Positions 1 to 64,000 of a stretch of DNA of 64,000 nucleotides are shown one piece after another. Numbering within the stretch: the stretch's first letter is position 1; every line of letters begins with the position of its first letter. The translations under genes were made by a program, and so were the position numbers. A model generated the notes under the pieces. The model was not told the origin of the DNA. It saw nothing but the letters and a program-made list of their open reading frames with translations, and ran no database searches. This DNA comes from a virus (Duplodnaviria > Heunggongvirae > Uroviricota > Caudoviricetes): the IMG/VR virus record IMGVR_UViG_3300028833_000126, positions 716 through 64,715 of that record; one strand, written 5' to 3'.

Positions 1-225
1 GATGACATACGACTTGCTGTACTCCAGCACGTTCATCTTGTCACCAAGAAAGTCAGACCATTTTGACGAAGCATCACGAATTGTAAAGCCTTCAGTGCCA
101 ACACCTGTCTGGGCAAGAACTGCAAGAACAGAGTTGATGTAGAGGATAAGCTGATCGTCAAAGTACGGATAGTCTTCAGTAATGCCGAGGCCAAGCTTCA
201 CGGAAGTAAGAATACTCTCATCCAT
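1..225 (-). CDS. partial phage protein; start ATG at 223-225, continues beyond the window start; possibly packaging- or head-associated
   Basis: Open minus-strand frame reading MDESILTSVKLGLGITEDYPYFDDQL... runs off the left edge; sits downstream of the HNH gene in an operon. Confidence 0.4.
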   Translation of the reverse strand, partial: MDESILTSVKLGLGITEDYPYFDDQLILYINSVLAVLAQTGVGTEGFTIRDASSKWSDFLGDKMNVLEYSKSYVI

Positions 226-229
226 GAAA

Positions 230-472
230 TCACCCCACAATCTTTACGAACTGTCGAGCGACATAACCTTCTACGCCACTCGATGTATAAATCTTATATA
301 CTTTCCTTGTAGACTCTTCGTTATCAATCTCGAACTCTTCTCCGGGACTAACGACGCAAAGTACATCCGAATCGAAATCAGGGGACCAGCGAACATTTGC
401 AATCTTGTTCACGGTTCCTTTTTCATATCTGTTCTTTTTTCTGTAAACAGAACTAAGGTCATCATCGCACAT
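230..472 (-). CDS. hypothetical protein (80 aa from internal Met)
   Basis: ORF 230..508 trimmed to the Met preceded by AAGGAGAG; stop overlaps the next gene's start. Confidence 0.45.
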   Translation of the reverse strand: MCDDDLSSVYRKKNRYEKGTVNKIANVRWSPDFDSDVLCVVSPGEEFEIDNEESTRKVYKIYTSSGVEGYVARQFVKIVG

Positions 473-474
473 GA

Positions 475-903
475 TTACTCTCCTTGATTGATGGTTCGCC
501 ATGGGCATGTATCTCCAGGTTTTCGTTCTTCATATTTCTTTGGAATGAGATTCGGATTCGCATAAGTGATTGCAGAATGCGTCGGCATTGAACAGCATAT
601 GAGATTCTCAGGATCCGACAGGCAAGGAGCTCGTTCAAGAATATCCCGAGCAGTGATCGGATTAAGATGATGAACATAGATCGGTCCTTTGATCGGATAA
701 TCCGGATGTCCTAAGTCAAATCCGCCGTCTCTCATGATGATTCTCGGACGCACTTCTTTCTTCCAGAAGTCAGATGAGTAAAATATCTGATTGAGCTCGC
801 GCATTGAACCAAACGTCATCTCTCCGATCACACCATCAAGCATAAGATACTTGAAGCGGTCTTCAAATGTTGTGAACTTCATGAGCTCAGAATATGTTTT
901 CAT
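475..903 (-). CDS. HNH endonuclease (phage packaging-associated type)
   Basis: C-terminal IYVHHLNPITARDI...PENLICCSMPTHSAIT fits the HNH H-H-N...C..C-H pattern; N-terminal FEDRFKYLMLDG resembles phage HNH proteins; RBS GAGGAAGAAG. Confidence 0.65.
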   Translation of the reverse strand: MKTYSELMKFTTFEDRFKYLMLDGVIGEMTFGSMRELNQIFYSSDFWKKEVRPRIIMRDGGFDLGHPDYPIKGPIYVHHLNPITARDILERAPCLSDPENLICCSMPTHSAITYANPNLIPKKYEERKPGDTCPWRTINQGE

Positions 904-1240
904 CTTCTTCCTCGTGATCGCCCTGATAGTTATACATCTTCATTGCGTCAATGGCCTCAGCATAAAGTCTCTCAATCTCTTTAGCAGACCTGAGAGCTTC
1001 CGTCTTGGCCGAGATAAGCTGCACTTGCTTATCCAATATCTCAAGCTCCTTCTTCTCTCTGACTGTTGCTAGCTTTAAATAGTGCGTCACGATCTGAGCA
1101 GGGGCATTTCCCTCCCTCAGCTGCTTCTCTGCTTGTGCAACTGCCAGATTAATCATCTGAGCTTCCCTTGCTTCTGGATCAAGCTCAGGAACAAAATCTT
1201 CAGAGGGGGTTTCTACTATGGTTTTCTTAACTCTTGGCAT
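887..1240 (-). CDS. coiled-coil protein, possible terminase small subunit or packaging protein
   Basis: 117 aa, strong RBS AAAGGAGG; sits between the GC-rich structured region and the HNH gene at the start of the putative packaging operon; no diagnostic motif seen. Confidence 0.3.
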   Translation of the reverse strand: MPRVKKTIVETPSEDFVPELDPEAREAQMINLAVAQAEKQLREGNAPAQIVTHYLKLATVREKKELEILDKQVQLISAKTEALRSAKEIERLYAEAIDAMKMYNYQGDHEEEDENIF

Positions 1241-1299
1241 ACTTCACCCCTCCTTTCTGATAAATATCAACATGGTTGTGATGCGTTTAGCAGCACTTT

Positions 1300-1530
1300 C
1301 GACCTACTTTTGCGGTGCTTAGAGAGGCCCACAAAGACCAAAAAGCGTCTCTTGAAAGGAGAAGAAAAAAGAGACAGGATACTGTGCCTATCCGAACATG
1401 TCTTGTGGGCCCGTCTAAGCACCGCAGGGGATAAAAGACCTCTCAAAAATCGACCCCCCGGAGAATTTTCGAGGGCAAGCGCGATGACAGAGGGGAGCGC
1501 ACACTCGAGACCCCCCGGGGGTACTCTGGA
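1300..1530. other. GC-rich structured non-coding region with long inverted and direct repeats (candidate cos/pac or structured RNA)
   Basis: GTGCTTAGAGAGGCCCACAAAGAC (1311-1336) against GTCTTGTGGGCCCGTCTAAGCAC (1397-1420), about 22-bp inverted repeat; GACCCCCCGG direct repeat at 1452 and 1510. Confidence 0.45.
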
Positions 1531-1679
1531 TTATGTCTCTACAGGGTGTTTTCCAAATTGGAGATTCAAAAGAAGTCTTGAAAAGATCATAAAGCGCTGT
1601 AAAAATTTCTCCTTTTTAAATTCTTGGTGAAACTTTTAGAGATTCACCGGGTCTCTGTAAATATTTTTCGGAAAGTCAA

Positions 1680-2117
1680 TCAGTTTTCGTCAGCAGATTT
1701 TTCTTTTTCTTCATCAGCTTCTTCAATTTTCGTTTCAGAATTTTGGAGATTCGCTGCGCTCTCAGAAAAATCGTCTGAATTTTCGTTGGAATTTGTGAGT
1801 TTCTGCAAGCCAACAATCGGTTTCTGCAACTGACTTGCTTGCTTTTCTTCAAATTCTTCGAGTTTACTTTTGGAGATTCGCACTTTCTTATAAATGTTCA
1901 TGAAATCGTACTTAATGATTTCATCGATCGCATTCTCAACTGCTTTTTCTCGTTCTTCATCAGACATTTCATCAGAAATATTGGAGATTCGATCGAGATA
2001 AGCGCAAGAATGATAGCCTTTTTGGTTGTCGTAATTGAACCAGCTATCGAACTGCGTAAACGGATCGTAGGGATTATCGACAGTCGTCAACGCTACCGAA
2101 TAAATTTCGTCGTCCAT
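1680..2117 (-). CDS. hypothetical acidic protein
   Basis: ORF 1680..2135 trimmed to MDDEIYSV preceded by AAAGGAGAAAGTG. Confidence 0.5.
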   Translation of the reverse strand: MDDEIYSVALTTVDNPYDPFTQFDSWFNYDNQKGYHSCAYLDRISNISDEMSDEEREKAVENAIDEIIKYDFMNIYKKVRISKSKLEEFEEKQASQLQKPIVGLQKLTNSNENSDDFSESAANLQNSETKIEEADEEKEKSADEN

Positions 2118-2131
2118 CACACTTTCTCCTT

Positions 2132-5008
2132 TCAATCTAAGTATTTCACGACAGTGGAGGTTGAAATGCCGATTGCTTCTGCGATCTCGCCGTTTGTGTA
2201 ACCGGAATCCTGCATTGCCTTGATCTTCGCTATCTTAGCATCGGAGATTGAGCGTGTAGCTTTGGGTGTTGCATAATTTCGGATGACATCACCGTCTGCA
2301 TACTTCAGGATCTTCATCAGGTCATTTTCGGAGATTGCGCCGTTCTGGATTGCTTCCCACTCATCTTCGGACACAGAAATGCCGGATCGCTTTGCTCCGG
2401 TCTCTCTTCTCGCTTTCGTCAGTTCCTGCTGTGCAATCTTCTGTCGTTCTTTCTTCGACAAATCAGGATTCTCTTTTGCGATTTTGGAGATTCGTGCGTT
2501 TGCAACTAGCTGAGCTTGACGTTCTCTCGGAGCATTCTGTTCTGCGACGTTGAGCTGCGCCTGTAAGTGTTCCACTTCTTTGGCATACTTTTCGACAGCT
2601 TCTTTTGTTTTCTGAATTCTGCCAGTTGTAACGTACTCTTTTCGAGCATCGTTCGCCAAAGATTTCATGGAATTTGCGTAGTCTGCATACAGGAGCTCAA
2701 TTGGAGATCTGCCTTTGGAGACAAGCTGCATAGCATCGTCTGCTACAGCCATCTTCGTGGTCTTGATTGTACGGGTCTGGAGCTTCCCTTTGCTGTCCAC
2801 ATAGGTCTCGGGCTCCTTGCTTGTGTCCCAATACAACTTTCCCGTCTCCGGATCGATCTTCTGCATCCCCCGGTATTTCGGAACTCTGGCATCGGATTTT
2901 GCGGAAGAGATGATCGTAGCAGCACCAGTAGAGTACCGCCCATCCTCCGTATAGTGCCCCTGCCATCTGTTCTTAAGAGCGGGGATGTCGTTGTCGATCT
3001 CGGACTGTTTATAGTCCAGCTTATGCTTCGGAGCGTCGATAACAACCATGGAGTGTCGGACAGCTTTTGCAAGCTCCTCCGGACCAGCGCCCCCGATTGT
3101 CATGTCGGTAATGAGGTTAGAGACCCTCCCCATTTGCTGCTGCTTTTCGGCCTCAGACATAACTTTGAATTCATGCCCGTTGCGATAATAATGGAGATTC
3201 CCCTTATCATCCCTCCGACTCTCCGTATAACTATAATTGTCCTTCGGATCGAAGCCTTTAAGCCCCGGAAGTTCGGGAGTAGATGTAATGTTGGCCCGTC
3301 CGGAGAGCGGAATGACCATGACGGTATCCCCATCAAAGTCTGCTCCGGAGAGTCGCTCTGCAACTTTGGAGTTAATGCCTACGGCATCCATCGCATTCGG
3401 AGTGATAACTCTCTTGGCCTCCTCATTCTTGTCCGTAACCTTCAGGATCGGAATTTCGAATGTGCCCCCATGAGGATAACGAACAAGCGCTACCTTCTCG
3501 CCGGGTCGGAAATTAGGTGCATACACCTCGTCGTCCTTGAGCGAAGTGATCGGAAGGATTACCTGATAGCTCTGCCTCGGAAGTGCCGCAGCTTTCAGAT
3601 GAACAGCCGCCTTATCGCAGTCGTTTGCGAAGTTGATGAGCAGGTGCTTCTTGACTGTCGGATTGGTCAGAGCGGAGATCTCTTCGAACTCTGCCTGCTT
3701 ATCGATCTTAGCCAGCCGGAGCTGCTGCTCAACGAGCTTTCGGTTCTGTTTAGAGAGGAACTGGGACGGAAGATCGTGGCTCCACTCTCCCCAGTCGCCT
3801 TCGGCAGCGCGCTTGTTGATGACGGAGAGCTGCTTTTCACCGTTCTTATCGATGTAATATCTTTGTCCGCCCATGATAGGCGCATTCGGATCCGTCGGAT
3901 CTTCAATGCCTTCCTTGATGAGCGAGCCGAACGGGTTGTTCGGATTCTTCGTATCGATCGGCTTGAGAACACTCTTTGCGTCCTTCGTTGCACCCATCAT
4001 GGGAACAGACGAATTCTTGTTTGTGTTAAATATCAAGTCGACTCCGGGCGGAAAGTCCTTATCATCTCCGTAAACAGCCATACCCTTGATGTAATGCGTA
4101 CCATCAACAAGAATCCGGACCTGAGCATAAGTGGAGTTGCCGAGAGAAATATCTTCCGGCCCTCTCCGAATCTCAACGACACCGTCCTTGTCCTTGCCGC
4201 TCGGTTCCTGATCTGCATAACGAATCATGACACGCTTCGAATCAAGGGACTTCGGATATACCCAAGCCGGACGATACGTTTCGCCTCCGTCATCGGAGAT
4301 CATCTCGCCAACCTGACTGATTGCACCGTAGTTGTAAATATCTTTCTTCTCGGATCCGGGAGGGCACACCACCTTGAGCGTGGTCATCATGCCCTTATTC
4401 GTTGCCTGAGGAACTCGTCCGCCATAAGTCGGATAACCCTCCATCTCAAGAATCATCAGCGCATTATCAAGTGTGTTTCTCGTCACGCCGAGTCTTCGCT
4501 CAACATTCACGCCGACGTCAATCATGCCCTTGGAGTCGATTTCGGTCTTCAGATACTTTGCCGTATTGTAGGCAGAATTCATTCTCTCCTCAGACTTCGT
4601 GTTGAGAAGCGAACGGACCGTGGATTCGTTCAGTCCCATCTTCTCACCGATCTCGGTTGCACCCATTCCGCGCTCTTTCATACTCTTTGCCTGTTCAACA
4701 AGAATTGCGCGGCGATAGTTCTTTGCAACGGAGAGCTGCGAACGGAGCTTGGACGGAGACGGTTCTCCTTTGTAGTTGAGAATATCCAGCTCACGGGCAA
4801 TCTCGGACTCTGTCATACCCTTGGATTTCATCGAGTTGACACGGGAGATGAAGTCGCCGGTTCTCTGATACGGATTCTCACCAGAACCCCACGGATACCG
4901 TCCGGAGCGTCTCGGCATGCCGTAATGCTGCAAAATATCAATTTCACACTCGTCGAGGATCTCTCCCGTATGTTCATCCACGACGATGTTTTTGTCTACT
5001 TCAATCAT
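2132..5008 (-). CDS. YonO-like single-subunit RNA polymerase (two double-psi beta-barrels) with N- and C-terminal sigma-r4-like HTH modules
   Basis: beta-prime-like motif VALVRYPHGG...ITPNAMDAVG...GADFDGDTVMVIPL (compare NRAPTLHR...NADFDGDQMAVHVPL) at about aa 505-568. beta-like GGRVPQATNKGMMT (compare GRHGNKG) at aa 196-209 and PGVDLIFNTN...VPMMG. HTH repeats at aa 60-135 and aa 935-958 (GYTNGEIAEAIGISTSTVVKYL). RBS AGAGGAGGAAT. Confidence 0.6.
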   Translation of the reverse strand: MIEVDKNIVVDEHTGEILDECEIDILQHYGMPRRSGRYPWGSGENPYQRTGDFISRVNSMKSKGMTESEIARELDILNYKGEPSPSKLRSQLSVAKNYRRAILVEQAKSMKERGMGATEIGEKMGLNESTVRSLLNTKSEERMNSAYNTAKYLKTEIDSKGMIDVGVNVERRLGVTRNTLDNALMILEMEGYPTYGGRVPQATNKGMMTTLKVVCPPGSEKKDIYNYGAISQVGEMISDDGGETYRPAWVYPKSLDSKRVMIRYADQEPSGKDKDGVVEIRRGPEDISLGNSTYAQVRILVDGTHYIKGMAVYGDDKDFPPGVDLIFNTNKNSSVPMMGATKDAKSVLKPIDTKNPNNPFGSLIKEGIEDPTDPNAPIMGGQRYYIDKNGEKQLSVINKRAAEGDWGEWSHDLPSQFLSKQNRKLVEQQLRLAKIDKQAEFEEISALTNPTVKKHLLINFANDCDKAAVHLKAAALPRQSYQVILPITSLKDDEVYAPNFRPGEKVALVRYPHGGTFEIPILKVTDKNEEAKRVITPNAMDAVGINSKVAERLSGADFDGDTVMVIPLSGRANITSTPELPGLKGFDPKDNYSYTESRRDDKGNLHYYRNGHEFKVMSEAEKQQQMGRVSNLITDMTIGGAGPEELAKAVRHSMVVIDAPKHKLDYKQSEIDNDIPALKNRWQGHYTEDGRYSTGAATIISSAKSDARVPKYRGMQKIDPETGKLYWDTSKEPETYVDSKGKLQTRTIKTTKMAVADDAMQLVSKGRSPIELLYADYANSMKSLANDARKEYVTTGRIQKTKEAVEKYAKEVEHLQAQLNVAEQNAPRERQAQLVANARISKIAKENPDLSKKERQKIAQQELTKARRETGAKRSGISVSEDEWEAIQNGAISENDLMKILKYADGDVIRNYATPKATRSISDAKIAKIKAMQDSGYTNGEIAEAIGISTSTVVKYLD

Positions 5009-5568
5009 GCCGATTCCTCCTCTGTACGAATTTCTTCAATAAGATTGTCGAATTCTACGATTTTGTCCATAACGTCACGGATTGTCTGAGCAGAGGGCGT
5101 GTAGATCAGAATCTGACAGTTCTGATAAATCCTCAGCTCCATTTGAATGTCTTCCGGATCGACGTCATACTCCAAACAGAAAAGAGCCGCGTAAATATAA
5201 AGCTGCTCTTCATGTGCCGGAATAGATCCGCTCTTGTAATCATGAATGCGAAGAAAACCGTTCTCAAAGAGAATCGCGTCCGTCGTGCCGAAACAGTTGC
5301 GGGAGTAATATAAAGGCTGCTCTGCTGTCATGCCGAAGTCTACGGCATCGTTGACATACATATTGAGCGTGTCTTTCTTTCTCGCAAGTTTCTGCTTCAT
5401 GCGGATGCACTCTGCTGCGAATGCGTGTTTCTTCGATCCTTCTTCAGCCGCAAAATATCCATGGAACACTTCAGCCATCCGTGCAGGACTGTAGCGGACC
5501 CAGTGATACTTTGATGCGGAGAGGAAAGCATGCTTGCCTTCAATCTCAGAATGCTTGTTGAAGTGCAT
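5005..5568 (-). CDS. PD-(D/E)xK nuclease (Cas4/RecB-like fold)
   Basis: GTTDAILFENGFLRIHDYKSG matches the GxxD...(D/E)YK signature of the PD-(D/E)xK family; start overlaps the RNAP gene (ATGA). Confidence 0.5.
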   Translation of the reverse strand: MHFNKHSEIEGKHAFLSASKYHWVRYSPARMAEVFHGYFAAEEGSKKHAFAAECIRMKQKLARKKDTLNMYVNDAVDFGMTAEQPLYYSRNCFGTTDAILFENGFLRIHDYKSGSIPAHEEQLYIYAALFCLEYDVDPEDIQMELRIYQNCQILIYTPSAQTIRDVMDKIVEFDNLIEEIRTEEESA

Positions 5569-5851
5569 TCAGTACCTCCTCTCGGTTCTCAGGAAATATA
5601 AAGGCAGCGAATGACATGTCATTCATCTTCCCCACCCAATAGTCCTGATTCTGCCGATGACTTGCTCCAGCACTCCTTTTGCACTCGAGCATTGCCCAAT
5701 GTTCCCCATAATACATTGTAATGTCGGGGAACCCGTCCTTCAGTCCGGTTGCGTTTTTCATAACCACACAGCCGGGGAACCGCTCTTCCAGTTCATGAAT
5801 CACTTCTGACTGAAAGCGGCTCTCTTTCTTGTTTTGCCCTTTCTTTGCCAT
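5546..5851 (-). CDS. VRR-NUC domain nuclease
   Basis: GFPDITMYYGEHWAMLECKRS matches the VRR-NUC GxPD...ExK signature; RBS AAAGGAGAAAAATA. Confidence 0.55.
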   Translation of the reverse strand: MAKKGQNKKESRFQSEVIHELEERFPGCVVMKNATGLKDGFPDITMYYGEHWAMLECKRSAGASHRQNQDYWVGKMNDMSFAAFIFPENREEVLNALQQAF

Positions 5852-5912
5852 ATTTTTCTCCTTTCATGGCAAAAATATCAAGAGAAGAATAGCACTTTTT
5901 ACTTCTCCTCTC

Positions 5913-5943
5913 TCTTCATAAAAGAGAATGCATTTTTCGCGTA
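5913..5943 (-). promoter_or_regulatory. conserved promoter-like element (TCGCG-class), copy 1
   Basis: Minus strand: ACGCGAAAAATGCATTCTCTTTTATGAAG, upstream of the nuclease-RNAP operon. Confidence 0.5.
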
Positions 5944-6449
5944 AAAATCGGTCAAAAAGAAAAATGCGATGACCGATTCGCGAAGTTATCCTTTGCAACA
6001 CAGATATGACCTGCCGCCAGGAGGAACCCTGTCAGAATATCCATAATGACGGCAGATGCATACTTGTGTTGTGCGCAGCGTCGACACCACATGCAAACGC
6101 AATAGCGCCGAAGTCCAGACAAGAGACATCTATTGGGAGTTGGTCAGATTATACTGTCCGATGGTGAGGACGTGTAGGCTCGTTTAAAGAATCCCATAAA
6201 TATCAATCTGACACGGATGTCGCTGTCATATACCCGACACTCGGTGCGGTATTCAGAAAGTGACTTGGCGTGCATAGCACAGATCCTAAGATCAGTTCTG
6301 AAATATCCATGACACTACGCTGACGTTATCCGTAGAAAGGATGAAAGAACGGACAGCGTCATGTGCTTCAATCTCATTTTTATTCAAGGAGGTATTTCTG
6401 TCCGTGGAATAAAAAATAAGAGAAGAGAATAAGCACAGTTTTCTATCTT

Positions 6450-6480
6450 CTCTCATTACAGAGAATGAAATTCTCGCGAC
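6450..6480 (-). promoter_or_regulatory. conserved promoter-like element, copy 2
   Basis: GTGTCGCGAGAATTTCATTCTCTGTAATGAGAG. Confidence 0.5.
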
Positions 6481-6521
6481 ACACTTGCTCGATCTAAAAT
6501 ATCCATAGACAAAAAAAGAGA

Positions 6522-6539
6522 AGACGCTTATTCAGCGTC
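6522..6539 (-). terminator. hairpin terminator (GACGC-TTATTCA-GCGTC) plus T-tract
   Basis: Stem-loop followed on the minus strand by TTCTCTTTTTTTGTC; overlaps the 3' end of the 6528 gene. Confidence 0.5.
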
Positions 6540-6776
6540 CTCATCCTTTTCGGTTTCCGATTCGTCTTCTTCTTCCTCGGTAGTTTCTCCGTCGAAGATC
6601 TCATTCTCTTCCGTTGCTTCGTCAGCTTCCTTCGCCGCCTTGAGAGCTTTCCGCTTCTCGAGGACAGTGCCGGCGCCCATCCCAATGATGAACACCGCAG
6701 TGCCTGCGATCACTTTCGCTCCCGCTACGACGATATTCTTGCTTTCCTTCAGCACGTCGCTCATAAATTTCTTCAT
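6528..6776 (-). CDS. small membrane protein with acidic C-terminal tail
   Basis: 82-aa ORF, one TM helix then an E/D-rich tail; RBS AAAAGGAG; driven by the promoter motif at 6818-6848. Confidence 0.5.
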   Translation of the reverse strand: MKKFMSDVLKESKNIVVAGAKVIAGTAVFIIGMGAGTVLEKRKALKAAKEADEATEENEIFDGETTEEEEDESETEKDEDAE

Positions 6777-6817
6777 GGTTTAAAAACTCCTTTTTGAAAT
6801 ATAAATTTGGAATCGTG

Positions 6818-6848
6818 TTCCATTAAGACACATGAAAATTTCGCGACG
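6818..6848 (-). promoter_or_regulatory. conserved promoter-like element, copy 3
   Basis: TCGCGAAATTTTCATGTGTCTTAATGGAAC. Confidence 0.5.
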
Positions 6849-6959
6849 ACAAAATCGATCTCTAATTGCCTTGAACTACTCTCTCAGCCGTGCCAAAATA
6901 TCTTGCCGAAAACGGATCAGAGACGGATCAAAAATGCACTGAAAATCACCCCAAAAATC

Positions 6960-7270
6960 ATCGAAAAATGCCTCGTGACCAGTTGACCAGTTTTTTCGCT
7001 ATATATTTTATTTTTTAAAAATTTTCTTTTTTTATTGAAATGGGAAAAAAAAGTGGGCAACTGGTCAGGACCCCCCTGAAACCCTTGTCTTTATTGGGTT
7101 TGAGGGGTGACCACTTTTCTAAAAAAACTGGTCAGAAACTGGTCAATTGGCCAAAAATGACCACTTTTACAATTGTGTAACTCAAAAAATTCTGGCCAAA
7201 AGACCACTTTTACAAGTGTAGTTTTAAAACTTTTGGCCACGAAATTGGTCACTTTTTTACTCAAATTTTC
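6960..7270. repeat. iteron-like array: GACCACTTTTAC x4 and ACTGGTCA / TGACCAGT repeats next to an AT-rich tract
   Basis: gtgaccacttttct (7107), atgaccacttttac (7160), agaccacttttacaag (7207), tggtcactttttta (7248); gaccagttgaccag (6977), aactggtcag (7060), actggtcagaaactggtcaattggcc (7129); AT-rich run at 7000-7050. Confidence 0.5.
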
Positions 7271-7558
7271 ACTAAATTTTTTCGCCATGAAAAGTGCAAA
7301 ATATCACGCCCAAATCCTCAACTAATTTTCGAGATCTAACCTAGAATAGCGCCGCCATTTCCCCTGTTCAAAATATCAACCTGACCCGCGTCGCACACTT
7401 CGAAATTTTACTCTAACAACTTAGAGTATTGTATTTCTCGGAGCGAATGAGAGTCGAATTCTGAGCCTGTCCTGCGCCAGACACTCACCGCAGACCCAAG
7501 CAATGAATCAAAAAGAAAGAGCCAACGCTTAAGTCGCGTCGACCCAATCTCGTAAGTC

Positions 7559-7906
7559 TCACAACTCAACCACACCACTCTTAATGGCTTTTTTGATGTC
7601 ATATAAGAATGCTTCATATGCCCATATGCTTTTATACTGTGTTTCAAGATATGTCTCTTCTGATATAAACTCAAAGAACGGATACGGGATCCCAAGCATC
7701 TTGCGAATTCTGAAGCAAAGCAGACACCATCTGAACAGCCATTTAGCGTCTTTACGCTTAAACAGCGGCACAATATAGTTACTGTCTCCTCCAAAGTTTT
7801 CACAAAGCTGCTTGAACATCTGCGTACCTTTCCAGTCACAGAGAAGAATCTGTAACTCATTAATATAAATTGCCTGTTCATATGCCAGTTTGTCATTCCG
7901 TTTCAT
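7559..7906 (-). CDS. hypothetical protein
   Basis: 115-aa ORF with RBS AAAGGAGATTGAG; preferred over the overlapping 162-aa frame, which is Cys/Arg/Ser-rich. Confidence 0.5.
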   Translation of the reverse strand: MKRNDKLAYEQAIYINELQILLCDWKGTQMFKQLCENFGGDSNYIVPLFKRKDAKWLFRWCLLCFRIRKMLGIPYPFFEFISEETYLETQYKSIWAYEAFLYDIKKAIKSGVVEL

Positions 7907-7947
7907 AACTCAATCTCCTTTAAAATTGCAAATAATTGAATTGTTTT

Positions 7948-7977
7948 CTCCATATAATGCAATGAATTCTACGCGAC
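7948..7977 (-). promoter_or_regulatory. conserved promoter-like element, copy 4
   Basis: TGTCGCGTAGAATTCATTGCATTATATGGAG. Confidence 0.5.
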
Positions 7978-8022
7978 ATCTCGCCAATTCAAATATCAAT
8001 CCGCACAAAAAAAAAAAGAGAA

Positions 8023-8039
8023 GACGCTGTGTTAGCGTC
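8023..8039 (-). terminator. hairpin terminator (GACGCT-GTGTTA-GCGTC)
   Basis: Followed on the minus strand by a T11 run. Confidence 0.5.
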
Positions 8040-8334
8040 CCTCATTCTTTTCATTTAAATAGTTTACGAGTTCTCCCTTCATCGCTATTCTATAAATATC
8101 AATGCCATCAGATGCAAATCTGTTAACCCGACCACGCATTTCAAAGAGTTCATCTGTCAGCCCAATATACTCAGGCGAATAGCCAACCATAAATAATATC
8201 GTCTTCATGACGCAGTTAATAAAGTTGCGTGTCACTCTTACAATAAATACTGGTAAAGCTATTGCTAGAGATAATGTAGCCACAATGAGCCCAATTCCAA
8301 CGCGAATCAGTTTCTTGATTGCTTTCATTGTCAA
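8032..8334 (-). CDS. membrane protein
   Basis: 100 aa, N-terminal TM segment, RBS AAAAGGAGATTTG. Confidence 0.5.
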   Translation of the reverse strand: MTMKAIKKLIRVGIGLIVATLSLAIALPVFIVRVTRNFINCVMKTILFMVGYSPEYIGLTDELFEMRGRVNRFASDGIDIYRIAMKGELVNYLNEKNEGR

Positions 8335-8364
8335 ATCTCCTTTTACAAATAGTTAATTTATAGA

Positions 8365-8396
8365 GTCTCCTCACAAATATCCATGTAATCCACGCG
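8365..8396 (-). promoter_or_regulatory. conserved promoter-like element, copy 5
   Basis: ACGCGTGGATTACATGGATATTTGTGAGG. Confidence 0.45.
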
Positions 8397-8410
8397 TCTT
8401 CTACAACCCC

Positions 8411-8445
8411 TCTACAAGCCTCTACAAGCCTCTACAAGCCCCATC
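8411..8445. repeat. tandem direct repeat CTCTACAAGC x3
   Basis: cctctacaagcctctacaagcctctacaagcc, immediately upstream (in the transcription direction) of promoter copy 5. Confidence 0.6.
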
Positions 8446-8580
8446 ATCCCTTACCAGTATAACTCTACACCTAAAAACTGTACGATTGCAAATTAGGGGC
8501 CTTCTCGAAGCTCACAGAGGCCTTCTAGAGCCATACATCTGACAAATATCAATTCTTTATAAAAAAGAAAGAGGGCATGT

Positions 8581-8793
8581 TTAGCCCCCGATCTTCTTCT
8601 GATGTTCCTCATACTCTTCTCTCTCCTTTTCCACAGAACGCACGGTCGATTCCTTGAGCCCGAGAATGTCTGCAATCTCGATATAGCTGAAACCACGTTC
8701 TCTGAGCTTACGTACAGCTCTCCCGATCATGGTCTGCATCTTTCTCTTAACTGCTGCAATCTTGTTTCTCATTCCAATGATTTCGTTTGCCAT
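8581..8793 (-). CDS. small HTH DNA-binding protein (sigma-r4/LuxR-like)
   Basis: GFSYIEIADILGLKESTVRSV shares the HTH module seen in the RNAP N-terminus and in the 29758 and 30209 genes. Confidence 0.55.
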   Translation of the reverse strand: MANEIIGMRNKIAAVKRKMQTMIGRAVRKLRERGFSYIEIADILGLKESTVRSVEKEREEYEEHQKKIGG

Positions 8794-8834
8794 TGTTTTG
8801 TCTCCTTTTTCAAGTTAAGAATTTAAGGAATTTC

Positions 8835-8863
8835 TTCCACAAATATCCATGAATTCTACGCGT
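8835..8863 (-). promoter_or_regulatory. conserved promoter-like element, copy 6
   Basis: ACGCGTAGAATTCATGGATATTTGTGGAAG. Confidence 0.45.
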
Positions 8864-9090
8864 CCCAAAACAGTAAAAAGAAAGAGCAGACGCAGAATCC
8901 GCGCCCACTCTCTCAATTTTTTACTTCCCATACCTCTTTTCGTTCAGGTCGATAACCTTCTGGATCCGATCTTTCACTTCTTCGAGTTCTTCGCATCTTT
9001 CCCTTACGATCTCGTATTCCTTCTGAGAACCGATCATCATGCTCATGTCCATTCTTCCGACATACTCGCACTTGTCGAGCCGCTCTTCGC

Positions 9091-9324
9091 TTACACCGTC
9101 TTGAACATTTCTTCCTCAAATTCCAAGAGCTCCTCCTTATGAAGAACCCACAGAATATCGTACTTGTCAAGCCCAGTCAAACTAGCAATTTTATCATAAG
9201 AATTGCCCTGCTCATACAAGAGTTTGGCAGTTTCTTCTTTGTGCTTTGGAATAGCCTCGTACTTTTTCTCAGAAATATAAGCCGTCAGCTCAACAATGTT
9301 CGCGAGGGTGAACAGAATATCCAT
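9091..9324 (-). CDS. small HTH-like protein
   Basis: GNSYDKIASLTGLDKYDILWVL HTH-like segment; RBS GGAGATG. Confidence 0.45.
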   Translation of the reverse strand: MDILFTLANIVELTAYISEKKYEAIPKHKEETAKLLYEQGNSYDKIASLTGLDKYDILWVLHKEELLEFEEEMFKTV

Positions 9325-9327
9325 TTT

Positions 9328-9660
9328 TCATCTCCACATCGCCGACATATATTTCGGCTCATACTTAAGACTTACCGTTGTCTTGAAGCCGTACTCAGAA
9401 TCCGTCCACACGATTGCGGGATCACCAAAACTATCGCATCCAAGCACCTCGTCCAGCATATATCCCCGCTCGTCAATCCAGACATAGGCATTATCCCCTT
9501 CAAGACTTACGCTCGGATGGAATCTCTCAGGTATCTCAACATCGATGAATTTGATTATCCCATCTTGCTCACGATTGAGAGAATAGTGCTTCCTCAGCGT
9601 GTAGAACTCCCTCTTGCCATCTCTCGAGAAGTCCTCATGCATAACCAGTGTTACTTTCAT
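9328..9660 (-). CDS. hypothetical protein
   Basis: 110 aa; leader AAAGGAGAAACTGAAATG is shared with the two following genes. Confidence 0.5.
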   Translation of the reverse strand: MKVTLVMHEDFSRDGKREFYTLRKHYSLNREQDGIIKFIDVEIPERFHPSVSLEGDNAYVWIDERGYMLDEVLGCDSFGDPAIVWTDSEYGFKTTVSLKYEPKYMSAMWR

Positions 9661-9771
9661 TTCAGTTTCTCCTTTTTATACTGTTTGTTATAAAATATCC
9701 AATCAATAATGTAGCCAATCCAAGGCATCAGACACACTGCTATCACAAAGGCGGCTGACTCTAAAATATCC
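9655..9771 (-). CDS. possible 38-aa transmembrane peptide
   Basis: MDILESAAFVIAVCLMPWIGYIIDWIFYNKQYKKEKLK with a GGAG RBS; ATGA overlap with the 9328 gene; below the ORF-track cutoff. Confidence 0.3.
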
Positions 9772-9833
9772 ATGACTCCAACATATTGAGCCGCCCAGTT
9801 CCTTATTGCACTTACAATGATCGGCAAGAGCAC

Positions 9834-10181
9834 TTATCTCAACTCCTCAACCCCAGCGCCACTCCGTACCAAATCGCCAATCTTCTCAGCATCAATATGG
9901 TACAGCACAGTCGCCTTCTGCTGATCGATCGTATCAATGCCGTAGGTTGAAATATAAAGCGGGTCAACCACGCCAACTCCGGTCTTGAGCTGAAGCAGTC
10001 TGTAGAAATTCGAGTCAGCAAAGAGTACGATGTAATGCCGATACTCAAATCTCTGATCAGTCCAGTCGTCTTCCGGAGTGTACAGCTTGAATTTCATGAG
10101 AATCAAGTCTCCGGGCTTGTACTTCGGGATTTTGTAGATCTCATCTTCGTGCTTATCAACTTCAGGCAATGTAACTTTCAT
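9834..10181 (-). CDS. hypothetical protein
   Basis: Trimmed to MKVTLPEV preceded by AAAGGAGAAACTGAA. Confidence 0.5.
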   Translation of the reverse strand: MKVTLPEVDKHEDEIYKIPKYKPGDLILMKFKLYTPEDDWTDQRFEYRHYIVLFADSNFYRLLQLKTGVGVVDPLYISTYGIDTIDQQKATVLYHIDAEKIGDLVRSGAGVEELR

Positions 10182-10206
10182 TTCAGTTTCTCCTTTCAAA
10201 TATTGA

Positions 10207-10518
10207 TCACCATAAGTCAATCGTCTTTCCAAAAATCTCCTCCAAGACATTAGATAAACGAACTACATCATTTCGCTCAGAACTTGTATCAACAAAATCA
10301 CTACTTGCTTCATTTATTAGTTCACAAGCATTGTAGTACATCTTGAGGCATCTTTCCAATAACTTAAATTGCTCATTTGTGAACAGAACACCTTTCTCTC
10401 TTATTGCATCATCAACAACTTCTTCAACAGGAATCGGATAATGTTCATATAGCCAACCCTTCTCTTTCCAGTATTCGACAAACGACTCGGCATCGAGGTA
10501 TCTCTTCTCCTCATCCAT
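10207..10518 (-). CDS. hypothetical protein
   Basis: Trimmed to MDEEKRYL preceded by GAAAGGAGAAACTGAA. Confidence 0.5.
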   Translation of the reverse strand: MDEEKRYLDAESFVEYWKEKGWLYEHYPIPVEEVVDDAIREKGVLFTNEQFKLLERCLKMYYNACELINEASSDFVDTSSERNDVVRLSNVLEEIFGKTIDLW

Positions 10519-10554
10519 TTCAGTTTCTCCTTTCAAATATAAAAAGAAAGAGGT

Positions 10555-10571
10555 GATGCTTATTCAGCATC
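10555..10571 (-). terminator. hairpin terminator (GATGC-TTATTCA-GCATC)
   Basis: Followed on the minus strand by CTCTTTCTTTTTATATTT. Confidence 0.5.
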
Positions 10572-10880
10572 GTCCTCAGTCTCCTCGGCCTCTTCGACCG
10601 TCTCTCTTTCTTGAATCTGTTTCAAAATCTTCTTGCAGTTTCTCTTCCATTTGATGTCTGCGATTACCCGCTTAGCATACGGAACGCCGATGAAAACCAC
10701 TGCCATATAGCCAGCAAAGATGTAAAGCCCTCTGTTATAGCTCCAAGCCCTAATATTTTGTGTATCCGCAAGATACTTGGCTGCCTCTTCACGAGAGCGT
10801 CCACCCTTGACGAGCATCTTCGTCAGTGTCTTCTCACCGAGTTTCCAATCGTTTAACTTTTCACCGATCTCATACAACAT
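10560..10880 (-). CDS. membrane protein
   Basis: Trimmed to MLYEIGEKL preceded by TATGGAGGTACATC; TM helix GLYIFAGYMAVVFIGV. Confidence 0.5.
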   Translation of the reverse strand: MLYEIGEKLNDWKLGEKTLTKMLVKGGRSREEAAKYLADTQNIRAWSYNRGLYIFAGYMAVVFIGVPYAKRVIADIKWKRNCKKILKQIQERETVEEAEETEDDAE

Positions 10881-10908
10881 AATGATGTACCTCCATAAAA
10901 ATGATTTT

Positions 10909-10946
10909 GGAAATGATTCCATTATACTGCATGTTATTTACGCGAC
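10909..10946 (-). promoter_or_regulatory. conserved promoter-like element, copy 7
   Basis: TTGTCGCGTAAATAACATGCAGTATAATGGAATCATTTCC. Confidence 0.5.
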
Positions 10947-10957
10947 AAAATATCAAT

Positions 10958-11030
10958 TAGGGGCGAAGGGACTCGAACCCTCAACCAACTGCGTATAAGA
11001 CAGGTGCTCTAACCATTGCGCTACGCCCCG
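10958..11030 (-). tRNA. tRNA with anticodon UAU (reads AUA, Ile-type), phage-encoded
   Basis: Minus-strand cloverleaf: acceptor GGGGCG/CGCCCC, D-arm GCGC-AATGGTTA-GAGC, anticodon stem CCTGT/GCAGT with loop CTTATAC (TAT at plus 10995-10997), T-arm GAGGG-TTCGAGT-CCCTT. A few mismatches, no encoded CCA. Confidence 0.55.
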
Positions 11031-11042
11031 TTATTGACTTAC

Positions 11043-11282
11043 TTATTCGTCTGTCGGGCCTTTAATGTAATCATGCACACGATTCGCTGCCTTTTTAAGC
11101 ATCCAGAACGGAAGCCATAAAGCACCAGCAATGACAACCACGGGCCATGTCACAGCAAATCCAAAGTTGTCTACTTCATCCCACTCGCTATTGTGAATCA
11201 CGCATAAGACAAAGTAGACGCCAAATGCGATGAAAATATAAATCCCCAAGACTATGAGAACGGCTTTACTGCATGTGCTCAT
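11043..11282 (-). CDS. membrane protein (2 TM)
   Basis: 79-aa hydrophobic ORF, translationally coupled to the upstream gene. Confidence 0.5.
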   Translation of the reverse strand: MSTCSKAVLIVLGIYIFIAFGVYFVLCVIHNSEWDEVDNFGFAVTWPVVVIAGALWLPFWMLKKAANRVHDYIKGPTDE

Positions 11283-11686
11283 CCATTATACCTCGTCTTA
11301 TAGTCCGGCCCATTCGATCGCTCATCCTGACGAGCCTTCGTGAGCCACTTCATCTTATCAGCATAATCGTTTGTTTCACTCTGCTGATGGTATATGAATA
11401 TTTTCTCCATAGCCCTGATCGCCTCCTCCACATTCCGTTCCGTAGACCAGCAGTAGTAATATCCAAGGTTGCCCTGAATTACTGCAAACTCATACGGCCG
11501 AACCGTCTCAGCTGAGTATCCGGAATCAAACTCTGCAACCATGATACCATCCGTCCCGACACCAATCTGATAGAATGTGGCCGGGAATGTTTCAAATATC
11601 CATTTCTTCTCCTGGATCCCGGTTTCTGTCTTGCCGCATTCAAGTGTCTTGCGAAATCTGTACAAATATCCTTCAAAGCTTGTCAT
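11279..11686 (-). CDS. hypothetical protein
   Basis: 135 aa, RBS AAAAGAGGTATAAC. Confidence 0.5.
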   Translation of the reverse strand: MTSFEGYLYRFRKTLECGKTETGIQEKKWIFETFPATFYQIGVGTDGIMVAEFDSGYSAETVRPYEFAVIQGNLGYYYCWSTERNVEEAIRAMEKIFIYHQQSETNDYADKMKWLTKARQDERSNGPDYKTRYNG

Positions 11687-11698
11687 GTTATACCTCTT

Positions 11699-12148
11699 TT
11701 AGTTCACATGTTCGACATGAATTGGCTCGGGCAGGCGAATACCCCAGTGAGTTACGCCTTTTGCATTATAGCAATATACATAGGCTGATTGAAGATCGTA
11801 CCATCCCCATTCATAGTCGGTGTACTTTGACATATGATGTGAAATACTCATGTAATCAGCAACCGTTACCATACCATCTTTCTTGAGCTTATCAAGTAAT
11901 TGTCCAAGAACGTTTTCAGCCATTTCTTGGCTCGGATACTCAATAGCTAACAGAGAATAATCGGCATTATAATCTGTATTGTAATCAGCATAATTATGCT
12001 CCCACTTTGGATCAAGTTTGTCCGCGTACATTCTAAGAGCCTTCGCTGCAATTCGCTTTATCGAGCCACGCCTTTTCTCTGCCTCAACAAGCAACATTCC
12101 GAACGTACCAATAGATCCAACGGCAACTCCTGCAAGAAACTTTTTCAT
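11699..12148 (-). CDS. secreted/membrane-anchored protein, paralog of the 40809..41408 gene (shared C-terminal domain)
   Basis: N-terminal signal/TM MKKFLAGVAVGSIGTFGMLLVEA; C-terminus ...YTDYEWGWYDLQSAYVYCYNAKGVTHWGIRLPEPIHVEH aligns with ...YYDWGWTDLSQASIYHYNVKGERVWSIHLPEPMYIDH. Confidence 0.5.
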   Translation of the reverse strand: MKKFLAGVAVGSIGTFGMLLVEAEKRRGSIKRIAAKALRMYADKLDPKWEHNYADYNTDYNADYSLLAIEYPSQEMAENVLGQLLDKLKKDGMVTVADYMSISHHMSKYTDYEWGWYDLQSAYVYCYNAKGVTHWGIRLPEPIHVEHVN

Positions 12149-12172
12149 TTTTTTTTATCCCTTTCTTTTGCT

Positions 12173-12394
12173 TCACGCATTCATTTTAACAATTGTTACT
12201 GCAATGAATATAACGGCAGATGCGCCAGTGATCCCGGTCATAATCATAGATACGATTGAAGCACTCTTATACAGGCTTTCCTTAATCGATCCAGACCTGG
12301 CATCGTCATAGCGATTTTCAAAGAAATCTGAGAGAAATACAAATACTCCGATTGCAAGAATAAAACCGAGCGAACCAAATATCAATTTAATCAT
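12173..12394 (-). CDS. membrane protein
   Basis: 73 aa, two hydrophobic segments. Confidence 0.45.
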   Translation of the reverse strand: MIKLIFGSLGFILAIGVFVFLSDFFENRYDDARSGSIKESLYKSASIVSMIMTGITGASAVIFIAVTIVKMNA

Positions 12395-12585
12395 TTTCCC
12401 TCTCCTTTCATAATCCTATAAAACCCTATCGGACTCGAAGCCGACTTTACTTTCTCAAGCTCTCCTCCACGCATTCGCCAGAGAATATAACTGGACCGCA
12501 TGAGGTCGGATGTAATAGCCCACTTCACACGGCCCTTTTCATCTCGATGCGTCTCCCAGAGCTTCTGACCCTTAGGCGTTTTCAT
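12391..12585 (-). CDS. hypothetical protein
   Basis: 64-aa ORF in the operon, overlapping starts and stops. Confidence 0.4.
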   Translation of the reverse strand: MKTPKGQKLWETHRDEKGRVKWAITSDLMRSSYILWRMRGGELEKVKSASSPIGFYRIMKGEGK

Positions 12586-12962
12586 TGAGAAGATTTTGAA
12601 ACAGACGTGATATCAACGTCGTAAGTGATCTTCAACGGATCTGGATCAGAGGTGGCCGTATTCGTATTCGGAGCGTCGGCTGTGAAAATATAAGGCGGGT
12701 TGAGATTCCAATTCTTGTCGCTGGTTGTCGGATTATACGGCCAATTGATAATTGGCGTATCTTTCGGCACGTACTCCGGCTTCTCATCTTTGAGATCAGG
12801 GAAAACCTCAATTTCTTTCATGACCGTACAGACATAGCCTTTCTCGTCAAACACTGCTCCATCCAGAATTACATCATCTTCACTTACCTCAAACAGTCTG
12901 GCAAGAATATCAATGAGATCAGTCTCATACAGTTTGATCTCAGCTCTATATTTATTCGACAT
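12582..12962 (-). CDS. hypothetical protein
   Basis: Trimmed to MSNKYRAE preceded by TTGATATTTGAAAGGAGAAAAAAG. Confidence 0.5.
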   Translation of the reverse strand: MSNKYRAEIKLYETDLIDILARLFEVSEDDVILDGAVFDEKGYVCTVMKEIEVFPDLKDEKPEYVPKDTPIINWPYNPTTSDKNWNLNPPYIFTADAPNTNTATSDPDPLKITYDVDITSVSKSSQ

Positions 12963-12982
12963 CTTTTTTCTCCTTTCAAATA

Positions 12983-13225
12983 TCAATTATTGTATAATCC
13001 GGCCGCTTTCAGTTTACTTTTCATGCTGTTGATCGCCTGCTGAGCCGCCCCAAGTTCAGCTTTCAGGGATTCGTTTTCGCTCTTAAGTTTAGTCAGAATA
13101 TCAAGGGCATTTTGAGACAGACACTCGATGCAATGCGTTTCATAGTTATATGGGCACTGCCAACAATACTTTGTATCATTAGAGGCAGAACAAAGCCCAA
13201 GGCCTTTCTCTACTTTATCAATCAT
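12983..13225 (-). CDS. Cys-rich zinc-ribbon plus coiled-coil protein
   Basis: CWQCPYNYETHCIEC motif, then a coiled coil. Confidence 0.45.
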   Translation of the reverse strand: MIDKVEKGLGLCSASNDTKYCWQCPYNYETHCIECLSQNALDILTKLKSENESLKAELGAAQQAINSMKSKLKAAGLYNN

Positions 13226-13518
13226 TCCGCATACTCCTTTTTCGCCTGAAGTATGGCCTGTATTGCTTTCTCGTAAAGATTGCTTTCGAATTGTTCAAGC
13301 TTAGCCCAGATATCTTTATTGAGATTCACAAGAGCTTTGTGCTGATGCGGATTTAGTTCTTTAAATAGCATAGTTGTGAATCTTCCAAAAGCTTCCTGTC
13401 GCTCTCTTGCCGTCATGTCTTTTGCTCCGCATCTAGCATGAAAGTATTTGATGACAATATCAATCTGTTCGTCATCAAGCGTGCTGAGAACTTTCAACAC
13501 TTCATCCGTCATTCTCAT
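13222..13518 (-). CDS. hypothetical protein
   Basis: 98-aa ORF, overlapping stop and start. Confidence 0.45.
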   Translation of the reverse strand: MRMTDEVLKVLSTLDDEQIDIVIKYFHARCGAKDMTARERQEAFGRFTTMLFKELNPHQHKALVNLNKDIWAKLEQFESNLYEKAIQAILQAKKEYAE

Positions 13519-13966
13519 ACTCCTTTACTTTCTCTTCGCATGCGATCATCCTCGCTCCGCAATCAGGACAATATTTTACATAACCATGGGCGTTCTTCAC
13601 CGCTTCCCACAGTACCGTGTTTTTATACGTCATCTTCGTGATCGGCTGTTCATCGCAGTTTGAGCAATGAATCCGTCCATCTCGTACGATCCAGCATGCC
13701 GTGATCTCATGCTTCTCTTTGAGTTCAGCGTTGTTGCTCTCGAGTCGGCCAAGAAGTCTTTCAGCAGCCTTCATGATATGCTCTTCATCACAGCTCCAGA
13801 AAGGAACACCGTCTCCACTCTCATCCAAATATCCATATGGACAGTCCTCGCAACGGAGATCTCCGGAATTCTCTGGACAGCACTTAAGTGCGAGTCTAAC
13901 CTCCTCAACTGGATTACGCATCTCCCTTGCAATGAGGATTTCGCTTACATAGCTACTCATCTTCAT
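13502..13966 (-). CDS. Cys-rich zinc-ribbon protein
   Basis: CEDCPYGY...WSCDE...HCSNCDE...YCPDCG Cys pairs. Confidence 0.5.
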   Translation of the reverse strand: MKMSSYVSEILIAREMRNPVEEVRLALKCCPENSGDLRCEDCPYGYLDESGDGVPFWSCDEEHIMKAAERLLGRLESNNAELKEKHEITACWIVRDGRIHCSNCDEQPITKMTYKNTVLWEAVKNAHGYVKYCPDCGARMIACEEKVKEYENDG

Positions 13967-14216
13967 TCTCCTTTTCTTTCTTTAATTCTGTAGGCACAGG
14001 AATGAAAATCGTTTCATCATATCTATATCCGCATCTGACGCACTTATTGCGAACTTTATACATCAGCATCGGACCTCCTGTTGTGTTAACTTCCATGAGA
14101 TACTGCATCTTGAGCCCGCTTGCAGAGTATTGATGATAACCGAGTTCACAGAGCAGTTTACAAATATCAATTTTGGTCGCCATCTTACTCTTCTTTCTCT
14201 TCTCTGTCAAACACAA
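13953..14216 (-). CDS. small Cys-containing protein
   Basis: 87-aa ORF, CKLLCE...VRCGYRY. Confidence 0.45.
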   Translation of the reverse strand: MCLTEKRKKSKMATKIDICKLLCELGYHQYSASGLKMQYLMEVNTTGGPMLMYKVRNKCVRCGYRYDETIFIPVPTELKKEKENEDE

Positions 14217-14601
14217 TCGCAGCCCGACGCTTGCAGCGAGACATTATTAACGAAGACCCGAAACTTAATCCGCCAATGAATGCGGCATTTTTGTTGTCGT
14301 CAATGTTGTTCAAAATGGACTCATATTCTGGAGAGGCGATGAATTTGAGAATCACATCAAATGCATCGTTCATATCGGTAAGCATCATGATTTTAGCATT
14401 TTGCTCATTTGAAATATCAGGTTCATTTGCCCTCTCCGTCGCTCTAGGTTGTAATAAATCAATGACATTAAACGCGTCTTTCATGACTGCATCCATACAA
14501 TATCCTACAGGCGCAGCATCTTGATAAGTGCAGTGGTCGCAGTCGTTTTCGATACAGCATTTAAGACCATCTTTTACGATCTCAGTTTTATTCATTTTCA
14601 A
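14185..14601 (-). CDS. Cys-rich protein
   Basis: CCIENDCDHCTYQDAAPVGYC motif. Confidence 0.45.
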   Translation of the reverse strand: MKMNKTEIVKDGLKCCIENDCDHCTYQDAAPVGYCMDAVMKDAFNVIDLLQPRATERANEPDISNEQNAKIMMLTDMNDAFDVILKFIASPEYESILNNIDDNKNAAFIGGLSFGSSLIMSRCKRRAAIVFDREEKEE

Positions 14602-14866
14602 TGTTCCCCTTTTCTTTGTAAATCGTTTCTAAAGTCTGATCCATGTTTAAAATATCATACCATTCAGGATCCTTCCAATTTATTTCAGCAATAATCTGCT
14701 CTGCAGACTCCTTTACCAGATGCTCTTTACCGCTGCTCATCAAAACATTAGTGCCTCCCATTGGTTTGTCAAGTACATTGTATCTTGTGGCAATGCTCTC
14801 GATATAATCAACGTTTACAAAGAACTCATATCCTCCGGGAAAAGTTGTCAACTTAATGAATTTCAT
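14588..14866 (-). CDS. hypothetical protein
   Basis: 92-aa ORF. Confidence 0.45.
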   Translation of the reverse strand: MKFIKLTTFPGGYEFFVNVDYIESIATRYNVLDKPMGGTNVLMSSGKEHLVKESAEQIIAEINWKDPEWYDILNMDQTLETIYKEKGNIENE

Positions 14867-14881
14867 TTTACCGCATCCTTT

Positions 14882-15091
14882 CTAGCAATCCGAATAATCT
14901 TCTTTGTCGGTATGATATACGCCGCAGTGAAGAGTATTTCCGCATTTCTTGCATCGTATTTCCAAGTCATGATGATCGAATGCATAAACTGCAACAGAGT
15001 TGGACCCGCATTTCCTGCAAGTTATCGCAAACGGATGTTTCTTTTTTGAGTCCATTTTTTTTCTGCCCGCCATCCGACAGCGATTCATCAT
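14882..15091 (-). CDS. zinc-ribbon protein
   Basis: CRKCGSNS...CKKCGNTLHC two CxxC pairs; start codon uncertain. Confidence 0.4.
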   Translation of the reverse strand: MMNRCRMAGRKKMDSKKKHPFAITCRKCGSNSVAVYAFDHHDLEIRCKKCGNTLHCGVYHTDKEDYSDC

Positions 15092-15124
15092 AAGGATTGA
15101 TATAATAAGGATAGATGAAAGCCA

Positions 15125-15703
15125 TTATTCAGTCTCCCCTCTCCACTTTGTGTCCATACGTGTAATTCGAAGAACCCATTGCTTCCATGCTCTCCATTTT
15201 GTATTATAAGCGTCAAGAGTCATGTAACATAACTGACCGTGTCTATCGATGAATATGATCGAATCATCGCACACTTTGCAGATAAGAGTAGGCAGAAGAA
15301 CAGAGCAACCACGCTCTTCAAGCCACACAACAGAAGGGTAAAATAACAGATCATCGGCAGTCCACTTAATCAGTTCATCGAGCTCAAATAACAAGTCCGC
15401 GCCTTTATCTTTTTCTCTTGTTACCTCCCGGATTGCCGCAATCGGGTCAAGCATCGAGTTGATAGACATTTTTTCGGAATATCTTTCAAACTCAGAAGCC
15501 ACATATGTTTCACTCCACATGAATTCCCCGTTGATGCAGGCAATCACATCGTAAACAGGCGTATGAGTTTCAACGTCTGAAGATAACGAAACGTATTCTC
15601 CTGGATGCTCATATGCTTTCAGAACGATTCCCCAATTCTGCACAGGAGACTCAGGGAGCTTGTAACAAACAACATCTCCGACTTTGTATTTGAAATTATA
15701 CAT
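15125..15703 (-). CDS. hypothetical protein
   Basis: 192-aa ORF. Confidence 0.5.
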   Translation of the reverse strand: MYNFKYKVGDVVCYKLPESPVQNWGIVLKAYEHPGEYVSLSSDVETHTPVYDVIACINGEFMWSETYVASEFERYSEKMSINSMLDPIAAIREVTREKDKGADLLFELDELIKWTADDLLFYPSVVWLEERGCSVLLPTLICKVCDDSIIFIDRHGQLCYMTLDAYNTKWRAWKQWVLRITRMDTKWRGETE

Positions 15704-15706
15704 AAC

Positions 15707-16273
15707 TTATTTTCTTACTCCATTTCGAAACATCCTCAAACTCATCATCTTTCGCACGGCTTGTTTGATTCTTTCTGCATGCATTTCTGGGGTGAAATTG
15801 AAAACAGGGCAAACCTGTAAACCAGTAGCAAGATCGACCTGTTCGATTACATCTAATTGTCTGGAGTATCCAGCCTCAATGCCTATGACGATTCTGTTCT
15901 GCCAATCGGTCGGGAATCGCATTTGCATTCTGGGGATGTATCTTCCGAGCTCATATAGACAGATTGGACCAACACTCGTATTACTTGCTGCAAAGAACAT
16001 CGTGAAAATATCCATCTCTTCAAGATGCCGGAATTCCCATTCAATTTGTGCTCTTGCTGAGATGCGGCTTTCTGTGTCAAACTCTTCCCTTCTCGGATTA
16101 TAGATCAGCACATCGTCAGGCAGATCTTTCTCTAAAATATCAATGACTGTCTTTTGCCAGTTTTCGCATCCGGTAATTCCACCGGCAAGAAACACTTTAA
16201 CTGGATCTCCGCTAACCGGCAGTGATTCGACATAAGGATCAAATTCATCAGGTGCTGTAAAGATTAAAGCCAT
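15707..16273 (-). CDS. nucleoside 2-deoxyribosyltransferase-like protein (tentative)
   Basis: KVFLAGGITGCENWQ...IYNP...EWEFRHLEEMDI resembles the Rossmann-like deoxyribosyltransferase/LOG fold signature; a weak call made by eye. Confidence 0.35.
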   Translation of the reverse strand: MALIFTAPDEFDPYVESLPVSGDPVKVFLAGGITGCENWQKTVIDILEKDLPDDVLIYNPRREEFDTESRISARAQIEWEFRHLEEMDIFTMFFAASNTSVGPICLYELGRYIPRMQMRFPTDWQNRIVIGIEAGYSRQLDVIEQVDLATGLQVCPVFNFTPEMHAERIKQAVRKMMSLRMFRNGVRK

Positions 16274-16608
16274 TACTTATTCTCCTTTCTCCACTTTGAA
16301 ATATCAATTCCGGCTTCGCTGAGTTTCTTCTTGCAAAGCCACAACCGATCTTCGTACTCGTTCATCTGATAACGTTCACCAAGCTCCCGGAGTCCGAGAG
16401 AGAAACGCTCATAGAATTTTCTGAGGCGCTTCTCCCCGAACCCAAACTCAGAGTGCAGAATATAAAGAGCCATAGCGTCGAGCTCATCTTCGTTATCACG
16501 ATTCATCTCATCGATTGCGATCTTGGCCATCCGTTCAGCCTCAGCTTCCATGGCCTCACGAATATCATCCGCCATCTTTACTTTTCCAGATTTCACTCGA
16601 GCTTTCAT
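16273..16608 (-). CDS. hypothetical protein
   Basis: 111-aa ORF. Confidence 0.45.
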   Translation of the reverse strand: MKARVKSGKVKMADDIREAMEAEAERMAKIAIDEMNRDNEDELDAMALYILHSEFGFGEKRLRKFYERFSLGLRELGERYQMNEYEDRLWLCKKKLSEAGIDISKWRKENK

Positions 16609-16636
16609 ATAGTCTCCTTAGTTTTTTTAATATAAA

Positions 16637-17194
16637 TTATTTATTGTAAACAACAGTGCTTAAATGCCCCAATGCTTCATAGATACGTTTTGCACATTCA
16701 TCGAGTTGCTTTTCTGCGCATGCGATCTTCTGCATCAGCTTTGCGTTTTCCTCTTCAAAAATGTCACGCTCATTTTTCACTTTATCACGCTGAGCTTCAA
16801 CGTCACGCAATTTATGTCTGAGAAATGCATTTTCATTCTTCAGATCCATATTTTCATTCTTCAGATCCATATTTTCACTTTCTTTTCCAACAAGCATGTG
16901 CCTTAGATTTGAGGCTTCTGCTACGTAATAGGCAGTAAGTATCATCTTGTAGTCCGGCTCATTGCTTTCTTTACCGCCAACTACACTGGAAATATCAATG
17001 TGGTCTATTACCTTAACCTTATCAACTAACTCTGATTCTGACCAGCTATTCCAATTAATGGCTCCTTTGTAGCAAGTCCACAAATCATATAAATATTCAT
17101 TCGAATTCGTAGCTTGCAGATGAACACTAGCAACAATAGCTCTCCATCCATCCTCAAATTTAAGAACATCTCCTACCTTAAATTTCGAATCCAT
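16637..17194 (-). CDS. coiled-coil protein with internal peptide repeat (NENMDLK x2)
   Basis: 185 aa; DNA tandem repeat at about 16840-16880 encodes the MDLKNENMDLKNEN repeat. Confidence 0.5.
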   Translation of the reverse strand: MDSKFKVGDVLKFEDGWRAIVASVHLQATNSNEYLYDLWTCYKGAINWNSWSESELVDKVKVIDHIDISSVVGGKESNEPDYKMILTAYYVAEASNLRHMLVGKESENMDLKNENMDLKNENAFLRHKLRDVEAQRDKVKNERDIFEEENAKLMQKIACAEKQLDECAKRIYEALGHLSTVVYNK

Positions 17195-17544
17195 TTCGAT
17201 TCTCCTTTCAATACTTTCTCATGCTTTTCCTGAGCTTTTTCAGCTTTGTCGAATGACCACTTAAATTTTCTATATGCCCACCACATTTGTATCTTCGACC
17301 TCCACAACCAGAGTCGTAATTTGATCCTTGTCCACAGCGTCAGTTTGCCAGTAAACGTAACTTCATCCGGCTTGAGCAGGGAGAATGTCATTTTAGCTCG
17401 GTCTTCTATCGCTTCTGGCTTCGTATTAATGGCGTTCTCAATTAACCTAATGCCATCAAGTGTTCCGAGAAACTCCTTATTGCCGTCCTTGTCAACGGAG
17501 CAAACCGTAAATGAGCCTATCTGTGTAATGCCGTTCGAGCCCAT
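17173..17544 (-). CDS. hypothetical protein
   Basis: 123-aa ORF. Confidence 0.45.
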   Translation of the reverse strand: MGSNGITQIGSFTVCSVDKDGNKEFLGTLDGIRLIENAINTKPEAIEDRAKMTFSLLKPDEVTFTGKLTLWTRIKLRLWLWRSKIQMWWAYRKFKWSFDKAEKAQEKHEKVLKGESKWIRNLR

Positions 17545-17559
17545 TATAAGTCACTCTCC

Positions 17560-18171
17560 TTATGAATTGAGATAGTAGCCAAGACTCTTCAAGCAGTCAT
17601 ACCAGCCAGTTTTCCAAATATCAATCTCATGCCCTTTGCGATCCAGCACGTCCTTCATTTCTTTGAGCTCGTCTTTCATCGCTTGGGTCTCGTTTTTGAG
17701 TTTCTCATTCTCTTCCTCGAGCGCCTTATAGTATCCGCAGCTTAATGCGTCGTGACTCTTTTTCTCGAAATCTTCCGGGTTGAAAAACTCTTTTATCGCA
17801 TTATCATCCTCTCTGCATTTCATATATTTTGCCGTGAAATCAAATGCCTCTGTGATAATATCTTTCGGCACGTTAAACTCCTTCTTGAGAAAAGCCTTGG
17901 GATCTTTCGGGGAGTAAACTCGACGCATGTTTGCCATCATATACTTTTCAGGAGCCCAAATTTGAGTCGTATAATTGCATCCTTCACAGTTCTCAATGGT
18001 CAGTAAATAAATGTTCTTTGTTGCACCGGTTTCTTTGTCATACTCGTGACGTCGTTCAATATCGTGACGTCGTTCAATAACCGTAATCATCTCCCCTTTG
18101 CTGCGAATATACTTGAGTTGATCTCCAAGATTATATACAAACGGTGTTTCCCTTTTATTGTCTTCCATCAC
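17560..18171 (-). CDS. hypothetical protein
   Basis: 203 aa; contains the 18-bp tandem duplication TCGTGACGTCGTTCAATA x2 at 18041-18076, encoding IERRHDIERRHE. Confidence 0.5.
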   Translation of the reverse strand: MMEDNKRETPFVYNLGDQLKYIRSKGEMITVIERRHDIERRHEYDKETGATKNIYLLTIENCEGCNYTTQIWAPEKYMMANMRRVYSPKDPKAFLKKEFNVPKDIITEAFDFTAKYMKCREDDNAIKEFFNPEDFEKKSHDALSCGYYKALEEENEKLKNETQAMKDELKEMKDVLDRKGHEIDIWKTGWYDCLKSLGYYLNS

Positions 18172-18914
18172 TTTTCTCCTTTAAACAGATAGTCTTCATT
18201 TCCAAAATCGATATGCCGAATGAGTTTGCAGGTGTCAAAAATATAATTTTTATCCTTATTGGTAACTCGATACTCATAGCCCGGCGTCTCTTCTTTATCG
18301 AAATGCACCACTTGAATATACTGACGATTCGTGTAACTCTTCTCCAAGGTCATGAAATATGTGTCCTCGATCACATCGTGAAACACGTCTCCTGCAAAGA
18401 AGTGATTGACCTTTGCATTACAATATTCATGCGGTTCATTTCCTTTCTTGACCGCTTTTTCTTTTCTATCTGTTTCTTCCTGCACCTTGGCGAAGAACTC
18501 CTTGAGATCGAACCATTTGTCTTTCGTGATGTTGCCGATTTTCGTAATAGTTCCGCCCCAACCGTCATTCAATACGCATCGGACATATTTGCCTTCAAGG
18601 TCTTCCCATTTGTCAACGCCGACCGTGTTCATGATCCGCATCATTGCTTCAAGTCCGGCTCCGGAACCTTTGAAGAAGTCGTCGTCAGCGTCCAAATATC
18701 CATTCCCGATGACATAGCCGCCAATACTGCATCCCCATCCACCACCTTGAACGGTAATCCAGAATGTCAGCACTCCATGATCAGCCATGGTAATTGAGGT
18801 GCTTGTGATCTTTGCATTCAGAATCTCAGTTTCCATCTTTGTCCTCTCTCCCTTTGTAATACATCTCGAAGCTTGAGGTCCAGCCGCTGTTGTTTTCTGT
18901 TTTGAGAACTCCAT
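18168..18914 (-). CDS. hypothetical protein
   Basis: 248-aa ORF. Confidence 0.5.
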   Translation of the reverse strand: MEFSKQKTTAAGPQASRCITKGERTKMETEILNAKITSTSITMADHGVLTFWITVQGGGWGCSIGGYVIGNGYLDADDDFFKGSGAGLEAMMRIMNTVGVDKWEDLEGKYVRCVLNDGWGGTITKIGNITKDKWFDLKEFFAKVQEETDRKEKAVKKGNEPHEYCNAKVNHFFAGDVFHDVIEDTYFMTLEKSYTNRQYIQVVHFDKEETPGYEYRVTNKDKNYIFDTCKLIRHIDFGNEDYLFKGEK

Positions 18915-19239
18915 TGCAGAACAATCTCAAATATCCACACGGCAGACAGTCGATTTTCCATCCAATGACCGGTCTATGGGTCGGAATAGGTTTTCCGCCG
19001 TAGTCACCATATCCGCCGATACCATCGATATGCAGAATATCAGCAACATCTTTGGACAGCCAGCAGATAGGATGGCAGTCTTTGTCTACGGCAACGAAGC
19101 CCATGATGCGATAACCGCTATCATGCAACTCACGCTGAGGGACGATCACAATAGAATGAAACTCGAGATCTTCATTGCCAGTAGGCTTCACCGGCACCTC
19201 GTAGAATTCCCTCTTTTTCATTTCCTGCACAGTTTTCAT
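18826..19239 (-). CDS. hypothetical protein
   Basis: 137-aa ORF. Confidence 0.45.
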   Translation of the reverse strand: MKTVQEMKKREFYEVPVKPTGNEDLEFHSIVIVPQRELHDSGYRIMGFVAVDKDCHPICWLSKDVADILHIDGIGGYGDYGGKPIPTHRPVIGWKIDCLPCGYLRLFCNGVLKTENNSGWTSSFEMYYKGREDKDGN

Positions 19240-19281
19240 TTACATTTTCTCCTTTCAGTCTCTTTTCTTATTTTACGTTCT

Positions 19282-19551
19282 TCAGAGCAATATATGCCGA
19301 ATCTCTTCTTCACATACCATATTGAATCGATCACCGAGATAGTCGCCAAGATCGTAAGTATCAAGGTAATTAAAGAGATTACCATCATAATCTTCAGGTA
19401 GAATCGCTAGAATTACGTTTTTAAACTCCTCCTCGACTCGATCGGTGTAATCCCAAATATCTTCACCTCTCTCGGGCTTTGGCAAATCGAGCGAATCAAG
19501 AAGCTTCTTGTTTTCTTCAATTTTCTTATAGTACTCAGTCTCACTCATCAT
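19282..19551 (-). CDS. hypothetical protein
   Basis: Trimmed to MMSETEYY preceded by GAAAGGAGAAATAAAA. Confidence 0.45.
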   Translation of the reverse strand: MMSETEYYKKIEENKKLLDSLDLPKPERGEDIWDYTDRVEEEFKNVILAILPEDYDGNLFNYLDTYDLGDYLGDRFNMVCEEEIRHILL

Positions 19552-19596
19552 TTTTATTTCTCCTTTCAATTTCTTAGAAAATATCAAAAAGAGAAA

Positions 19597-19616
19597 GAGG
19601 CTATGTTTCAAGCCTC
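19597..19616 (-). terminator. hairpin terminator (GAGGCT-ATGTTTCA-AGCCTC)
   Basis: Followed on the minus strand by TTTCTCTTTTTGATATTTTC. Confidence 0.5.
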
Positions 19617-19663
19617 GATCTCTTTTCTTGTTTTACATTTTTTTTTCGGATCAATTTACGAAC

Positions 19664-19771
19664 TTATTCAGCGCTCTTTTTCCCGTTAGGATAGACTTCG
19701 CCGTAGCCCCTCTCTGCAAATTCTCCGACAATATCATCAGGAATGTCCGCATTCAGACCGAGCTCATCCAT
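19664..19771 (-). CDS. possible 35-aa acidic peptide
   Basis: MDELGLNADIPDDIVGEFAERGYGEVYPNGKKSAE in an otherwise ORF-free 190-nt gap; weak RBS. Confidence 0.25.
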   Translation of the reverse strand: MDELGLNADIPDDIVGEFAERGYGEVYPNGKKSAE

Positions 19772-19812
19772 GATCACGGACAATCTCGTGACGTCTTCCC
19801 AATTATGTCATA

Positions 19813-19995
19813 TTAAGAATAATTTACCATTAGTGCAACGCCAATCATGATAAGAATGAGACAGCCAATGTTGACGTAATACGTAGGATCAAAGTCTTTA
19901 CCGAGCCCAGAGCCGCAAATAATACAAGACCCAATACATCCTATAGCCATCATAATGAAGCCGACAACCGCTCCAAGTTGAACTGTAATATCCAT
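19813..19995 (-). CDS. small membrane protein
   Basis: 60 aa, two TM helices, Cys-rich. Confidence 0.4.
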   Translation of the reverse strand: MDITVQLGAVVGFIMMAIGCIGSCIICGSGLGKDFDPTYYVNIGCLILIMIGVALMVNYS

Positions 19996-20729
19996 TATTT
20001 CTCACTCACCTTATTGCATCCTCCCCATGCCCAATCCGGATAAGAGAGTACACCATTCTCATCCAGATCGAACATAGAGAAGTCCTGATAGTTATTTATC
20101 GAATAATAAGACGCGCCAATCTGATATGCTGGTGTTGACCATGTAGAACTGTGATACCATCCACTTCGATAGTTCTGCACTCTGAAGTCGGACAAATATC
20201 CATTCCACCAAACGTCCCACCAGATAGCACGCACAAGATCAGTTGGCTCTGCATCCGGTGTCCAGAGTCTCGTATTTGTTTCGAGGAATCCATGACTATG
20301 AGTTACACCCCACAAGCTTGTTCCCCAGTCATCGTAACCGCCAACGACCTGACAGTAGAGCAGCCGCTTCAAGTCTACTTCAACGTGAGCCCGAATATCT
20401 GCCTCACTTTCTCCACCGGCCTCAAGCATGATCTTGCGGATAGCCTCTTCAATTTCCCATCCAGTTGCTGTTGCTCCATGCGAGTCTGTATAGATCTCAT
20501 CACTGGTTACAACCGGCAATGTAACGACGTGTCCATTCTCGAGGATCACATCGCCATATTCGTTGTAGACAGGTTCCACAGCTTCGGCATGAGCTCCTTC
20601 TACGATCATCGTGCAGAAGAGCCAGAATCCAACCGCGAAGAAGAATACCATGAGACCAAGCTCGAAAATATCCTGTATAAGGTTGATTACGGAATGCTTT
20701 GTTCTGTTGAGTTTGTGAATGTTCATCAT
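19995..20729 (-). CDS. membrane-anchored extracellular protein, possibly a SleB-like cell-wall hydrolase (tentative)
   Basis: N-terminal TM; SHGATATGWEIEEAIRKIMLEAGGESEADIRAHVEVDLKRL loosely resembles the SleB/Hydrolase_2 motif; Trp/Tyr-rich C-terminus. Confidence 0.35.
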   Translation of the reverse strand: MMNIHKLNRTKHSVINLIQDIFELGLMVFFFAVGFWLFCTMIVEGAHAEAVEPVYNEYGDVILENGHVVTLPVVTSDEIYTDSHGATATGWEIEEAIRKIMLEAGGESEADIRAHVEVDLKRLLYCQVVGGYDDWGTSLWGVTHSHGFLETNTRLWTPDAEPTDLVRAIWWDVWWNGYLSDFRVQNYRSGWYHSSTWSTPAYQIGASYYSINNYQDFSMFDLDENGVLSYPDWAWGGCNKVSEK

Positions 20730-20749
20730 TTGTGAATTCCTCCATTTTT

Positions 20750-20992
20750 TTACTCTTTATGACTATTGATTGAACCGTTTATAAGTCCTGCGATCCCGGC
20801 AAGCAGTGTCGATAATGTCCCGACAGCATACGGAACGGCGACAGGAATGAATGCTTTCCAGATCGGAATATCAATCACCCCGCAAAGTCTCAGCGTGAAG
20901 AGAATCAAAGAGACCGCAGCAAGGAAGTCAACGACTCTATCTCCAAACGGTCTCTTGATGTATTTAGTGTTTTTATCATTCTGATTAGACAT
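20750..20992 (-). CDS. membrane protein
   Basis: Trimmed to MSNQNDKN; two TM helices. Confidence 0.45.
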   Translation of the reverse strand: MSNQNDKNTKYIKRPFGDRVVDFLAAVSLILFTLRLCGVIDIPIWKAFIPVAVPYAVGTLSTLLAGIAGLINGSINSHKE

Positions 20993-21326
20993 GTGCATTC
21001 CCTCTCTCAAGCCGATCATTCCAGCGTTTGATCTTCGCTTCGGCAATTGTCTCGATTCTGTCGTAAATATCATAATCGACAGAGTCTTTGAGATCCTGCA
21101 TCAGAGCATCAGCTGCGACTGTTACGTCGGAATACTCCTCAATAACAGAGTTGATGGCTTCTTCTTCTGTAATTGTACAGGGATTGCCGTTGCCTTCTGC
21201 TCTCACAAGTTTCAGACAAGCCTTAGCGAGCTCATTGCACTCTTCCGAGAGCTGCTCCAGTCTTGCCCGACGTTCGAGCTTCTTGTAAATATCATTGATC
21301 GTCTTGTCATGCATTTCTGTATCCAT
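20985..21326 (-). CDS. MazG-like nucleotide pyrophosphohydrolase (tentative)
   Basis: 113 aa all-helical; EECNELAKACLK and EEYSDVTVAADALM resemble the paired ExxE/ExxD metal-binding motifs of the MazG/HisE family. Confidence 0.4.
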   Translation of the reverse strand: MDTEMHDKTINDIYKKLERRARLEQLSEECNELAKACLKLVRAEGNGNPCTITEEEAINSVIEEYSDVTVAADALMQDLKDSVDYDIYDRIETIAEAKIKRWNDRLERGNAHV

Positions 21327-21331
21327 ATAGG

Positions 21332-21679
21332 TTATTCCTCCTTGTGGTTTATAATGTTTTTATCAATCCGTCCATTAAGTGTAATCTCAATTCTGGGGTC
21401 AAGACACACATGGATAGGCAGGTTGTCTGCATAGAGCGTTTCTTCATCGTATGACTGCGTTATGCTCGACACGATGCCTTTGAAGGGGATTAATATGACC
21501 AGATCTTTGTCCTTTACGGCCTTGAATACAATTTCGACTTCATTTGGTCTAAAAATATCATCGAGATTGAACAGCTCTACTTCATTTGCATAACGGACTT
21601 TTGTGTTGCAGTATTCACAATATCCATCCGCTCGTAACGGAGCTCCACAGTTCGGACAATTTGTTAGAAGTCTATTCAT
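21332..21679 (-). CDS. zinc-ribbon protein
   Basis: N-terminal CPNCGAPLRADGYCEYCN. Confidence 0.45.
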   Translation of the reverse strand: MNRLLTNCPNCGAPLRADGYCEYCNTKVRYANEVELFNLDDIFRPNEVEIVFKAVKDKDLVILIPFKGIVSSITQSYDEETLYADNLPIHVCLDPRIEITLNGRIDKNIINHKEE

Positions 21680-22005
21680 TTATTGCCTCCCAACATCTCT
21701 TGTCTAAACGTATCTTGCTCAGCCATCAATCGATCCATGCTCTCAAAGAATTCCTTCTTCATTGCTTCATAGATCACTTCTTTGATGTGCTCTCTGTTCT
21801 TGATAATGTACACTAAAATATCATTGAATAGCATAAGTTGATACTTATTCAGGCATAGATCTTCATCATTCTCAAGAACAGATTTCATTGCCAGAAGCAT
21901 TACTATACAATCGGTAGCTTTGGCTGTCACAGCATAATCGATTGTGCCTGCAAGTGCTTTGCGCTGCTTATCGTTTAATGTTTCATAAACCTCTTTGTAG
22001 TCCAT
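21676..22005 (-). CDS. hypothetical protein
   Basis: 109-aa ORF. Confidence 0.45.
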   Translation of the reverse strand: MDYKEVYETLNDKQRKALAGTIDYAVTAKATDCIVMLLAMKSVLENDEDLCLNKYQLMLFNDILVYIIKNREHIKEVIYEAMKKEFFESMDRLMAEQDTFRQEMLGGNK

Positions 22006-22014
22006 ATTGACTCC

Positions 22015-22452
22015 TTAAAGATGGCATACCAGTATCTCAATATCGAGATCGCTGAATACTTCTTTGATCATTGTGCTTACCTTATTCCAGTCGAGCCGAT
22101 CGAGTCCGCATCCAATCTTCGGCATTGCGAGATAGTGAATATCAAGTTTCTTGCATTGGTCTCGCATGTCTTCCAGAGCAGAATGTAAAGACTCGTAAGT
22201 CGGCTTGTCGTAATGATGTACTTTTGTGACTAAGTTGAAGGTACGTCCAACAAGAAGAGCTTTACCAATATACTTAGATTCTTCCCCTTTTTGAATCGGA
22301 TAGAGCTGCATAAGCCAATATTTCATATCCATCTTATCATCAAACTCTCTCGCGATCCCAGCCCCAAGAGTATAAGCACCGTTGATGCAATGCGCAAGAT
22401 GATAGAAAGCAGGGACCTCAAATAGATCTTTTTTAACTTCTTGATAAGTCAT
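22015..22452 (-). CDS. macro-domain protein (ADP-ribose binding/hydrolase)
   Basis: HCINGAYTLGAGIAREF (compare NAAN..L.GGGV.GAI) and LAMPKIGCGLDRLDW (compare AFPAISTGIYGYP) match the two macro-domain signature regions. Confidence 0.5.
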   Translation of the reverse strand: MTYQEVKKDLFEVPAFYHLAHCINGAYTLGAGIAREFDDKMDMKYWLMQLYPIQKGEESKYIGKALLVGRTFNLVTKVHHYDKPTYESLHSALEDMRDQCKKLDIHYLAMPKIGCGLDRLDWNKVSTMIKEVFSDLDIEILVCHL

Positions 22453-22459
22453 AACATCC

Positions 22460-22699
22460 TCACAGTTTGTCTAGCTCAGAAATATCAATATGTCCGATCT
22501 TTTTATATCTCTGACTAAGCTCGCTTTTCGTAAAAGTAATTTGAGTTGTACTGTAAGTCCACCATGCTGATCCTTCAGACCATCCGGTATTATACAAGCA
22601 GAGTGCATCAGTCGCTTCTTCATTATCATTGTAAATCTGAACAATTAGCACGGTATAGGGATTGCAGGGAATGTCCCAAATATCACCGACTTCAGGCAT
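22460..22699 (-). CDS. hypothetical protein
   Basis: 79-aa ORF. Confidence 0.4.
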   Translation of the reverse strand: MPEVGDIWDIPCNPYTVLIVQIYNDNEEATDALCLYNTGWSEGSAWWTYSTTQITFTKSELSQRYKKIGHIDISELDKL

Positions 22700-23459
22700 C
22701 TTTTTCTTCCCCCGTAATAATCCAGCTCTCCGGCAAACTCTCGATCCAGTCGCAGAAGGTGTGCCACTCGTCCAACTTGTGAGCCTTTCTTGCCGGATAG
22801 ATGTTTGCCAACACTTCGTAGTTCAGCATGACCGTCCGCTTCTGGTTGTAGGAGCTCGGGAGGAGCTGGATCATCTGCCACCAGTAACGCTTGTCTTTGG
22901 TTTCCAAATATAATTTGCGATACTTATTCAGCATCTTGATGAGCTCCCACATAAGCATCTTGGGACAAATTCCCAGATCTTTTTCTGCAAACGGGAGATC
23001 GGTGAAGCAAGCGTGCTCGTCATCCTGCTGATCAAATAAGTGATCAAAGGAGAAGTCCTCCATATCGAATCCCTTCGCCTGAATCTTATGCATTGTCGAA
23101 CAGGAGTTGGCAACGGTCCCGACTTTGTATGTATCATACTCCTTCCACCAATAGAGTGGAGCAATCAGGTCGGCATACACTACGATCATCCTCCGGTACT
23201 TCGCATGATCTTTCCCGGCAGAAGCAAGACGCTTCATCAGGTCTTTGTCGGCTGCTCCAATGAGTGTTGGACGCGGATAATCGTCATAATGATCAGAGGT
23301 ATTTTCGTCCGAGTAGCTTTCCTTACAAATATCATGATAACCGACATCATCCTCGAATCTACTGTCCGAATTCTGCCAGGAATTCATGGGATTTCTCATT
23401 CCCCTGATAGCGTCCTCGAATCCAAAGACCCTTGTGTTTTCAATTACCAGCATTGTCAT
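22692..23459 (-). CDS. hypothetical protein
   Basis: 255 aa, Trp/Tyr-rich, no motif recognised. Confidence 0.5.
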   Translation of the reverse strand: MTMLVIENTRVFGFEDAIRGMRNPMNSWQNSDSRFEDDVGYHDICKESYSDENTSDHYDDYPRPTLIGAADKDLMKRLASAGKDHAKYRRMIVVYADLIAPLYWWKEYDTYKVGTVANSCSTMHKIQAKGFDMEDFSFDHLFDQQDDEHACFTDLPFAEKDLGICPKMLMWELIKMLNKYRKLYLETKDKRYWWQMIQLLPSSYNQKRTVMLNYEVLANIYPARKAHKLDEWHTFCDWIESLPESWIITGEEKDA

Positions 23460-23883
23460 TTTCTCCTTTCAGTATCTGCTTAATAATTTGTTTATCGAGC
23501 CTGTCTTTTCTCGGCTGAGCTTTATTGATGGCGCAGACCATATCACAGAGGTCGTAATTCACCTGCTCGCTCTTGCCATAGGTATACTGTCGCCCAACGA
23601 CTTTCCACTTCTCGATAATATAAACCCCATTGTCGCAGTATTTCAAAGGGAGCTTGCTGAGCATATCGATTCCAATGGACAAGTCTCCTCCAAAGTAGTT
23701 CCCGATGATCTGGCAGAGTCTTGCCCATCCATAGCCATCCTCTTCCGGCGGTCTGAATCCACGAAGCTCGCAGTATTTCAGAAAAGCAGATACACTATCA
23801 TACCCGCCGTTCCAATGGATATAAACCCCAATTCCGTTATTATCGAAATCCTTCTGAGTAGTGATGATCGCACGGTTACCCAT
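23440..23883 (-). CDS. hypothetical protein
   Basis: Trimmed to MGNRAIITT preceded by TTGATATTTGAAAGGAGAATAAGT. Confidence 0.5.
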   Translation of the reverse strand: MGNRAIITTQKDFDNNGIGVYIHWNGGYDSVSAFLKYCELRGFRPPEEDGYGWARLCQIIGNYFGGDLSIGIDMLSKLPLKYCDNGVYIIEKWKVVGRQYTYGKSEQVNYDLCDMVCAINKAQPRKDRLDKQIIKQILKGENDNAGN

Positions 23884-23917
23884 ACTTATTCTCCTTTCAA
23901 ATATCAATCATGCAAAT

Positions 23918-24187
23918 TTACTGATTCACAAGAACTACATTTGATGAGTGAGTTAAATAGATCTTTCCTTCAACTTTTACTTGAACCATATCAGAGTTTT
24001 CAAAGTCGAGCCAACTGTCAACCTTTCCTTCAACCAGTTTCTCTCCTCCGATGTAAATATAACAATAATTGAAGTTCCATGTGGCATCATAGAATTCGCG
24101 ATTATATCCCGGGCTAGCCCCTCCGCATGATGCAATAGTGACTAAAAGGACAAGCATCACCATAATCAGGCAAATAAACCTCTTCAT
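23918..24187 (-). CDS. lipoprotein
   Basis: Signal peptide MKRFICLIMVMLVLLVTIASCGG with a lipobox Cys. Confidence 0.5.
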   Translation of the reverse strand: MKRFICLIMVMLVLLVTIASCGGASPGYNREFYDATWNFNYCYIYIGGEKLVEGKVDSWLDFENSDMVQVKVEGKIYLTHSSNVVLVNQ

Positions 24188-24202
24188 ATCTTCTTTCTCC
24201 TT

Positions 24203-24505
24203 TCAAATATCCGTATCGAATTGATCTCTCCTGATGTAAGAGATTGTGCGAGAATTGTCAAGCTTGAACTCGATCCATTTTTTGATGTCTTCAGGATTGC
24301 TTAACGTATAGTCTCCATCATAATACGTCATGCAGCGGTCATCACTGGCGTCGAACAGGATAGTAGTGCCATCTTTAAGATTAATGGAACCGGTTTCGTC
24401 GCCGGAGAGTATGCGAATATCAATTGAGACAATGTCGTCGATGCTCTCTGCCGGCACGTCAACGAATTTCGGTTTATTGTTCCAGTCATAAACAGTGATT
24501 ACCAT
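24203..24505 (-). CDS. hypothetical protein
   Basis: 100-aa ORF. Confidence 0.45.
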   Translation of the reverse strand: MVITVYDWNNKPKFVDVPAESIDDIVSIDIRILSGDETGSINLKDGTTILFDASDDRCMTYYDGDYTLSNPEDIKKWIEFKLDNSRTISYIRRDQFDTDI

Positions 24506-24507
24506 CG

Positions 24508-24942
24508 TTATTTCTCCTTTTTATCCACTTGCAGCGGAATATCTGCATAAAGTCTCAGACTCTGATAGCTTTGTCTTCTCAGTTCTTTAACACTTTCTCT
24601 TAGATTGACTCGTACCGTTGCGTCGATCGGTTCGCCATTCTCGATCTTATCAAGAAGCGAATCAGTTAAGTCGCAAAATATAATGCTTTGCTCAAGATCA
24701 TCACTCAGGCAGTCAATTACGTTTTCGTTAAATTTTTTTCGATCATCAATGTGAGCATTATACTTAGTTGTAAGCTCATTATACTTATCAATCAGCTTAT
24801 TATAGTCGTCTCCAAGCTCAGAATATCTTTTCTCAAGAGCTCTTCTATAGATAATTAAGCAAATACTACCTATGGCACATGCCGCATTACAAGCAAGCAT
24901 TAAGATAGCTTCTTTTTTACTAAATATAATTCTCTCTTTCAT
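24508..24942 (-). CDS. membrane-anchored coiled-coil protein
   Basis: N-terminal TM then a helical region. Confidence 0.45.
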   Translation of the reverse strand: MKERIIFSKKEAILMLACNAACAIGSICLIIYRRALEKRYSELGDDYNKLIDKYNELTTKYNAHIDDRKKFNENVIDCLSDDLEQSIIFCDLTDSLLDKIENGEPIDATVRVNLRESVKELRRQSYQSLRLYADIPLQVDKKEK

Positions 24943-25349
24943 TACTTGAAATCCTCCTTATCAAGAGGCTCTACAGCGTATTTGCCAATAAACTGATAGT
25001 AGTCAGATGGCCTGAATTTGAACTTTGCCGTGTTTGAATATTGATCCTTGTGTGAGAAGACCAAATATCCGCCTTCATGAAGTGCCTGGAACACTTTTGC
25101 TCTAGCTGCACTCATAAGCATCCCATGCCGTGCGGCATACCACTCACCTTTATTCTTGATGTACTCGCTGACTTCATCGTCCGGATCATAAAATGCGACT
25201 GATCCAAATGCCGCACCTCTGCCCCGAATATGAAGCTGCTCTTTATCCGGACATGGCTTCGGAAACCATTTCTGGAGATCAAACTCCGGGGAAATTTCAG
25301 CTTCGCCGTCGATCGTGCTCAGATAATTACTCACCTCTCTGATTTTCAT
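24942..25349 (-). CDS. hypothetical protein
   Basis: 135-aa ORF. Confidence 0.45.
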   Translation of the reverse strand: MKIREVSNYLSTIDGEAEISPEFDLQKWFPKPCPDKEQLHIRGRGAAFGSVAFYDPDDEVSEYIKNKGEWYAARHGMLMSAARAKVFQALHEGGYLVFSHKDQYSNTAKFKFRPSDYYQFIGKYAVEPLDKEDFK

Positions 25350-25374
25350 TTATTTATCCTTTCTTTTTTTTTTT

Positions 25375-25707
25375 TTACTGCACAGTATCGAAATGGATCT
25401 CTCCACATTCGATAATATTTAATTGCTTTTGAAGCTTTCGTATCTCTTCCATTAAACGGCTCATCGGTATGATTGCATCATCCAGCAGTATTTTTCTTGC
25501 AAGATCGTCATTGCGTTCTGGCATGAAAAGTTTAGAACGAACTACTTCATAATCACTGTATTCGTCTTTGGAAAACACATATTTCTTTTTGTCGTTATCG
25601 GAGATGAATACCAATGAGTCGTTTCGATATGGGTTATCCTCCATCTTCCCGGCACAGCATTCGAGTCTGTTGTTTTCATGACTGTACCAATACATATACT
25701 TTTTCAC
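25375..25707 (-). CDS. hypothetical protein
   Basis: 110-aa ORF. Confidence 0.45.
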   Translation of the reverse strand: MKKYMYWYSHENNRLECCAGKMEDNPYRNDSLVFISDNDKKKYVFSKDEYSDYEVVRSKLFMPERNDDLARKILLDDAIIPMSRLMEEIRKLQKQLNIIECGEIHFDTVQ

Positions 25708-25758
25708 TCTTATTTACTCTCCTTTCAAAAATATCAAAAGAAAGAGAAGAGACCCTGT

Positions 25759-25989
25759 TCAGGCCTCAACCCTTTCTTTGATTTCACTCTTGATCCTGTT
25801 GTATGCTTCAATGAGTTTCTCAGCACACAGAACCATGATCTCACCGAGGATCGTAGTAGTTGCGCAGAAGATGATGAGCGCTCTGTAGATAATCGTTAAT
25901 ACTCCTTTGATTACCCAGAGCACACCATTTCCTGCGTTCTTAAACTCGTCCCACAGTGCCTCAATGTCCTCTTTAATGATATCCTTCAT
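25759..25989 (-). CDS. small membrane protein
   Basis: 76 aa with a TM helix; driven by the promoter motif at 26021-26050. Confidence 0.45.
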   Translation of the reverse strand: MKDIIKEDIEALWDEFKNAGNGVLWVIKGVLTIIYRALIIFCATTTILGEIMVLCAEKLIEAYNRIKSEIKERVEA

Positions 25990-26020
25990 TGTTAAATACC
26001 TCCATGAAATTTTTGAGTGT

Positions 26021-26050
26021 TTCCATTAAGAGGCATGTATTTTTCGCGAC
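26021..26050 (-). promoter_or_regulatory. conserved promoter-like element, copy 8
   Basis: TTGTCGCGAAAAATACATGCCTCTTAATGG. Confidence 0.5.
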
Positions 26051-26062
26051 AATTGCAGAATA

Positions 26063-26584
26063 TCAGTCGATGGTTGCCTTGATCTCATCAATGATGTCGT
26101 CGAGCTTATCCTGCGTATCGTAATGACCGCAGGAATCTGCAAACCCAGAGATGCATGCCATTGCCCGGTACTTAGTCTGCTCTGTGATTCCTTCAGCTTT
26201 CAGAAGATCACGAATGCGGTAGGCCGTATCGACCATGCCGTAGTCGTCAAGTTCATCTGTCTGATCGGCATATTCATCAATCTTGCGGAGAATGTTGAAG
26301 TTCTTCTCACGAACCTCATCGAGCCGTTTGTTCTCCTGCTCAACCTTCAGCTTTTCTCTTTCAAGATCGAGCTCCTTTTCACGAATTCTCTGCTGCTCTT
26401 CACGCTCCTTAGCCTTCTGAGCACGGTATTCAGGATCATTGTACTTCTCCTGTTCGATTGCAGAAGAATATCCAGCAGCAGAGATGATCCCGAGCACAAG
26501 TGTCACAAATCCGATCACTGTTGCTGCGGCACTTCTGCGTTCACCTCTATAGAGTCGCTCAAGTTTCTTGTTGTCAGCCATTGT
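26063..26584 (-). CDS. membrane-anchored coiled-coil protein
   Basis: Trimmed to MADNKKLERL preceded by AAAAAGGAGAAAACAACA; TM then a charged coiled coil. Confidence 0.45.
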   Translation of the reverse strand, partial: TMADNKKLERLYRGERRSAAATVIGFVTLVLGIISAAGYSSAIEQEKYNDPEYRAQKAKEREEQQRIREKELDLEREKLKVEQENKRLDEVREKNFNILRKIDEYADQTDELDDYGMVDTAYRIRDLLKAEGITEQTKYRAMACISGFADSCGHYDTQDKLDDIIDEIKATID

Positions 26585-26939
26585 TGTTTTCTCCTTTTTC
26601 TTTTCTGTATTTTTCTTGTGCAGCCACTCCAAAGAGCAGCTCCCATTCTTTTGCGATATCAGATCCGTCCTCTGCAACATTTGTATCAATTGTTAGAACA
26701 GATGACGCAGAGTTTCCACGAGGCAGCGTTTGTTTCTTCGGCTTCGGAATATCAAACGCAAGAGCCTCTTTCGGCATCTCTCCGATCTCCATGAGCTCTC
26801 CATCCACTAAGATGTGGTGGTCACGGAACTCTTGCTCTCTGAGCTTGAACGTGACAAATGCATCGAGATCTCCGAGTTGGCCTTTTAATTGATCAAGCGC
26901 CTCTTGTATTTCAGCTTCGAAAATATCATCGTCGTCCAT
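26574..26939 (-). CDS. hypothetical acidic protein
   Basis: Trimmed to MDDDDIFEAE with a GAGG RBS. Confidence 0.4.
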   Translation of the reverse strand: MDDDDIFEAEIQEALDQLKGQLGDLDAFVTFKLREQEFRDHHILVDGELMEIGEMPKEALAFDIPKPKKQTLPRGNSASSVLTIDTNVAEDGSDIAKEWELLFGVAAQEKYRKEKGENNNG

Positions 26940-26955
26940 ATCATGCCTCAGTACT

Positions 26956-27267
26956 TCATGCCCATGTTGACTTCGCATCGACGACAAGGTATGTCCAAGC
27001 GAGTAAGCATCTCCACTTCTGGCCGAGATCTTTCATGATCCTCTCAAGTCGAGCCGCAACACTCTTCTTGAGCTGTCCATCTTTGAAAATATAAAGATCC
27101 AGAATGTGATGGTCATACTTGTTGTAAGCGCAATGGACTTTCGGGTCACAGTTGAGCGGTACCACTACTTTTTCATGTACAATGTTCTTGATTGCTTCAA
27201 ACTTATCAGTCTCCATGATTGTAGGAGCCTTAATGCTGAGAACGATCATTGTCCGCTTATCTTTCAT
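26956..27267 (-). CDS. hypothetical protein
   Basis: 103 aa, RBS GAAAGGATGACTGAAT. Confidence 0.45.
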   Translation of the reverse strand: MKDKRTMIVLSIKAPTIMETDKFEAIKNIVHEKVVVPLNCDPKVHCAYNKYDHHILDLYIFKDGQLKKSVAARLERIMKDLGQKWRCLLAWTYLVVDAKSTWA

Positions 27268-27290
27268 ATTCAGTCATCCTTTCAAAAATA

Positions 27291-28013
27291 TCATTGAGCT
27301 CTCATGGCATCGAAGACATGACCGCCGCATATCTGCTCAATGTTTGCGATTGCTTCATTTGAAGGCGTTTTCATGTCGTCCTCCCAGGATTTAACAAGAC
27401 CAATGTCATAGCCAGTCAGATCAGAGAAATCGCGAACACTCAATCCGTTTTGCTCCCTGCACTTCTTGATGAGGCTGCCATATGTTGTCTTGCGAACAGG
27501 CACGCGGTAGACCATGAGTTTTGAAGGAGAGCCACCCGGTGTTTTTCCGATCGTCACTTCCGGTTCTGGAATAATATCGGCATAGTCATGAGCGATCTTT
27601 GTCAGCTTCTTCCCAACAGCAATGGGAGAGCATCCTTCGTAGACGGGATTATTCTCAATGAACTCATGCGTTGTCATCTTCACCAGATCGTAATTCTTCG
27701 GCTGGGATTTGTAGTCCATATAGAGGTCGAGAATCTCGTCAATTCGCTCATCCTTCTTCTTTCTCCCGCTCTTTTCGACCTTTACAAGGTTATACGAAAG
27801 GGGAATATCATGGGAGACGGTTTTCTTTTCTTCCTCTTCTTTCCTCGCAATGATGAGCTCATCGAGGACATTGATTGAAGGAGTTGCCCGATTCTCTTCA
27901 TCGACGACTTTCTGAATGAATTCCACGATCTTATTGCAAGTCTCTTCGGAAATATCATTCAGCGTGAATTGGATGTTGATTCGTCTTTCGGTTTTGTACA
28001 TCATGCTTGCCAT
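27291..28013 (-). CDS. protein with C-terminal XRE-type HTH
   Basis: Trimmed to MASMMYKT preceded by AGAAAGGATTACAACA; C-terminal GLSVRDFSDLTGYDIGLVKSWEDDMKTPSNEAIANIEQICG. Confidence 0.5.
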   Translation of the reverse strand: MASMMYKTERRINIQFTLNDISEETCNKIVEFIQKVVDEENRATPSINVLDELIIARKEEEEKKTVSHDIPLSYNLVKVEKSGRKKKDERIDEILDLYMDYKSQPKNYDLVKMTTHEFIENNPVYEGCSPIAVGKKLTKIAHDYADIIPEPEVTIGKTPGGSPSKLMVYRVPVRKTTYGSLIKKCREQNGLSVRDFSDLTGYDIGLVKSWEDDMKTPSNEAIANIEQICGGHVFDAMRAQ

Positions 28014-28068
28014 TGTTGTAATCCTTTCTTTACTCTTATTTAATTTTGTTTGAAAATATAAAAAGGAA

Positions 28069-28088
28069 GAGACCATGTTTCAGGTCTC
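28069..28088 (-). terminator. hairpin terminator (GAGACC-ATGTTTCA-GGTCTC), identical to the one at 44946
   Basis: Perfect 6-bp stem followed by a T-rich tract on the minus strand. Confidence 0.5.
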
Positions 28089-28307
28089 AATCCAGTCCTC
28101 TACTTTTCTCATAGATCTTATAGAAGCTTTTTCTTTGGTCTTTACATTCACAAGCACAGGAATACCGTCCTTATTCCTTATGCGCCAACCATCAGCCCAC
28201 ATTTTCCGATCTTTGATATATGCATCAACTGCATAATACAGATAGAATACTGTAGCGACTATCGCTGTAATAAAGTACAGTATTGCTGTAAGTTTGAATT
28301 TTTTCAT
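28080..28307 (-). CDS. small membrane protein
   Basis: 75 aa, N-terminal TM. Confidence 0.45.
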   Translation of the reverse strand: MKKFKLTAILYFITAIVATVFYLYYAVDAYIKDRKMWADGWRIRNKDGIPVLVNVKTKEKASIRSMRKVEDWIET

Positions 28308-28334
28308 ACCTATAACTCCTTTTGTCTATTAAGG

Positions 28335-28365
28335 TTTCATTATACGGCATGAAACTTTCGCGAAG
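28335..28365 (-). promoter_or_regulatory. conserved promoter-like element, copy 9
   Basis: TTCGCGAAAGTTTCATGCCGTATAATGAAACC. Confidence 0.5.
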
Positions 28366-29542
28366 AATATCTACTCGATACATAGTCTTGTTCGTTGAAC
28401 TGCTTCTTCTCCTTGAGCGCCCGCTTGATCGCAACATCAATCCCGGCAAAAGAACGAAGATGGAAGTAGTACAAAATATCATACGGCGTGTTGCGTCTGT
28501 CAATTCGGCCCGTCGCTTGCTTCAGTGTCTTGTAGGAATAATTCTGCGAGTAGAAGATCGTTGTATCCGTTGTGATGCAATTCCATCCCTCAGCTCCTGC
28601 GCTGTATTGAGACAGATATACCCAAGAGTCACCGCTGAGAGTTCTGACATCTTCGTGCTTATGTCCGTTCCACTCTGCATACATGATTCCTCGCTCTTCA
28701 CAGAAATTCCGAAGAATCTCAAGCTCGTAGTCGAAGTTATAAAATATAATAGCTTTCGGATGCTTCTTAAGTATCTTCTCAAGAGCCTCTACCCTGCTTG
28801 GATCGCTGTTGCAGACTTTTCTCTGTGCATAGCATAGCTCACCGGCAGTGTCAATTGGCTCACACTTCCAAGGATTCCACATGTCACGAGCAAGGCTTTT
28901 GTACTTCAAAATATCATACTCAACCATGACATCCTCATGCTTGCTCTCTGTTCGCTTTTTGTAGTCCATCTTCACGAGAATCTGATTGCGATATCGTTTC
29001 AGTTTATCCTGCTCGAGATACCTGTCAATCTTCGGAAAATTTGTGAACTGAGAATAGACGATATGCTCATGGACGAACTGAGTGCGATTCTTATAAAAGC
29101 CGTTCGCAATGAAAACCGGAATATAGTCTTTCCACGTGTCTCCCGGAGTTGCTGACAAGAGAATCCATCGGTTCTTCTTCACGATCTTGAGAAAACACTT
29201 CACCCAAGCTCCTGATCCTACAACACGCTGCTCATCAAATATAAAGAATGCGTCGGAGACACCGACGTATTTCTCAATGTTATTCCATGAGTCAACGACA
29301 ATGTCTCCGACAAACGGCATTCCAAACGGCTCACATTCCTCAGGCCACTCCTTCGTATCACGCTTCTTTGCAGTTGTGATAATATAAAGCGGCATCGAAG
29401 ACCCATGCTCACGGAAGTCTTTCTCGTAGTATGCAAGAGCTGTACGAGACTTTCCGGAACCAACGTCCCCGCAAAGAATGCAGCCGTTTTTCATTCGATT
29501 TACGGCGTCAATCTGATAGTCATCAAGAATTACATTCGGCAT
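28340..29542 (-). CDS. SF2 ATP-dependent helicase (DEAD/SNF2-like)
   Basis: Walker A GDVGSGKSRTAL, DExx box IFDEQ, motif VI QATGRIDRR. Confidence 0.65.
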   Translation of the reverse strand: MPNVILDDYQIDAVNRMKNGCILCGDVGSGKSRTALAYYEKDFREHGSSMPLYIITTAKKRDTKEWPEECEPFGMPFVGDIVVDSWNNIEKYVGVSDAFFIFDEQRVVGSGAWVKCFLKIVKKNRWILLSATPGDTWKDYIPVFIANGFYKNRTQFVHEHIVYSQFTNFPKIDRYLEQDKLKRYRNQILVKMDYKKRTESKHEDVMVEYDILKYKSLARDMWNPWKCEPIDTAGELCYAQRKVCNSDPSRVEALEKILKKHPKAIIFYNFDYELEILRNFCEERGIMYAEWNGHKHEDVRTLSGDSWVYLSQYSAGAEGWNCITTDTTIFYSQNYSYKTLKQATGRIDRRNTPYDILYYFHLRSFAGIDVAIKRALKEKKQFNEQDYVSSRYSSRKFHAV

Positions 29543-29732
29543 TATTCTCCTTTGCCCTCATCTTCTTGAAGCACGTCTTTGTCCCAGTACACTTTTCCTT
29601 TGTGCAGTTGAGACAAATATCAATCTTTGCTTGATTTGGCTTACGGCCATTTCTTACTTTGCGATCCTGATAGTTGCTGTAGGACTGTCCATGTACCATG
29701 CCATCCTTTGCAAGATCTCTCTTGAATCCCAT
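29523..29732 (-). CDS. small Cys-rich basic protein
   Basis: 69 aa, CLNCTKEKCTGTKTC. Confidence 0.4.
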   Translation of the reverse strand: MGFKRDLAKDGMVHGQSYSNYQDRKVRNGRKPNQAKIDICLNCTKEKCTGTKTCFKKMRAKENNAECNS

Positions 29733-29757
29733 AGTGAACCTCCGTATAGCTCAAATA

Positions 29758-30222
29758 TCATTTAGCGCATCTTTTCTTCGTAACCGGATTCAGGATCGAG
29801 TACTCTCTGAACTGCCGGACCGCTTCCCATGTAGCAAAGCCAGCCATTCGCAGTCTCTTCGTGCAAAGGAATTCGTTGAACTCGTCATCGGACAGTTTCT
29901 TCAGCTTTGTCGGCGTCGTATAGCCATATACCCACAGAGCATTGGTAACACGTGCGGCATACGCATCGGGATCAAAGCCGTTTTCTCTGAGAATCGTGCT
30001 AATCTGAGAGCCGATGGTGAAATACGTCTTTGCGTCTTTTGCATTCTTGACGTGAATTCGTTCAAGAGAGCGCAGAACATTTCTGACCGTGGATCCGCTC
30101 ATGTCGAGAGACTTCGCAATTTCATAGGAAGTCATACCCTTGAGATAGAGATCAAAGATCTTATGGTTTCTTTCGAGCCTTGTTTCTTTGGGCTCCTGAT
30201 TCTTCTTTTTATTGGTTGCCAT
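29758..30222 (-). CDS. HTH DNA-binding protein, paralog of the 30209..30730 gene
   Basis: Trimmed to MATNKKKNQ preceded by AAAGGAGAACCTAAAA; HTH GMTSYEIAKSLDMSGSTVRNVL; C-terminal half similar to the neighbouring gene. Confidence 0.5.
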   Translation of the reverse strand: MATNKKKNQEPKETRLERNHKIFDLYLKGMTSYEIAKSLDMSGSTVRNVLRSLERIHVKNAKDAKTYFTIGSQISTILRENGFDPDAYAARVTNALWVYGYTTPTKLKKLSDDEFNEFLCTKRLRMAGFATWEAVRQFREYSILNPVTKKRCAK

Positions 30223-30730
30223 TTTTAGGTTCTCCTTTAGCAATTTTAGAATATAAATTGTAAGTGCTTTCACCCGTCTTCAGGCGATAGCGGTATTCTT
30301 CCAGCGCAATCTGTCCGATTCTACCGGCTCGTCTCATTCCTGTCGTATTGAGCAAGGCCTTGAATCGTGCAAAACTGGTGTGTTTTAGTTTCTTTCTCGA
30401 TCGAATATCATTCTTCCAGAGCGTTGTCATGATGTTAGTGACGAACTTGTCCGGGTCTTGCTTCAAGTCGTCTTTCAAAATATCATCAAGCACAAACGCC
30501 ATCTGAAAATACTCCTCAATGGCATTGTCGTCGCCAAGGTTGAGGATTCTCAGCAAGTGGTAATTGACAACGGGCTGCTGACATCCGACCACGTGGGCAA
30601 TATCATATTGACTTACACCGCACTTATACAGTCTCCAGATCGTATAATTGCGATCCATACGAAATTCCGTAAAGAAAAGGATTCTGTTAAGCTCCGGAAA
30701 CTCATAGGTTGGCAGCGCTCCTGTAACCAT
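30209..30730 (-). CDS. HTH DNA-binding protein, paralog of the 29758..30222 gene
   Basis: HTH GVSQYDIAHVVGCQQPVVNYHL, then the same helical C-terminal architecture; RBS GAGAAAGGAG. Confidence 0.5.
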   Translation of the reverse strand: MVTGALPTYEFPELNRILFFTEFRMDRNYTIWRLYKCGVSQYDIAHVVGCQQPVVNYHLLRILNLGDDNAIEEYFQMAFVLDDILKDDLKQDPDKFVTNIMTTLWKNDIRSRKKLKHTSFARFKALLNTTGMRRAGRIGQIALEEYRYRLKTGESTYNLYSKIAKGEPKNGNQ

Positions 30731-30755
30731 CTGTCAGCAGCTCCTTTCTCAAATA

Positions 30756-31049
30756 TCAATACTGATCCGGGAACAGAATTGTCGTAACTTTTCTGTCTGC
30801 CTCAGTGATGATCCAGATCTTCTTGTGCTTCTTCGACTTCTCATGCCCATACGAAGCGAAGATTCTCTCGCCGCTGTCAAGGGCTGCATCATTCGCTGCT
30901 TTGTCTTCGTCACTGCTGTCCCCCCAGTCGCCGTTTGCGTATCTACCAAGAGAGGTCGTAACAAACCTGCTGAACATCGGACTCTGCTTCATCAGCTCAT
31001 CTATTTCTTTTGTTACAACGATATGACCAAGTTTGAATGTTTTGCTCAT
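30756..31049 (-). CDS. hypothetical protein
   Basis: 97-aa ORF. Confidence 0.45.
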   Translation of the reverse strand: MSKTFKLGHIVVTKEIDELMKQSPMFSRFVTTSLGRYANGDWGDSSDEDKAANDAALDSGERIFASYGHEKSKKHKKIWIITEADRKVTTILFPDQY

Positions 31050-31372
31050 CAGTAATCACTCTCCTTTAATTCCTGCATCTCTTTTTCAAAACGATCCTGC
31101 AATTCAGCGGCACAAGCAGCATACCCAGCAAGGTCTACATAGCTGTCATCCGTTGCAGTGCCAGTCGTGATCCTTCCGATTTTCATCAGAGCCATCATAT
31201 GTGCAACATCGGCACCATAGAGTCTCGGCTGACCACGCTGAAAGATTGCAGCCAGGTACGTGGTCCAATAGTCTGCAATCACGCTAAAATTATCTTCCGG
31301 AGACCCGTAATCCTGTTCACGCTTACCACAGACGCAGTTCTTCGCTGTATCAAGGCACTCTCCTCTTAGCAT
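31049..31372 (-). CDS. hypothetical protein
   Basis: 107-aa ORF. Confidence 0.45.
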   Translation of the reverse strand: MLRGECLDTAKNCVCGKREQDYGSPEDNFSVIADYWTTYLAAIFQRGQPRLYGADVAHMMALMKIGRITTGTATDDSYVDLAGYAACAAELQDRFEKEMQELKESDY

Positions 31373-31390
31373 AAAATATCACACCTTTCT

Positions 31391-32509
31391 TTATTCTCCA
31401 ACAGAGTCAAGAATCTCCTTGATGCCAAAGAGTCCACCATATCCTTCGCCGTCGCCAGAGGTGATGATCGTCTTTACAGAGCCGTTGATGGCCTTAACTG
31501 CTGCTTCCTGAATATCCAGTTCACGATCACGGAAGTACTTGTCAGTGAGAGTCTCCTGATTCTCAAGCTCTGCTTTCTTCATTAGCTCAGCCTCTTCAAC
31601 CTGCATCTTAGCGATCTCAACACGGCTTCTCTGCTCTGCTTCGGCTTCATCACGCTTGATCTGTGCAACCTCTGCTTTTGCTTTCTGTGCATCGATCTGG
31701 GCCTGTGCTTCCTTCGCAACTTCATATGCCGCTGCATCTGCCTCAGCCTGTCTCTGGAGAAGCTCTTTCTGAGACTGTGCTTTCTGCTGGTCTACGATCT
31801 GCTGGTTGATTTCATCCTGCTTCTCTCTTTCCAGCTTTGCGAGTTCAACTTCATTCTGAGCCTCAGTCTTCTGGTCGATCTTAAGCTGAATATCTTCAGG
31901 TAGAATCAGAGTTCCGAGTTCGAATCGGATCAGCTCTACGCCGTAAATATCATAGAGGACCGTCTTCAGTACATCGGATACCTTCTGCTGGATCTCCGTT
32001 CTGCTTGCCTGTACGTCATACACCGAGTATTCCTGCGTTACACCGTTGAGTTTACCCTTGCTCAGACCATAAATATCATTGTTGATGATCGAGTCGAAAG
32101 ACTTCGTGCCAAATGACTTGATGATCTTGCCGATGTCAATCGGGCGAACACTGATGTAGACATCCGCATCGATGTTCTTACCTTCCTTCGAGGCGATAGA
32201 CATGGACATATCGACCTTATTGTCGCCTTCCGCAAGTCTAGTCCAATTCTCCGAGATGATCGTCGTAGGGTATCTCAGAACGTCCTGTGTTACAGGGTTT
32301 ACTGTGATTCGTCCTGTTCGCTCGTTGTCGATAACAGACGTTCCTTCAATGACATTGTCTTCAGGTGTTGCGGTACGGTCATAGACATATCCTACATAAC
32401 CGGCAGGGATGGTCTCGTGTGTCGCTGCATAGATAATGATTCCTCCAACAAGGCATACTGCGAGGAGGATGAGGGCGGTAATGAATTTCTTTGCTCCATT
32501 TGTCATTTT
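31391..32509 (-). CDS. SPFH/band-7 (flotillin/HflK-like) membrane protein
   Basis: Trimmed to MTNGAKKF; N-terminal TM, SPFH-like core, then a long Q/E/A/K coiled coil typical of flotillin-like proteins. Confidence 0.5.
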   Translation of the reverse strand, partial: KMTNGAKKFITALILLAVCLVGGIIIYAATHETIPAGYVGYVYDRTATPEDNVIEGTSVIDNERTGRITVNPVTQDVLRYPTTIISENWTRLAEGDNKVDMSMSIASKEGKNIDADVYISVRPIDIGKIIKSFGTKSFDSIINNDIYGLSKGKLNGVTQEYSVYDVQASRTEIQQKVSDVLKTVLYDIYGVELIRFELGTLILPEDIQLKIDQKTEAQNEVELAKLEREKQDEINQQIVDQQKAQSQKELLQRQAEADAAAYEVAKEAQAQIDAQKAKAEVAQIKRDEAEAEQRSRVEIAKMQVEEAELMKKAELENQETLTDKYFRDRELDIQEAAVKAINGSVKTIITSGDGEGYGGLFGIKEILDSVGE

Positions 32510-32519
32510 GTTTTCTCCT

Positions 32520-32624
32520 TTACTTTTTGAAAGTGTTTTTGAACCATTTGTAGATGGGATCCTTGAAACAGATTGCCAGAACAATGATGACAACCACAAG
32601 GATAATAATCATTCGGATAGGCAT
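32520..32624 (-). CDS. possible 34-aa transmembrane peptide
   Basis: MPIRMIIILVVVIIVLAICFKDPIYKWFKNTFKK with RBS GTGAGGTAAACA; sits between the SPFH gene and the upstream gene. Confidence 0.35.
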   Translation of the reverse strand: MPIRMIIILVVVIIVLAICFKDPIYKWFKNTFKK

Positions 32625-32632
32625 TGTTTACC

Positions 32633-33193
32633 TCACAGATTAGAAATATCCATTGAGAACACCGGACGGATACCGATAGCAGCGTTAGTAGGTCTGTAAT
32701 AGATCGACTCGAGGTTGCCGAGATAGTTGACAGCGTAGGAATATGTCTCCTCGACTCTCTTTTCGCGGTTCTTGAGCCAGTAGCACATCGGACTGTCATC
32801 TGCGTCGATGTTGTCTACCACGATCCGGTTGTGACGGTCACGCATGAGCAGGAACCGACTGTCATTGTCTGGCTCAGCCCATCTCTTGTATTCGCTGCTG
32901 TCGTGACCAAATATCATACCGATTGTCGGCAGATCAACAGACTTAAGTCTTGGCTTCAGCTCCTCGGGAAACTCCTTGTAGACAAGCTCGAGTGTACGAT
33001 CACAGTCATTACGGTTATAGCAATAGTCGACGCAGCAATCGAACATGAAGATACCGATGTTCTTGTCCTCTTGATCGAAGTTCTGAAGCGTTGCTTTGAA
33101 CATGCCGTAGCCCTGAGGTTCAACAAATATCTTATCGCCAATCTTGAACCCGGCGATATTGGTGCTTACACCCATTTCTCTTCTTACAATCAT
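32633..33193 (-). CDS. hypothetical protein
   Basis: 186-aa ORF, leader TTATATTTTCAAAAGGAGTG. Confidence 0.5.
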   Translation of the reverse strand: MIVRREMGVSTNIAGFKIGDKIFVEPQGYGMFKATLQNFDQEDKNIGIFMFDCCVDYCYNRNDCDRTLELVYKEFPEELKPRLKSVDLPTIGMIFGHDSSEYKRWAEPDNDSRFLLMRDRHNRIVVDNIDADDSPMCYWLKNREKRVEETYSYAVNYLGNLESIYYRPTNAAIGIRPVFSMDISNL

Positions 33194-33238
33194 TGTTTAC
33201 ACTCCTTTTGAAAATATAAAAGAAGAAAAGAGGCCCTG

Positions 33239-33505
33239 TTAGGACCCCTTCTCCTCTTCGGTTTCTTCCTGATTCTTTTTCTTTTTCGCCTTAATGATCG
33301 CTGTTGCAATTACACCCGTTGCAACTCCGACAAGGACTGCCGCACCTCCGATGAGCATACACCAGCAACCGTATCCATTGATGTCGTTATAGAAGTCAAT
33401 TGCGTCTTCTACATTTTTTCCATACATGGACCAGTCGTCATATGTGCCATCTGGAAATGTCACAATGTTCTTGTCTTTGTTTAAGGTGATAAACAAGCTT
33501 TTCAT
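33239..33505 (-). CDS. small membrane protein
   Basis: 88 aa with a TM helix; driven by the promoter motif at 33540-33568. Confidence 0.45.
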   Translation of the reverse strand: MKSLFITLNKDKNIVTFPDGTYDDWSMYGKNVEDAIDFYNDINGYGCWCMLIGGAAVLVGVATGVIATAIIKAKKKKNQEETEEEKGS

Positions 33506-33539
33506 TAACTTCCTCCAGTAAATATAAATTAGGATTTAC

Positions 33540-33568
33540 TCCCATTACTGAAGATGCTAATTTCGCGA
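33540..33568 (-). promoter_or_regulatory. conserved promoter-like element, copy 10
   Basis: AATCGCGAAATTAGCATCTTCAGTAATGGG. Confidence 0.5.
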
Positions 33569-34096
33569 TTACATATCGAACGGCACATCATCGTCATCCG
33601 GAGCTTCCTCAGATGCCCAGTCAGCCTCGAGGATAGGTTCCGCAGTTCTTGCGTACATTTCGCTGAGCTGTGCAGAGATGCCGGATGCACCAGTCATGTT
33701 CTTCCACGGATACTGTCTCAGTACAACGTCAACCCTGTCGAACTCAACGCGGTCAAAGTTGGCAATGTTGTCTTCCGTGATCTGAATCCGTCTGTCATGC
33801 GTGAACTGAACGATCTTCGGCTTCACCCAATCGAGGTCTAGGCGGACCTTAACTTCGAGCGTGTAGAAGGGATCGCCATCTTCATTCTTCGGCATCTTGA
33901 TCTTGACATTCCAGCCGAGATCCTTGAGCTTCTGAGCTGCTTCTGCATCGTAGAAGCGGATTGTGAACTTGCGAGTGCCGTTTGTGTTGAACTGTGTCTT
34001 CTCACCGGCAAAGTTGCGATAGGTAATGTTGCTGTTTCTGAGACCGCTGATCTTGAGCTTGTTGCCTTCGAGAACTGTGTACTTGATTTCTTCCAT
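33569..34096 (-). CDS. putative single-stranded DNA-binding protein (non-canonical, acidic aromatic C-terminal tail)
   Basis: Ends ...ASEEAPDDDDVPFDM, resembling the SSB DDDIPF tail and the T7 gp2.5 acidic-Phe tail; immediately upstream of the polymerase gene. Confidence 0.35.
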   Translation of the reverse strand: MEEIKYTVLEGNKLKISGLRNSNITYRNFAGEKTQFNTNGTRKFTIRFYDAEAAQKLKDLGWNVKIKMPKNEDGDPFYTLEVKVRLDLDWVKPKIVQFTHDRRIQITEDNIANFDRVEFDRVDVVLRQYPWKNMTGASGISAQLSEMYARTAEPILEADWASEEAPDDDDVPFDM

Positions 34097-34134
34097 GATA
34101 ATAAAACTCCTTTTATGGTTTTAGAAAATATAAA

Positions 34135-37100
34135 TTAGAATTTCGGTGTTTCAGGAGGCCAATCTGCTGGCGGCTCCTTATCAACTAACTTGTAATAGTC
34201 ACCGTAACCGCAAGCAATACCGACAGAATTGATCGTTTCAATCGCTTCATTTGCAAGAGCATCATAATAGCTTACGTCTATCATATCCTGCTTATTCAGC
34301 TCTTTCACGATCTCTGATTCGAGCCATCGGTAGCCCTTTGTTCCTGCTACGGCATAGTACTTATTGTCAGCATTCCGGTAGAGTACACCGCCTTCTCCAC
34401 CGGGAACGATCGGACAGAACTGCCCAATACGTCCTACGAAAATATAATTGTGAGACTTACTCTCTTTCTCACGAAGCTCGGTGAGTCTAACCTCCACCAT
34501 GTCGTCCGTGAGTTCATACCGCTTGAGGATCTTCTCCTTCGACACTTTTGCATCGGGTTCGAGCATCTTCTGCAAATCCTCAAGTTCTTTTACTTCAACC
34601 GCACTCAGCTGAGGCAGTTTCTCATTCATGTCAATGACGATGGACCCCTTTGCAACAGACTTTGTCTCGCAGTAATCATCGAACTTGAGCTCCTCACCGG
34701 AGAACAAGGTCTTAAATACATACGGGACTTGGAACTGTGTGCCAGTCGCGGTCCACCAAATATCATCGCCAGTCTTTTTGTCTTTGAGCGGCTCCTTGTA
34801 CTTTGCAACATACACTGCATCATTCACAAGGCAGAATTTATCGAAGTCTGCTTCTGTCTCGAACGAATATCCATACTCGTGACCAAACTTGATGACGAAA
34901 TTGCGAATCTCATCCGTCGCATTCGGTATCTTGATGGAGTCCGTCTTGATGTGAGCAACCTGATAACCTCTCTTCTGGACCTCGCTCTTAAGAAGTGTCA
35001 TAAAGAGTGCACCGCGTTTTGCAACGATATTGTCGACATTTCGAGGATCGCGGAACCGGTTTGTGAACTTCGCTGAGGTAAGACCGTAGATTGCGTTGAT
35101 GACGATCTTCAGTGCCTGAGCAAGACCGGGCGCATTATCATCCGTAAGCCAAGGCTTGAGAACGCCGTTTAGATAAGTTACTGCAAGATCGAAGTCCTTA
35201 TGCTTGATTGCAACACGTGACTCAACGACTTCCTCAAATATCCTTGTGTACTTTGGTCCGAATAAGACCTCAGCAATTGCACTGTGCGGATGCTGCGAGG
35301 AAATATCCCCATCCCAGACACCAAGATGAATTCCGGGTTCTGCATAGACACGTCCTCCTTCTCCGATCTCTTCTCCAAGATAAGTTGACTTGCCATATTC
35401 AAACTTATATCCCGGGAAGAACGGAAGAATGGAATATCCATCAGGCAACGCCACACACCCGTCTCCATCGTAAACCTCGTACGTAGGAAGTCCGTTCTCA
35501 TCAAACACGTGGAACACATACTTGTCGCCGAACTTCTCACGATACTCGGAATACTGTGTCCAACTGACAGGTTTCGAGAGATCTCTGTAGTTGAACTGAG
35601 TCTGCGGGTCTTTGTCCGATCCAAATATAATTTTCTCAGACAGCGAGTTGGTTGTGTCATTGACTGTTACTGTGCTGATACCGTGGAGAGCCTTAACAAG
35701 CTCAACCTGAATCTGCCTTGCCATAAAGTCTTCCTGCCGTGCGTTCCAGACCGCCTCTGTTGCGATGACGTCATTTGCACAGTATTCCGCAACTTTATCC
35801 CAAAGCTCTTCAGGTACCGGCTCGTCCCAAGGCAAACCAAGCTCCTGATGGTGAATTCCGAGCTCAATCTCAAATTTCTTCAGGGACTGTTTCTTCGAAG
35901 AGAAGTCGTAAATATCCGTGTAAGACAAGTTATACGCATTGCCGAACTTACCGCCGATTTTAGCGCCTTTCTCTGAATCAATAATCGTCTTTGAAAGATG
36001 ATAGAGCTGCTCGTTTGTGTAACCGAGGATTCTGGCATACAGAATGTGGTTATCATACTGTCGACAGTTGAAACCTATCAACTTGTATTGCGTGAGCTCT
36101 TCAATTTCCTGTGGCGTCGGATTAATCATTCTGACAACAGGCTGATCATCTCCAAGCGCCTTGTAGCACACAACAAACAAATTAATGAAAACTTCAACGT
36201 CAAAAAATATCAAAATATCCTTTTTGATTTGATATTCGTCTCCCGGAGGCTCACTGTCCTCAGATTTGAACTTCATCTCAGCAACGAGCTTTGTGCAATA
36301 GTCTGCGTTATGTGTACTGTTCGAGGCGAACGTGAGAACGGATTGGAACATGTCGCTCACATCATAATGAACACCGCTTGCATAAGCATCGTCAAGGACT
36401 TTCTTGATGAAGTCAACACTGGGTTTTGTTCCGGGATGGTACTCTTTGCAGAGGTTACGCTTAATAAGCGTACGAATGGCCTTTTCGTTTTTAACAGTCT
36501 CCGTGTTTACCAATTTATCTTCTCCTTTCAATGGTAAACCTGAGCTGATTTCGGCTATCTGAAGATCATTGCACTTCGTCAGCTTTCTTCTCAGGGTCAT
36601 GTTTCCCGTAAACACCTTAATCTCGATTCTGTCGTCAAAGATGCGGCTCAGTTTTGTCGGATCTCCTTTATAAATATAATGGAGATGGATGCCCTGACCG
36701 CTCTTGGACAGCTCTCCATACGTAGGAGGCCATCTGCTGACTGCTTCCAGATTCTTCTCGAGTGACTTATTGCCGTTCTCGTCTGGAATATCAAAATCGA
36801 TCACAATGTGATTTACAGGAACTCTGACATAGTGAAGCTGCGATGTGTCAAGATCCTTCAGTTTCGTCTGTACGTTCGACCATTTCCTCTGCGGGATTCC
36901 TTCTTCAGAGGCGTATTGCGCTGGATAATCTGTGGCAAGAATATCAAAGAGAGATGCCTGATCCCTTGGCTTGAACCAGCATTCGGGTTTCTTCTCGCCG
37001 TCAGACTTTTTGGAACTTTTTTCAGAAAATTCTTCCAGGGCAAATTTTTCCTTTCTGAATCCACCGTACCATTTGCGAACACGACCTCCGTCATCTGCAT

Positions 37101-38343
37101 TGGCACGTTCCTTGACTTCCTTGAAGTAACTCTTGAGCTCCTCTTTAAATAAGCGATACGACAGTGGATACGGTACATTCGCATCCTTGTTGTACGTCTG
37201 GTACTTTTCCCAAGCACCTTTGAGAGTCGTTCCATCGTCACGCTCGAAAGTCGAGTAATAGTACTCAACGAAATTGTAGAAATCGTTCGAGGCACCCATC
37301 ATTCTCATCGGTATGTAGTTATCATATCGATTCGGGTCCTCAAGGTAAACGTCGAGACAATGTTTTGCAATTGCTCCAAGCTCGAACTTGACCTGCGATT
37401 TGAGATGGTCATACTCTTTTCGCGGAATCTTATCGCCTGTTGGGATCACATCAATGAGACGTCGGATAATACCTGACTTTGCATCTGTGATTCGCACAGG
37501 TTTGTTCGTACCCATGAACATGAAGCTGTTGAAGCGAGTGGAGTACTGTGTCTTATGCTTCTCGTTCACCAGCATCTCATCGTGGGAGGCTATTGAGTTC
37601 AATCGTGTATTGTCTTCAATATGGCTCAAGTCTCCGTCCTGTTGGATTGCAACAAGCGGATTTGAACGGAATGCTTCAAGGGCAAATGCTGCGTTGGAAT
37701 TACCGAGTGACTTAGCATCGAAAACACAATAATGCCCGACAAAGAGAAGTTGAATAATGTCAAGAATGGTCGATTTACCTGTACCCGGATCTCCATAGAA
37801 CACCATGAACTTTTGAATGTTCTTGGAGTCCCCTGCGACCACAGCACCAATTGCCCATTCTATCTTCTGTCTTTCTTCCGGAGAATATAAAACAGTCATA
37901 AATCTCTCCCATGCCGGGTACTCTCCTGCCTCAAGCGGATACGGCAAGCGTTTTGATGCATAGTCCTTTTTATTTACTTCATCATTTTGAAAGACCAATT
38001 TCTCATCGAGTGGATGGAATGAGTCACGCATCTGCTTCTGACAGTACTTGTGCCATCTATCAGCGGTTCCAGTCGAGGCATAGCGCATATACATGACGTG
38101 AGCAATATCGCCACTTGCAGACTTGTTGTACTCCTCTGCATAGTCATGAAGCTCTCTGTCTACAAGGTCAATTAAGTCCTGCTCACTTGTAGACCAGAGC
38201 CCCCTCTCCTCAATCCATACAGCATAGAAATCGCCGCCTTTGATCATCAAGTCTTCGCTTGGGTTACAAATGATGAATTCTGGGTAGATCTCTACATGAC
38301 CACGCTTAGTTGAACGGGTAAACACCCGGAAGAAGTCCGCCAT
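34135..38343 (-). CDS. replication fusion protein: SF3 (D5/P4-like) helicase, AEP-type primase and family-B DNA polymerase with 3'-5' exonuclease
   Basis: Walker A FYGDPGTGKST (aa 183-192); AEP motifs IVIDFDIPDE and SGQGIHLHYIY (about aa 515-560); exonuclease motifs FFDVEV, FNCRQYDNHILY and YCANDVIATE; polymerase motifs GDISSQHPHS, KIVINAIYG and HIKTDS. Confidence 0.75.
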   Translation of the reverse strand: MADFFRVFTRSTKRGHVEIYPEFIICNPSEDLMIKGGDFYAVWIEERGLWSTSEQDLIDLVDRELHDYAEEYNKSASGDIAHVMYMRYASTGTADRWHKYCQKQMRDSFHPLDEKLVFQNDEVNKKDYASKRLPYPLEAGEYPAWERFMTVLYSPEERQKIEWAIGAVVAGDSKNIQKFMVFYGDPGTGKSTILDIIQLLFVGHYCVFDAKSLGNSNAAFALEAFRSNPLVAIQQDGDLSHIEDNTRLNSIASHDEMLVNEKHKTQYSTRFNSFMFMGTNKPVRITDAKSGIIRRLIDVIPTGDKIPRKEYDHLKSQVKFELGAIAKHCLDVYLEDPNRYDNYIPMRMMGASNDFYNFVEYYYSTFERDDGTTLKGAWEKYQTYNKDANVPYPLSYRLFKEELKSYFKEVKERANADDGGRVRKWYGGFRKEKFALEEFSEKSSKKSDGEKKPECWFKPRDQASLFDILATDYPAQYASEEGIPQRKWSNVQTKLKDLDTSQLHYVRVPVNHIVIDFDIPDENGNKSLEKNLEAVSRWPPTYGELSKSGQGIHLHYIYKGDPTKLSRIFDDRIEIKVFTGNMTLRRKLTKCNDLQIAEISSGLPLKGEDKLVNTETVKNEKAIRTLIKRNLCKEYHPGTKPSVDFIKKVLDDAYASGVHYDVSDMFQSVLTFASNSTHNADYCTKLVAEMKFKSEDSEPPGDEYQIKKDILIFFDVEVFINLFVVCYKALGDDQPVVRMINPTPQEIEELTQYKLIGFNCRQYDNHILYARILGYTNEQLYHLSKTIIDSEKGAKIGGKFGNAYNLSYTDIYDFSSKKQSLKKFEIELGIHHQELGLPWDEPVPEELWDKVAEYCANDVIATEAVWNARQEDFMARQIQVELVKALHGISTVTVNDTTNSLSEKIIFGSDKDPQTQFNYRDLSKPVSWTQYSEYREKFGDKYVFHVFDENGLPTYEVYDGDGCVALPDGYSILPFFPGYKFEYGKSTYLGEEIGEGGRVYAEPGIHLGVWDGDISSQHPHSAIAEVLFGPKYTRIFEEVVESRVAIKHKDFDLAVTYLNGVLKPWLTDDNAPGLAQALKIVINAIYGLTSAKFTNRFRDPRNVDNIVAKRGALFMTLLKSEVQKRGYQVAHIKTDSIKIPNATDEIRNFVIKFGHEYGYSFETEADFDKFCLVNDAVYVAKYKEPLKDKKTGDDIWWTATGTQFQVPYVFKTLFSGEELKFDDYCETKSVAKGSIVIDMNEKLPQLSAVEVKELEDLQKMLEPDAKVSKEKILKRYELTDDMVEVRLTELREKESKSHNYIFVGRIGQFCPIVPGGEGGVLYRNADNKYYAVAGTKGYRWLESEIVKELNKQDMIDVSYYDALANEAIETINSVGIACGYGDYYKLVDKEPPADWPPETPKF

Positions 38344-38603
38344 TACGCATCACAGGCTCCTCCATCAGATTCGTCGTTTTCCACACCGTGGACCTCTTCT
38401 TTGAGCTTTTCGATCTCCTCCTGCAGGTAGTTCTCGCTTCTCTTTCTCTCGGCAAGCTCAAGTGCAAGCCCAAGGGAGTAGAGAACGAGAAAACCAACGG
38501 TTACTTTAAGACCGAAGATACGACGCTTATTCTTCTTGATTGTTTTTCGAATATCATCCATATGAAAATCGATGACATTACTGATAAGATTTTCGTTTCC
38601 CAT
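38343..38603 (-). CDS. small membrane coiled-coil protein
   Basis: 86 aa; stop overlaps the polymerase start. Confidence 0.45.
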   Translation of the reverse strand: MGNENLISNVIDFHMDDIRKTIKKNKRRIFGLKVTVGFLVLYSLGLALELAERKRSENYLQEEIEKLKEEVHGVENDESDGGACDA

Positions 38604-38616
38604 AGTGTTTCCCCTT

Positions 38617-39162
38617 TCAATCGTCTAAAATCTCGTTAAGGTACCAATTCATCTGATACCAAATCTGAACTTCTCTTAAGTCATCTGCACATTTTCTGAG
38701 ATGAAATAATCCACCCTTGCCATCTCTATCATAACGTCTGTGAAGAAAAACAGAGATATGCTCATTTACATAGCTCTCATCATACAGATCATCAGTCATA
38801 GGAGCAAGACCAAGATTCGAAATCATCTCAAAAAACCAGCGAGGCGTTCTGTCTCCAATGTCAGGATCATCCATAATATCCTCTTCGCAACGAATTGCAA
38901 GTGCTACCATCATCTCGAGCACAGAGCACTCGGTGACGTCAAGCTCATTCACAATTACTTTGCTTGGGATATTCTGGTCTGCGCCAAAACGGTATCTGAG
39001 TTCGAGCCCATCCTCCTTACGGTTCTTATCCATAGGAAGAATATAAAAGAACTCGATCTCATTCAGTCGTCTCAGCAGTTTTCTGTACTTATCTCGCTTG
39101 TTAACAGGAACAACCTTACTGTACATCCAGTCAAAATATCGTTCTTTCAGTTCATTATTCAT
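38617..39162 (-). CDS. hypothetical protein
   Basis: 181-aa ORF. Confidence 0.5.
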   Translation of the reverse strand: MNNELKERYFDWMYSKVVPVNKRDKYRKLLRRLNEIEFFYILPMDKNRKEDGLELRYRFGADQNIPSKVIVNELDVTECSVLEMMVALAIRCEEDIMDDPDIGDRTPRWFFEMISNLGLAPMTDDLYDESYVNEHISVFLHRRYDRDGKGGLFHLRKCADDLREVQIWYQMNWYLNEILDD

Positions 39163-39187
39163 TCACCGGACCTCCAGTCGTCTAGTA

Positions 39188-39814
39188 TTAAATGTTCCCG
39201 TCAAAAGGAAAGTCGATTCTCTCAATACAATAATCGCTCTTCTTCGAGTCATCTCTGACAAATACTGTCGGTTCCTCTCCGTTACGAAGAATATCCATTG
39301 CCGTAGAGCCGAAGACCTGTTCAGGATCAGCATCAAGGATCTCCTCAGTCTCAGAGTCAATTACAACACCGTCAGAATATAATTCAAAAGAATGAGACTT
39401 GTAGTTTGAATACTCATCGTAGCTGTTTGCGTCGATCACGTAAGGATCAGTACCGCCAATCTCCGTAGTCTCCATGTTGGCAGCTTCTTCATCCATCTCG
39501 CGTTTGGTGTCTTCCGAGTAGGACTTGGAATATCTTGAATAGTCAACTTTGACTGCCTGAACGTCATTGAATGTCTCAACTTTCACGTCCGGCTTGTTGA
39601 CACTATTGCTGATGAATTCCTGCTCATTCTCCTCTGATGCGTTATCATAGGATGCGCGAATATCATCTGAGGTAGCAAGAGCATCTTCCCTATCACGATA
39701 CATCTCATTCTCAATCTCTTCTTTCAGATCCGGAATAAGCCATTTCTTGACAAAGAATGCTGAACCTCCAACACCAACCGCAAGTCCAAGAAGAAATGCA
39801 GCGAATTTATTCAT
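39188..39814 (-). CDS. membrane-anchored acidic protein
   Basis: N-terminal TM, then a D/E/S-rich region. Confidence 0.45.
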   Translation of the reverse strand: MNKFAAFLLGLAVGVGGSAFFVKKWLIPDLKEEIENEMYRDREDALATSDDIRASYDNASEENEQEFISNSVNKPDVKVETFNDVQAVKVDYSRYSKSYSEDTKREMDEEAANMETTEIGGTDPYVIDANSYDEYSNYKSHSFELYSDGVVIDSETEEILDADPEQVFGSTAMDILRNGEEPTVFVRDDSKKSDYCIERIDFPFDGNI

Positions 39815-39817
39815 ACG

Positions 39818-40786
39818 TCACACCTTCTTGTACGGAATTTTACTGTAGACGATTTCAGAGCAGTTGAAGTCAAGCCACACCGCATTGTTCTCACCGAAGA
39901 CAAAGTCACGAACAGACTTCTGGCTAAGATCACCGACACCGAAATCGACATAATTCTTGTTATCGTCATTCGGATCATAGACCCAACCGAACTGTTCCCC
40001 CGCCTGTGTCTTTTCGAAGCCAAGCGCCTCGTAAACCTCATTAAGTCTGAGAACACGATTTGCAACAAGTCTGTCCGTCATCTCAGCCATCTTGCGGTTG
40101 AGGAACATAGCATTGTACATAGCGTCTTTCTGCCAGTACTTGCTGTCTTCATTGAAGCACCGTGCGAAGTCACTGAGCTGATAGTTCTCCTTCGGCTTCT
40201 TGGTCGTCACAGTCTCCTCCTTGCCATTCTCGTCGGTCTTCGTCTCCTCGACTTCTTCCATCTTGTCGGCAAAGCGCAGTTCCTTGTCAACCTCCTCGCC
40301 ATACTTCTCGACAACTTTCTTGCGATAGTCATCGAACTCCTTGACAAGGACGCCGTTTGCAGCGAGGAGACCTGCGTTACGATTGGACAGGATTCTGTGA
40401 GAGGTGAGGACACAGGCAATAGAGAACGCACCCATCAGGACAACAGGAGCATAGAGCTTTGCAACTTCTCCCGCGCCTTTCAGATAACCGATTGTGACGT
40501 CATGCTTCATGTCTTCTTCGGTGTACCGAGACTCCGGAAGGATTTCGAACCCCTTCTCTTCTGCTTCTACAATATGCGCTCTCTTGCCCTTGGCTTCCGC
40601 AATGATTCGCTTCGGTTCTTCAAGGGCCTTCTCCGTCTTCTTTCCGGCACGCCATGCGAATACTACGGTCGTGATACCAGATGCGATAGCGAGTGCAACG
40701 AAGATCTCAGGCGAGTGCTTCTGTGCACCAAGTTTGGCGTTCGTTGCAATGTTCTTCATGCCAGTTGTGATTTTTTCGAATTTCAT
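39818..40786 (-). CDS. membrane-anchored protein, member 1 of a three-gene paralog family
   Basis: TM after a short N-terminus, long helical region, conserved C-terminus LNEVYEALGFEKTQAGEQFGWVYD shared with the 41427 and 43244 genes. Confidence 0.5.
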   Translation of the reverse strand: MKFEKITTGMKNIATNAKLGAQKHSPEIFVALAIASGITTVVFAWRAGKKTEKALEEPKRIIAEAKGKRAHIVEAEEKGFEILPESRYTEEDMKHDVTIGYLKGAGEVAKLYAPVVLMGAFSIACVLTSHRILSNRNAGLLAANGVLVKEFDDYRKKVVEKYGEEVDKELRFADKMEEVEETKTDENGKEETVTTKKPKENYQLSDFARCFNEDSKYWQKDAMYNAMFLNRKMAEMTDRLVANRVLRLNEVYEALGFEKTQAGEQFGWVYDPNDDNKNYVDFGVGDLSQKSVRDFVFGENNAVWLDFNCSEIVYSKIPYKKV

Positions 40787-40808
40787 TTTGAAGTAACGCT
40801 CCTTTCAT

Positions 40809-41408
40809 TCAGCGTGTGTGGTCGATGTACATAGGCTCGGGCAGGTGGATGGACCATACTCTTTCGCCCTTTACGTTGTAGTGGTAGATAGATGCCTGAC
40901 TGAGATCAGTCCAGCCCCAGTCATAGTAGGTGTGCTTCGGCGTCTGACCTGCATACTTGTAGAAATCAGACACAAGAACAACTCGCTCAGTCTTCAGCTT
41001 GCTTCTCATACGTCCGAGAACACGCTCTGCTGAGTCAATGTTCTTGAACTGAATCTCACCGAAGTTCCTCCGAAGACGATCCTCGCTTCCTCCGCGTTCT
41101 CTGTCGTCGTAGTAGGATTGATAGTTATGAGGCTCATCAAAACTGTCATAGCCTTTTCCTCTTCCGCGATAGACGAATGCACTGAAAGCCTCGACGATCA
41201 CTCTTCTGAGAGCCGGACCAATGATGTTCTGATAGATACTGTCGAACAAGATCTTGTAGTCTTCAGACATAAAAGCCCCTGCAATTCTTTTTGAGAGGCT
41301 CTTTTTCTGATTCTGAACGACTGTACTTTCAATAGGGGGCTCAGCGTTATTGCCTGCCCCCGTGTTTTCGTCATATGCTACCGGCTTGTTGTCGAATTCT
41401 TCGCTCAT
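40809..41408 (-). CDS. paralog of the 11699..12148 gene (shared C-terminal WGWxDL...LPEP domain)
   Basis: C-terminal ...YYDWGWTDLSQASIYHYNVKGERVWSIHLPEPMYIDH. Confidence 0.5.
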   Translation of the reverse strand: MSEEFDNKPVAYDENTGAGNNAEPPIESTVVQNQKKSLSKRIAGAFMSEDYKILFDSIYQNIIGPALRRVIVEAFSAFVYRGRGKGYDSFDEPHNYQSYYDDRERGGSEDRLRRNFGEIQFKNIDSAERVLGRMRSKLKTERVVLVSDFYKYAGQTPKHTYYDWGWTDLSQASIYHYNVKGERVWSIHLPEPMYIDHTR

Positions 41409-41426
41409 TTCAAATCTCCTTTGCTG

Positions 41427-42239
41427 TTAGATTTCAACATAACCGAACACACCTGGATCGATAAGCTTTGCGTTCGGTCTGATTGTATAGACGGGCTTGC
41501 CATCCATGATTGTCGTGGAAACATCAAAGCTTGCCTGATCGGAAGATTTGAAGCAGTCGTCAAATCTCCACCCGTATGCCTCTCCGATTCCAGTTAAACC
41601 ATGGCCAATGATCTCATATGCTTCATTCAGAGTCACTTCGTCACCAGCATTGAGTCTGCGATTGATCTCATTGACCGCTGCATCGAGAGTATTCTTAGTT
41701 ACCAGGAATGGCTTGCCTTCAAGTCCATCGAACGTCAGATCATAGCACCAGTATTTCCCTTCTTCAGGGACGAACTCTGGAATCACGTCCGGCTTCGGAG
41801 TTTCTTTCAGCTTCTTCTCGACAACCTTATCATCGATCTCCTTGGCCTTCTCTTCGCCTACAACATCCTTTGCTGCATCGACATAGTCGGCAATGTTCTT
41901 GGATGCCATCTCGGAAATTGCACATGCAGCCGTACCGAGCTTTGCAATACGTTTATCGTTTTCGACGGCAGATGCAACGAGGAAGAGAGTTCCGCCGATC
42001 AGAGCGCTTGCAGGAGCCGTAAAATGCTTCGCTGCGATCTTGCCCTTCTCAACACCATCGATCTCTTCTCCGGTCTCCGCCTTCTTATCTTCGAGTTCTT
42101 TCTTGAATTTCGGAATTTCCGTACCGAGCAAATATCCACCCGTCACGAGAAGGATCCCTCCAAATGCCGTAGCAATCTTGGGCCAATGCTTGTTGAGAGT
42201 CTTGCCGACATTTTTGATAATTTCTTTTGCTGTGCTCAT
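41427..42239 (-). CDS. membrane-anchored protein, member 2 of the paralog family
   Basis: C-terminus LNEAYEIIGHGLTGIGEAYGWRFDD aligns with members 1 and 3. Confidence 0.5.
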   Translation of the reverse strand: MSTAKEIIKNVGKTLNKHWPKIATAFGGILLVTGGYLLGTEIPKFKKELEDKKAETGEEIDGVEKGKIAAKHFTAPASALIGGTLFLVASAVENDKRIAKLGTAACAISEMASKNIADYVDAAKDVVGEEKAKEIDDKVVEKKLKETPKPDVIPEFVPEEGKYWCYDLTFDGLEGKPFLVTKNTLDAAVNEINRRLNAGDEVTLNEAYEIIGHGLTGIGEAYGWRFDDCFKSSDQASFDVSTTIMDGKPVYTIRPNAKLIDPGVFGYVEI

Positions 42240-42278
42240 CTTTGTTTTCTCCTTTTTAAAATTTGTTGAAAATATAAA

Positions 42279-42470
42279 TTACCGGACAAGCGTAATCTTG
42301 CCGGGAAGGGTGACTCGAGTACTCGGAAGTTTGTTGAGCAGCTTCTTTGCCTGATATGTCAGGTTGTTTCGTGCTTTCTCTTCCGATACCGCATACGTAC
42401 TGCCTCGCCAGTTGGAGGCAACACAAGTGTTAAAGACCATGATCGGTCCTTCGTATTCATATAATTTCAT
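42279..42470 (-). CDS. hypothetical protein
   Basis: 63-aa ORF. Confidence 0.4.
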   Translation of the reverse strand: MKLYEYEGPIMVFNTCVASNWRGSTYAVSEEKARNNLTYQAKKLLNKLPSTRVTLPGKITLVR

Positions 42471-42508
42471 TAGCCGCCTCCAATAAGCGCAAAAAGAAGA
42501 AGAGCCTG

Positions 42509-42730
42509 TTAAAGCTCCTCGTCTTCTTCAGATTCGGTGTCTTCTTCAGACTCTTCTTCGTCTTCGGTTCTTTCTGCCATGAGCGCATTTACACGCTCCT
42601 CGATCCTTTCATCGATATACTCTTCCTGCTCTCTCTTATCGAGTGCGTCCTTAATCAGGTTCCCGATAATCAGAGCGAATCCAAGTGCTACCGATCCGAT
42701 CTCAATGATTGCGTTCTTTTTCTTTCTCAT
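42509..42730 (-). CDS. small membrane protein with acidic tail
   Basis: 73 aa, TM then an E/D-rich tail. Confidence 0.4.
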   Translation of the reverse strand: MRKKKNAIIEIGSVALGFALIIGNLIKDALDKREQEEYIDERIEERVNALMAERTEDEEESEEDTESEEDEEL

Positions 42731-42748
42731 AGGTAAAATACCTCCCTT

Positions 42749-42776
42749 TCATTAGAATGCATGAAATGTTCGCGTC
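42749..42776 (-). promoter_or_regulatory. conserved promoter-like element, copy 11
   Basis: TTTGACGCGAACATTTCATGCATTCTAATGAAAGG. Confidence 0.5.
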
Positions 42777-42785
42777 AAACATCAT

Positions 42786-43217
42786 TCAGTCCCGAAGTTT
42801 ATCGAGAATCCAGAAGAATTTCCTGTACTTGTCATAGTATTCGTTTCGGCAACATGGAATAGCATTCCTGCTTCGAAGAATACTATATGGAATTCCTTCT
42901 GTGATACTCTTGAGAATATAACTTGACAGATCTGCTCCTGCTTTTTCCGCTGCAAGTTCTATCATGTCTATTCTCTTTGATAAGGATTCTCGCACAATCG
43001 CAACATCGGACGTAACATCGATCGTTATGTTCGTCTTCGTCTTTGGAATATCCGTGAGCTCTGCCTGATACTGGTGGCCATCCAAGTATTCAAGCGCCTT
43101 TTTCCACTCTGGATACTGTAAACAGAAATGTTTCAATTCATAGTATCTCTGACGAGGAATCCACCATGGATTTGTTTCGAGAATTTCGGGACTGATGACT
43201 GTTGACATTTTGGACAC
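42786..43217 (-). CDS. hypothetical protein
   Basis: 143-aa ORF. Confidence 0.45.
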   Translation of the reverse strand: MSKMSTVISPEILETNPWWIPRQRYYELKHFCLQYPEWKKALEYLDGHQYQAELTDIPKTKTNITIDVTSDVAIVRESLSKRIDMIELAAEKAGADLSSYILKSITEGIPYSILRSRNAIPCCRNEYYDKYRKFFWILDKLRD

Positions 43218-43243
43218 TCCTTGTTAAGACTTATTAAGATATG

Positions 43244-44026
43244 TTAAATTTCACACATCTCAAAACCATAGCGTGCTCTGCAAATTGGCTGGACGACATA
43301 TGATCCGTCACCAGAGCATGTGTAAGCGAAATCAAGCCAAGAACTTGCATAGCGACCGTCAACATCATTGTATATGGACTCATAACTCCAGCCAATGTCT
43401 TGTGCTTTAAGCCGATCAATACCGTAGTCAGAAGGTTCGATGTCGAAATATCCAATGACATCCCAAAGCGTTACGCTACCAATCAGATCAAGATGACGAT
43501 TAATGCGCACGACAGCGTTTGCGATATCGAATCTTGTAGCCATGAAGCTGATGTCTGGGCAATCTTCATAAAGATCCTTCAAGACCGCATTAACTCTTTT
43601 TTCTCCTGTTTCGATATCTGTATATTCAACTCCTTCATCCGGCAGCTTTTCCTCTTCAATCGCTTCTCTGACAGAAACATCAGCCTCTTCGCCATTGATC
43701 TCACCATTCTTAAGCCGATAGTTCTTATATGCCTGCTGAACCGCGACATATGCGCCTGTCAGACTTGCCTGCGTATTGAGATCCATGCAGTGTGCACCAA
43801 CCCCACAAGCCACAGACACAGCAGCACAGCCGATTGCCGGACAAAACACCTTTGCGCCAGTCACGACCTTGTCCTTCTTCGACATCTCAGGGTTTGCATC
43901 GAGAGCCTCTTTGAACTTCGGACCCTCCTTAGCCGCAAATATCACGGCTGCGATTGTTGCTCCGGAGCCGAGAACGGTAAGGACCGTCGGCAGGATTTTC
44001 CGGATCATGTTGCTTGCTTTGCTCAT
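43244..44026 (-). CDS. membrane-anchored protein, member 3 of the paralog family
   Basis: Trimmed to MSKASNMIRKI preceded by GAAAGGAGAAATCACA; C-terminus LWDVIGYFDIEPSDYGIDRLKAQDIGWSYE. Confidence 0.5.
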   Translation of the reverse strand: MSKASNMIRKILPTVLTVLGSGATIAAVIFAAKEGPKFKEALDANPEMSKKDKVVTGAKVFCPAIGCAAVSVACGVGAHCMDLNTQASLTGAYVAVQQAYKNYRLKNGEINGEEADVSVREAIEEEKLPDEGVEYTDIETGEKRVNAVLKDLYEDCPDISFMATRFDIANAVVRINRHLDLIGSVTLWDVIGYFDIEPSDYGIDRLKAQDIGWSYESIYNDVDGRYASSWLDFAYTCSGDGSYVVQPICRARYGFEMCEI

Positions 44027-44074
44027 TGTGATTTCTCCTTTCATAATTATAGTTGAATGAGCTTAAAAACTTTG

Positions 44075-44308
44075 TCATTCTTCGCTGTCGAGGCCAAACG
44101 CTTTAAGAAGCATCTTCTCGAATTCAGTCGAATTCATGTCTGCATCCAGTTCGAGATGAAGTTTTACTTTATCACCATCTTTGACTGTTGCAACGATCTG
44201 GTTGAATGCTACATTCACGGTTGTGCCGCAGCATTTCTTGATCTTGTGTTTGATGAACTTCGAGATCAGTGTGTTCATCAATTTGCTTGAGACTCTCAAT
44301 TCGTCCAT
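44075..44308 (-). CDS. hypothetical protein
   Basis: Trimmed to MDELRVSS preceded by GAAAGGAGAAAGGAC. Confidence 0.45.
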   Translation of the reverse strand: MDELRVSSKLMNTLISKFIKHKIKKCCGTTVNVAFNQIVATVKDGDKVKLHLELDADMNSTEFEKMLLKAFGLDSEE

Positions 44309-44386
44309 GTCCTTTCTCCTTTCATGTGCTTGAAAATATAAAAAGGAAGAGAGCCTGTACATCACCCTCGTCCTTTTGTTGACTCC

Positions 44387-44470
44387 TTACTTATCCTTGT
44401 TGTTTTTACGCTCCAGTCTTGCTAACAAGTAGAACACCAGCAGTCCTATAATAATAGCTTCAACCGACAT
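44387..44470 (-). CDS. possible 27-aa transmembrane peptide
   Basis: MSVEAIIIGLLVFYLLARLERKNNKDK with strong RBS GGAGGTAATT; has its own promoter motif and terminator. Confidence 0.35.
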   Translation of the reverse strand: MSVEAIIIGLLVFYLLARLERKNNKDK

Positions 44471-44496
44471 AATTACCTCCATAATAAGTTTTTGGT

Positions 44497-44525
44497 CTCA
44501 TTATATGAGGTGAAATTTTCGCGAC
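44497..44525 (-). promoter_or_regulatory. conserved promoter-like element, copy 12
   Basis: TTGTCGCGAAAATTTCACCTCATATAATGAGACC. Confidence 0.5.
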
Positions 44526-44552
44526 AAAAATATAAAAAGAGAAAAGCGTCTG

Positions 44553-44867
44553 TTAAGACGCCCTCTCGACTTCATCCGTCATTTTTCTCATTTTTGCATT
44601 GAATGTTCCCAAACTAATATTCAGTCCTGCCCAGAATGTATGCCAAAACCACACAATCTTCTTTTCACCACAGAATTGATAAGATTTATTGTCGCGATAG
44701 TCTGCATCCATGATCTTAAGAAATTCGTTGAACTCATCGAGTTCTACTTTCTTAATCTCATCTCTGAGCCATCCGTCAAGATACTTCTCATATTCTTTGG
44801 CTTCAATCATTTTGTTTGTGCATTTCTTAGCCATTCTGTAAGCCGTCTTATCGGTCAGTTTCATTTT
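44553..44867 (-). CDS. hypothetical protein
   Basis: Trimmed to MKLTDKTAY preceded by TAAGGAGCAATAAA; the longer ORF would read through the promoter/terminator cassette. Confidence 0.45.
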   Translation of the reverse strand, partial: KMKLTDKTAYRMAKKCTNKMIEAKEYEKYLDGWLRDEIKKVELDEFNEFLKIMDADYRDNKSYQFCGEKKIVWFWHTFWAGLNISLGTFNAKMRKMTDEVERAS

Positions 44868-44892
44868 ATTGCTCCTTAAGATAAAATATTGG

Positions 44893-44926
44893 ATTATCCC
44901 ATTACTGACGATGATTTCTTCGCGAC
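44893..44926 (-). promoter_or_regulatory. conserved promoter-like element, copy 13
   Basis: TTGTCGCGAAGAAATCATCGTCAGTAATGGGATAATCC. Confidence 0.5.
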
Positions 44927-44945
44927 AAAAAATATAAAAAGAGAA

Positions 44946-44965
44946 GAGACCATGTTTCAGGTCTC
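44946..44965 (-). terminator. hairpin terminator (GAGACC-ATGTTTCA-GGTCTC)
   Basis: Immediately followed (minus strand) by TTCTCTTTTTATATTTTTTGTCGCG, running into the promoter motif. Confidence 0.5.
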
Positions 44966-44974
44966 GTGCTCTAT

Positions 44975-45322
44975 TCACAGTAATTTCATTTTCGTAAGAA
45001 TGTCTCCATAGCTGAGTCCAGCTTTTCTCATGGATTCGATTCGGAGAGCCTCGTTCTGAGTCGGCTTGCGCTTCAGTGTCCAGTAACGACACAGCGAGCG
45101 ATCATAGATATACCGATCCTTCAGCTTCATCTCATTCTTCAACCGAATACCTTTGTCGATTCGTCTTCCGATAACGACCATGGCTCCGATTGCAGTTGTG
45201 ACAATGGTAGCTGCTTCCTCCGGGTGCTCTTTCGCCCACAGTTTCGCCTGATACGCTTTAACATAAGCCGCGTCTTTTGTGGCTGCAACCTTATCTTCAA
45301 TCCAGTCCTTTACTTTGCTCAT
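44975..45322 (-). CDS. hypothetical protein
   Basis: 115 aa, RBS AAAGGAGAAACTATT. Confidence 0.45.
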   Translation of the reverse strand: MSKVKDWIEDKVAATKDAAYVKAYQAKLWAKEHPEEAATIVTTAIGAMVVIGRRIDKGIRLKNEMKLKDRYIYDRSLCRYWTLKRKPTQNEALRIESMRKAGLSYGDILTKMKLL

Positions 45323-45351
45323 AATAGTTTCTCCTTTGTTGAAAATTGATT

Positions 45352-45383
45352 ATTACCATTATAAAGGATGGAAATATCGCGAC
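45352..45383 (-). promoter_or_regulatory. conserved promoter-like element, copy 14
   Basis: TTGTCGCGATATTTCCATCCTTTATAATGGTAATAATC. Confidence 0.5.
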
Positions 45384-45388
45384 AAATA

Positions 45389-45748
45389 TCAGAAGTCTTT
45401 CTTGTCAAACACTGTCTCCCACGCCTCTCGTGCCATCGGTTTCATGCGACATGCCCACATAACTTGCCGGACAGTTGAAGTAGGATATAAACCATTGACA
45501 GGCTCTTTTGCATGCCCCCTAAGATACTCATGAAACTTCGGATAAAGCCATAGCGCATTTGCGATCCAGTCGTCAATTTCGGTCCAATATGTATGCTTTG
45601 TGGACTTGACATACCTCTGCTGAATCACCGCAATGCCTCGCTTTCCACACTTGTATAGGGTGCACCTGTTGTATGCAGGGTGGTCACAAATATAAATCTC
45701 ACCGAAAGCTTGCTTGCTAAGTCGCGGAGGACTGACGTGGTATCTCAT
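45389..45748 (-). CDS. hypothetical protein
   Basis: 119 aa, RBS TAAGGAGAAGTTCAAA. Confidence 0.45.
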   Translation of the reverse strand: MRYHVSPPRLSKQAFGEIYICDHPAYNRCTLYKCGKRGIAVIQQRYVKSTKHTYWTEIDDWIANALWLYPKFHEYLRGHAKEPVNGLYPTSTVRQVMWACRMKPMAREAWETVFDKKDF

Positions 45749-45828
45749 TTTGAACTTCTCCTTACCAAGGTAAAAAGAAAAAGAGGAGAACTCACGATGA
45801 GTCTCCTCCTTCTCTTGATCAATTGCTG

Positions 45829-46077
45829 TTATTCCTTTTCAATGTCTTCTTTCTTGCTTGACTCTTCGTCATTCATTGCCGGAAGGATAGGATATAATGC
45901 ATCATATTCTTCCTCGTCATCTATGCCGTAGAGTTCGAGTTCAATCTCGTAACCGCATTTTGGGCACAGAAGTCTATCCTCCAACTTGTCGGCGAACTTC
46001 ATTGTTGCACCGCACTTCGCGCAGATAAACTTGCCTGTCTCAAAAGCAAGCCACCTCTTTTCATTGAAAATGCTCAT
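45829..46077 (-). CDS. zinc-ribbon protein
   Basis: CAKCGATM...CPKCGYEIE. Confidence 0.45.
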   Translation of the reverse strand: MSIFNEKRWLAFETGKFICAKCGATMKFADKLEDRLLCPKCGYEIELELYGIDDEEEYDALYPILPAMNDEESSKKEDIEKE

Positions 46078-46122
46078 GATCTTTCTCCTTTACTATAAAA
46101 TAGTTTCAGAGTCAAGAGCTCT

Positions 46123-46154
46123 TTTCTCCATTAAAAAAGGTGAATTCTACGCGA
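46123..46154 (-). promoter_or_regulatory. conserved promoter-like element, copy 15
   Basis: TCGCGTAGAATTCACCTTTTTTAATGGAGAAAAG. Confidence 0.5.
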
Positions 46155-46171
46155 AAAAGAAAGAGGGGCCG

Positions 46172-46432
46172 TTAAGCTCCCTCAATCGGTTTCTTCCTAT
46201 GCTTCGTTCCCCAGAGAATTCCGATCACTCCAATCACTGTAGTTGCAATACTTGCATACAGGATTCCGTTATTCCTTCCCTGTACGTATGCGTAACCAAG
46301 GAGATCGTCAACTCTGCTGACAAACTTTTCTTTATCGCCAACACTGTTGAGCTTCCCAACTTCGATTACACGATCGACCATAATCTTCACGGTCCCGTCG
46401 CTGTATTCCTCTACGGTAATACCTTTTTCCAT
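46172..46432 (-). CDS. hypothetical protein
   Basis: 86 aa; leader TTTATGGAGGTTCATCATG nearly identical to the leader at 10880. Confidence 0.45.
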   Translation of the reverse strand: MEKGITVEEYSDGTVKIMVDRVIEVGKLNSVGDKEKFVSRVDDLLGYAYVQGRNNGILYASIATTVIGVIGILWGTKHRKKPIEGA

Positions 46433-46460
46433 GATGAACCTCCATAAAAAAATAATTTAG

Positions 46461-46496
46461 GAATTACTCCCATAACACGGCATGGATTCTACGCGA
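46461..46496 (-). promoter_or_regulatory. conserved promoter-like element, copy 16
   Basis: TCGCGTAGAATCCATGCCGTGTTATGGGAGTAATTCC. Confidence 0.5.
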
Positions 46497-46547
46497 AAAA
46501 AGAAAGAGGAAACGCTTGCTAGGCGTAACCCCTTTCTGTGAAATCTC

Positions 46548-46982
46548 TTACTTTTTCCGACCAATGGATCCGATAAGAGATCTTCCGACAGAAGAGCCGA
46601 TCGTGCCAGTCTCTTCGAACTTCAGCACATCTCTCAGCCATCCGCTCGTCCATCTGTTATTCATCAGCGTGACAACAACCGTAGCTGCAACGCCGACACC
46701 CTGAACGATGCACTGAATGATCTGAATGCGTTTCTCAGTCTTGTTCCTCTCGTCCCTGTACACATTTTCGCTTGTCAGCTTATTCTGCTCCAGTTCCTTA
46801 TCGGACTCGACTTTTTCCGCTTCGATTCTCAGTTTGTCCCTCTCGAGTGCGACCTTATGCAACTGCACAAAGTCATCGATAATGTTCTTCGATGTCTCGC
46901 TTCCTGCTGAGGTGGCCGCAAGCTGTTCAAGCTGCTTCTCCATCTCTTCATTCAGAAGTTTCTCAATCTTAGTTGTATCCAT
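46548..46982 (-). CDS. coiled-coil protein with C-terminal TM
   Basis: 144 aa, RBS GAAAGGAGATTAACT. Confidence 0.45.
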   Translation of the reverse strand: MDTTKIEKLLNEEMEKQLEQLAATSAGSETSKNIIDDFVQLHKVALERDKLRIEAEKVESDKELEQNKLTSENVYRDERNKTEKRIQIIQCIVQGVGVAATVVVTLMNNRWTSGWLRDVLKFEETGTIGSSVGRSLIGSIGRKK

Positions 46983-47025
46983 AGTTAATCTCCTTTCAAG
47001 TTTATGGATTTCATTATAACAGATG

Positions 47026-47244
47026 TTATCCTCGCGTCTTCTTTACAAAAAATAAAAGAGCCTCATGATCCTTGAACTTTTCAGGAGGATCATCGAGACT
47101 CAGCAGAAGCTCAGTTGTGCCATCAGGCCACTCTACAACATTAAGTGTACCGGACGGTTCCGAGTGAATGTTAAACCACAGCGTTCCGAGCAACCATCCA
47201 ATAATTAAGCAGCAGATAGCTATTGCCGCAATGATGTATGGCAT
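47026..47244 (-). CDS. small membrane protein
   Basis: 72 aa with a TM helix; preceded by two promoters (the TCGCG class and the TGTGTTATAAT extended -10). Confidence 0.45.
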   Translation of the reverse strand: MPYIIAAIAICCLIIGWLLGTLWFNIHSEPSGTLNVVEWPDGTTELLLSLDDPPEKFKDHEALLFFVKKTRG

Positions 47245-47290
47245 ATCATGTCTCCTTTCCTAAATTGCCATGCTACATTATAACACAGAT

Positions 47291-47310
47291 GCAAATCACC
47301 TGCGTGCCTA
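47291..47310 (+). promoter_or_regulatory. ATCACCTGCGTGCC element, copy A, adjacent to an extended -10 (TGTGTTATAAT on the minus strand)
   Basis: aaatcacctgcgtgcctaa; minus strand reads TTAGGCACGCAGGTGATTTGCATCTGTGTTATAATG. Confidence 0.45.
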
Positions 47311-47341
47311 AAATATAAAAGAGGAATAACATTTTCATACC

Positions 47342-47371
47342 CCTCTCATTAAATAGAATGTTTTCTACGCG
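47342..47371 (-). promoter_or_regulatory. conserved promoter-like element, copy 17
   Basis: TCGCGTAGAAAACATTCTATTTAATGAGAGGG. Confidence 0.5.
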
Positions 47372-47386
47372 AAAAAAAAAAGAAAA

Positions 47387-47403
47387 GACGCTTATTCAGC
47401 GTC
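47387..47403 (-). terminator. hairpin terminator (GACGC-TTATTCA-GCGTC)
   Basis: Followed by TTTTCTTTTTTTTTTCGCGTAGAA, leading directly into a promoter. Confidence 0.5.
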
Positions 47404-47607
47404 CGTTCTCTTGGTCTTCTTCCAATTAGGGAATTTTGTCTTCATGATTTGCTCGTGATAAAATCTCACTGGGCATCGGTCACAGTCAAGCCGAACATTC
47501 CTCATGCAACAAATTGCGCATGACTTCTCAAACATCTTAATTGCCTGAGGAGCGTTCGTTGCCATGTCCTGATACTCCATAGATTTCGCTACAAAGTTTG
47601 AATACAT
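47392..47607 (-). CDS. small Cys-containing protein
   Basis: Trimmed to MYSNFVAKSM preceded by AAAAGGAGATTTGAAATT; CAICCM...CDRCP. Confidence 0.4.
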   Translation of the reverse strand: MYSNFVAKSMEYQDMATNAPQAIKMFEKSCAICCMRNVRLDCDRCPVRFYHEQIMKTKFPNWKKTKRTDAE

Positions 47608-47627
47608 AATTTCAAATCTCCTTTTCT

Positions 47628-47663
47628 GGATTGTCTCCATTAAGAGAGATGAAATTATCGCGA
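47628..47663 (-). promoter_or_regulatory. conserved promoter-like element, copy 18
   Basis: AATCGCGATAATTTCATCTCTCTTAATGGAGACAATCC. Confidence 0.5.
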
Positions 47664-47689
47664 TTAGAATATCCATTAGCTTATCGGGG

Positions 47690-47945
47690 TTCTCTTATCA
47701 ATTTTAGTAAATTTTTAGTAAAATGCTTGTTTCTTTGGATTAAAATATCTGTAAAACGGCTTTATCATTGGTTTTCTAATATTTTTCTTATGATTTCTGA
47801 CGGAAATCCTACACTGCATAAACTCAGTACCAATAAATACGCCAAACCTCAACAATCTCAACACTAAACGCATTCCAATATCTTCTCGTAATCTATCATA
47901 TCTTCTCGCAATTTACTAAAATTTTTAGTACAAATTTTAGTACGA
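47690..47945. other. candidate attP region: arm-type direct repeats flanking an approximately 200-bp core region, adjacent to int
   Basis: TTTTAGTAAA x2 (47703-47724), ATATCTTCTCG(T/C)AAT x2 (47878-47913), TTTTAGTAC x2 (47925-47945); non-coding. Confidence 0.4.
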
Positions 47946-49213
47946 TCAGATAACCTTTCCCTCCAAATTTCTGAATGACCTGATCTTTGCCTCATTCGTT
48001 GCCTCAGCGTAAATATTCAAAGTTATCGAAATATCAGAATGACCCATCACTTCTTGAATCACCTTTACGTTACTTTCGTTCTCGCACATTCTGGTACAGA
48101 ACGTATGCCTGAGATCATGAGCGCTCAAAAGCGGAAGAAGAACCGGATCCCGATGTTCTCTTTGAGCTCGTTCTATCTCTTCATCGTTGCACTTTTCTGC
48201 AAGCATCTTTAAAGCAACAGTTACGCTCCCTTCGTCGAGACATTTGCCAGTCCTTCTCACAAATATAAAACCGCTGCAATCATCGACTGTTTCGCTCCTT
48301 ATTCTCATGCGATCCTGTAAATACTTCTCTTCAAGCAGTACTTCCATAACAGATTGAAACATCGGAATCGTTCTTATACCACTTGATGACTTTGGAGCAG
48401 CGATGTGCTCTCTGTACTTATCCTCGCCACTTGCTCTATAATATACGAGCTGCCGATTGATATAGATGAGCCTATTTGTAAAGTCGCAGTCGTCCCATGT
48501 GAGCGCTCGTGCTTCCCCGATTCTGCAACCAGTACCAAGCAAGAAAACGATCAGACGATACCATTTGCGATACTTCTGATGCTCTCTTAAGTATTCCAAA
48601 AATATCTTTTGCTGTTCTTCGGTTAAAGCTTTATCCTCAGCTCTTTCGATACTTTTTCGATTCTTAAACACTGTGGACATGACCCCATCAACTGGATTTG
48701 ATCGTATGAGATTGTCTCTCACGGCAATATTAAAAAGAGGATGCAAAATTAGATTCACATTTCTAATCGTTCCTTGCGACAGTTTGTCTTTGTCGACCAT
48801 TTTGGTGTACAGTTTTAAAATATCACTGTAGTGAATCGAGCCGACACTTCTTTTTCCGAGAGTATTTTCAACGTACCAAGACCAGATCTTTCTGTAATGC
48901 ACTCTTGTCTGCTCTCGAAGATCCGTTTTTGTCTTCATATACTCGTCAAAGTATTGATTCAAAGTAACCTTATCCGCGTCGTAAATGTTAATCTCATCCA
49001 CATCTGCTCGCAATGCTTTCATTTCCATATCCCTGAGACAAATATCACAGGACTTGCCTTCTGGAACTGAGTCAGTTGCCACGAGTTTCCAGCTATAAAG
49101 CCATCGATCAATTCCGTTATGGTCCTTATACTTATAGGCATACCTCCCATCAGATCTTTGATACTCGCCTTTTCTCAGTTTTCTGTTCTTTGAATCTCTT
49201 CTGTCTGCCATTT
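47946..49213 (-). CDS. int: tyrosine site-specific integrase
   Basis: Catalytic signature TGCRIGEARAL (box I Arg), LLSAHDLRHTFCTRM (H-x-x-R), VMGHSDISITLNIYAE (Tyr); trimmed to MADRRDSKN preceded by AAAAGGAG. Confidence 0.85.
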
Positions 49214-49297
49214 TGAACTCCTTTTTAGTAAACAGAAAAGAGACCCTGATAAGCATAATCATTATACTATATCAGAGTCTCCCCTGTCAACGATTTA

Positions 49298-49504
49298 CTA
49301 TAAATTATATACTCGATCAAGCCATTTCTCAAACAGTACTCGCTTGATCCTGACTTGCGATCCAACTCTCAGAACCCACTCAAGTGTCCGGTCTTCCTCA
49401 ATGATCTTGCGCAGTCTTCCTTCTCCAATCAGGGAATATCCAGCAGCCTCTTCAATGGTCATCGAGTACCGTTGCTCTGGGCTCAGTTGTGATTTCTTTG
49501 GCAT
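49298..49504 (-). CDS. xis: excisionase/AlpA-like HTH protein
   Basis: MTIEEAAGYSLIGEGRLRKII resembles the phage excisionase MerR-type HTH; immediately upstream of int. Confidence 0.5.
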   Translation of the reverse strand: MPKKSQLSPEQRYSMTIEEAAGYSLIGEGRLRKIIEEDRTLEWVLRVGSQVRIKRVLFEKWLDRVYNL

Positions 49505-49561
49505 GTGATCTCTCCTTTCTGATGCCTCATTGTTATGTGCAAAAAAAAAGAAGAGGCCATG

Positions 49562-49807
49562 TTAGACCTCATCTTTACTTGAAGCAAATCTTTCATCATT
49601 ACTTTTAATTGGCTTATTAAACCAGTCATATCCATAAACGCTTCCAAGTTGCAAATATGCCGGAGGATCGATCTGCAATTCATCATAAACTATTAACAGC
49701 GCATCTCTTTCTGTAAGATAGCCGTCATTTGCTAAGATTTCTTCGCATCTTTCCTTCGCTCTCCTCATTGCTCCCTCTAGCTTCATTTCATACTCTTCGG
49801 TTGTCAT
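49562..49807 (-). CDS. hypothetical protein
   Basis: 81 aa, RBS TAGGAGGTTAGT. Confidence 0.45.
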   Translation of the reverse strand: MTTEEYEMKLEGAMRRAKERCEEILANDGYLTERDALLIVYDELQIDPPAYLQLGSVYGYDWFNKPIKSNDERFASSKDEV

Positions 49808-49837
49808 ACTAACCTCCTAAATAGATTTTATATATGC

Positions 49838-49865
49838 TTCATTATACAACAAGTTTTCTACGCGA
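49838..49865 (-). promoter_or_regulatory. conserved promoter-like element, copy 19
   Basis: TCGCGTAGAAAACTTGTTGTATAATGAAGC. Confidence 0.5.
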
Positions 49866-49883
49866 AAAATAAAAAGAGAATGA

Positions 49884-49906
49884 TAGCCCAGCGATTTGCC
49901 GGGCTA
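49884..49906 (-). terminator. hairpin terminator (TAGCCCGGC-AAATC-GCTGGGCTA)
   Basis: Followed by TCATTCTCTTTTTATTTTTCGCGTAGAA. Confidence 0.5.
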
Positions 49907-49971
49907 CCACTCTCAAATATCATATCTCAACTGTCATCTTTTTATCTATCTTTTCAGATAAAATTATAACA

Positions 49972-49995
49972 CAAAACCAGATCACCTGCGTACCC
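49972..49995 (+). promoter_or_regulatory. ATCACCTGCGTGCC element, copy B, with extended -10
   Basis: cagatcacctgcgtaccctaatt; minus strand reads TTAGGGTACGCAGGTGATCTGGTTTTGTGTTATAATTTT. Confidence 0.45.
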
Positions 49996-49998
49996 TAA

Positions 49999-50409
49999 TT
50001 ACGATCCACTCGAAAGAATTGCAGTGTTCTCAAGAGCAGTAACTCTTGTCTGCAACGCTGTGAGCTGAGTAACAAGATTGTCAAGAGTAGCTTTATCTGT
50101 TGCGCTCATAAGACCAGCAGCAGAAGATGTTGCAACAGCATTTGGAATCTTTACCGTATGGTCAGCGAATACCGTCAAGTGGCCTGTTGCATTCACAGTT
50201 CCAGAAGGCACCTTAAATGTTCCACCCCAAGTTGGAGTCTGATTCGTGGTATCGCCTTTAGCAGCTGCTGTGACACCACTATTTGCGTGACTGATTGCTG
50301 TGCCATTTACTACGATCGGAGACGTACCAGATATGGAGTGTACAGCAGATGCGTCTTTTAGATTATATGTTTGCCCATCAAGAAGGGTGACCTTTCGAAT
50401 ATCTGCCAT
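49999..50409 (-). CDS. tail fibre-like protein (short)
   Basis: N-terminal MADIRKVTLLDGQTYNLKDASA is paralogous to the N-terminus of the 50431 gene; AGLMSATDKATLD matches the phage tail-fibre repeat motif. Confidence 0.5.
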   Translation of the reverse strand: MADIRKVTLLDGQTYNLKDASAVHSISGTSPIVVNGTAISHANSGVTAAAKGDTTNQTPTWGGTFKVPSGTVNATGHLTVFADHTVKIPNAVATSSAAGLMSATDKATLDNLVTQLTALQTRVTALENTAILSSGS

Positions 50410-50430
50410 GTAAGGCCTCCTTCCTTAGAC

Positions 50431-51390
50431 TTAAGAAACAGTAACTGCCTTCTGAGTACCCGTGAATGTAGGCTGAGAAACAGAACCATTCGGCGTGCCG
50501 GATGCACTAACATCTCCTTCATCACCAGTGAAGGTGGGCTGAGACACATTACCGGCAGGAGTGAACTTACCAGTAGACGTGGTGCTGGAACCTGTAAACT
50601 TCAACTCCGCCCCAGTGCCAGTAAATGACGGCTGACTAGAGGATGCGGACTTGATGCCAGTTGCGATTGTCTGTGAAGAGAACGAAGGAAGTGTTACAGC
50701 AGTCGGAGTATTTGCAGTGAAGCTGCCAGCCGACCAGCCAAGAATAAGCGTCTCGTTTTCAACAGTGGTTGTGAGTACCGGGAGCGTACAAGCAGCAGCA
50801 GACCCGGCAGTTACAGATCCGCCACCAGTCGCAGAAGATGCAACATACTTCGACACCGTATTCGGCGTAACAGTGATCGTAGGCGTGCTGACAGATCCTT
50901 CAGGCGTATAGTTTGCAGTACCCGTGCCCTTGCTGATCGTACCGGACGGAACACCTGTTACAGACACATTACCTTCAGTTCCAGTAAATGACGGTTTCGA
51001 AACAGTACCTTCAGGCGTGAACTTTCCAGTAAATGTGCTCGAACTTCCAGTAAAAGCGGGTTTAGAGACTGTTCCCTCAGGTGTATAGTTCCCCGTGGCT
51101 TCATCTTTATAAGCAAGATCGCCAAGATTACTTGCGTCGCCGAACTCATGCCACTTAGAATCTTTATCTGAGTAAATGAATTCCCCATTGCCATATATAG
51201 CGATGCCGCCATTAATTGCGCTGATCGACTTGCCATCAATAATGATAGTCTGTGTAGTTGCGCCATCAGTAAGAGGCGTGGTTGTTACGCCAAGGAATGA
51301 TGTGCCACTTACAATCGCAGCCCGAGCGGTTTCATCTTTGAAGTCGTATGTTGTACCTGTAGGGAGTGTAATCCTTGCTAATTCAGGCAT
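50431..51390 (-). CDS. tail fibre/structural protein with short tandem peptide repeats
   Basis: N-terminal MPELARITLPTGTTYDFKDETAR; repeated FTPEGTVSKPSFTG / NYTPEGSVSTP units; Ser/Thr/Gly-rich. Confidence 0.5.
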   Translation of the reverse strand: MPELARITLPTGTTYDFKDETARAAIVSGTSFLGVTTTPLTDGATTQTIIIDGKSISAINGGIAIYGNGEFIYSDKDSKWHEFGDASNLGDLAYKDEATGNYTPEGTVSKPAFTGSSSTFTGKFTPEGTVSKPSFTGTEGNVSVTGVPSGTISKGTGTANYTPEGSVSTPTITVTPNTVSKYVASSATGGGSVTAGSAAACTLPVLTTTVENETLILGWSAGSFTANTPTAVTLPSFSSQTIATGIKSASSSQPSFTGTGAELKFTGSSTTSTGKFTPAGNVSQPTFTGDEGDVSASGTPNGSVSQPTFTGTQKAVTVS

Positions 51391-51405
51391 GATAAATATC
51401 CTCCT

Positions 51406-51930
51406 CTAGAGTCTTGTAAGTATTAGTGTTTCACCATTGACATCGTAATTGAGCTTATTGTCCCAGAAATCACGATCCTGCTGAGTAACATGGACTACAG
51501 CATCATTCTCGTGCTCCTGTAGTCTGCGAAGAAGCAAATATCTCGTATCATCTCCAACAAATGGCATATCGATAAGATAGGAATTGCCGTCACCGATCTT
51601 AATTCCTGGATATGTGACATCATTTCCCATGTCATCCTGAATCGTCATGTAGTCGGTGTAAATGCAGATCTCTCCAGCTTTAGGAAGATACTGGGGATTG
51701 CTATTCCATCCAGCCGTCGTATTCTCGCTGACAATCTGCAAGTCCTGAGTCGACATATTGCCTGACAGCGTGACTCCATTAATGGACGGCTTGTTTGTGA
51801 GGGCATTGTAGTCACTCACACCAATCACTTTCGGAAGTGAGATTGTACCTCTCATGCCTCCATTTTGAAGTTTGCCACTGATGGAACCAGAGTTCAACTT
51901 GCCAGAGACAACAATTTTAGAGTCAGCCAT
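51406..51930 (-). CDS. tail fibre-like protein
   Basis: Trimmed to MADSKIVVSG preceded by GAGGAGG; DYNALTNKPSINGVTLSGN matches a common Gram-positive phage fibre motif. Confidence 0.45.
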   Translation of the reverse strand: MADSKIVVSGKLNSGSISGKLQNGGMRGTISLPKVIGVSDYNALTNKPSINGVTLSGNMSTQDLQIVSENTTAGWNSNPQYLPKAGEICIYTDYMTIQDDMGNDVTYPGIKIGDGNSYLIDMPFVGDDTRYLLLRRLQEHENDAVVHVTQQDRDFWDNKLNYDVNGETLILTRL

Positions 51931-51931
51931 A

Positions 51932-52279
51932 TTACAGGACCTCCTCAAGGACAAGGAAATCTGCTCTGGGAATGAAAGTGTCGACCCACCCGTCGGCTCT
52001 TGTCAATTCGATGTCATACTTATAGCGTCCACGTATAGGACCGGATTCAAGCTGCTTTGTGTCCTCGGACCGAATTCTCAGAATCATTGTTGAGATTGGA
52101 ATGTCGATAACAAGAAGCGGCTCGCTATCCGTATAATTCTTTTTTAATGCAAATCTGACCGAATCACCTTCAGCGGGCTCATAGATGCTGCCATCGGAGT
52201 CTATGATCTGAACTTCAATAGCAGCATCGTCACCTCTTGTGATGGTGATCGTAGTTCCTTTTACGTCTACCATCGGCAA
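51932..52279 (-). CDS. hypothetical protein (tail-associated?)
   Basis: 115-aa ORF between the fibre and holin genes. Confidence 0.4.
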   Translation of the reverse strand: MPMVDVKGTTITITRGDDAAIEVQIIDSDGSIYEPAEGDSVRFALKKNYTDSEPLLVIDIPISTMILRIRSEDTKQLESGPIRGRYKYDIELTRADGWVDTFIPRADFLVLEEVL

Positions 52280-52289
52280 TTCCTCACTT

Positions 52290-52538
52290 TCAATAGTAAA
52301 CAGTCTTATCTTCTGTCTGCTCTGTTTCAGTAATTACTTCCGGCTTCTTTGCTGCGGCTGCATCAACCATTGCCTCACCAAAAATATAACTGAGAGCAGA
52401 GATAGCACTCGTCACTGCGCCAGCAATCTGAGTGATTTCAGAGCTATCAGCCCCAAAAGAAATCGCAAGACCGACAATCACGCCAACAACAGCAATGAGA
52501 AATTTGCGGGACAAGAACTTTTTAACATCAAACTTCAT
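52290..52538 (-). CDS. holin-like small membrane protein
   Basis: 82 aa, two TM helices and a charged C-terminus; adjacent to the endolysin. Confidence 0.5.
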   Translation of the reverse strand: MKFDVKKFLSRKFLIAVVGVIVGLAISFGADSSEITQIAGAVTSAISALSYIFGEAMVDAAAAKKPEVITETEQTEDKTVYY

Positions 52539-52554
52539 AGGTCGAATCCTCCTT

Positions 52555-52902
52555 TCATTTCAGATCGTCGTCCGTCCTACAGACTAAAATGTCTTCACCA
52601 ATTCCTTCACCGGTCATATCTTCCTTGCCGAGAACCTCTTGGTCATAGTTTGGATTATAGCCCTGCTTGACCTTTTCTTTGTTGAGGTAAATATTAGGGA
52701 TCACATAAGAAGGAATACCGCATGTCAGAGGAACGGCGAGATAAATATAAAAAGCGTCCATAGTAGCCATCTCAGGAGAAACAATGAGCCGAATAAACTC
52801 GTAAATTGCTCCGATAATGGCTCCAAACGCCCAAGCGATAAGCAAGAAAGTAATCAGTCGTTTCGAGTACTGCCTTGCCCAGAGTACAGTATCTTTCTTC
52901 AT
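52555..52902 (-). CDS. holin-like membrane protein
   Basis: 115 aa, 2-3 TM helices; start overlaps the endolysin stop. Confidence 0.45.
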   Translation of the reverse strand: MKKDTVLWARQYSKRLITFLLIAWAFGAIIGAIYEFIRLIVSPEMATMDAFYIYLAVPLTCGIPSYVIPNIYLNKEKVKQGYNPNYDQEVLGKEDMTGEGIGEDILVCRTDDDLK

Positions 52903-54128
52903 CCGAACACCACCAAGTTATTGACTTCTCTATCACCCCAGATAATCGGAGCCTTGCCGTTATACTTGTAGTAGTAAGACCCACCGCCATCTAAAGCAAT
53001 GAGATCGTCAAATTCAAAGTCTTTGAGCTTCTCGTAAACCTCAGACTTTGCTACAAAGTTGGTAGTCTTCGAAGTACCGGTCACGATCCAGATAGAGCTG
53101 CCTTTAAGGCCAATGAAGTTGCGAGAGGTTGCGTAGAATGGAGATGTATCCCAACCCTGAGGAAGGACAAAGTTATTATAGCTCACATCCACTTTCTTGC
53201 GAATAACGGGAATGCCGGAGATTGCATACCGCGCTGTCTCAGGAACAGATTCGAGCTCATCAATGTAAGGCGTTCCGTTTGTTGGGAGAACAAGCGTCGA
53301 GACTTTCTTACCATGGAACTGGAGCGAGGCATTATCGTTCGTGTTATAGCGAAGCTTGATGCCTTTCACATAGTTCTTGAGATGGTTCTGCGCAACAGGC
53401 TTGACATCGGCAAGAGAAATATCACAGATAAGATTACCGACAGGGAGGGTGAAAGCAACACCGCTCTCTTTATACGGTGCCCAGAAGCCGGCATTAATGT
53501 AGGAATTAGCAGAGTACTTCTTCTTGCTCTTATCCCAATACTTGATCGAGAAGTCATTTGCTCTCACAAGTGTGTAGCCATTCATCTCGACATAAGTTGC
53601 CTCAGTAACGGTCTTCTTTTTCTTGATGCCGGCCAGCTCCTGACGCTTATCTTCTACCATGTCTACAAACCGAGCCCAGCCCATGTCAAGCGTTCGATGA
53701 GGACAGTATTTCGGAATGGTTGGGTAATCCTGATGCTTCGTGATCTTATCGATACCCCAGCCAAAATCGAGAAGAAGCTGAGCAGCGAGTTCTGCCGCAT
53801 TCTGTTCTGCCTTGATAAATCTAGGGCCGCCAGACTTCGAGTAGCAGATCTCAATTGCAATTCCCTGTCTGTTGCCGACACCATCGGGACCATCGCCAGC
53901 ATGCCAAGCATTACGCCAGAGATCAATTCCCTGTACGGCCATCTTGTCGTCAACAGCATAGTGGAACGATACCTCTCTCGTATTTGACTGCATGTACTTG
54001 ATCTCATTCAGAGCGGATGCATCATTGGCCGTATTATGGATCACGATTCTTGTCGGATTCATCAGATACGGGCATTTGTAAGGTACTTTATCGCTCGGCA
54101 TCGGCATTTTCTTAATTGTCAGAGACAT
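52899..54128 (-). CDS. endolysin: N-acetylmuramoyl-L-alanine amidase (Amidase_2/PGRP) with a C-terminal cell-wall-binding region
   Basis: IVIHNTANDASA...EVSFHYAVDD...WHAGDG...NRQGIAIEIC...CPHR matches Amidase_2 zinc-amidase motifs; trimmed to MSLTIKKM preceded by AAAGGAGG. Confidence 0.8.
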   Translation of the reverse strand: MSLTIKKMPMPSDKVPYKCPYLMNPTRIVIHNTANDASALNEIKYMQSNTREVSFHYAVDDKMAVQGIDLWRNAWHAGDGPDGVGNRQGIAIEICYSKSGGPRFIKAEQNAAELAAQLLLDFGWGIDKITKHQDYPTIPKYCPHRTLDMGWARFVDMVEDKRQELAGIKKKKTVTEATYVEMNGYTLVRANDFSIKYWDKSKKKYSANSYINAGFWAPYKESGVAFTLPVGNLICDISLADVKPVAQNHLKNYVKGIKLRYNTNDNASLQFHGKKVSTLVLPTNGTPYIDELESVPETARYAISGIPVIRKKVDVSYNNFVLPQGWDTSPFYATSRNFIGLKGSSIWIVTGTSKTTNFVAKSEVYEKLKDFEFDDLIALDGGGSYYYKYNGKAPIIWGDREVNNLVVFG

Positions 54129-54154
54129 ATATTTGCCTCCTTTCTTGGAAAATA

Positions 54155-54180
54155 TAATTAGGGCACGCAGGTGATTTGGT
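54155..54180 (-). promoter_or_regulatory. ATCACCTGCGTGCC element, copy C (inverted relative to A and B), upstream of the endolysin RBS
   Basis: Minus strand reads AAATCACCTGCGTGCCCTAATTATATTTTCCAAGAAAGGAGG. Confidence 0.45.
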
Positions 54181-54233
54181 TCTGTAGTATAATTCATATA
54201 ACGATCAGACCAATCAGAGGTGCCCTTCTGTCA

Positions 54234-57200
54234 TCAAACATTTGGAGCAAGTGTATAGGTATTTCTGCCATAAGTGTAGTTCAGATCACCATTGCTATCA
54301 ACCCAGATATATGCTCTATCCCCAAGATAGATTCTGTTGAGATAGTTATCCCTATCTCCAAGCCACCAAACGCCAGCTCCTCCCGGAATTAAGGTTCTAT
54401 TAATGGCATCGATCACAAATGCTTCATCATCATTTGTAGAGTCCTTATCAATGAACCTGAACATCGTGGCAAAATAATTAATAAATATATCACCGAGAGT
54501 CGAATCACGTATCCCGTTATTCAAGTCCATATATGCCCCAGACGAATGGCTACTGTCGCCATACAAAATTCGATGGTCATTATACCAGAGCTCTTTAGTC
54601 TTTACTCTGTCGGCTTCTATTGTTCCGGTCTGTATATTTGCGCCATTAATGATGGTCTGCCCTTCAGACAGAAGGTCGTTAAATGTTACGTAGCCAGTCA
54701 GATCTATATTGGCGCTCTTGGCAGTGATACCATTTCCACTTAGTGTAATCTTACTTGTGGCAGACGTAATAACCTCTGTAACCTTATATGCATGGACTTT
54801 GAAATAGTCTCCGGAACCATCACTTGAAGAATCCTTGACATACTTGAAAGTGATGCGATGTGCACCAGAAGGGATCGTGTATTCAAGATCAACCACAGTA
54901 CCACCGGTCTCGCTTTCAAATGAATGCTTTACGCCAGAGCTATCACGTGTTCTGGTAACAGTGAGGCTGACATCGAGATTGGACACAATGCCGTAGTCAT
55001 AATTCGCTTCACCATGGCATTCACATCGGAGAATAACTTTCGTCTCCTCTTCGAAGTTAAACAACACCATGCCATAAGACAGAGAGTTAGCTACTCCGGC
55101 ATTGGTGGATATCCAGTCTCTATTCTCATTCTTCTCAAACTGATATACTTTGGAATCATCTTCCGGTGTAAACTGCGCATTCACCAAACTTCCAGCATCC
55201 ACATTCACTTCCTCAGTTGTTGTGTCCGTAGAAGCAGTCAGACTGATGCTCTGCATATCCTGCTTGATCTCCGTATAAGACTGACCAAGACCATTTACAG
55301 CATTATCCAGTACAGCAGTTGTTGTCGTATCATCCCCATTATCATAATAAACATGAGACCGAGTCCAAATATCATACCCTTCCTGCCAAGCCGGACAAGT
55401 CTCACTCCAACCAGTTGTAGGAGCCACAGCAGGGGTTGTATGAGCTTTAATTGCATACTCCGGCACAATCCTGCTCACGCCAACACCATCGTCTCCGTCT
55501 GTTCCATCCTCAACAAGCATTCTGATCTCACTCCACTCATATGCCGGAATTGTGTCAGTTGCTTCGACACTCACAGCAGTAGCCTGAATCACGTAACAAG
55601 GATTGCCATCCGTTGTGGGGATCTTCTGCTCCCAAGGAGTGAATGTACCACTCAAGGCTCCAGTTGCAAACGTATATGTCAGATCTCCGGACGGTTTATT
55701 CGTCGGTACAGAAGCAGACCTCTGATATAGGAACACTGTTGCCGAGTTATACCCGGATCTACCCGGATCACCGTCAGATCCGTTCTCAGCCATTTTGATT
55801 GGAGCAGACCAGTCAGTTGCAGCAATTGCATCGGAGCCAGTATTCGAGTAAGCCGTTGCTGCTGTAACATATAATGGATCGTCTCCGCTCGGAATAGACT
55901 CGCTCCAACCAGTCGGAACAGAATTCAAATGATGTGCATTCTGTCCAGTAAAGTAGTATGTCAGCGTGCCACTCCAGTCAATCGTCGTTACAGGGGTCTC
56001 CGAGCGTTTATAGAGACTGACAACAGCGGTATTATAACCATTATTGCCATTCTCGCCCTTCGCTCCCTGAATACAAGTGGCAGCGGACCAAGACCTATGA
56101 GGCGTTGCAACAGTATCATCCGCAAAAATCGTCAAAGTCTTCTGCCACATATACTTGCCGCTCTCCCACGCAGGAGCAGTTGTCGACCAGTTTGCAGAGT
56201 CTCCGGGTGCTTGTGTCTGCGAGTTACCGAGTGCGTAGTACACCTCGACTTTCTTCACAGCAACTTGAGTAAGACCGCCGATCTGAGAGGAGAGCTGCTG
56301 GTCACTTAAGACAAACCGCTGGAAGGCCGACTGTAGGGTCTCACCAGGCTCTGTGGGATCGCTCTCATTCTCAAGGATAAACGTACTCGCCTTGATGCGT
56401 ACTGCATCCAGAAGGTCTGCTCGAAGCGTTCCAGTGGTGATTCTATCCGCAACAATGGAACCATCCATGGTCATAGCAAGCACAGGGGATGTGCTACCCA
56501 TATTGGTGTTGTAGTACGCAAGGCCATTGACGTTCCATCTCCACCATCTTGTGGCCTGTGTCAAATCCTGCGTATCAGAAATATAAAGCTCTTCCGAACC
56601 ATTCTGGCCATGGGTGATTGTGATATAGCCGTTCGAGATCAGATCCATAATCTCTGTCGCATTGTCTCTCGCTTCATCCAGCACACTCTGCTTCGTTGGC
56701 ATCGCCTCAATGCGCTGCTTGACCTCAGAATTCACCTTGTTGTTCTCGGCTGTGAGACTTGTCTGGATCTTCGTCCCGAGCGTAAAGAGTGTATTCTCAG
56801 GCTGGTCAAGCGGAATGCTGAGCTTCATGACCGGAAAGACCTTGTTAAGTCCATGAGGCTGAGAGATGACCCGGATCTGATCACTGAGCTTCACACCCTC
56901 GATCTCCGGATTCATATAATGCAAGTCAACAGCCTTGACTTCAAGAATCATATTGTCAAACTGAAGATCTGAGAGATACTGCTGCGCTTTTCTCAGAAGA
57001 TTAGCAGGCTGCGTAACTCTGTCAAAGTGCACGACCTTCTCGATCCATCCGTAACTTGCGACAGCTTCCTCATTTTGAACGTAGATGCTGCCGTCATTCA
57101 CAGATGCAACTGTCGTATAAGCCTCAAGCGCAGAAATCGGACTCTCTTCCAGTCTCTCACCAAGCGGGACTACGACTGTTGCGTATTCCGTCATATCAAA

Positions 57201-57821
57201 GGACGCCGTATAGTCAAGCAGATTTGTTCCGAACTCGATGATCTGTGTGCTCGTGCTGAGTTTATCCGCGAGGTAATCAAGATACCGAACGCCATTCTCC
57301 TTGCGCACAACGAGATGACCACCGAGGCGATTAACAAGTTTGTCGTTGATACACTCAATGGTCTTTTCATAGTTCGTATAACGATAAAGAGAGTCGTTCG
57401 GGTCAGTGACAGTCACAGCACCAACTATAAATCTGCGCTCCTCAGAGACTTTTGAATTGTGGATCTGAATAAGCGTCTCGAGGAATCCTCTGACAGTCAG
57501 ATCATGGTATTCTGCCGGCGGCTGTGTACTGTCATTCAAGTACGCGAGCTCACCTTCACATGTCAGTGTCCGATTCTTCCAGAAGTCGATAGACTCATCA
57601 ATGACTCTACCCTCCCACATCTCCTCGCCATCTTTCATGACTGTGATGTAAGTCTTGAGCCGCTCGATGAGATTATAGCCGGCGTTGGTAACAGGAACGG
57701 TCATTTTGAATGATCCAGCCGCACTATCTGCAAGCTCAAGTGTAGGAGCAATCAAACGCAGGCTTTTATCATTCGATGTATCGTCATAAATGCAGGTACT
57801 ACCCGCGTACACTGAATACAT
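54234..57821 (-). CDS. tail-tip protein (Tal / prophage tail endopeptidase family) with C-terminal repeats
   Basis: N-terminal 350 aa (MYSVYAGS...IEFGTNLLDYTASFDMTEYATVVVPLGE...) resemble the siphovirus Tal/gp21 N-terminal region; repeats GYNTAVVSLYKRSETPVTTIDWSG / GYNSATVFLYQRSASVPTNKPSG; 1195 aa; RBS GCAAAGGAGAAACACAAT. Confidence 0.65.
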   Translation of the reverse strand: MYSVYAGSTCIYDDTSNDKSLRLIAPTLELADSAAGSFKMTVPVTNAGYNLIERLKTYITVMKDGEEMWEGRVIDESIDFWKNRTLTCEGELAYLNDSTQPPAEYHDLTVRGFLETLIQIHNSKVSEERRFIVGAVTVTDPNDSLYRYTNYEKTIECINDKLVNRLGGHLVVRKENGVRYLDYLADKLSTSTQIIEFGTNLLDYTASFDMTEYATVVVPLGERLEESPISALEAYTTVASVNDGSIYVQNEEAVASYGWIEKVVHFDRVTQPANLLRKAQQYLSDLQFDNMILEVKAVDLHYMNPEIEGVKLSDQIRVISQPHGLNKVFPVMKLSIPLDQPENTLFTLGTKIQTSLTAENNKVNSEVKQRIEAMPTKQSVLDEARDNATEIMDLISNGYITITHGQNGSEELYISDTQDLTQATRWWRWNVNGLAYYNTNMGSTSPVLAMTMDGSIVADRITTGTLRADLLDAVRIKASTFILENESDPTEPGETLQSAFQRFVLSDQQLSSQIGGLTQVAVKKVEVYYALGNSQTQAPGDSANWSTTAPAWESGKYMWQKTLTIFADDTVATPHRSWSAATCIQGAKGENGNNGYNTAVVSLYKRSETPVTTIDWSGTLTYYFTGQNAHHLNSVPTGWSESIPSGDDPLYVTAATAYSNTGSDAIAATDWSAPIKMAENGSDGDPGRSGYNSATVFLYQRSASVPTNKPSGDLTYTFATGALSGTFTPWEQKIPTTDGNPCYVIQATAVSVEATDTIPAYEWSEIRMLVEDGTDGDDGVGVSRIVPEYAIKAHTTPAVAPTTGWSETCPAWQEGYDIWTRSHVYYDNGDDTTTTAVLDNAVNGLGQSYTEIKQDMQSISLTASTDTTTEEVNVDAGSLVNAQFTPEDDSKVYQFEKNENRDWISTNAGVANSLSYGMVLFNFEEETKVILRCECHGEANYDYGIVSNLDVSLTVTRTRDSSGVKHSFESETGGTVVDLEYTIPSGAHRITFKYVKDSSSDGSGDYFKVHAYKVTEVITSATSKITLSGNGITAKSANIDLTGYVTFNDLLSEGQTIINGANIQTGTIEADRVKTKELWYNDHRILYGDSSHSSGAYMDLNNGIRDSTLGDIFINYFATMFRFIDKDSTNDDEAFVIDAINRTLIPGGAGVWWLGDRDNYLNRIYLGDRAYIWVDSNGDLNYTYGRNTYTLAPNV

Positions 57822-57981
57822 ATTGTGTTTCTCCTTTGCTGATAGAATGTTTTCTTTATATCTAAGCCGGTCTCTGTCCTTCTCCCTGTAACCGGCACGT
57901 CGGAACACTGCATTTTTATTTCAGCTTTCGCCTCTCGTGTGCCTTCACGCTCACAGCAAGCCCCGATCCCCAAATGTTTTC

Positions 57982-58254
57982 TTACTTGTCTTTATTAAGC
58001 TCGTCGATTCTCTTATGAGCCTGTTTCGTGGACTCCTCGACACGAGCGAGTCTTGTGCTAATCTCTGCCATCTCGATCTTTAGTGCGCGAATCTCGGTCT
58101 TCAGATCGTCAATTCCAGCCTTGATATAGCCAATATCACTTGCAAGATAGCCGTTTTTCTCACCGACAGTCTGACGTGCAGCAAGACGACCGATAAAGAA
58201 TGTTGCGACAGACACGGCAAGACCAATTAAACTGATGAGAAGTTTTTCATCCAT
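57982..58254 (-). CDS. membrane-anchored coiled-coil protein
   Basis: Trimmed to MDEKLLISL (the upstream GTG is an alternative start); N-terminal TM then a coiled coil. Confidence 0.4.
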   Translation of the reverse strand: MDEKLLISLIGLAVSVATFFIGRLAARQTVGEKNGYLASDIGYIKAGIDDLKTEIRALKIEMAEISTRLARVEESTKQAHKRIDELNKDK

Positions 58255-58498
58255 TCGACTCACCTGCCCATTTATTCATATCATCAATGATTGCTTTGAT
58301 GTGCTTGCGGTGAATCTCTTCTTCCCTTGCAATATCACGAAGGATCGAGCCATATCCTCGATATGGATACATCTCATCGGCTGCTGCGGCAAGTTTCATA
58401 TACTTGTCATTGTCAGCCATTTCTGCTTCGTGATCCTTCATCAGTTCATCTTTGAGGTTGATCTCAGTCTTCTCTGCCGCTTTCACGATGTCTGCCAT
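58247..58498 (-). CDS. hypothetical protein
   Basis: 83 aa, RBS GAAAGGAGCGTTGAATA. Confidence 0.4.
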   Translation of the reverse strand: MADIVKAAEKTEINLKDELMKDHEAEMADNDKYMKLAAAADEMYPYRGYGSILRDIAREEEIHRKHIKAIIDDMNKWAGESNG

Positions 58499-58872
58499 TA
58501 TTCAACGCTCCTTTCGATTCTGCGCTTCATTTCATTTATATCTGCTTCCGTAAAGGTCAATGTCTTCACAGTGGGAGAGATCAGCGGAATCGGAGGAATT
58601 ACTACAGGTAACGGTCCGTATTCCTTAACACTTTCCGTTGCCATTGAGAAGAACTCTTCGATTTCGTACGTGCCGTCTTCATTATACTTGAACAGAGCTT
58701 TTACGGTATTGTTTTCGAGGATTGTGTCAACGAGTTTGCTGTTTGTCTTTACCGCCTTCACTGCAATGGATGCAATGATCTGAGCGGCTTTATCATCACT
58801 GATCTGAGGAATGATCTCATTTTCAGCATATTGCGCAATGCCTTTCACAAGCTGCTCTTTCGTTACTCTCAT
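58498..58872 (-). CDS. hypothetical protein
   Basis: 124 aa, RBS TTAAGGAGAAATCAAA. Confidence 0.45.
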   Translation of the reverse strand: MRVTKEQLVKGIAQYAENEIIPQISDDKAAQIIASIAVKAVKTNSKLVDTILENNTVKALFKYNEDGTYEIEEFFSMATESVKEYGPLPVVIPPIPLISPTVKTLTFTEADINEMKRRIERSVE

Positions 58873-58949
58873 TTTGATTTCTCCTTAATTGGTTGGAGAT
58901 AGATGGGTGGCAGACGATTGCCCACCACCCGGTCTCCACATCTCATTTC

Positions 58950-59398
58950 TTAGCCGTTCGTCGTAGCAGCACCGGTAGTCGCACCAGCAGAAACGCTCGG
59001 AACGATCGGGACATTAATGTTAGCTTCCGGGATCATCAGTTTCGTGATGTCGTAGAGCGCCTTGATCTGCTGGCCCATAAAGCCCATGGTAGCAGTAGCA
59101 CCCGCCGTCCATACAGCCTGCTGATTGATCTGCGCCTGAAGACCATCATCCTTGTTATCAGAGTACTGGTTTGCCTTCAGAAGCGTGATCTCGTCGTTCT
59201 TCTCGTTGATCTCCTGAAACAGGCCCATCTCATAGCGAGTAACGGGCTTGTCGCCGGGATCCATCGGGCCCATAGGACCACGCGGACCAAGACCAAGGAT
59301 GCCAGCGAGTCCGCCAGCTCCAGTCAGAGCGCCGAGAGACGTACCGATGATGCCGGTTGCAAGCGCTGCATTGCCGACGCCTTTAGAAGTGTATTCCA
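58950..59398 (-). CDS. Gly-rich membrane protein with a collagen-like GPRGPMGPMDPG segment
   Basis: Trimmed to MEYTSKG preceded by GGAAGGAGGTATTTCTG; N-terminal Gly/Ala-rich TM region. Confidence 0.4.
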
Positions 59399-59888
59399 TA
59401 CAGAAATACCTCCTTCCTAAAAGAATAGAGATTTTGATCCGTTGCATTCTGTCGACACGAATGCTTGGATCAATTGAATATAATAAAAGCGCACCTACAC
59501 GTCTACAGGCACGCAGTTATTATTGGAATGAATACGGTTTACCGCTAAATGTTAACTCTTGAGTCAGTACCGGATTTGAACCAATTCACCGTAAGTTACC
59601 ATGTTACGCCGCCCCTTGAATCCGGCATTTGGTAGTATGTTGATGTTTAAATATGATTTGGTAGATTAGGAGTTACTAATTTAAAATTTTTTAAGTGATC
59701 TCAATGCCCATAAAGAATTTCTTCCACCGTAGCCATCTATTAACTGATTGTAACCGTCTTTGAGCAAATAATATGCCCATCTGTTAGTAGTCGCATATCC
59801 CAAATAACTGTCACCAAAAATATAAACTGGCTTTATGAAATTCCTACAAGTCCATCCAAAAGAGGTGCCATTTCATTGTCTTTTTGCA

Positions 59889-61766
59889 TCATACCCATCC
59901 ATGATATAATTTGCACACGTTTACGGTAAGTGAGTCTGATGCCCCTACACCACGAAGCAATTTGAAAAGTTTTCTTTGCGATGCGGAGAGTACGCTTAAG
60001 TCTCCAGTTACGATTCTAAAAACAGACTTTGTTGACGGACTATAGAACCAACGCATATAGTAGCCATCTAAAAACACAGTGTCAGAAGTATCCCCGACTT
60101 TTGCAGTGAATCCAACGGAATTCACAATATCTGTTTCTATGACCAGCGTGTAGTAACTAAACGATTGTAACTCTATATCCGTGCTCCATTCGTAAATAGT
60201 TTGTCCGCTTGTCACAGTATGCGGACTATATGGCTCAGATATAATATTAACCGAATCATGATGTGATGGCTGTTTGCTTATCCCTGCACAAAGAACCGCC
60301 TTCTGCAAATACTCAAAGCTGTCCGTGTAGAAAAATGTCATAATGTTTCTGTCTGATGAATCTCCATTGTTTCCAATGAATTGTACTCGCTTGGTACCAT
60401 CCGATCTTGTCCCGTCTATACCAAGAAATATTGCAACATGATCGATATTTTTAAAGCGATATGGTTCATCATTATATGCCCTGTTTGAAAAGAATACCAA
60501 ATCACCCACACGAACATTTGAAAAATCAGAGTTTGGATAATATGCATAGCCATTATACGCAGCCCACATTGCCTGTTGTGCAGCAGCATCGACTTTTCTA
60601 CTTGAAAAACTCGGCTGCATACCAATTTCTGCCATAAATCCCTGCGAATGTGAGTTTGATCCGCCGCCGTATTTGCTGTTAGTATAATCAATGCCATACA
60701 TTATTAGCCGACTCAACGTAGAACAGTTTATATAATAAGTTCCGGGAACAAAGTCGTCTGAAAAGGCAGTAGGATAACTCGTTCCATCTGCGTCAGAAGC
60801 GTAAACGAAGGAACTGCCACTCTGCATATATGTTTCTGCAATGTGCACAAATGCGTTAATATCTCCAGACGGCTTGTTGTTGTCCTGTGTTATTCCCAAC
60901 CTGGGAACAGCGTACAGACCGTTAGAAAGCGAAACGGGAGCATTGTGTGCATAATTATCAGAAACGATGTCATATATTGCACCCATTCCATCCGTTTCGG
61001 TATTATAACCGCATAATGCAACAACATCCCCTTCGGACAAATTCGCGTAATGTTGTCTAAGGTCTGTTATGTTTTTATAAATAGGAACGATTGTTTTTGC
61101 TAATCGCCCTACATAACAAGGACCAATCATGCTTGTTTCCGTGTTGATTACGACAAATGCAGAACCCGTTGGAGCAGAAATGCTAAGATTGTTTGCGGTA
61201 AGCCCGGCACCTGACTTATTAATTAATTTCATGTCATTATCGCAAAACGCCCAAAGTCTCGGAACGCCCCCACCTCTGCCGTTTATTGTAATCAAATCGA
61301 ATGGCTTGCATTCCGCAATGCAATAACTATACGTACCCGATGCAGTTGGAGTAGTACTTACAACGTCACCTACGTTGACATTAGTTGCGATATATCCATC
61401 TTTTGTAAATTCAAGACGCTTTGATTCTGTTTGGAACTCTAAAGCGCTCTTTAAATCAGCAATTCCATCACCAGTCGTTTTGGCATCAGCCGCCGCGCCA
61501 TCGATGGAGAGCGTTTTGTCTACAACAACTGCAGATCCAACAGGATCCACATTCGTATCAAGCCAGTTTGTTACTGCCGTCGTAACCTGTTCATCGGTAG
61601 CCGTTTCCCCCTTCAGGGCAAACACATTTTTACTCTCATTTTGAATCTGCGTTTTCAGGTCAGAATAGGCAATCTTTCTTGTGTCGCTGCCCGTCGAGGT
61701 ATCGGCGATCATGATGTCTGTATTCGCAAGCGAGGTTGCGGGTTTTAACTGATTAATTTTCGGCAT
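59889..61766 (-). CDS. tail protein with C-terminal NlpC/P60 peptidase domain (tail-associated lysin)
   Basis: N-terminal MPKINQLKPATSLANTDIMIAD is typical of fibre/tail proteins; C-terminal GDLVFFSNRAY...IDHVAIFLGIDG matches the NlpC/P60 His region, with a candidate Cys in YINCSTL. Confidence 0.5.
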   Translation of the reverse strand: MPKINQLKPATSLANTDIMIADTSTGSDTRKIAYSDLKTQIQNESKNVFALKGETATDEQVTTAVTNWLDTNVDPVGSAVVVDKTLSIDGAAADAKTTGDGIADLKSALEFQTESKRLEFTKDGYIATNVNVGDVVSTTPTASGTYSYCIAECKPFDLITINGRGGGVPRLWAFCDNDMKLINKSGAGLTANNLSISAPTGSAFVVINTETSMIGPCYVGRLAKTIVPIYKNITDLRQHYANLSEGDVVALCGYNTETDGMGAIYDIVSDNYAHNAPVSLSNGLYAVPRLGITQDNNKPSGDINAFVHIAETYMQSGSSFVYASDADGTSYPTAFSDDFVPGTYYINCSTLSRLIMYGIDYTNSKYGGGSNSHSQGFMAEIGMQPSFSSRKVDAAAQQAMWAAYNGYAYYPNSDFSNVRVGDLVFFSNRAYNDEPYRFKNIDHVAIFLGIDGTRSDGTKRVQFIGNNGDSSDRNIMTFFYTDSFEYLQKAVLCAGISKQPSHHDSVNIISEPYSPHTVTSGQTIYEWSTDIELQSFSYYTLVIETDIVNSVGFTAKVGDTSDTVFLDGYYMRWFYSPSTKSVFRIVTGDLSVLSASQRKLFKLLRGVGASDSLTVNVCKLYHGWV

Positions 61767-61797
61767 TCATTCCACCTCACTTTTTTGTTATGCCGAC

Positions 61798-62793
61798 TTA
61801 CAGCTCCCATGTATAAATGCTGCTGTAAATCTTATCGGTCTTATTGTCGAGGATCGGATTCGTCTCCCAGTCAAGGATCGCATACCGGTCGTCATCCACA
61901 TAGTATTTGAACGGCTCGAGATTATAGGAGATTGTGATACGCGACCAATCCGGCTGCGTCTTCCAGTCTTCTACAACGAATCGTCCTTTGTAATAGTACT
62001 CCGGATCATCCTCAAGAATCATTCTCATCTTCTTGCCGTGGAGGTAATTCACGATTTTATCGTAAACTTCGACCCAGTTGTAGTCCGGATCGTCATTTAA
62101 AACATAAAATTCAAAGCTGCCCTCACGGTTCGAATATGCAGGTTCAGCAGACAGAGTATTTGTTACATCAATCTGTCCATCTGATCCCGGTGCGTCGTAA
62201 TACTGTGTTTTCACCTTCGGCATCGCAACAGTCGGACGTTCAGAAGCCACGAGATGCCAGTCGTCGTAAGTGTTCATATCTCCAAACACAATAGAGTGAT
62301 AGGAGATACCGGACCCACGGCGCAGCTCTGCTTTCTCAAGTCCACTGCCCTGTTCTTCAGCCGGAGTAGGCTCTGTGTCGCTTCCCTGCCAATACTTATG
62401 CGGATCAAGGTTGTAATCAATCGTGAGCCTTGACCAATCCGGCTGGCTCTTCAACGCATTGATCGCAAACCGTCCCTCATAGTAGTAGTTCGGATCGTCT
62501 TCCAGAGTCATTTTGAATTTCCTGCCGTGCAAATACTGAGCGATCTCTCCATACAGAGCCGCCCAGTCATAGCCCGGATAGTCATTCAGTACGTAGAACT
62601 CAAAGCTGCCTTCTCTGTTGGATAATGAGGCTCTCCCGGCGAGAGCATCGGTCAAATCAATCGACCCGTTCGCGCCGGGAATGTCAATATACCTCATTTT
62701 AGGAGCAGCAGGAACAACTACAGGACGTTCAGAGGCTACCAGATGCCAATCGTCATAGGTGTTTTTCTCACCGATTGTGATAGAGTGATACAT
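61798..62793 (-). CDS. distal tail protein (Dit-like) with internal tandem duplication
   Basis: Two about 165-aa repeats each begin SITIGEKNTYDDWHLVASERP / SIVFGDMNTYDDWHLVASERP and end YEGRFAINALKSQPDWSRLTIDYNL / YKGRFVVEDWKTQPDWSRITISYNL, consistent with the Sipho_tail family. Confidence 0.5.
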   Translation of the reverse strand: MYHSITIGEKNTYDDWHLVASERPVVVPAAPKMRYIDIPGANGSIDLTDALAGRASLSNREGSFEFYVLNDYPGYDWAALYGEIAQYLHGRKFKMTLEDDPNYYYEGRFAINALKSQPDWSRLTIDYNLDPHKYWQGSDTEPTPAEEQGSGLEKAELRRGSGISYHSIVFGDMNTYDDWHLVASERPTVAMPKVKTQYYDAPGSDGQIDVTNTLSAEPAYSNREGSFEFYVLNDDPDYNWVEVYDKIVNYLHGKKMRMILEDDPEYYYKGRFVVEDWKTQPDWSRITISYNLEPFKYYVDDDRYAILDWETNPILDNKTDKIYSSIYTWEL

Positions 62794-62796
62794 CTG

Positions 62797-64000
62797 TTAG
62801 ACCCCCCTTCTGGACATTGCCCATCTTGTACCCATGAGTTCGTCAGTCTTTTGGTATGTACCGCCAGCGAGAACTCCGGTATCGAGATAGATATCTGTGT
62901 TCTTATTCTTAAGATCTTCAATGTTGCCGTTAATTGCTTCAAGCCAGCGTTCACCATGAGAACTCTGCTCATTCAGTTTTGCCTCAGCATCGTATCTTGC
63001 CTGACGTTCCTCTTCGAACTGAGTCTGAATCTGACTTGCCTTTGCTTCTGCATCAAACCCGTTCATCAAATATCCAAATGCACGGGCAGAAGAAGGATCA
63101 AGGCTCATCTGATATGCCTCAAGTTCATCACTCGCAAGCTGCATGTCGCCATACTGGACTACACGAGTAACGGAGGTTGTGCTATCGCTGATGCCATCGA
63201 GCCGCTTCTTCAGATTGCTTGTGTACTCGTCGAGCTGGTCATTGTTCATGACAAACCACGGATCAGACGCATAGCCGGAGATGCCTTCGAATGCTTCTTT
63301 GAACGGCTCGAATGCCTTCTGCTGGAATTCATTCCAACCAGCTCCGAGAAATCCGTCCTGAGCGGCTTCCGCCATCGTTCGTCCTGCGCCTTCGACAAGA
63401 TCCACATTGCTGACCATACCGTCTGCAACAGTAGTCACAAAATCAGTCGTAACATCCTGCGTGTACCAAGCATTGTCGCCGCCTTCTGCATAAGATGAGA
63501 TACCGGCAATAGCTCCGGAAGCATCGTATTCACCTGCGGAGAGCATGGAGCCGTATTGAGAGACGAGACCATCACAAATAGATCCGCCAACATCTGTACC
63601 TGCATCGTATGCCTCCATCTTGTTAGAAACAGCGCTTTCGGCAAAAGTGGTGACGAAATCTCCGCCGATCTCCGAAATGTCTTCTTCATTCTGGAACAAG
63701 CCATCGAAATATCCAGCGCCGATATCAAAACCGGCATCTTGAGCTTCTTTAAGAAACTCATCTTTCTTCATCGTTCCAGCGATTTTAGACATAAGATCTT
63801 TTGCTTTTGCCTCACAGCCCGGAACACTGTCAAATAAACCAGATGCAACGCCGGCACCGAGATACTGTCCAACTTCTTCTCTTGTTACTTCAGAAGGAGA
63901 ACTAATCGCAGCTTCTTGTTTCATCGAATTGACGGCTTGATTAATGACTTTCTTAGCGGCTTTCCTGATTGTTGTATCGGAAGATTTCTCAAGCCCCTTT
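62797..64000 (-). CDS. tail tape-measure protein, C-terminal part (gene continues beyond the window end)
   Basis: Gly/Ala/Asp-rich low-complexity sequence with repeated GxG/AG motifs immediately upstream of Dit; the frame stays open to the window edge. Confidence 0.45.
   Translation of the reverse strand, partial: KGLEKSSDTTIRKAAKKVINQAVNSMKQEAAISSPSEVTREEVGQYLGAGVASGLFDSVPGCEAKAKDLMSKIAGTMKKDEFLKEAQDAGFDIGAGYFDGLFQNEEDISEIGGDFVTTFAESAVSNKMEAYDAGTDVGGSICDGLVSQYGSMLSAGEYDASGAIAGISSYAEGGDNAWYTQDVTTDFVTTVADGMVSNVDLVEGAGRTMAEAAQDGFLGAGWNEFQQKAFEPFKEAFEGISGYASDPWFVMNNDQLDEYTSNLKKRLDGISDSTTSVTRVVQYGDMQLASDELEAYQMSLDPSSARAFGYLMNGFDAEAKASQIQTQFEEERQARYDAEAKLNEQSSHGERWLEAINGNIEDLKNKNTDIYLDTGVLAGGTYQKTDELMGTRWAMSRRGV

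Follow-up and report, generated by a model that had tools for sequence, protein, structure and literature searches.

Runaway transcription in Firmicutes goes together with intrinsic terminators only a few nucleotides past stop codons. At gene ends, on a purine-rich coding strand, these combine a G+C-rich hairpin and a U-tract, and the stop-to-hairpin distance is so short that the terminating ribosome would cover the hairpin (Johnson et al. 2020, via PMC7858274). A purine-rich coding strand is expected for hosts with runaway transcription (PMC13323073). In T4-type phages, promoter-early stem-loops (PeSLs) form repeated composite cassettes of terminator and promoter that cluster among small ORFans, are rare in the structural operon, have their own stem-loop consensus in each sub-lineage and bound gene-sized indels between close relatives (PMC2839356, PMC4122927). 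In Faecalibacterium phage FP_oengus (NC_047916), small early genes are followed repeatedly by hairpins whose outer stem is GAGCT...GGCTC and which lead into a T-tract and CGCGAAAAA boxes. These traits recur, with the differences set out below, in a hairpin family of the genome analysed here, a temperate siphovirus of Clostridia (gut or rumen) that is related to FP_oengus and shares its genome plan.

Hairpins at gene ends

The window (the whole 64,000-nt stretch of DNA that was analysed) has all its genes on the minus strand, and its coding strand is purine-rich (A 0.30, G 0.25). Every hairpin sequence quoted in the original prediction was located in it: GAGACCATGTTTCAGGTCTC twice, at 28069 and 44946 (0.01 expected), GACGCTTATTCAGCGTC twice, at 6523 and 47387 (0 expected), GATGCTTATTCAGCATC at 10555 (0 expected), and the others at 19597-19616, 8021-8041, 44542-44565, 49553-49570 and 25749-25767. 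The hairpins are real, but they had been read on the plus strand; since every gene is on the minus strand and a T-tract follows the hairpin only there, the loops are to be read on that strand, as TGAAACAT, TGAATAA, TAACAT, TAACAG, TGAACAG, TTAACA, TAACACA and TAAACAT. Family members beyond those listed earlier were found at 8571-8589, 33219-33259, 42499-42520 and 46163-46183. The features are as follows (all on the minus strand).

6520..6542, minus: terminator hairpin GAGGACGC-TGAATAA-GCGTCTTC, then TCTTTTTTT; stop TAA (6530-6528) in loop, 82-aa ORF 6528-6776, protein end ..DEDAE*
7519..7545, minus: terminator-like hairpin with differing loop GACTTAA, part of a promoter, gene and terminator module (7467-7990) missing from the close relative L003
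8021..8041, minus: terminator hairpin GGGACGC-TAACACA-GCGTCTT, then T-tract; stop TAA (8034-8032) in loop, ORF 8032-8334
8571..8589, minus: terminator hairpin GGGGGC-TAAACAT-GCCCTC, then TTTCTTTTTT; stop TAA (8583-8581) in loop, 70-aa HTH ORF 8581-8793
8880..8914, minus: terminator with 16-bp stem and non-family loop ATT, then CGCG box
10555..10571, minus: terminator hairpin GATGC-TGAATAA-GCATC, lengthened by GAGG/CCUC pairs; stop TAA (10562-10560) in loop, ORF 10560-10922, protein end ..EDDAE*
19597..19616, minus: terminator hairpin GAGGCT-TGAAACAT-AGCCTC, then TTTCTCTTTTT; nearest ORF (39 aa, ..KKSAE*) has its stop 48 nt upstream
~19664-19676, minus: half-cassette remnant AGCGCTGAATAAG at the stop of that 39-aa ORF
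25749..25767, minus: terminator hairpin GAGGCC-TGAACAG-GGTCTC, then TTCTCTTTCTTTT; stop TGA (25761-25759) in loop, 76-aa ORF 25759-25989
28069..28088, minus: terminator hairpin GAGACC-TGAAACAT-GGTCTC, then TTCCTTTTTATATTTT; stop TGA (28082-28080) in loop, 75-aa ORF 28080-28307
33219..33259, minus: terminator with 19-bp stem, purine-rich coding GAAGAGGAGAAGGGGTCC paired with GGCCTCTTTTCTTCTTT; stop TAA (33241-33239) at apex, ORF 33239-33505
42499..42520, minus: terminator hairpin GAGGAGCT-TTAACA-GGCTCTTC, then TTCTTTTT; stop TAA (42511-42509) in loop, 73-aa ORF 42509-42730, protein end ..EEDEEL*
44542..44565, minus: terminator hairpin GAGGGCGTC-TTAACA-GACGCTTTT, then CTCTTTTTATATTTT; stop TAA (44555-44553) in loop, CGCG-box promoter next
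44946..44965, minus: hairpin repeats that at 28069 exactly (97% identity over 37 nt with the T-tract), CGCG-box promoter next; stop of the upstream ORF 12 nt before the hairpin, in the same frame as the loop TGA
45779..45812, minus: terminator-like hairpin with non-family loop, downstream of ORF 45829-46077
46163..46183, minus: imperfect member GAGGG-a-GC-TTAACG-GC-CCCTC, then TTTCTTTTT; stop TAA (46174-46172) in loop, 86-aa ORF 46172-46432, CGCG box next
46501..46537, minus: terminator-like hairpin with loop CTAGCAA, then CGCG box; downstream of ORF 46548-46982
47386..47404, minus: terminator hairpin GGACGC-TGAATAA-GCGTCT, then TTTCTTTTTTTTT, a 32-nt copy (~97% identical) of the 6520 cassette; stop TAA (47394-47392) in loop, ORF 47392-47676, protein end ..RTDAE*
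49553..49570, minus: terminator hairpin GAGGTC-TAACAT-GGCCTC, then TTCTTTTTTTTT; stop TAA (49564-49562) in loop, 81-aa ORF 49562-49807
49876..49914, minus: terminator with 17-bp stem and non-family loop AAATC; CGCG-box promoter with perfect TATAAT next
5905..49869, minus: promoter/operator box (T)nCGCG[A/T]A[G/A]AA-N(about 9-12)-TATAAT-like-G(A/G)GA in 11 co-oriented copies, starting at 49864, 47371, 46495, 46153, 44924, 44523, 26048, 8862, 7975, 6478 and 5941

The elements consist of a G+C-rich stem of 6-10 bp, an apical loop 5'-U-R-A-(A)-(A)-C-A-K and a U-rich tract UUCUCUUUUU(AUAUUUU), and the stem is often extended by pairing of purine-rich coding sequence with the beginning of the pyrimidine tract. 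Loop length ranges from 6 to 8 nt within this single genome, and folding energies lie between -12.6 and -27.7 kcal/mol (z-scores -2.6 to -5.0). Stable stems with a T-tract occur on the coding strand only and at the 3' ends of ORFs, in agreement with the terminator-like nature proposed originally, and the late structural operon (50-64 kb) holds no such terminators except one unrelated hairpin. By their anatomy, the elements are probably factor-independent (intrinsic) terminators or attenuators that punctuate the early and middle genes (~6.5-50 kb) on the minus strand. Host RNA polymerase would terminate at them, fully or partly. The 6-bp stems with 6-8-nt loops make for terminators of limited strength. 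Behind the hairpins at 10571, 19616, 25767, 28088, 33219 and 42520, the Shine-Dalgarno sequence of the next gene follows within 25-55 nt without a recognisable promoter; termination there cannot be complete unless the downstream genes depend on read-through. Nine of the 11 CGCG boxes lie behind a terminator hairpin, seven right at the end of the T-tract and two (7975 and 6478) about 30-35 nt beyond it, and these arrangements thus form terminator-promoter cassettes.

The stop codon within the loop

In an ORF-anchored RNAfold scan, the stop codon of the upstream gene (TAA or TGA) was located in the loop of 12 of the 17 gene-end hairpins, with the last two codons of that gene (often GAG-NNC; also GAC-GCU and similar) as the 5' arm. 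ORFs ending in loops carry strong Shine-Dalgarno sequences. The 3' end of the upstream gene is itself part of the terminator, which fixes U-R-A and accounts for these loop positions; what looked like a "conserved loop" consists for the most part of that gene's stop codon together with a short signature common to the phage lineage. Two points had escaped the earlier reading, namely that genes and elements lie on the opposite strand and that T-R-A is a stop codon. In Firmicutes-type hosts, where the polymerase would be ahead of the ribosome, this stop-in-loop layout may be tolerable, because a ribosome on the stop codon would then leave the hairpin intact when termination takes place.

Loop similarity and its distribution across the phage lineage

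The remainder of the loop beyond the stop codon, AACA(T/G), is also non-random. Of the 17 gene-end hairpins detected by objective criteria, 10 contained AACA in the apical region, where strand composition predicts 0.39. When exact duplicates were dropped and the stop codon was held fixed, the count was 9 of 15 against 0.66 expected (at most 5 in 20,000 trials); with each loop's own letters shuffled, 1.7 were expected and the observed value was reached in 0 of 20,000 trials. Scanning for motif, stem and T-tail together yielded 10 sites on the minus strand, none on the plus strand and 0.06 in Markov resamples. Loop similarity, for which a comparison with shuffled controls had been proposed, thus exceeds base-composition expectation by far. 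The loops are short and the coding strand is A-rich (0.30), as an origin by chance from A-rich loops in A+T-biased intergenic DNA would have it, but this origin is refuted by the resampling, the strand scan and the scrambled-loop control (below), and its probability is negligible.

Hairpins with TGAAACAT or TAACAT loops and covarying stems were present in ~40 metagenomic phage contigs whose RdRP-like RNA polymerase, DNA polymerase and helicase match those of this phage at ~50% identity. The pattern GAGNNCTGAAACATGNNCTC had 41 matches in IMG/VR, 36 of them with complementary NN/NN, and 24 of the 37 new loci carry homologues (45-65%) of the DNA polymerase, helicase or RNA polymerase of this phage. 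For GAGNNCTAACATGNNCTCTT, 21 of 25 matches were paired and 19 of 24 loci fell within the lineage. The scrambled-loop control gave one paired match in 19 and none that was terminator-like. Compensatory change was seen at 7 of 9 stem pairs, and a search of 185,579 species genomes found matches in Clostridia only on contigs that also encode lineage phage proteins. TAA is a real stop (giving ..E-S* or ..E-L*) in 9 of 11 distinct TAACAT loci across the lineage, and TGA in only ~6 of 31 TGAAACAT loops in relatives. The 8-nt TGAAACAT loop is exact while two or three central stem pairs vary, across phages with ~50% protein identity. Copying alone poorly explains this exactness amid varying stems and with a TGA that is rarely a real stop, so the loop sequence itself is likely to be under some direct selection.

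In another reading, a lineage-encoded or host factor recognises the apical loop (C-UGAAACAU-G, C-UAACAU-G) by its sequence, and termination or read-through would be regulated over the infection cycle; such a factor could be an RNA-binding protein that acts as antiterminator or enhances termination, or the RdRP-like RNA polymerase of the phage itself. This is improbable, even though the loop is invariant above covarying stem pairs at many independent loci in phages of only ~50% protein identity, is kept where its TGA is not a stop codon, is limited to one phage lineage and missing from host chromosomes, and is thermodynamically not special, with GNRA loops in relatives, and even though the scrambled control came up empty. 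FP_oengus stands just as close (DNA polymerase 52%, helicase 59%, RNA polymerase 46%), yet it lacks the loop and has its own GAAA-loop family, and Lactococcus phage P078, whose polymerase belongs to the same family, lacks the loop as well, which argues against the RNA-polymerase-specific recognition suggested earlier. The range of 6 to 8 nt in one genome and the presence of GAAA and TGAAACAT loops side by side in two relatives (L022 and L030) are unusual for a protein-binding site, the conserved lineage proteins gave no candidate RNA-binding protein, and a complement of the loop was not found elsewhere in the window. Other functions raised in the original prediction fared no better: the RNA polymerase of the phage (phrog_4291) is of the RdRP-like two-barrel kind and not T7-type, which speaks against a T7 T-phi-like terminator; stems of mostly just 6-10 base pairs speak against RNase III processing sites; and a gene-end position with a U-tract is wrong for a nut-like antitermination target.

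Probable copying and recombination of cassettes

The suggestion that the whole cassette was propagated by duplication agrees with the near-identical 32-37-nt copies within the genome, the identical stems in relatives (within L016 and within L042), the half-cassette, which is broken within the loop, and gene-sized indels bounded by cassettes. The promoter, gene and terminator module missing from L003 has its junctions at T-tracts. Together, the duplicates, the half-cassette and the cassette-bounded indels suggest that terminator(-promoter) cassettes have been copied and recombined. The cassette as a whole, ~35 nt long (GAG..C, loop, G..CUC, U-tract), forms a module specific to the lineage and may be the cause of the loop similarity: if it was copied within genomes and exchanged among related phages, often with the lineage-specific promoter box just downstream, all copies would descend from, and be homogenised towards, one template.

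The hairpins might instead act chiefly at the DNA level, as short conserved PeSL-like linkers for recombination-driven shuffling of small ORFans, with termination secondary or incidental. The module junctions at T-tracts, the within-genome duplicates, the half-cassette broken in the loop and the cassette-flanked ORFans without PHROG family favour this, as do the T4-type crossovers mapped inside the PeSL loop and the separate consensus of each sub-lineage (PMC2839356, PMC4122927). It is nevertheless rather unlikely: one of four indels relative to close relatives has no cassette nearby, another (next to the hairpin at 25767) lies between repeated Shine-Dalgarno regions and not hairpins, and the elements are strictly co-oriented with genes and have U-tracts and embedded stops, features of transcription and translation that would be superfluous in a pure recombination signal. 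Intrinsic termination is retained as the best explanation.

Comparison with known systems

In the three TGAATAA hairpins the top reads C-U-GAAUA-A-G, a U-A-closed GAANA pentaloop. The GAAAA/GAAGA loops of lambda-type boxB (nut) elements resemble it. Unlike boxB, these hairpins stand at gene ends, not promoter-proximal, with a U-tract next and a stop codon inside; boxA was not found with them and an N-like protein was not identified, and on these grounds nut sites were rejected.

In FP_oengus, the homogeneous family GAGCT..GA-GAAA-TC..GGCTC (9 copies), seen in the present analysis and apparently undescribed before, differs in that it carries at its apex an additional stem with a GNRA tetraloop (GAAA) on top and its stops lie mostly upstream of the hairpin. 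The present cassettes depart from PeSLs in several ways. They belong to a siphovirus of Clostridia and not to a T4-like myovirus; their stem-loop comes first and the promoter after it, whereas in PeSLs it sits between, or overlaps, the -35 and -10 elements; their promoter box, CGCG[A/T]AGAA, differs from a plain sigma-70 consensus; the upstream stop codon is contained in the loop; and a promoter is missing behind roughly half of the hairpins. Unlike the Firmicutes terminators described in PMC7858274, the hairpins of the window usually have the stop codon within the loop and the last two codons as their 5' arm, and unlike ordinary terminators they share a lineage-specific loop and cassette sequence. 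They are a tidy variant of a known device and involve no new mechanism.

Genome and relatives of the phage

All long ORFs of the window lie on the minus strand, and the GC and AT skews of the plus strand are negative throughout. The following genes were assigned by PHROG searches:

2132-5008, minus strand, member of phrog_4291, annotated "RNA-dependent RNA polymerase"
28340-29542, minus strand, helicase
34135-38343, minus strand, primase-DNA polymerase fusion
47946-49262, minus strand, integrase
52899-54197, minus strand, amidase endolysin
54-64 kb, minus strand, tail genes

Proteins of the phrog_4291 type are described in a preprint as RdRP/YonO-like putative RNA polymerases with HTH domains (10.1101/842583). 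The polymerase of the window is 45-47% identical to those of Faecalibacterium phage FP_oengus (NC_047916), a human-gut phage contig and many actinophages. Gene order in FP_oengus agrees with that of the window, the two share DNA polymerase (52% identity), helicase (59%) and other proteins, and two contigs from IMG/VR metagenome 3300032030 are near-identical to the window (L002, 94.7% over 23.5-31 kb; L003, 96.7% over 1.6-8.9 kb). Based on gene content, the gene order and proteins shared with FP_oengus, and these contigs, the window covers the greater part of the genome of a temperate, Oengusvirus-like siphovirus that is uncultured. A 7-kb megablast query matched no GenBank phage, and a search of species genomes for relatives of the RNA polymerase yielded none that was confirmed. 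An assignment to SPbeta with its YonO protein was rejected, the closest polymerases being those of FP_oengus and the actinophages.

Several further features were recorded on the minus strand. A tRNA-Ile gene with anticodon TAT (10958-11030; ARAGORN and Rfam) lies just upstream of ORF 10560-10922. A 70-aa protein (8584-8793) matches the N-terminal HTH region of phrog_4291 (positions 67-125, E = 3.8e-6) and is predicted to be a free-standing copy of the DNA-binding domain of the RNA polymerase. Three phrog_2152 paralogues are present (39818-40786, 41427-42239 and 43244-44044), as in FP_oengus, where they are annotated as DUF6353. About 650 nt at 5852-6520, between the terminator at 6520-6542 and the endonuclease-exonuclease-RNA polymerase gene block, lack a convincing ORF and contain two putative CGCG-box promoters (6478 and 5941); a non-coding transcript or a regulatory function is possible for this stretch.

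Structure, orientation and location of the hairpins

Every hairpin quoted in the original prediction was found at its position. As the genes occupy the minus strand, that is also the strand on which the elements have to be read; there they consist of a G+C-rich stem, a loop and a TTCTCTTTTT-type tract that often runs on into TATATTTT. The loops TGAAACAT and TGAATAA occur three times each and TTAACA twice; TGAACAG, TAACAT, TAACAG, TAAACAT, TAACACA and TTAACG were seen once each. Stems comprise 5-19 bp with at least three G-C pairs, and are often lengthened by pairing of upstream purine-rich coding sequence with the start of the pyrimidine tract. Folding energies of -12.6 to -27.7 kcal/mol (z-scores -2.6 to -5.0, n=12 hairpins) were well below those of shuffled controls. 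Only on the minus strand does a U-rich tract directly follow the stem. When ORF ends were scanned with RNAfold and a U-rich tail was required, a co-oriented terminator-like hairpin was detected at the 3' end of 17 of the 107 minus-strand ORFs. All hairpins fall within 6.5-50 kb, with no family member in 50-64 kb. At the gathering threshold of Rfam 15, the tRNA was the only match in the window, and the hairpins matched no family.

The characteristics of intrinsic terminators, namely a stable G+C-rich stem-loop, a 3' U-tract and a co-oriented position at gene ends, were thus all found. The best-supported interpretation is that, in the early/middle region, the hairpins serve the host RNA polymerase as intrinsic terminators or attenuators, at which transcription would end. 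The non-random hairpin family, as originally proposed, was borne out by the analysis, and its spread by duplication agrees with the data; the three functional readings offered with them were not supported. A class I terminator of the T7 T-phi type is contradicted by the only phage RNA polymerase, the phrog_4291 protein, which is an RdRP-like two-barrel enzyme with HTH domains (bioRxiv 10.1101/842583) and not of the T7 type. RNase III processing needs about 20 bp of near-continuous dsRNA; 11 of 14 family members have 6-10 bp, and only the hairpin at 33219-33259 reaches 19 bp. A lambda-type nut site serving antitermination would be a promoter-proximal boxB hairpin with a GNRA-like pentaloop, preceded by boxA and lacking a terminator tail; the GAAUA pentaloop occurs in only three hairpins, and all three stand at the end of a gene, carry a U-tract and have the stop codon built in. 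The MazF-type site is UACAU. It was also rejected as a candidate, given that the loops read AACAU and TACAT occurs only in the relative L023.

The T-tract very often continues into TTTTTATATTT(T/G) (e.g. 28053-28068, 44929-44945 and 33207-33218). This extension could belong to the U-tract or represent a -10-like element, and it is kept across the lineage whatever the loop type (L004, L014, L016, L019, L036, L041 and FP_oengus). It was rejected as half of a -35/-10 pair, its spacing to the loop being too variable. The loop was likewise rejected as a -35 element (CTGAAA/TTAACA) for a TATATT -10 element behind the T-tract; between copies the spacing varies from about 15 to 21 nt, with 17/18 nt in two cases.

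Stop codons within the loops

On the coding strand, the loops start with or contain TAA or TGA. In 11 of 13 family hairpins examined, a sizeable upstream ORF ends in frame at this triplet, and the independent scan of the 107 ORF ends placed a stop codon within the loop in 12 of the 17 gene-end hairpins (6542, 8041, 8589, 10571, 25767, 28088, 33259, 42520, 44565, 46183, 47404 and 49570, named by the higher coordinate). The T-R-A part of the loop is thus present because the stop codon of the upstream gene sits there, and the 5' arm is made up of the gene's final two or three codons (GAG-ACC, GAG-GCC, GAG-GTC, GAC-GCT-GAA and similar). Most ORFs ending in a loop have a strong Shine-Dalgarno sequence, and nine of ten hairpin-flanked ORFs searched had no PHROG family. 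At hairpin 44965, the ORF stops 12 nt earlier, in frame with the loop TGA; similarly, the L002 orthologue of ORF 28080-28307 has gained an earlier stop that is also in frame with the loop TGA.

A stop in the loop is a feature of the window more than of its relatives (10/13 versus 11/76 terminators by the same method). In the relatives, TGAAACAT hairpins lie 9-31 nt past the stop of a co-oriented upstream ORF, and the upstream gene actually ends at the loop TGA in only about 6 of 31; at TAACAT loci, the loop TAA serves as the actual stop in 9 of 11. In Firmicutes, terminators are described only a few nt past stop codons, as the polymerase outruns the ribosome (PMC7858274). The stop-in-loop arrangement fits this pattern, and uncoupled translation would have a role in it. 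A purine-rich coding strand is expected of hosts with such terminators, according to another source (PMC13323073), and the coding strand of the window is purine-rich, in line with Firmicutes-type hosts.

Small unrelated proteins were observed to end in Glu/Asp-rich stretches with Glu-X-stop (..DEDAE*, ..EDDAE*, ..EEEKGS*, ..EEDEEL* and ..EES*), both in the window (ORFs ending at 6528, 10560, 33239, 42509, 47392 and others) and in the relatives L091-L111. As the purine-rich 5' arm, paired with the U/C tract, encodes the Glu/Asp-rich tail residues, the tails are probably dictated by the terminator and not by protein function. Three unrelated proteins carry the tail D-A-E* because they have the hairpin GAYGCTGAATAAGCRTC in common. 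The window thus offers a clear, checkable case of terminators fused to gene ends, in which the hairpin takes in the final codons together with the stop and unrelated small proteins gain terminator-encoded tails (..DAE*, ..ET*, ..ES*).

Conservation of the loop

Comparison with controls, as the original prediction had proposed, revealed loop similarity beyond base composition. AACA is present in the apex of 10 of the 17 gene-end hairpins (0.39 expected). With exact duplicates dropped and the stop codon fixed, it is found in 9 of 15 (0.66 expected), a count reached in none of 20,000 trials. A scan for a stem with an AACA or GAATAA apex and a T-tail returned ten minus-strand sites and no plus-strand site, against 0.06 in resampled sequence. 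Because MAFFT misregistered the 3' arms of loops of unequal length, the whole family was followed by regex and RNAfold scans in place of a covariance model.

In IMG/VR, GAGNNCTGAAACATGNNCTC gave 41 matches, in 36 of which the free NN/NN positions were complementary (about 14% expected by chance), on widely varying stems. Homologues (45-65% identity) of DNA polymerase, helicase, RNA polymerase and other proteins of the window were encoded by 24 of the 37 newly found loci (tblastn). For GAGNNCTAACATGNNCTCTT, 21 of 25 matches were paired and 19 of 24 loci belonged to the lineage, whereas the control loop TACAAGAT of equal composition gave 19 matches, one of them paired and none terminator-like. 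Among 185,579 species genomes, the hairpin pattern occurred 25 times (11 paired); each of the four matches in Clostridia (a Clostridium sp. MAG, Lachnospiraceae UBA4711 and two uncultured Clostridia) comes from a contig encoding phage proteins of this lineage. Because lineage proteins accompany both the IMG/VR loci and these four matches, the loop motif, which was confined to one lineage, marks these phages and not a general terminator style of the hosts. The gut phage MT835495 (RNA polymerase 47%) was uninformative, with few terminators in the parts examined. A group of IMG/VR matches, GATGAGGGC-TGAAACAT-GCCCTCATC (L006, L009 and others), was left out, as it comes from an unrelated phage whose T-tract occupies the opposite strand. 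Actinobacterial chromosomes (L049, L059 and L062; Aquiluna / Micrococcales genomes) contain a conserved hairpin, gaaagaGAGCTC-TGAAACAT-G(G/A)GCTCtctttc, that has the same loop and no relation to this lineage; it is probably an unrelated structured element. A 255-aa phrog_6721 protein of unassigned function (22692-23459, minus strand) has 55% homologues in L001, L014, L016, L023, L042, L061, L092, L097 and L101, which carry TGAAACAT or TAACAT loops, and none in the first 50 kb of FP_oengus (58.4 kb), a correlation with loop type based on partial contigs only.

In an alignment of 17 distinct TGAAACAT hairpins, both sides have changed at seven of nine stem pairs, and one pair appears as GC, AU, CG and UA; this alignment was ascertained on the loop and is therefore informative for the stem only. 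An exact 8-nt loop has been kept over deep divergence while the stems vary, also in hairpins whose loop does not supply the stop. This is the weak point of the terminator-cassette interpretation; it suggests direct selection on the loop of some kind and provides a concrete lead on transcription control in these phages. Carried on covarying stems, the invariant apical loop (C-UGAAACAU-G or C-UAACAU-G) could be recognised by a factor that is particular to the Oengusvirus-like sub-lineage, with the hairpins as regulated switches; an RNA-binding antiterminator, a terminator co-factor or the phage RdRP-like two-barrel RNA polymerase could be the partner. Such recognition is nevertheless unlikely: FP_oengus and Lactococcus phage P078 have polymerases of the same family without the loop, loop length varies, no complementary target is present, and Pfam and PHROG searches gave no RNA-binding candidate, the conserved lineage proteins all being function-unassigned. 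If it did occur, the switches would time early-to-later transcription, possibly coupled to translation termination in the loop. An antisense or kissing target was also rejected, as the window contains no complementary copies of the loop.

Proposed copying and exchange of cassettes

In the intrinsic-terminator interpretation, the hairpins would be fused to the ends of small genes within a lineage-specific cassette that is copied and exchanged. The proposed duplication of whole cassettes agrees with near-identical 32-37-nt copies at 28069/44946 and 6520/47386, which include the T-tract and have unrelated flanks. Copies inside the genome of one relative have an identical stem (L016 and L042), and stems differ from genome to genome; concerted evolution would account for the identity of the loops. 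FP_oengus, no more distant than any of these relatives, contains nine copies of a different hairpin of its own that is just as homogeneous, GGAGCTTACGA-GAAA-TCGTAGGCTCT, which retain the outer stem GAGCT..GGCTC, and the relatives L022 and L030 hold both loop types, GAAA and TGAAACAT. A half cassette of the TGAATAA type, AGCGCTGAATAAG (19664-19676, minus strand), ends a 39-aa ORF (..KKSAE*) without a 3' arm, 48 nt upstream of hairpin 19616, and looks like the scar of recombination inside a terminator loop.

Relative to the 95-97% identical contigs L003 and L002, whole genes are present or absent at 7467-7990, 25363-25710 and 24519-24927, and two of these three indels have junctions in repeated regulatory sequence (T-tracts or a ribosome-binding stretch). 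The extra module at 7467-7990, compared with L003, comprises a promoter box, gene 7559-7906 and hairpin 7545, with junctions just past the T-tracts of two hairpins. The insertion relative to L002 is gene 25375-25707 (within 25363-25710), located between two repeated ribosome-binding stretches, GAAAGGAnnTAAATAA, directly after hairpin 25767. The third indel of this small sample has no cassette nearby.

About half of the hairpins run straight into the Shine-Dalgarno sequence of the next gene. Behind nine of them stands a box found throughout the lineage, (T)nCGCG[A/T]A[G/A]AA, and a TATAAT-like element lies about 18-22 nt beyond it (putative promoter). The longer form of the box reads (T)nCGCG[A/T]A[G/A]AA(W)(W)YCAT, followed by the TATAAT-like hexamer and G(A/G)GA. 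CGCGWARAA occurs 16 times (2.1 expected), 11 times co-oriented on the minus strand:

49864, 47371, 46495, 46153, 44924, 44523, 26048, 8862, 7975, 6478 and 5941, minus strand, start positions of CGCG boxes

The box was also detected behind hairpins in FP_oengus, L001, L023, L037, L091 and MT835495. It could be an early promoter with a regulator site or a promoter of the phage RNA polymerase. Cassette and box together are practical markers for lineage recognition and gene-end annotation in metagenomes.

Comparison with known elements

The PeSLs of T4-type phages are composite terminator-promoter cassettes that flank ORFans, have a stem-loop consensus for each sub-lineage, are scarce in the structural module and have crossovers mapped within the loop (PMC2839356; PMC4122927). 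The cassettes of the window are likewise repeated, lie among ORFans (9/10 flanked ORFs without a PHROG family) and are absent from 50-64 kb, and indels relative to the close relatives L003 and L002 have junctions in or beside them, albeit in a small sample. In contrast, PeSLs belong to T4-like myoviruses and have a sigma-70 consensus promoter that overlaps the stem-loop, whereas in the Oengusvirus-like siphovirus the stem-loop lies upstream of the promoter box. The cassette of the window is therefore an analogue of PeSLs and not a member, and it carries the concept of terminator-promoter cassettes that act as units of shuffling over from T4-type phages to a group of gut/rumen Clostridia phages with an unusual RdRP-like RNA polymerase.

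Follow-up and report, generated by a model that had tools for sequence, protein, structure and literature searches.

The analyzed window is a 64-kb stretch of phage DNA in which essentially all genes lie on the minus strand. Along the direction of transcription, tail and lysis genes are followed by an integrase gene (47946-49262), three DUF6353 paralogues, a helicase-polymerase fusion, a single-strand-binding protein, an SF2 helicase (28340-29542) and about 20 kb of small ORFs. Then come the non-coding gap studied here, p82 (encoding a small membrane protein), genes for an endonuclease, an exonuclease and a 958-aa polymerase-like protein, a small gene, a second gap, and a putative terminase small-subunit gene, so named with no confirming family match. 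The proteins most often referred to below are encoded as follows.

34135-38343, minus strand: helicase-polymerase fusion of 1402 aa, with an SF3-type helicase domain (DUF5906) and a family-B DNA polymerase
5546-5851, minus strand: VRR-NUC-like endonuclease, part of the conserved cassette 2132-5851 downstream of the repeat array
5005-5568, minus strand: Cas4/RecB-like exonuclease, part of the same cassette
2132-5008, minus strand: RNA polymerase-like protein of 958 aa with a DFDGD motif, part of the same cassette

The 958-aa protein has helix-turn-helix regions near both ends and matches the PHROG family 'RNA-dependent RNA polymerase' (E = 0). Annotations of its 250 GenBank phage homologues vary (HTH DNA-binding, RNA-dependent RNA polymerase, tail fiber, structural protein). 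The scan of the genome collection with this protein yielded no relatives, and tblastn against Bacillus phage records gave no detectable similarity. The helicase-polymerase fusion and the 'DNA primase/polymerase' of Arthrobacter phage Tribby share 46% identity. The DUF6353 paralogues (39818-40786, 41427-42239 and 43244-44044, all on the minus strand) are located just upstream of the DNA polymerase gene, and two Tribby genes match them. At the DNA level, neither the gap nor the first 20 kb of the window matches any GenBank phage.

The gap extends from the start of p82 (6776) to the stop of p115 (7559), both likely genes, and is 782 nt long; the length of about 630 bp given in the initial annotation holds (631 nt) only if an overlapping 162-aa ORF (7408-7896) is counted. 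The same annotation described the gap as free of ORFs of 60 aa or more, which is not the case, as there is a 65-aa minus-strand ORF at 7091-7288, made of repeat sequence. The neighboring p115 gene (7559-7906) is an insertion/deletion relative to the 97%-identical contig L001, where window positions 7467-7990 are replaced by about 57 nt. Features of the gap are listed below along the gene strand.

7519-7545, minus strand: terminator-like hairpin closing the upstream transcription unit
7246-7256, minus strand: site 1, AAAAGTGACCA, a one-mismatch variant of the motif
7201-7211, minus strand: site 2, AAAAGTGGTCT, followed by TTTGGCCA
7158-7168, minus strand: site 3, AAAAGTGGTCA, followed by TTTTTGGCCA
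7148-7239: three TGGCCA palindromes (7148, 7193, 7234) beside sites 3, 2 and 1
7135-7145, plus strand: site 4, GAAACTGGTCA, in the opposite orientation
7124-7134, plus strand: site 5, AAAACTGGTCA, in the opposite orientation
7108-7118, minus strand: site 6, AAAAGTGGTCA, abutting the hairpin
7068-7107, minus strand: GC-rich inverted repeat (hairpin) CCCCTCAAACCC-N11-GGGTTTCAGGGG
7049-7067, plus strand: overlapping sites 7 and 8, AAAAGTGGGCA (7049-7059) and GCAACTGGTCA (7057-7067)
6997-7044: A/T tract of 48 bp, counterpart of the relatives' AT core GATAAAAAGTTTAA...TATATA, expanded in the window
6976-6994, minus strand: tandem sites 9 and 10, AAAACTGGTCA (6984-6994) and TCAACTGGTCA (6976-6986)
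6945-7290: conserved core of the element, sharing 98.0% identity with L001
6878-6944: variable block separating the array from the p82 promoter, with 45% identity to L001
6820-6853, minus strand: p82 promoter cassette TCGTCGCGAAATTTTCAT-N6-TTAATGG, about 125 bp downstream of the array

Positions 6976-7256 contain about ten copies of the 11-mer AAAA[G/C]TGG[T/G]CA in both orientations. Its exact matches in the 64-kb window number five, all of them inside the gap (6984-7256); with at most one mismatch allowed, this interval holds 8 of 15 window matches, while the other seven fit the chance expectation of 8.05. Two weaker copies (6976-6986 and 7057-7067), identified by eye, bring the total to about ten. 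The four repeats spaced by about 40-50 bp that had been noted earlier are indeed present, GACCACTTTT being exact at 7109, 7159 and 7202 and represented by the variant TGGTCACTTTT at 7246 (spacing of 50, 43 and 44 bp); its continuation ...TTTTAC is found only at 7159 and 7202. The half-site repeats reported together with them are real and far above chance, but they do not constitute separate repeat types, since GACCACTTTT and ACTGGTCA repeats are the same 11-mer on opposite strands. Repeat statistics, suggested earlier as a check, support the cluster: TGACCAST has eight matches in the window, seven of them in 6976-7165, versus 2.85 per 64 kb in shuffled sequences, and none of 100 shuffles reached eight.

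On the gene strand, three forward sites are followed by two reverse ones, one forward site and the GC-rich inverted repeat, and then by two reverse sites, the A/T tract and two forward sites. The TGGCCA palindromes and sites 3, 2 and 1 form a tandem unit of 43-45 bp, and a tandem unit of 41 nt covers 7147-7239. Sites 7 and 8 are the upstream arm of an inverted pair around the A/T tract, with their T run turned toward the tract when read on the gene strand, and sites 9 and 10 are the downstream arm. The long A/T run noted earlier at 7000-7050 spans 6997-7044. Positions 7000-7039 are 95% A+T and comprise the 40-mer of lowest stability in the window (dG -38.1, versus a mean of -53.8 and a standard deviation of 3.6), and the least stable 50-mer and 60-mer of the 64-kb window are also within the tract.

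The p82 promoter belongs to a family of cassettes (GATATTnT..TTGTCGCGAnAATTTCAT-N6-TAATGG) with an unusually conserved spacer. At least eight copies are present on the minus strand of the window (at 6467, 6834, 26037, 28351, 42763, 44512, 45370 and 47651), only in its early and replication part. The array had been thought to sit between promoter cassettes, whereas both complete ones in this region (6820-6853 and about 6455-6500) are downstream of it. The detrended cumulative GC skew of the gene strand peaks beside the array in the window (region of about 4000-8000, maximum at 6434) and in Tribby (55327, about 55.3 kb); the small-ORF region upstream shows a skew of about 0.2-0.3, versus 0.03-0.11 downstream.

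Identity to L001 is 99.3% over 6976-7256, versus about 91% in the flanks and in the p82 coding sequence, and this difference suggests that the site span is under purifying selection. One might ask whether it is a small gene or a structured non-coding RNA that is conserved here, as the region contains the 65-aa ORF and has an RNA fold z-score of -4.6. However, in L001 (96.7% identical) the start of this ORF is changed from ATG to GTG, and a 1-nt deletion after codon 3 shifts the frame, while ORFs found in the arrays of relatives are repeat-encoded artefacts, unrelated to each other, so that the absence of a small conserved frame stands. The low folding energy of the array is explained by its inverted repeats, no Rfam family is matched (the best hit has E 0.9 and 21 bits, versus a cut-off of 100 bits), and the number and orientation of sites vary between relatives, unlike what is expected of an RNA structure. 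Hence we consider a gene or RNA extremely improbable. The families F91, F89, F110, F71 and F39 were likewise discarded as repeat-encoded pseudo-ORFs. A CRISPR array was rejected as well, the sites being 11 nt long, in both orientations and irregularly spaced by 8-50 bp, rather than regular direct repeats of 24-48 nt with unique spacers of comparable length.

Exonuclease-based scanning of viral contigs, polymerase-based scanning of metagenome contigs and a pattern search for iteron pairs together gave more than 100 loci, and the interpretation given below is drawn from the comparison with more than 80 related loci. The iteron-pair scan gave 36 matches, with only L034 and the L001 contig being true relatives, and a scan of viral contigs for the conserved hairpin returned only two contigs, both already known. 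The cassette of endonuclease, exonuclease, polymerase and small gene is kept throughout the collected loci, and in most of those with enough upstream sequence a repeat array is located 1.0-3.0 kb upstream of the polymerase gene. The same array layout is found at the same position in more than 60 related phages, the repeats being conserved in position and architecture, and often in sequence too.

The window motif, AAAAGTGG[N]CA, defines class I, which comprises 40 loci with 4-11 sites each. In 38 of them, no 40-mer of the locus is less stable than the AT tract, and in most class-I loci the sites on either side of it are inverted, with the A/T runs facing the tract. The order of elements (array, hairpin, inverted pair around the AT tract, gene) is identical in the 40 class-I loci, in Tribby and in L021, and the class-I layout precedes the cassette of endonuclease, exonuclease and RNA polymerase. 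Both the hairpin core AAACCC-N11-GGGTT and the AT core GATAAAAAGTTTAA...TATATA recur in gut-phage relatives; in L002 the hairpin has the same loop and a stem with one compensatory change from C-G to G-C. The AT core of these phages (TTGCGATAAAAAGTTTAAT...TATATA) resembles the window promoter cassettes (TTGTCGCGAAAATTTCAT-N6-TAATGG), and in L081 and L068 it has the form TTGCGA-16/17-TATAGT or TATATT. In many loci, a ribosome-binding site and an ATG follow the TATA-like box at about 55-70 nt (as judged by eye), the downstream sites falling into the leader.

Several relatives are cultured actinophages. Tribby (45% G+C) has the same motif at the same position, with its array at 54.8-55.1 kb; five of its seven genome-wide matches are in the array, and an apparent separate promoter follows the array, as in the window. 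Streptomyces phage Psst4 (about 59% G+C in the stretch read) carries seven copies of AAAAGTGGCA and retains an A/T-rich, dyad-symmetric tract between inverted sites. Repeats of the TTTGGCAG type are found in Gordonia phage Tanis and Rhodococcus phage ReqiPepy6, an oral phage contig carries AAAACTGGCA, and the smaller relative L021 has the same layout with AAAACGTAACA, placed before its polymerase operon. In Tanis and Psst4 the array is positioned just after the helicase gene.

The remaining loci (class II) have other motifs, often palindromic, such as TTGGATATCCAA, TGTACGTACA, GTTTAAAC and GTGACAC, among more. In 19 non-class-I loci, a gene encoding an RHH protein of 50-95 aa is located directly upstream of the array. 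Two of them score above the Pfam RHH_1 cut-off; comparison of a profile of the RHH alignment with solved structures gave only weak generic RHH matches (NikA, RelB, CopG, ParD; E 0.27-0.73), ranking below a match to a designed protein. A YRLRL core in the predicted beta-strand is common to the RHH proteins of all four listed lineages with GGATATCC arrays (L069, L119, L112 and L130), with about 33% overall identity between the extremes compared (L069 and L119), while other array motifs go with other RHH beta-strands.

A natural experiment is provided by the loci L119, L132, L115 and L117 of closely related gut phages, which are 94-97% identical on both sides of a swapped cassette consisting of the RHH gene and the array. 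The swapped cassettes have GGATATCC, GTTAAAC or GTATATAC sites and three different RHH proteins, every RHH variant being paired with a site of its own, while the hairpin, the AT tract and the downstream helix-turn-helix gene are identical in all four. The cassette occupies positions 2990-3500 of these loci, and its repeats double as coding sequence for the C-terminal tail of the RHH protein. In L115, L117 and L119 (3782-4489), the array is directly followed by genes that include a homologue of the anti-Thoeris protein Tad3 (Pfam E 1.6e-29) and others that, by appearance, encode lipoproteins and membrane proteins; the array thus seems to head a slot of variable accessory genes.

In these phages, the two sides of the AT tract carry an inverted pair of a further sequence that is specific to the lineage, its halves separated by 47-66 nt (for example, TCAGGGGAATAC / GTATTCCCCTAG, or a perfect 16-nt pair in L130). 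The general design thus consists of an invariant core (the inverted pair and the AT tract) and an auxiliary array, with class I using one motif for both.

The element had been annotated as either an iteron-type origin or a multi-operator control region, and after the comparison of more than 80 loci these are still the two leading readings. Neither of the conditions named earlier as refuting holds, since the repeats recur in related phages and no small coding frame is conserved. The chance that it is a multi-operator transcription switch, at the promoter region heading the RNA polymerase operon, is in our estimate slightly below even. Under this reading, about ten sites over 280 bp would be operators of a sequence-specific phage protein, with the inverted pair clamping an easily melted AT-rich promoter tract, and the element would head the last early/middle operon, comprising accessory genes, the endonuclease, the exonuclease and the phage RNA polymerase. 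A protein encoded by upstream genes would fill the auxiliary sites first, and then the two flanking ones, switching transcription that starts in the AT tract or passes through it and so timing expression of the nuclease-polymerase operon. We infer that the tract is, or descends from, a promoter, and that binding of the protein at the sites represses or activates.

One argument for the switch comes from sister lineages. RHH-fold proteins are mostly repressors; here, the RHH gene is found upstream of the array in 19 loci, its beta-strand goes with the motif, and in the four-locus series the gene and the array are exchanged together. The polarity is fixed, from the array through the hairpin and the AT tract to the gene, the ribosome-binding site and ATG come close behind the TATA-like box in many lineages, and the gut-phage AT core looks like the promoter cassettes of the window. 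Consistent with the same reading are the site-span identity to L001, well above that of the flanks, the absence of a motif-tracking segment from the helicase-polymerase, and the position of the maximum of the cumulative GC skew at the array, which fits a boundary of transcription units and not a bidirectional origin.

On the other hand, the AT tract of the window has no acceptable -35/-10 pair (the best sigma-70 match is 8/12, compared with 7 for the other strand). About 125 bp downstream there is a separate promoter of the cassette type, and Tribby apparently has one after its array as well. Sigma-70 scoring fails to discriminate the strands of the tracts: for 36 distinct class-I tracts, the mean scores are 8.08 and 8.03 on the two strands, with 16 versus 7 scores of at least 9. 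Moreover, the tract is kept at the G+C content of Tribby and of Psst4, and its dyad symmetry in actinophages is not needed by a directional host promoter. Ten sites of mixed orientation also exceed most operators. Finally, the motif spans phages from gut Firmicutes to Arthrobacter and Streptomyces, yet no regulator gene is adjacent to it, and what the window and Tribby detectably have in common is limited to proteins of replication, recombination and packaging, the polymerase, DUF6353, the 181-aa protein and the small post-polymerase protein.

In the window, no RHH gene adjoins the array, and no binder of its motif was recognized beside it or among the candidates compared. By phylogenetic profile, the binder should be among proteins common to the window and Tribby: the polymerase-like protein, the helicase-polymerase fusion, the DUF6353 paralogues, the 181-aa protein (38617-39162), the small post-polymerase protein, the nucleases, the single-strand-binding protein, the second helicase, the terminase small subunit and an HNH protein. 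Co-variation lends no support to the helicase-polymerase as the binder. In every 100-aa segment of the helicase-polymerase, L021, having another motif, is as similar to the window as Tribby, having the same one, and no segment therefore tracks the motif class (with L021 being the one contrasting lineage). The C-terminal helix-turn-helix of the polymerase was rejected as the specificity determinant, as the same helix is present in phages with different arrays. Neither DUF6353 nor the conserved 181-aa protein has a match among solved structures. The small families F25, F8 and F15, found beside class-I arrays, have no homologue in the window.

The other leading reading, an iteron-type replication origin, we regard as possible, though rather unlikely. 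The inverted pair would load an initiator or helicase symmetrically onto the melting AT tract, the extra upstream sites would be an auxiliary or copy-control array, and the RHH protein of sister lineages would be an accessory factor of specificity or control. The very observations that weigh against the switch count here in favor: the dyad-symmetric tract kept in actinophages of 45-59% G+C, the separate promoter after the array in the window and Tribby, the sigma-70 scores that do not separate the strands, and a motif conserved across host phyla with no adjacent regulator. In addition, the motif cluster is unique in the window and nearly so in Tribby, the AT tract is locus-wide the least stable segment in almost all class-I loci and is mostly flanked by inverted sites, and the element is located inside or beside replication and recombination genes in Tanis, Psst4 and L021. 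The phages also encode the SF3-type helicase domain (DUF5906) fused to a family-B polymerase, together with a second helicase and a single-strand-binding protein.

Iteron origins with an AT-rich unwinding element and flanking initiator sites are known from SaPI ori, HSV oriS (Box I/II) and lambda ori, and auxiliary iteron arrays from P1 incA and F incC. The phage element shares with them a cluster of short repeats, a melting AT tract with inverted sites around it, additional sites to one side and a single copy per genome. Unlike them, it has no adjacent initiator gene (no initiator-like gene was found within about 10 kb of the array) and no replication protein co-varying with the motif, the helicase-polymerase domains having been compared across one contrasting lineage, L021. 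Specificity swaps involve the small RHH gene (50-90 aa) rather than a replication protein, the polarity is fixed relative to the downstream gene and its transcription, and the AT core is promoter-like. The cumulative GC skew has a maximum at the array, opposite in sign to the minimum of an origin, although this is a weak test, all genes being co-oriented. No cluster of DnaA boxes is present either: there are 17 one-mismatch boxes in the window versus 14.9 expected, and none in 6900-7300, and a DnaA-dependent origin was rejected.

At the papillomavirus origin, E2 sites recruit the SF3 helicase E1 to the AT-rich E1 site (PMC6808437). The phage system would resemble it in combining a small dimeric DNA-binding protein that sets the specificity, an SF3-type helicase and an AT-rich core, with one factor possibly used for both transcription and replication. 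The likeness is an analogy only, the proteins being unrelated and the RHH protein not being known to interact with the helicase-polymerase. The PrpA antitoxin was reported to control plasmid copy number directly (PMC7848731). It is probably a small DNA-binding protein that regulates an iteron-type origin and is not the initiator; unlike the phage element, it comes from a plasmid toxin-antitoxin module.

The two leading readings can be joined in one, which we consider quite doubtful, if slightly less so than the polymerase-entry reading considered below. A very large group of phages of Actinobacteria and Firmicutes would share one modular control locus, with the invariant core acting both as the replication start and as the gate of the RNA polymerase operon, while the array and the RHH gene would form an exchangeable specificity cassette that sets cross-regulation among co-infecting relatives, in an immunity-like manner, in phages mostly lacking a classical repressor switch.

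Iteron and operator arrays are a known kind of element. At the same time, the literature searched contains no description of the tripartite conserved layout or of the swappable RHH cassette, and none of the replication start or the control of the polymerase operon in this phage group; in particular, the array is not described in the literature on Arthrobacter phage clusters AM/AU, ReqiPepy6 and phage 1706. All phages of the group have an unusual single-chain RNA polymerase, and its members include cultured phages of Arthrobacter, Streptomyces, Gordonia, Rhodococcus and Lactococcus together with many human-gut and rumen contigs. The comparison yields an element with precise limits, about 300 bp long, along with a consensus site, cultured hosts and a naturally occurring series of specificity swaps. 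As an origin, the element would be the cis-site for the replisome of the helicase-polymerase fusion; as a switch, it would be the timer of the phage-encoded polymerase.

A centromere-like partition site, with an array around a promoter bound by an RHH protein as in ParR/parC or omega, was also considered. Known RHH repressor/operator arrays include omega of pSM19035, ParR/parC of R1, CopG and Arc/Mnt. As in these systems, the sister lineages have a small RHH gene beside 4-12 presumed sites around a promoter-like tract, and specificity tracks the beta-strand sequence. Unlike them, the phage sites are dispersed (8-50 bp) and of mixed orientation rather than contiguous heptads or 11-mers, the window lineage has no adjacent RHH gene, and the phages lack a partner NTPase, with no ParA, ParM or TubZ-type protein among the neighbors scanned. 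The window phage carries an integrase, and the element is also present in Tribby, which has no annotated integrase; according to a survey, Galaxy is the sole Arthrobacter phage encoding one (PMC5513430). Taken together, this makes a partition site highly improbable. An attachment site (attP) was rejected, as the integrase gene of the window is far off and has a separate cluster beside it, five TACTAAAA repeats at 47600-48000, which are possibly arm-type attP sites.

Alternatively, the element might be where the phage-encoded RNA polymerase itself enters, or its promoter. The HTH domains of the enzyme would bind the sites and open the AT tract, and transcription would proceed rightward through the polymerase gene and then, after circularisation, pass the cos junction and reach the late genes, which are co-oriented. 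Of the two helix-turn-helix regions in the polymerase, the C-terminal one is nearly invariant across the group, as would suit a conserved motif; there is one cluster per genome, all genes are co-oriented, and the AT tract is kept whatever the host G+C. In SPbeta, we assume yonK to be downstream of yonO. A precedent is the SPbeta polymerase YonO, which transcribes late genes from a single start site (PMC5467207), located upstream of yonK (PMC5467207). However, the position of that start corresponds to the second gap of the window (1240-1680), which has a conserved element of its own, and the motif does not occur ahead of those late genes that the window contains. The reading is further weakened by class-II phages, whose polymerase has an unchanged recognition helix while their region contains no such sites. 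Therefore, we deem it improbable.

Finally, a packaging (pac or cos) recognition site is practically excluded by the positions of genome termini. Arrays of short repeats are typical for sites of terminase small subunits, and packaging of SPbeta starts in the yonR-yonP intergenic region next to yonO, that is, adjoining the polymerase genes (bioRxiv 10.1101/2021.11.22.469490). Like that region, the array is a non-coding segment just upstream of an RNA polymerase operon, but genome ends here are downstream of the polymerase, not upstream as in SPbeta. Indeed, 26 of 72 related contigs end 7-252 nt past the small post-polymerase gene, every GenBank relative listed has its polymerase gene at the extreme right end of the genome, and in ReqiPepy6 a 3' cos overhang is annotated at this end. 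These termini correspond to window positions 1240-1680, about 5.3 kb from the array.

This second non-coding gap separates the small post-polymerase gene from the putative terminase small-subunit gene. It contains repeats of the GAATCTCCAA type (in L002, GTCTCCAA is present five times) and the conserved element CATCGCGGCGGTCTTTAAAAATTCTCCGGGGG, and its counterpart in relatives has a long conserved inverted structure. It may hold a late promoter too.

Follow-up and report, generated by a model that had tools for sequence, protein, structure and literature searches.

A predicted GP55-type helicase-primase-polymerase replicase encoded as a single chain in phage DNA

The window, the whole 64,000-nucleotide stretch of phage DNA analysed here, carries one very long ORF in which an earlier note had read an SF3 helicase, an archaeo-eukaryotic primase (AEP) and a DNA polymerase of family B (PolB). 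Is this a single gene, are the three domains what they seem, and is their union new? The coordinates and length claimed for the ORF match the ORF list exactly, and its start codon is ATG. The strand, left unstated in the earlier note, is minus, the plus-strand translation being riddled with stops, and all the quoted motifs were located in the claimed order in the minus-strand translation (Table 1). An 86-aa ORF upstream shares its stop with the start ATG (TAATG overlap), and the N-terminus aligns with the N-termini of homologues. In independent assemblies (Logan SRR28623930, ENA ERZ28613658 and Logan ERR3220217) the ORF is unbroken and flanked by the same genes, which answers the concern, raised with the original proposal, that the single polypeptide might reflect a chimera or frameshift; the ORF is likewise uninterrupted in isolate phage genomes. 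The replicase ORF is real, not a chimera and well outside the reach of chance.

Table 1. Features of the predicted replicase and its neighbourhood (positions in the window; residues of the translated ORF).
Feature	Position	Strand	Residues or length	Basis
GP55-type helicase-primase-polymerase replicase (predicted), complete ORF	34135..38343	minus	1402 aa + stop	ORF list, translation, full-length phrog_4210 match, 38% identity to GP55
N-terminal beta-rich/alpha domain	37984..38343	minus	1-120	AlphaFold model, homologue conservation
D5-like SF3 helicase	37024..37983	minus	about 121-440	
Low-complexity Lys/Glu/Ser-rich linker	36934..37023	minus	about 441-470	
AEP (PriS-like) primase catalytic domain	36544..36933	minus	about 471-600	
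Helical accessory domain (aHD), four helices	36265..36543	minus	about 601-693	AlphaFold, GP55 alignment
DEDD 3'-5' proofreading exonuclease subdomain of PolB	35644..36264	minus	about 694-900	
PolB palm, fingers, thumb and C-terminal region	34138..35643	minus	about 901-1402	
Clade-specific insertion, exonuclease/palm motif A boundary	35419..35571	minus	925-975	alignment gaps
Walker A FYGDPGTGKST		minus	182-192	minus-strand translation
AEP motif IVIDFDIPDE		minus	513-522	minus-strand translation
AEP motif SGQGIHLHYIY		minus	548-558	minus-strand translation
Exo I FFDVEV		minus	713-718	minus-strand translation
Exo II FNCRQYDNHILY		minus	758-769	minus-strand translation
Exo III YCANDVIATE		minus	854-863	minus-strand translation
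Polymerase motif A GDISSQHPHS		minus	1012-1021	minus-strand translation
Polymerase motif B KIVINAIYG		minus	1079-1087	minus-strand translation
Polymerase motif C HIKTDS		minus	1131-1136	minus-strand translation
Phage ssDNA-binding/annealing-type protein, downstream neighbour	33569..34096	minus	175 aa	PF24083 Phage_ssDNA_bind, E 2e-30
SF2-type helicase, same replication module	28340..29542	minus	400 aa	phrog_62 DNA helicase, E 5e-66; Pfam Helicase_C

A search of PHROGs matched the protein end to end with phrog_4210 (E = 0, 1816 bits), residues 3-1375 aligning with positions 2-1279 of the 1304-position profile. A full-length homologue (match covering at least 80%) was found in 252 phage records, mostly annotated 'DNA primase/polymerase', which is also the SEA-PHAGES label for homologues, and about 250 finished, isolate-derived phage genomes contain the same full-length fusion. 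Metagenomic protein clusters with the fusion number more than 8000; among their representatives, 8000 of the 8000 scored were significant, and the match was full length in 120 of the 120 listed. In the databases, its nearest relatives are proteins from viromes of the human gut (faecal) and mouth (oral). A nucleotide search of a phage genome collection, which does not include the window phage, returned only a 200-nt patch in Arthrobacter phages, 74% identical.

This type of fusion was described in gp55 of Lactococcus phage 1706 by Kazlauskas et al. 2016 (PMC4889955). Zhang et al. 2025 expressed and purified GP55 as one polypeptide, a 'four-in-one replicase' with helicase, RNA primase, polymerase and 3'-5' exonuclease activities, and demonstrated de novo replication of ssM13 DNA (PMC12205980). 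BLASTP aligned residues 6-1375 of the window protein with residues 10-1297 of GP55 at 38% identity (E = 0), and both share, in the same order, an N-terminal domain, SF3 helicase, PriS-like AEP, aHD, and PolB exonuclease and polymerase. The GP55 residues found essential by mutation correspond here to K190 (K189 in GP55), D518 (D509), Y660 (Y655), F672 (F667), D715 (D712), E717 (E714) and D1013 (D949), and these are invariant in a 123-sequence alignment, save that Y660 is Phe in one sequence. From this homology, the ORF very probably encodes the replicative enzyme of the phage, a helicase-primase-polymerase homologous to GP55. The architecture is not new; because its family was noted in 2016 and biochemically tested in 2025, the window protein adds one more member to a type already known.

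The N-terminal domain is conserved in homologues (32% identical to GP55) and is modelled by AlphaFold with strands at 5-51 and helices at 54-75 and 93-103 (pLDDT about 80-90); the GP55 paper includes it in the 'helicase domain' (1-439) (PMC12205980). The D5/P4-like SF3 helicase of the earlier note was recovered by Pfam DUF5906 (residues 182-295, E 1e-10) and by three primase-helicase families of PHROGs, whose helicase halves align with residues 76-451 (E 1e-24 to 3e-31). Its AAA+-like core, of D5-type fold, bears Walker A (G184-T192, including K190), a candidate Walker B (D236/D238), a candidate sensor-1, or motif C (N280), and a candidate arginine finger (R294/R295). A possible winged-helix-like region at about 353-430, modelled as a helix and beta-hairpin region at 374-429, closes the domain; here the Pox_D5 C-terminal model PF03288 gave a weak match (353-412, E 0.025, 15.4 bits, under the 21.4-bit cut-off). 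The linker that follows is poorly conserved (19% identity to GP55), with pLDDT below 50 at residues 436-453, and the domain arrangement in the AlphaFold model of the N-terminal half is uncertain (pTM 0.46). Searches of the PDB with the single sequence and with a 67-sequence family profile gave no match for the helicase or the primase.

No other part of the protein is as well conserved as the AEP domain, which shares 61% identity with the PriS-like domain of GP55. On an AEP fold it carries motif I (DxD, D516-x-D518), motif II (SxxGxH; S546..G549-x-G551-x-H553) and the acidic residue of motif III, with D571 or E574 as the candidate; neither DxD nor SxGxGxH varies among 123 homologues. Together with a match to phrog_3022 'DNA primase' (residues 488-579, E 6e-4), these features uphold the primase claimed earlier. 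The Pfam AEP models (Prim-Pol, DNA_primase_S and similar) gave no match at E ≤ 1; the domain is too divergent for them, and AEP membership rests on fold, motifs and GP55 homology. The aHD is a fourth functional element, not picked up in the earlier note, with AlphaFold helices at 620-630, 643-655, 663-674 and 680-688, and its Y660 and F672 align with Y655 and F667 of GP55. In some relatives the primase accessory domain is duplicated in tandem, suggesting continued evolution of this domain. The GP55 priming motif 5'-CCAAC-3' is not enriched in the window (79 sites versus 83 ± 10 expected by chance) and is uninformative.

In the C-terminal half, the DEDD exonuclease motifs (Exo I, D715/E717; Exo II, N759/D764; Exo III, Y854/D858) lie N-terminal to polymerase motifs A (D1013), B (K1079-x3-N1083-x2-Y1086-G1087) and C (K1133-T-D1135-S), as in family B. 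A motif B of the form K-x3-N-[SA]-x-YG and a motif C containing TDS are family-B signatures. Motif C reads KTDS rather than the canonical DTDS, the first Asp being replaced by Lys, and the active GP55 has the same KTDS. The fold, with exonuclease, palm, fingers and thumb, is that of PolB rather than PolA: structures of family-B enzymes align over 370-430 residues including palm and fingers, and those of family-A enzymes over 170-185 residues of the exonuclease only. With a match to phrog_1252 (E 2e-43), these motifs and alignments agree with the complete PolB originally proposed. The PDB sequence searches returned only E. coli Pol II, weakly, around motifs B and C (E 1e-3 to 5e-3). The domain check by Pfam that the earlier note had suggested came out in part: DUF5906 alone passed the cut-off, recovering the helicase, but the AEP models and DNA_pol_B, DNA_pol_B_exo1 and DNA_pol_B_2 had no match at E ≤ 1, because both domains are too divergent for the models. 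Since PHROGs, the fold search and direct homology recover AEP and PolB, the misses were not taken as refutation.

Neither GP55 nor gp59 of Arthrobacter phage Giantsbane has the insertion of about 50 aa, which is present in 121 of 121 close metagenomic relatives. It is modelled as a helix and beta-hairpin (pLDDT about 90; model residues 236-286) and presumably occupies much the same place as the TPR1 region of phi29 polymerase. The C-terminal helical segment is variable. These two are the only local peculiarities of the protein.

Could a polymerase of another kind, or a dead primase, hide behind these domains? A divergent family-A polymerase (T7- or Pol I-like) at the C-terminus is extremely unlikely. 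Motifs A and B superficially resemble the family-A patterns 'DxSxxE' and 'K..N...YG', but the sole PDB sequence match is to Pol II across motifs B and C, both of which have the family-B form, and the family-A reading of motifs A to C was rejected since family-A structures align over the shared exonuclease alone. Both Kazlauskas 2016 (PMC4889955) and Zhang 2025 (PMC12205980) also assign the domain to PolB. It is very unlikely, too, that the AEP is catalytically inactive and serves in origin binding or as a structural element, with priming by a protein as in phi29 or primer-free synthesis as in piPolB. The failure of Pfam primase models, the lack of a PriL, helix-bundle or zinc-finger accessory domain, and the GP55 authors' comparison of PolB motifs to phi29 (PMC12205980) would fit such a reading; against it stand the invariant motifs and high conservation of the domain. 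Moreover, in GP55 both RNA primer synthesis and de novo replication are lost in D509A and in mutants of the aHD (Y655, F667), and constructs that retain PolB without a functional primase domain show zero de novo synthesis (PMC12205980), which also speaks against a piPolB-like mode.

Only the general rarity of 1400-aa ORFs uniting three replication enzymes might instead point to an assembly or frameshift artefact joining helicase-primase and polymerase genes. The chance of this is negligible: the uninterrupted ORF recurs with the same neighbours in independent assemblies, about 250 isolate-derived genomes and thousands of metagenomic clusters carry it, and GP55 was purified as a single polypeptide (PMC12205980). 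The artefact was rejected on the independent contigs and isolate genomes.

For the GP55-type replicase, a mechanism can be proposed by homology to GP55. The D5-like SF3 helicase would couple NTP hydrolysis to duplex opening; in GP55, the helicase uses UTP or dTTP and confers strand-displacement ability (PMC12205980). On the single strand thus exposed, the AEP and aHD would synthesize short primers of RNA; priming by GP55 begins with GTP, and its sites, for example 5'-CCAAC-3', are only loosely specified (PMC12205980). Then the family-B polymerase would extend these with dNTPs, with proofreading by the DEDD 3'-5' exonuclease. Because GP55 is a dimer in which primase and polymerase can cooperate in trans (PMC12205980), one polypeptide species may supply a minimal replisome, with probable help from the ssDNA-binding protein next to it and the SF2 helicase close by. 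At 38% identity, quantitative properties such as the helicase NTP preference, priming site and oligomeric state may differ from those of GP55.

Like GP55, the window protein has the KTDS motif C and is accompanied by an ssDNA-binding protein and an SF2 helicase. Unlike GP55 of phage 1706 (Fremauxvirus), it is 85 residues longer, has the 50-aa insertion between exonuclease and palm, has a different and longer helical segment at 1238-1301, and reads GTGKST rather than GTGKGT in Walker A. The insertion, GKST Walker A and C-terminal helical segment could confer a distinct processivity or strand displacement, oligomeric state or NTP preference; that the gut-virome clade differs from GP55 in working mode, and not only in sequence, is nevertheless rather doubtful.

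Other full-length homologues are the actinophage 'DNA primase/polymerase' proteins (e.g. Giantsbane gp59; 42-48% identity) of Arthrobacter clusters AM, AU and AW, Gordonia DJ, Streptomyces BI, Microbacterium EL and Rhodococcus CC. They belong to the same phrog_4210, and their genomes share the RdRP/YonO-like HTH protein; they differ in lacking the 925-975 insertion and in having high-GC Actinobacteria as hosts, whereas the GC content of the window is 42-47%. The best structural matches for the N-terminal half are D5/P4-alpha-type primase-helicases. Vaccinia D5, the SaPI5 primase-helicase, the NrS-1 primase-polymerase and ASFV C962R combine a D5-like SF3 core with an AEP, as here, but in this type the primase is N-terminal to the helicase, the accessory domain is a helix-bundle or PriCT instead of an aHD, and no PolB is fused. 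In 94% of helicase-primase fusions it is the primase that stands N-terminal (PMC4889955), so the earlier remark that a helicase before the primase is uncommon holds, although this exact fusion was already described in the same paper. Pas55 of Actinoplanes phage phiAsp2 is an SF3 helicase, DnaG primase and PolA fusion (PMC4889955), an analogous three-in-one polypeptide that is non-homologous, having DnaG instead of AEP and family A instead of B, and is of independent origin. The stand-alone PolBs (phrog_1252) of Enterococcus phages (phiSHEF10-like) and Escherichia phages BRET and ChristophMerian are 23-25% identical to the PolB domain across residues about 681-1200, and have no fused helicase or primase.

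The SSB-like neighbour and SF2 helicase of the earlier note were likewise borne out by Pfam and PHROGs (Table 1). The former belongs to phrog_4787, called a single-strand annealing protein in PHROGs, and is 31% identical to orf66 of phage 1706; its gene is directly downstream here, as against about 4 kb away in phage 1706. The SF2 helicase is 39% identical to orf67 of phage 1706 (E 2e-101). The synteny of the neighbourhood is repeated in independent contigs. The window phage carries an integrase, a difference from phage 1706, and is siphovirus-like and probably temperate; it groups with Lactococcus phage 1706, Faecalibacterium phage FP_oengus and the actinophage supercluster. A 958-aa RdRP-like protein (2132-5008) accompanies the replicase in these phages; it gave no PDB sequence match and was rejected as a new find, having been described by Koert et al.

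The practical value of these results is modest, though the clade-specific polymerase insertion could interest developers of GP55-like enzymes for primer-free DNA amplification. They add little to basic biology, the single-chain helicase-AEP-PolB replicase having been recognised computationally in 2016 and biochemically characterised in 2025. What they supply is the correct function of a protein known to Pfam only as DUF5906, with its active sites placed to the residue, and confirmation that the window comes from a phage in the 1706 / FP_oengus / actinophage-supercluster lineage.

The replicase ORF is uninterrupted in the ORF listing, begins with ATG and encodes 1402 aa, and its N-terminus aligns with the N-termini of homologues. 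The earlier note had described it as a single ORF with an SF3 helicase, an archaeo-eukaryotic primase (AEP) and a DNA polymerase of family B (PolB). All of the motifs quoted there were found, in the stated order, in the minus-strand translation, while translation of the plus strand gave stops throughout; the strand is thus the sole correction. The stop codon of an 86-aa ORF directly upstream overlaps the replicase start codon (TAATG), which suggests translational coupling. A family search with this small ORF gave no match, and an ORF of similar size precedes the replicase in the related contigs L003 and L004.

Features of the window and motifs of the replicase; motif positions are residues of the minus-strand translation
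Feature	Position	Strand	Database match
RdRP/YonO-like protein, 958 aa	2132-5008	-	phrog_4291 'RNA-dependent RNA polymerase', full length, E=0
187-aa ORF	5005-5568	-	DUF2800, partial, E 9e-8
tRNA-Ile, anticodon TAT	10958-11030	-	
SF2 helicase	28340-29542		
SPFH/Band_7-domain protein	31391-32599	-	Pfam E 1e-14; phrog_200 'lipoprotein'
ssDNA-binding gene, directly downstream of replicase	33569-34096	-	Pfam Phage_ssDNA_bind, E 2e-30
Replicase	34135-38343	-	phrog_4210 'DNA polymerase', E=0
86-aa ORF	38343-38603	-	
DUF6353 gene 1	39818-40786	-	phrog_2152
DUF6353 gene 2	41427-42239	-	phrog_2152
DUF6353 gene 3	43244-44044	-	phrog_2152
Tyrosine-integrase-like gene	47946-49262	-	phrog_1, E 1e-61
Endolysin, tail, Dit, tape-measure genes	52.9-64 kb		
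Walker A FYGDPGTGKST	residues 182-192	-	
IVIDFDIPDE	residues 513-522	-	
SGQGIHLHYIY	residues 548-558	-	
FFDVEV	residues 713-718	-	
FNCRQYDNHILY	residues 758-769	-	
YCANDVIATE	residues 854-863	-	
GDISSQHPHS	residues 1012-1021	-	
KIVINAIYG	residues 1079-1087	-	
HIKTDS	residues 1131-1136	-	

Chimeric assembly of the ORF is ruled out by four lines of evidence. The profile phrog_4210 (1304 positions) matches residues 3-1375 with 1816 bits. A tblastn search of 50,697 phage records matched 400, and in 252 of these a single match spans at least 80% of the query; the phages are those of Arthrobacter, Gordonia, Streptomyces, Microbacterium, Curtobacterium and Lactococcus, together with human-derived siphoviruses, and most of the records label the homologue 'DNA primase/polymerase'. 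Every one of the 8000 cluster representatives scored in a search of metagenome proteins was significant, and the 120 that were listed are full length (1307-1509 aa), with 59-99% identity where reported. The ORF also occurs with the same neighbours in the independent assemblies Logan SRR28623930, ENA ERZ28613658 and Logan ERR3220217. The interval therefore contains a real gene.

For domain assignment, PHROGs were more informative than Pfam. The Pfam check proposed in the earlier note recovered the helicase, with DUF5906 matching residues 182-295 (E 1e-10) and a below-threshold Pox_D5 C-terminal match at residues 353-412, and returned no primase or PolB model even at E<=1; taken by itself, it would have seemed to count against two of the three domains. 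The C-terminal helicase halves of three PHROG 'DNA primase' families align with residues 76-451 (E 8e-24 to 3e-31). Residues 488-579 are matched by phrog_3022 'DNA primase' (E 6e-4), and residues 705-1372 by phrog_1252 'DNA polymerase' (E 2e-43). The structure was predicted as two halves from a 67-sequence alignment, giving models of residues 1-700 (pLDDT 79, pTM 0.46) and 690-1402 (pLDDT 88, pTM 0.79). Structural matches to the N-terminal half include, after better ones, papillomavirus E1, AAV Rep40 and SV40 large T antigen. Family-B polymerases align with the C-terminal half over 370-430 residues, whereas the alignment with family-A polymerases or stand-alone DEDD nucleases is limited to ~110-190 residues, corresponding to the exonuclease. 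The sole match in PDB sequence searches was to E. coli Pol II and covered motifs B and C. Together, these matches support the order SF3 helicase, AEP and PolB with proofreading exonuclease, as originally read from the sequence.

The literature search settled the identity of the protein. GP55, the 1317-aa 'four-in-one replicase' of Lactococcus phage 1706, was purified and shown to have DNA polymerase activity (abolished by D949A), 3'-5' exonuclease activity (D712A/E714A), UTP/dTTP-dependent helicase activity (K189A) and RNA primase activity (D509A), with a preferred GTP start at 5'-CCAAC-3' (Zhang et al., NAR 2025, PMC12205980). Priming also requires a new four-helix accessory domain (aHD) and is abolished in the aHD mutants at Y655 and F667; GP55 forms a dimer, its primase and polymerase can work together in trans, it carries out de novo replication of ssM13 DNA, and it has >1000 homologues, mostly in human-associated phages (PMC12205980). 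The gp55 fusion had been described before that, in a study in which the primase lies N-terminal to the helicase in 94% of fusions (Kazlauskas et al., NAR 2016, PMC4889955).

The window replicase is collinear with GP55, with 38% identity over residues 6-1375 (E=0); the AEP (61%) and polymerase (55%) are the most similar domains and the helicase (31%) the least. GP55 K189, D507/D509, Y655, F667, D712/E714 and D949 correspond to K190, D516/D518, Y660, F672, D715/E717 and D1013. In an alignment of 123 sequences none of these varies apart from Y660, which is F in one sequence. The unusual motif C, KTDS in place of DTDS, is common to the window replicase and the active GP55. Differences include GKST rather than GKGT in Walker A, a longer and different helical segment at residues 1238-1301, and a ~50-aa insertion (residues 925-975) that follows the exonuclease and precedes palm motif A. 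The insertion, for which the model shows a helix and beta-hairpin at high confidence, is absent from GP55 and Arthrobacter phage Giantsbane gp59 and present in 121/121 close metagenomic relatives. These differences are variation within one family, not a new architecture. In two homologous relatives (P0010 and P0011; 1503-1509 aa; 2519 and 2511 bits, close to 75-79%-identical relatives), a 94-98-aa insert after the position equivalent to residue 659 repeats the aHD sequence (YDVxDL...FAKxST..DYC..LV..M.F), and is therefore a tandem duplication of the aHD.

The replication module is conserved with phage 1706: the ssDNA-binding protein shares 31% identity with orf66 and the SF2 helicase 39% with orf67 (E 2e-101). 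The SPFH/Band_7 gene inside the module is also found in the 99%-identical L003, and is not evident in the L004 portion examined. The three paralogous DUF6353 genes just upstream of the replicase are kept in both contigs.

The window derives from a phage or prophage, with practically all genes on the minus strand. The integrase-like gene separates the early/replication region from the lysis and structural genes; this suggests a temperate phage or a prophage. GC content is 42-47%, and the replicase has its nearest database relatives in faecal and oral viromes of humans (54.6% and 47.8% identity); the putative host is of Firmicutes type, gut or oral. The single tRNA-Ile reads the rare AUA codon.

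The RdRP-like protein has HTH motifs near its two termini (~residues 100-137 and 920-957) and occurs in ~250 phage records, with a genus breakdown nearly identical to that of the full-length replicase matches. It was proposed to be a YonO/crAss-like two-barrel RNA polymerase and the signature of a phage group joining Streptomyces BI, Arthrobacter AM/AU/AW, Gordonia DJ, Rhodococcus CC and Microbacterium EL with Lactococcus 1706-like and Faecalibacterium phages (Koert et al., bioRxiv 10.1101/842583). A PDB sequence search with it gave no match, and the literature search found no biochemistry. Directly upstream lies the 187-aa ORF; in related Streptomyces phages, the gene adjoining that for the RdRP-like protein bears the annotation exonuclease, exonuclease/helicase or ATP-dependent helicase.

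The window replicase is a member of a family already described and biochemically characterised. By homology with GP55, its SF3 domain would unwind DNA and displace the strand, the AEP and aHD would lay down short RNA primers, and PolB would extend and proofread them; a dimer may divide priming and extension among its subunits, with the ssDNA-binding protein and SF2 helicase as likely helpers.
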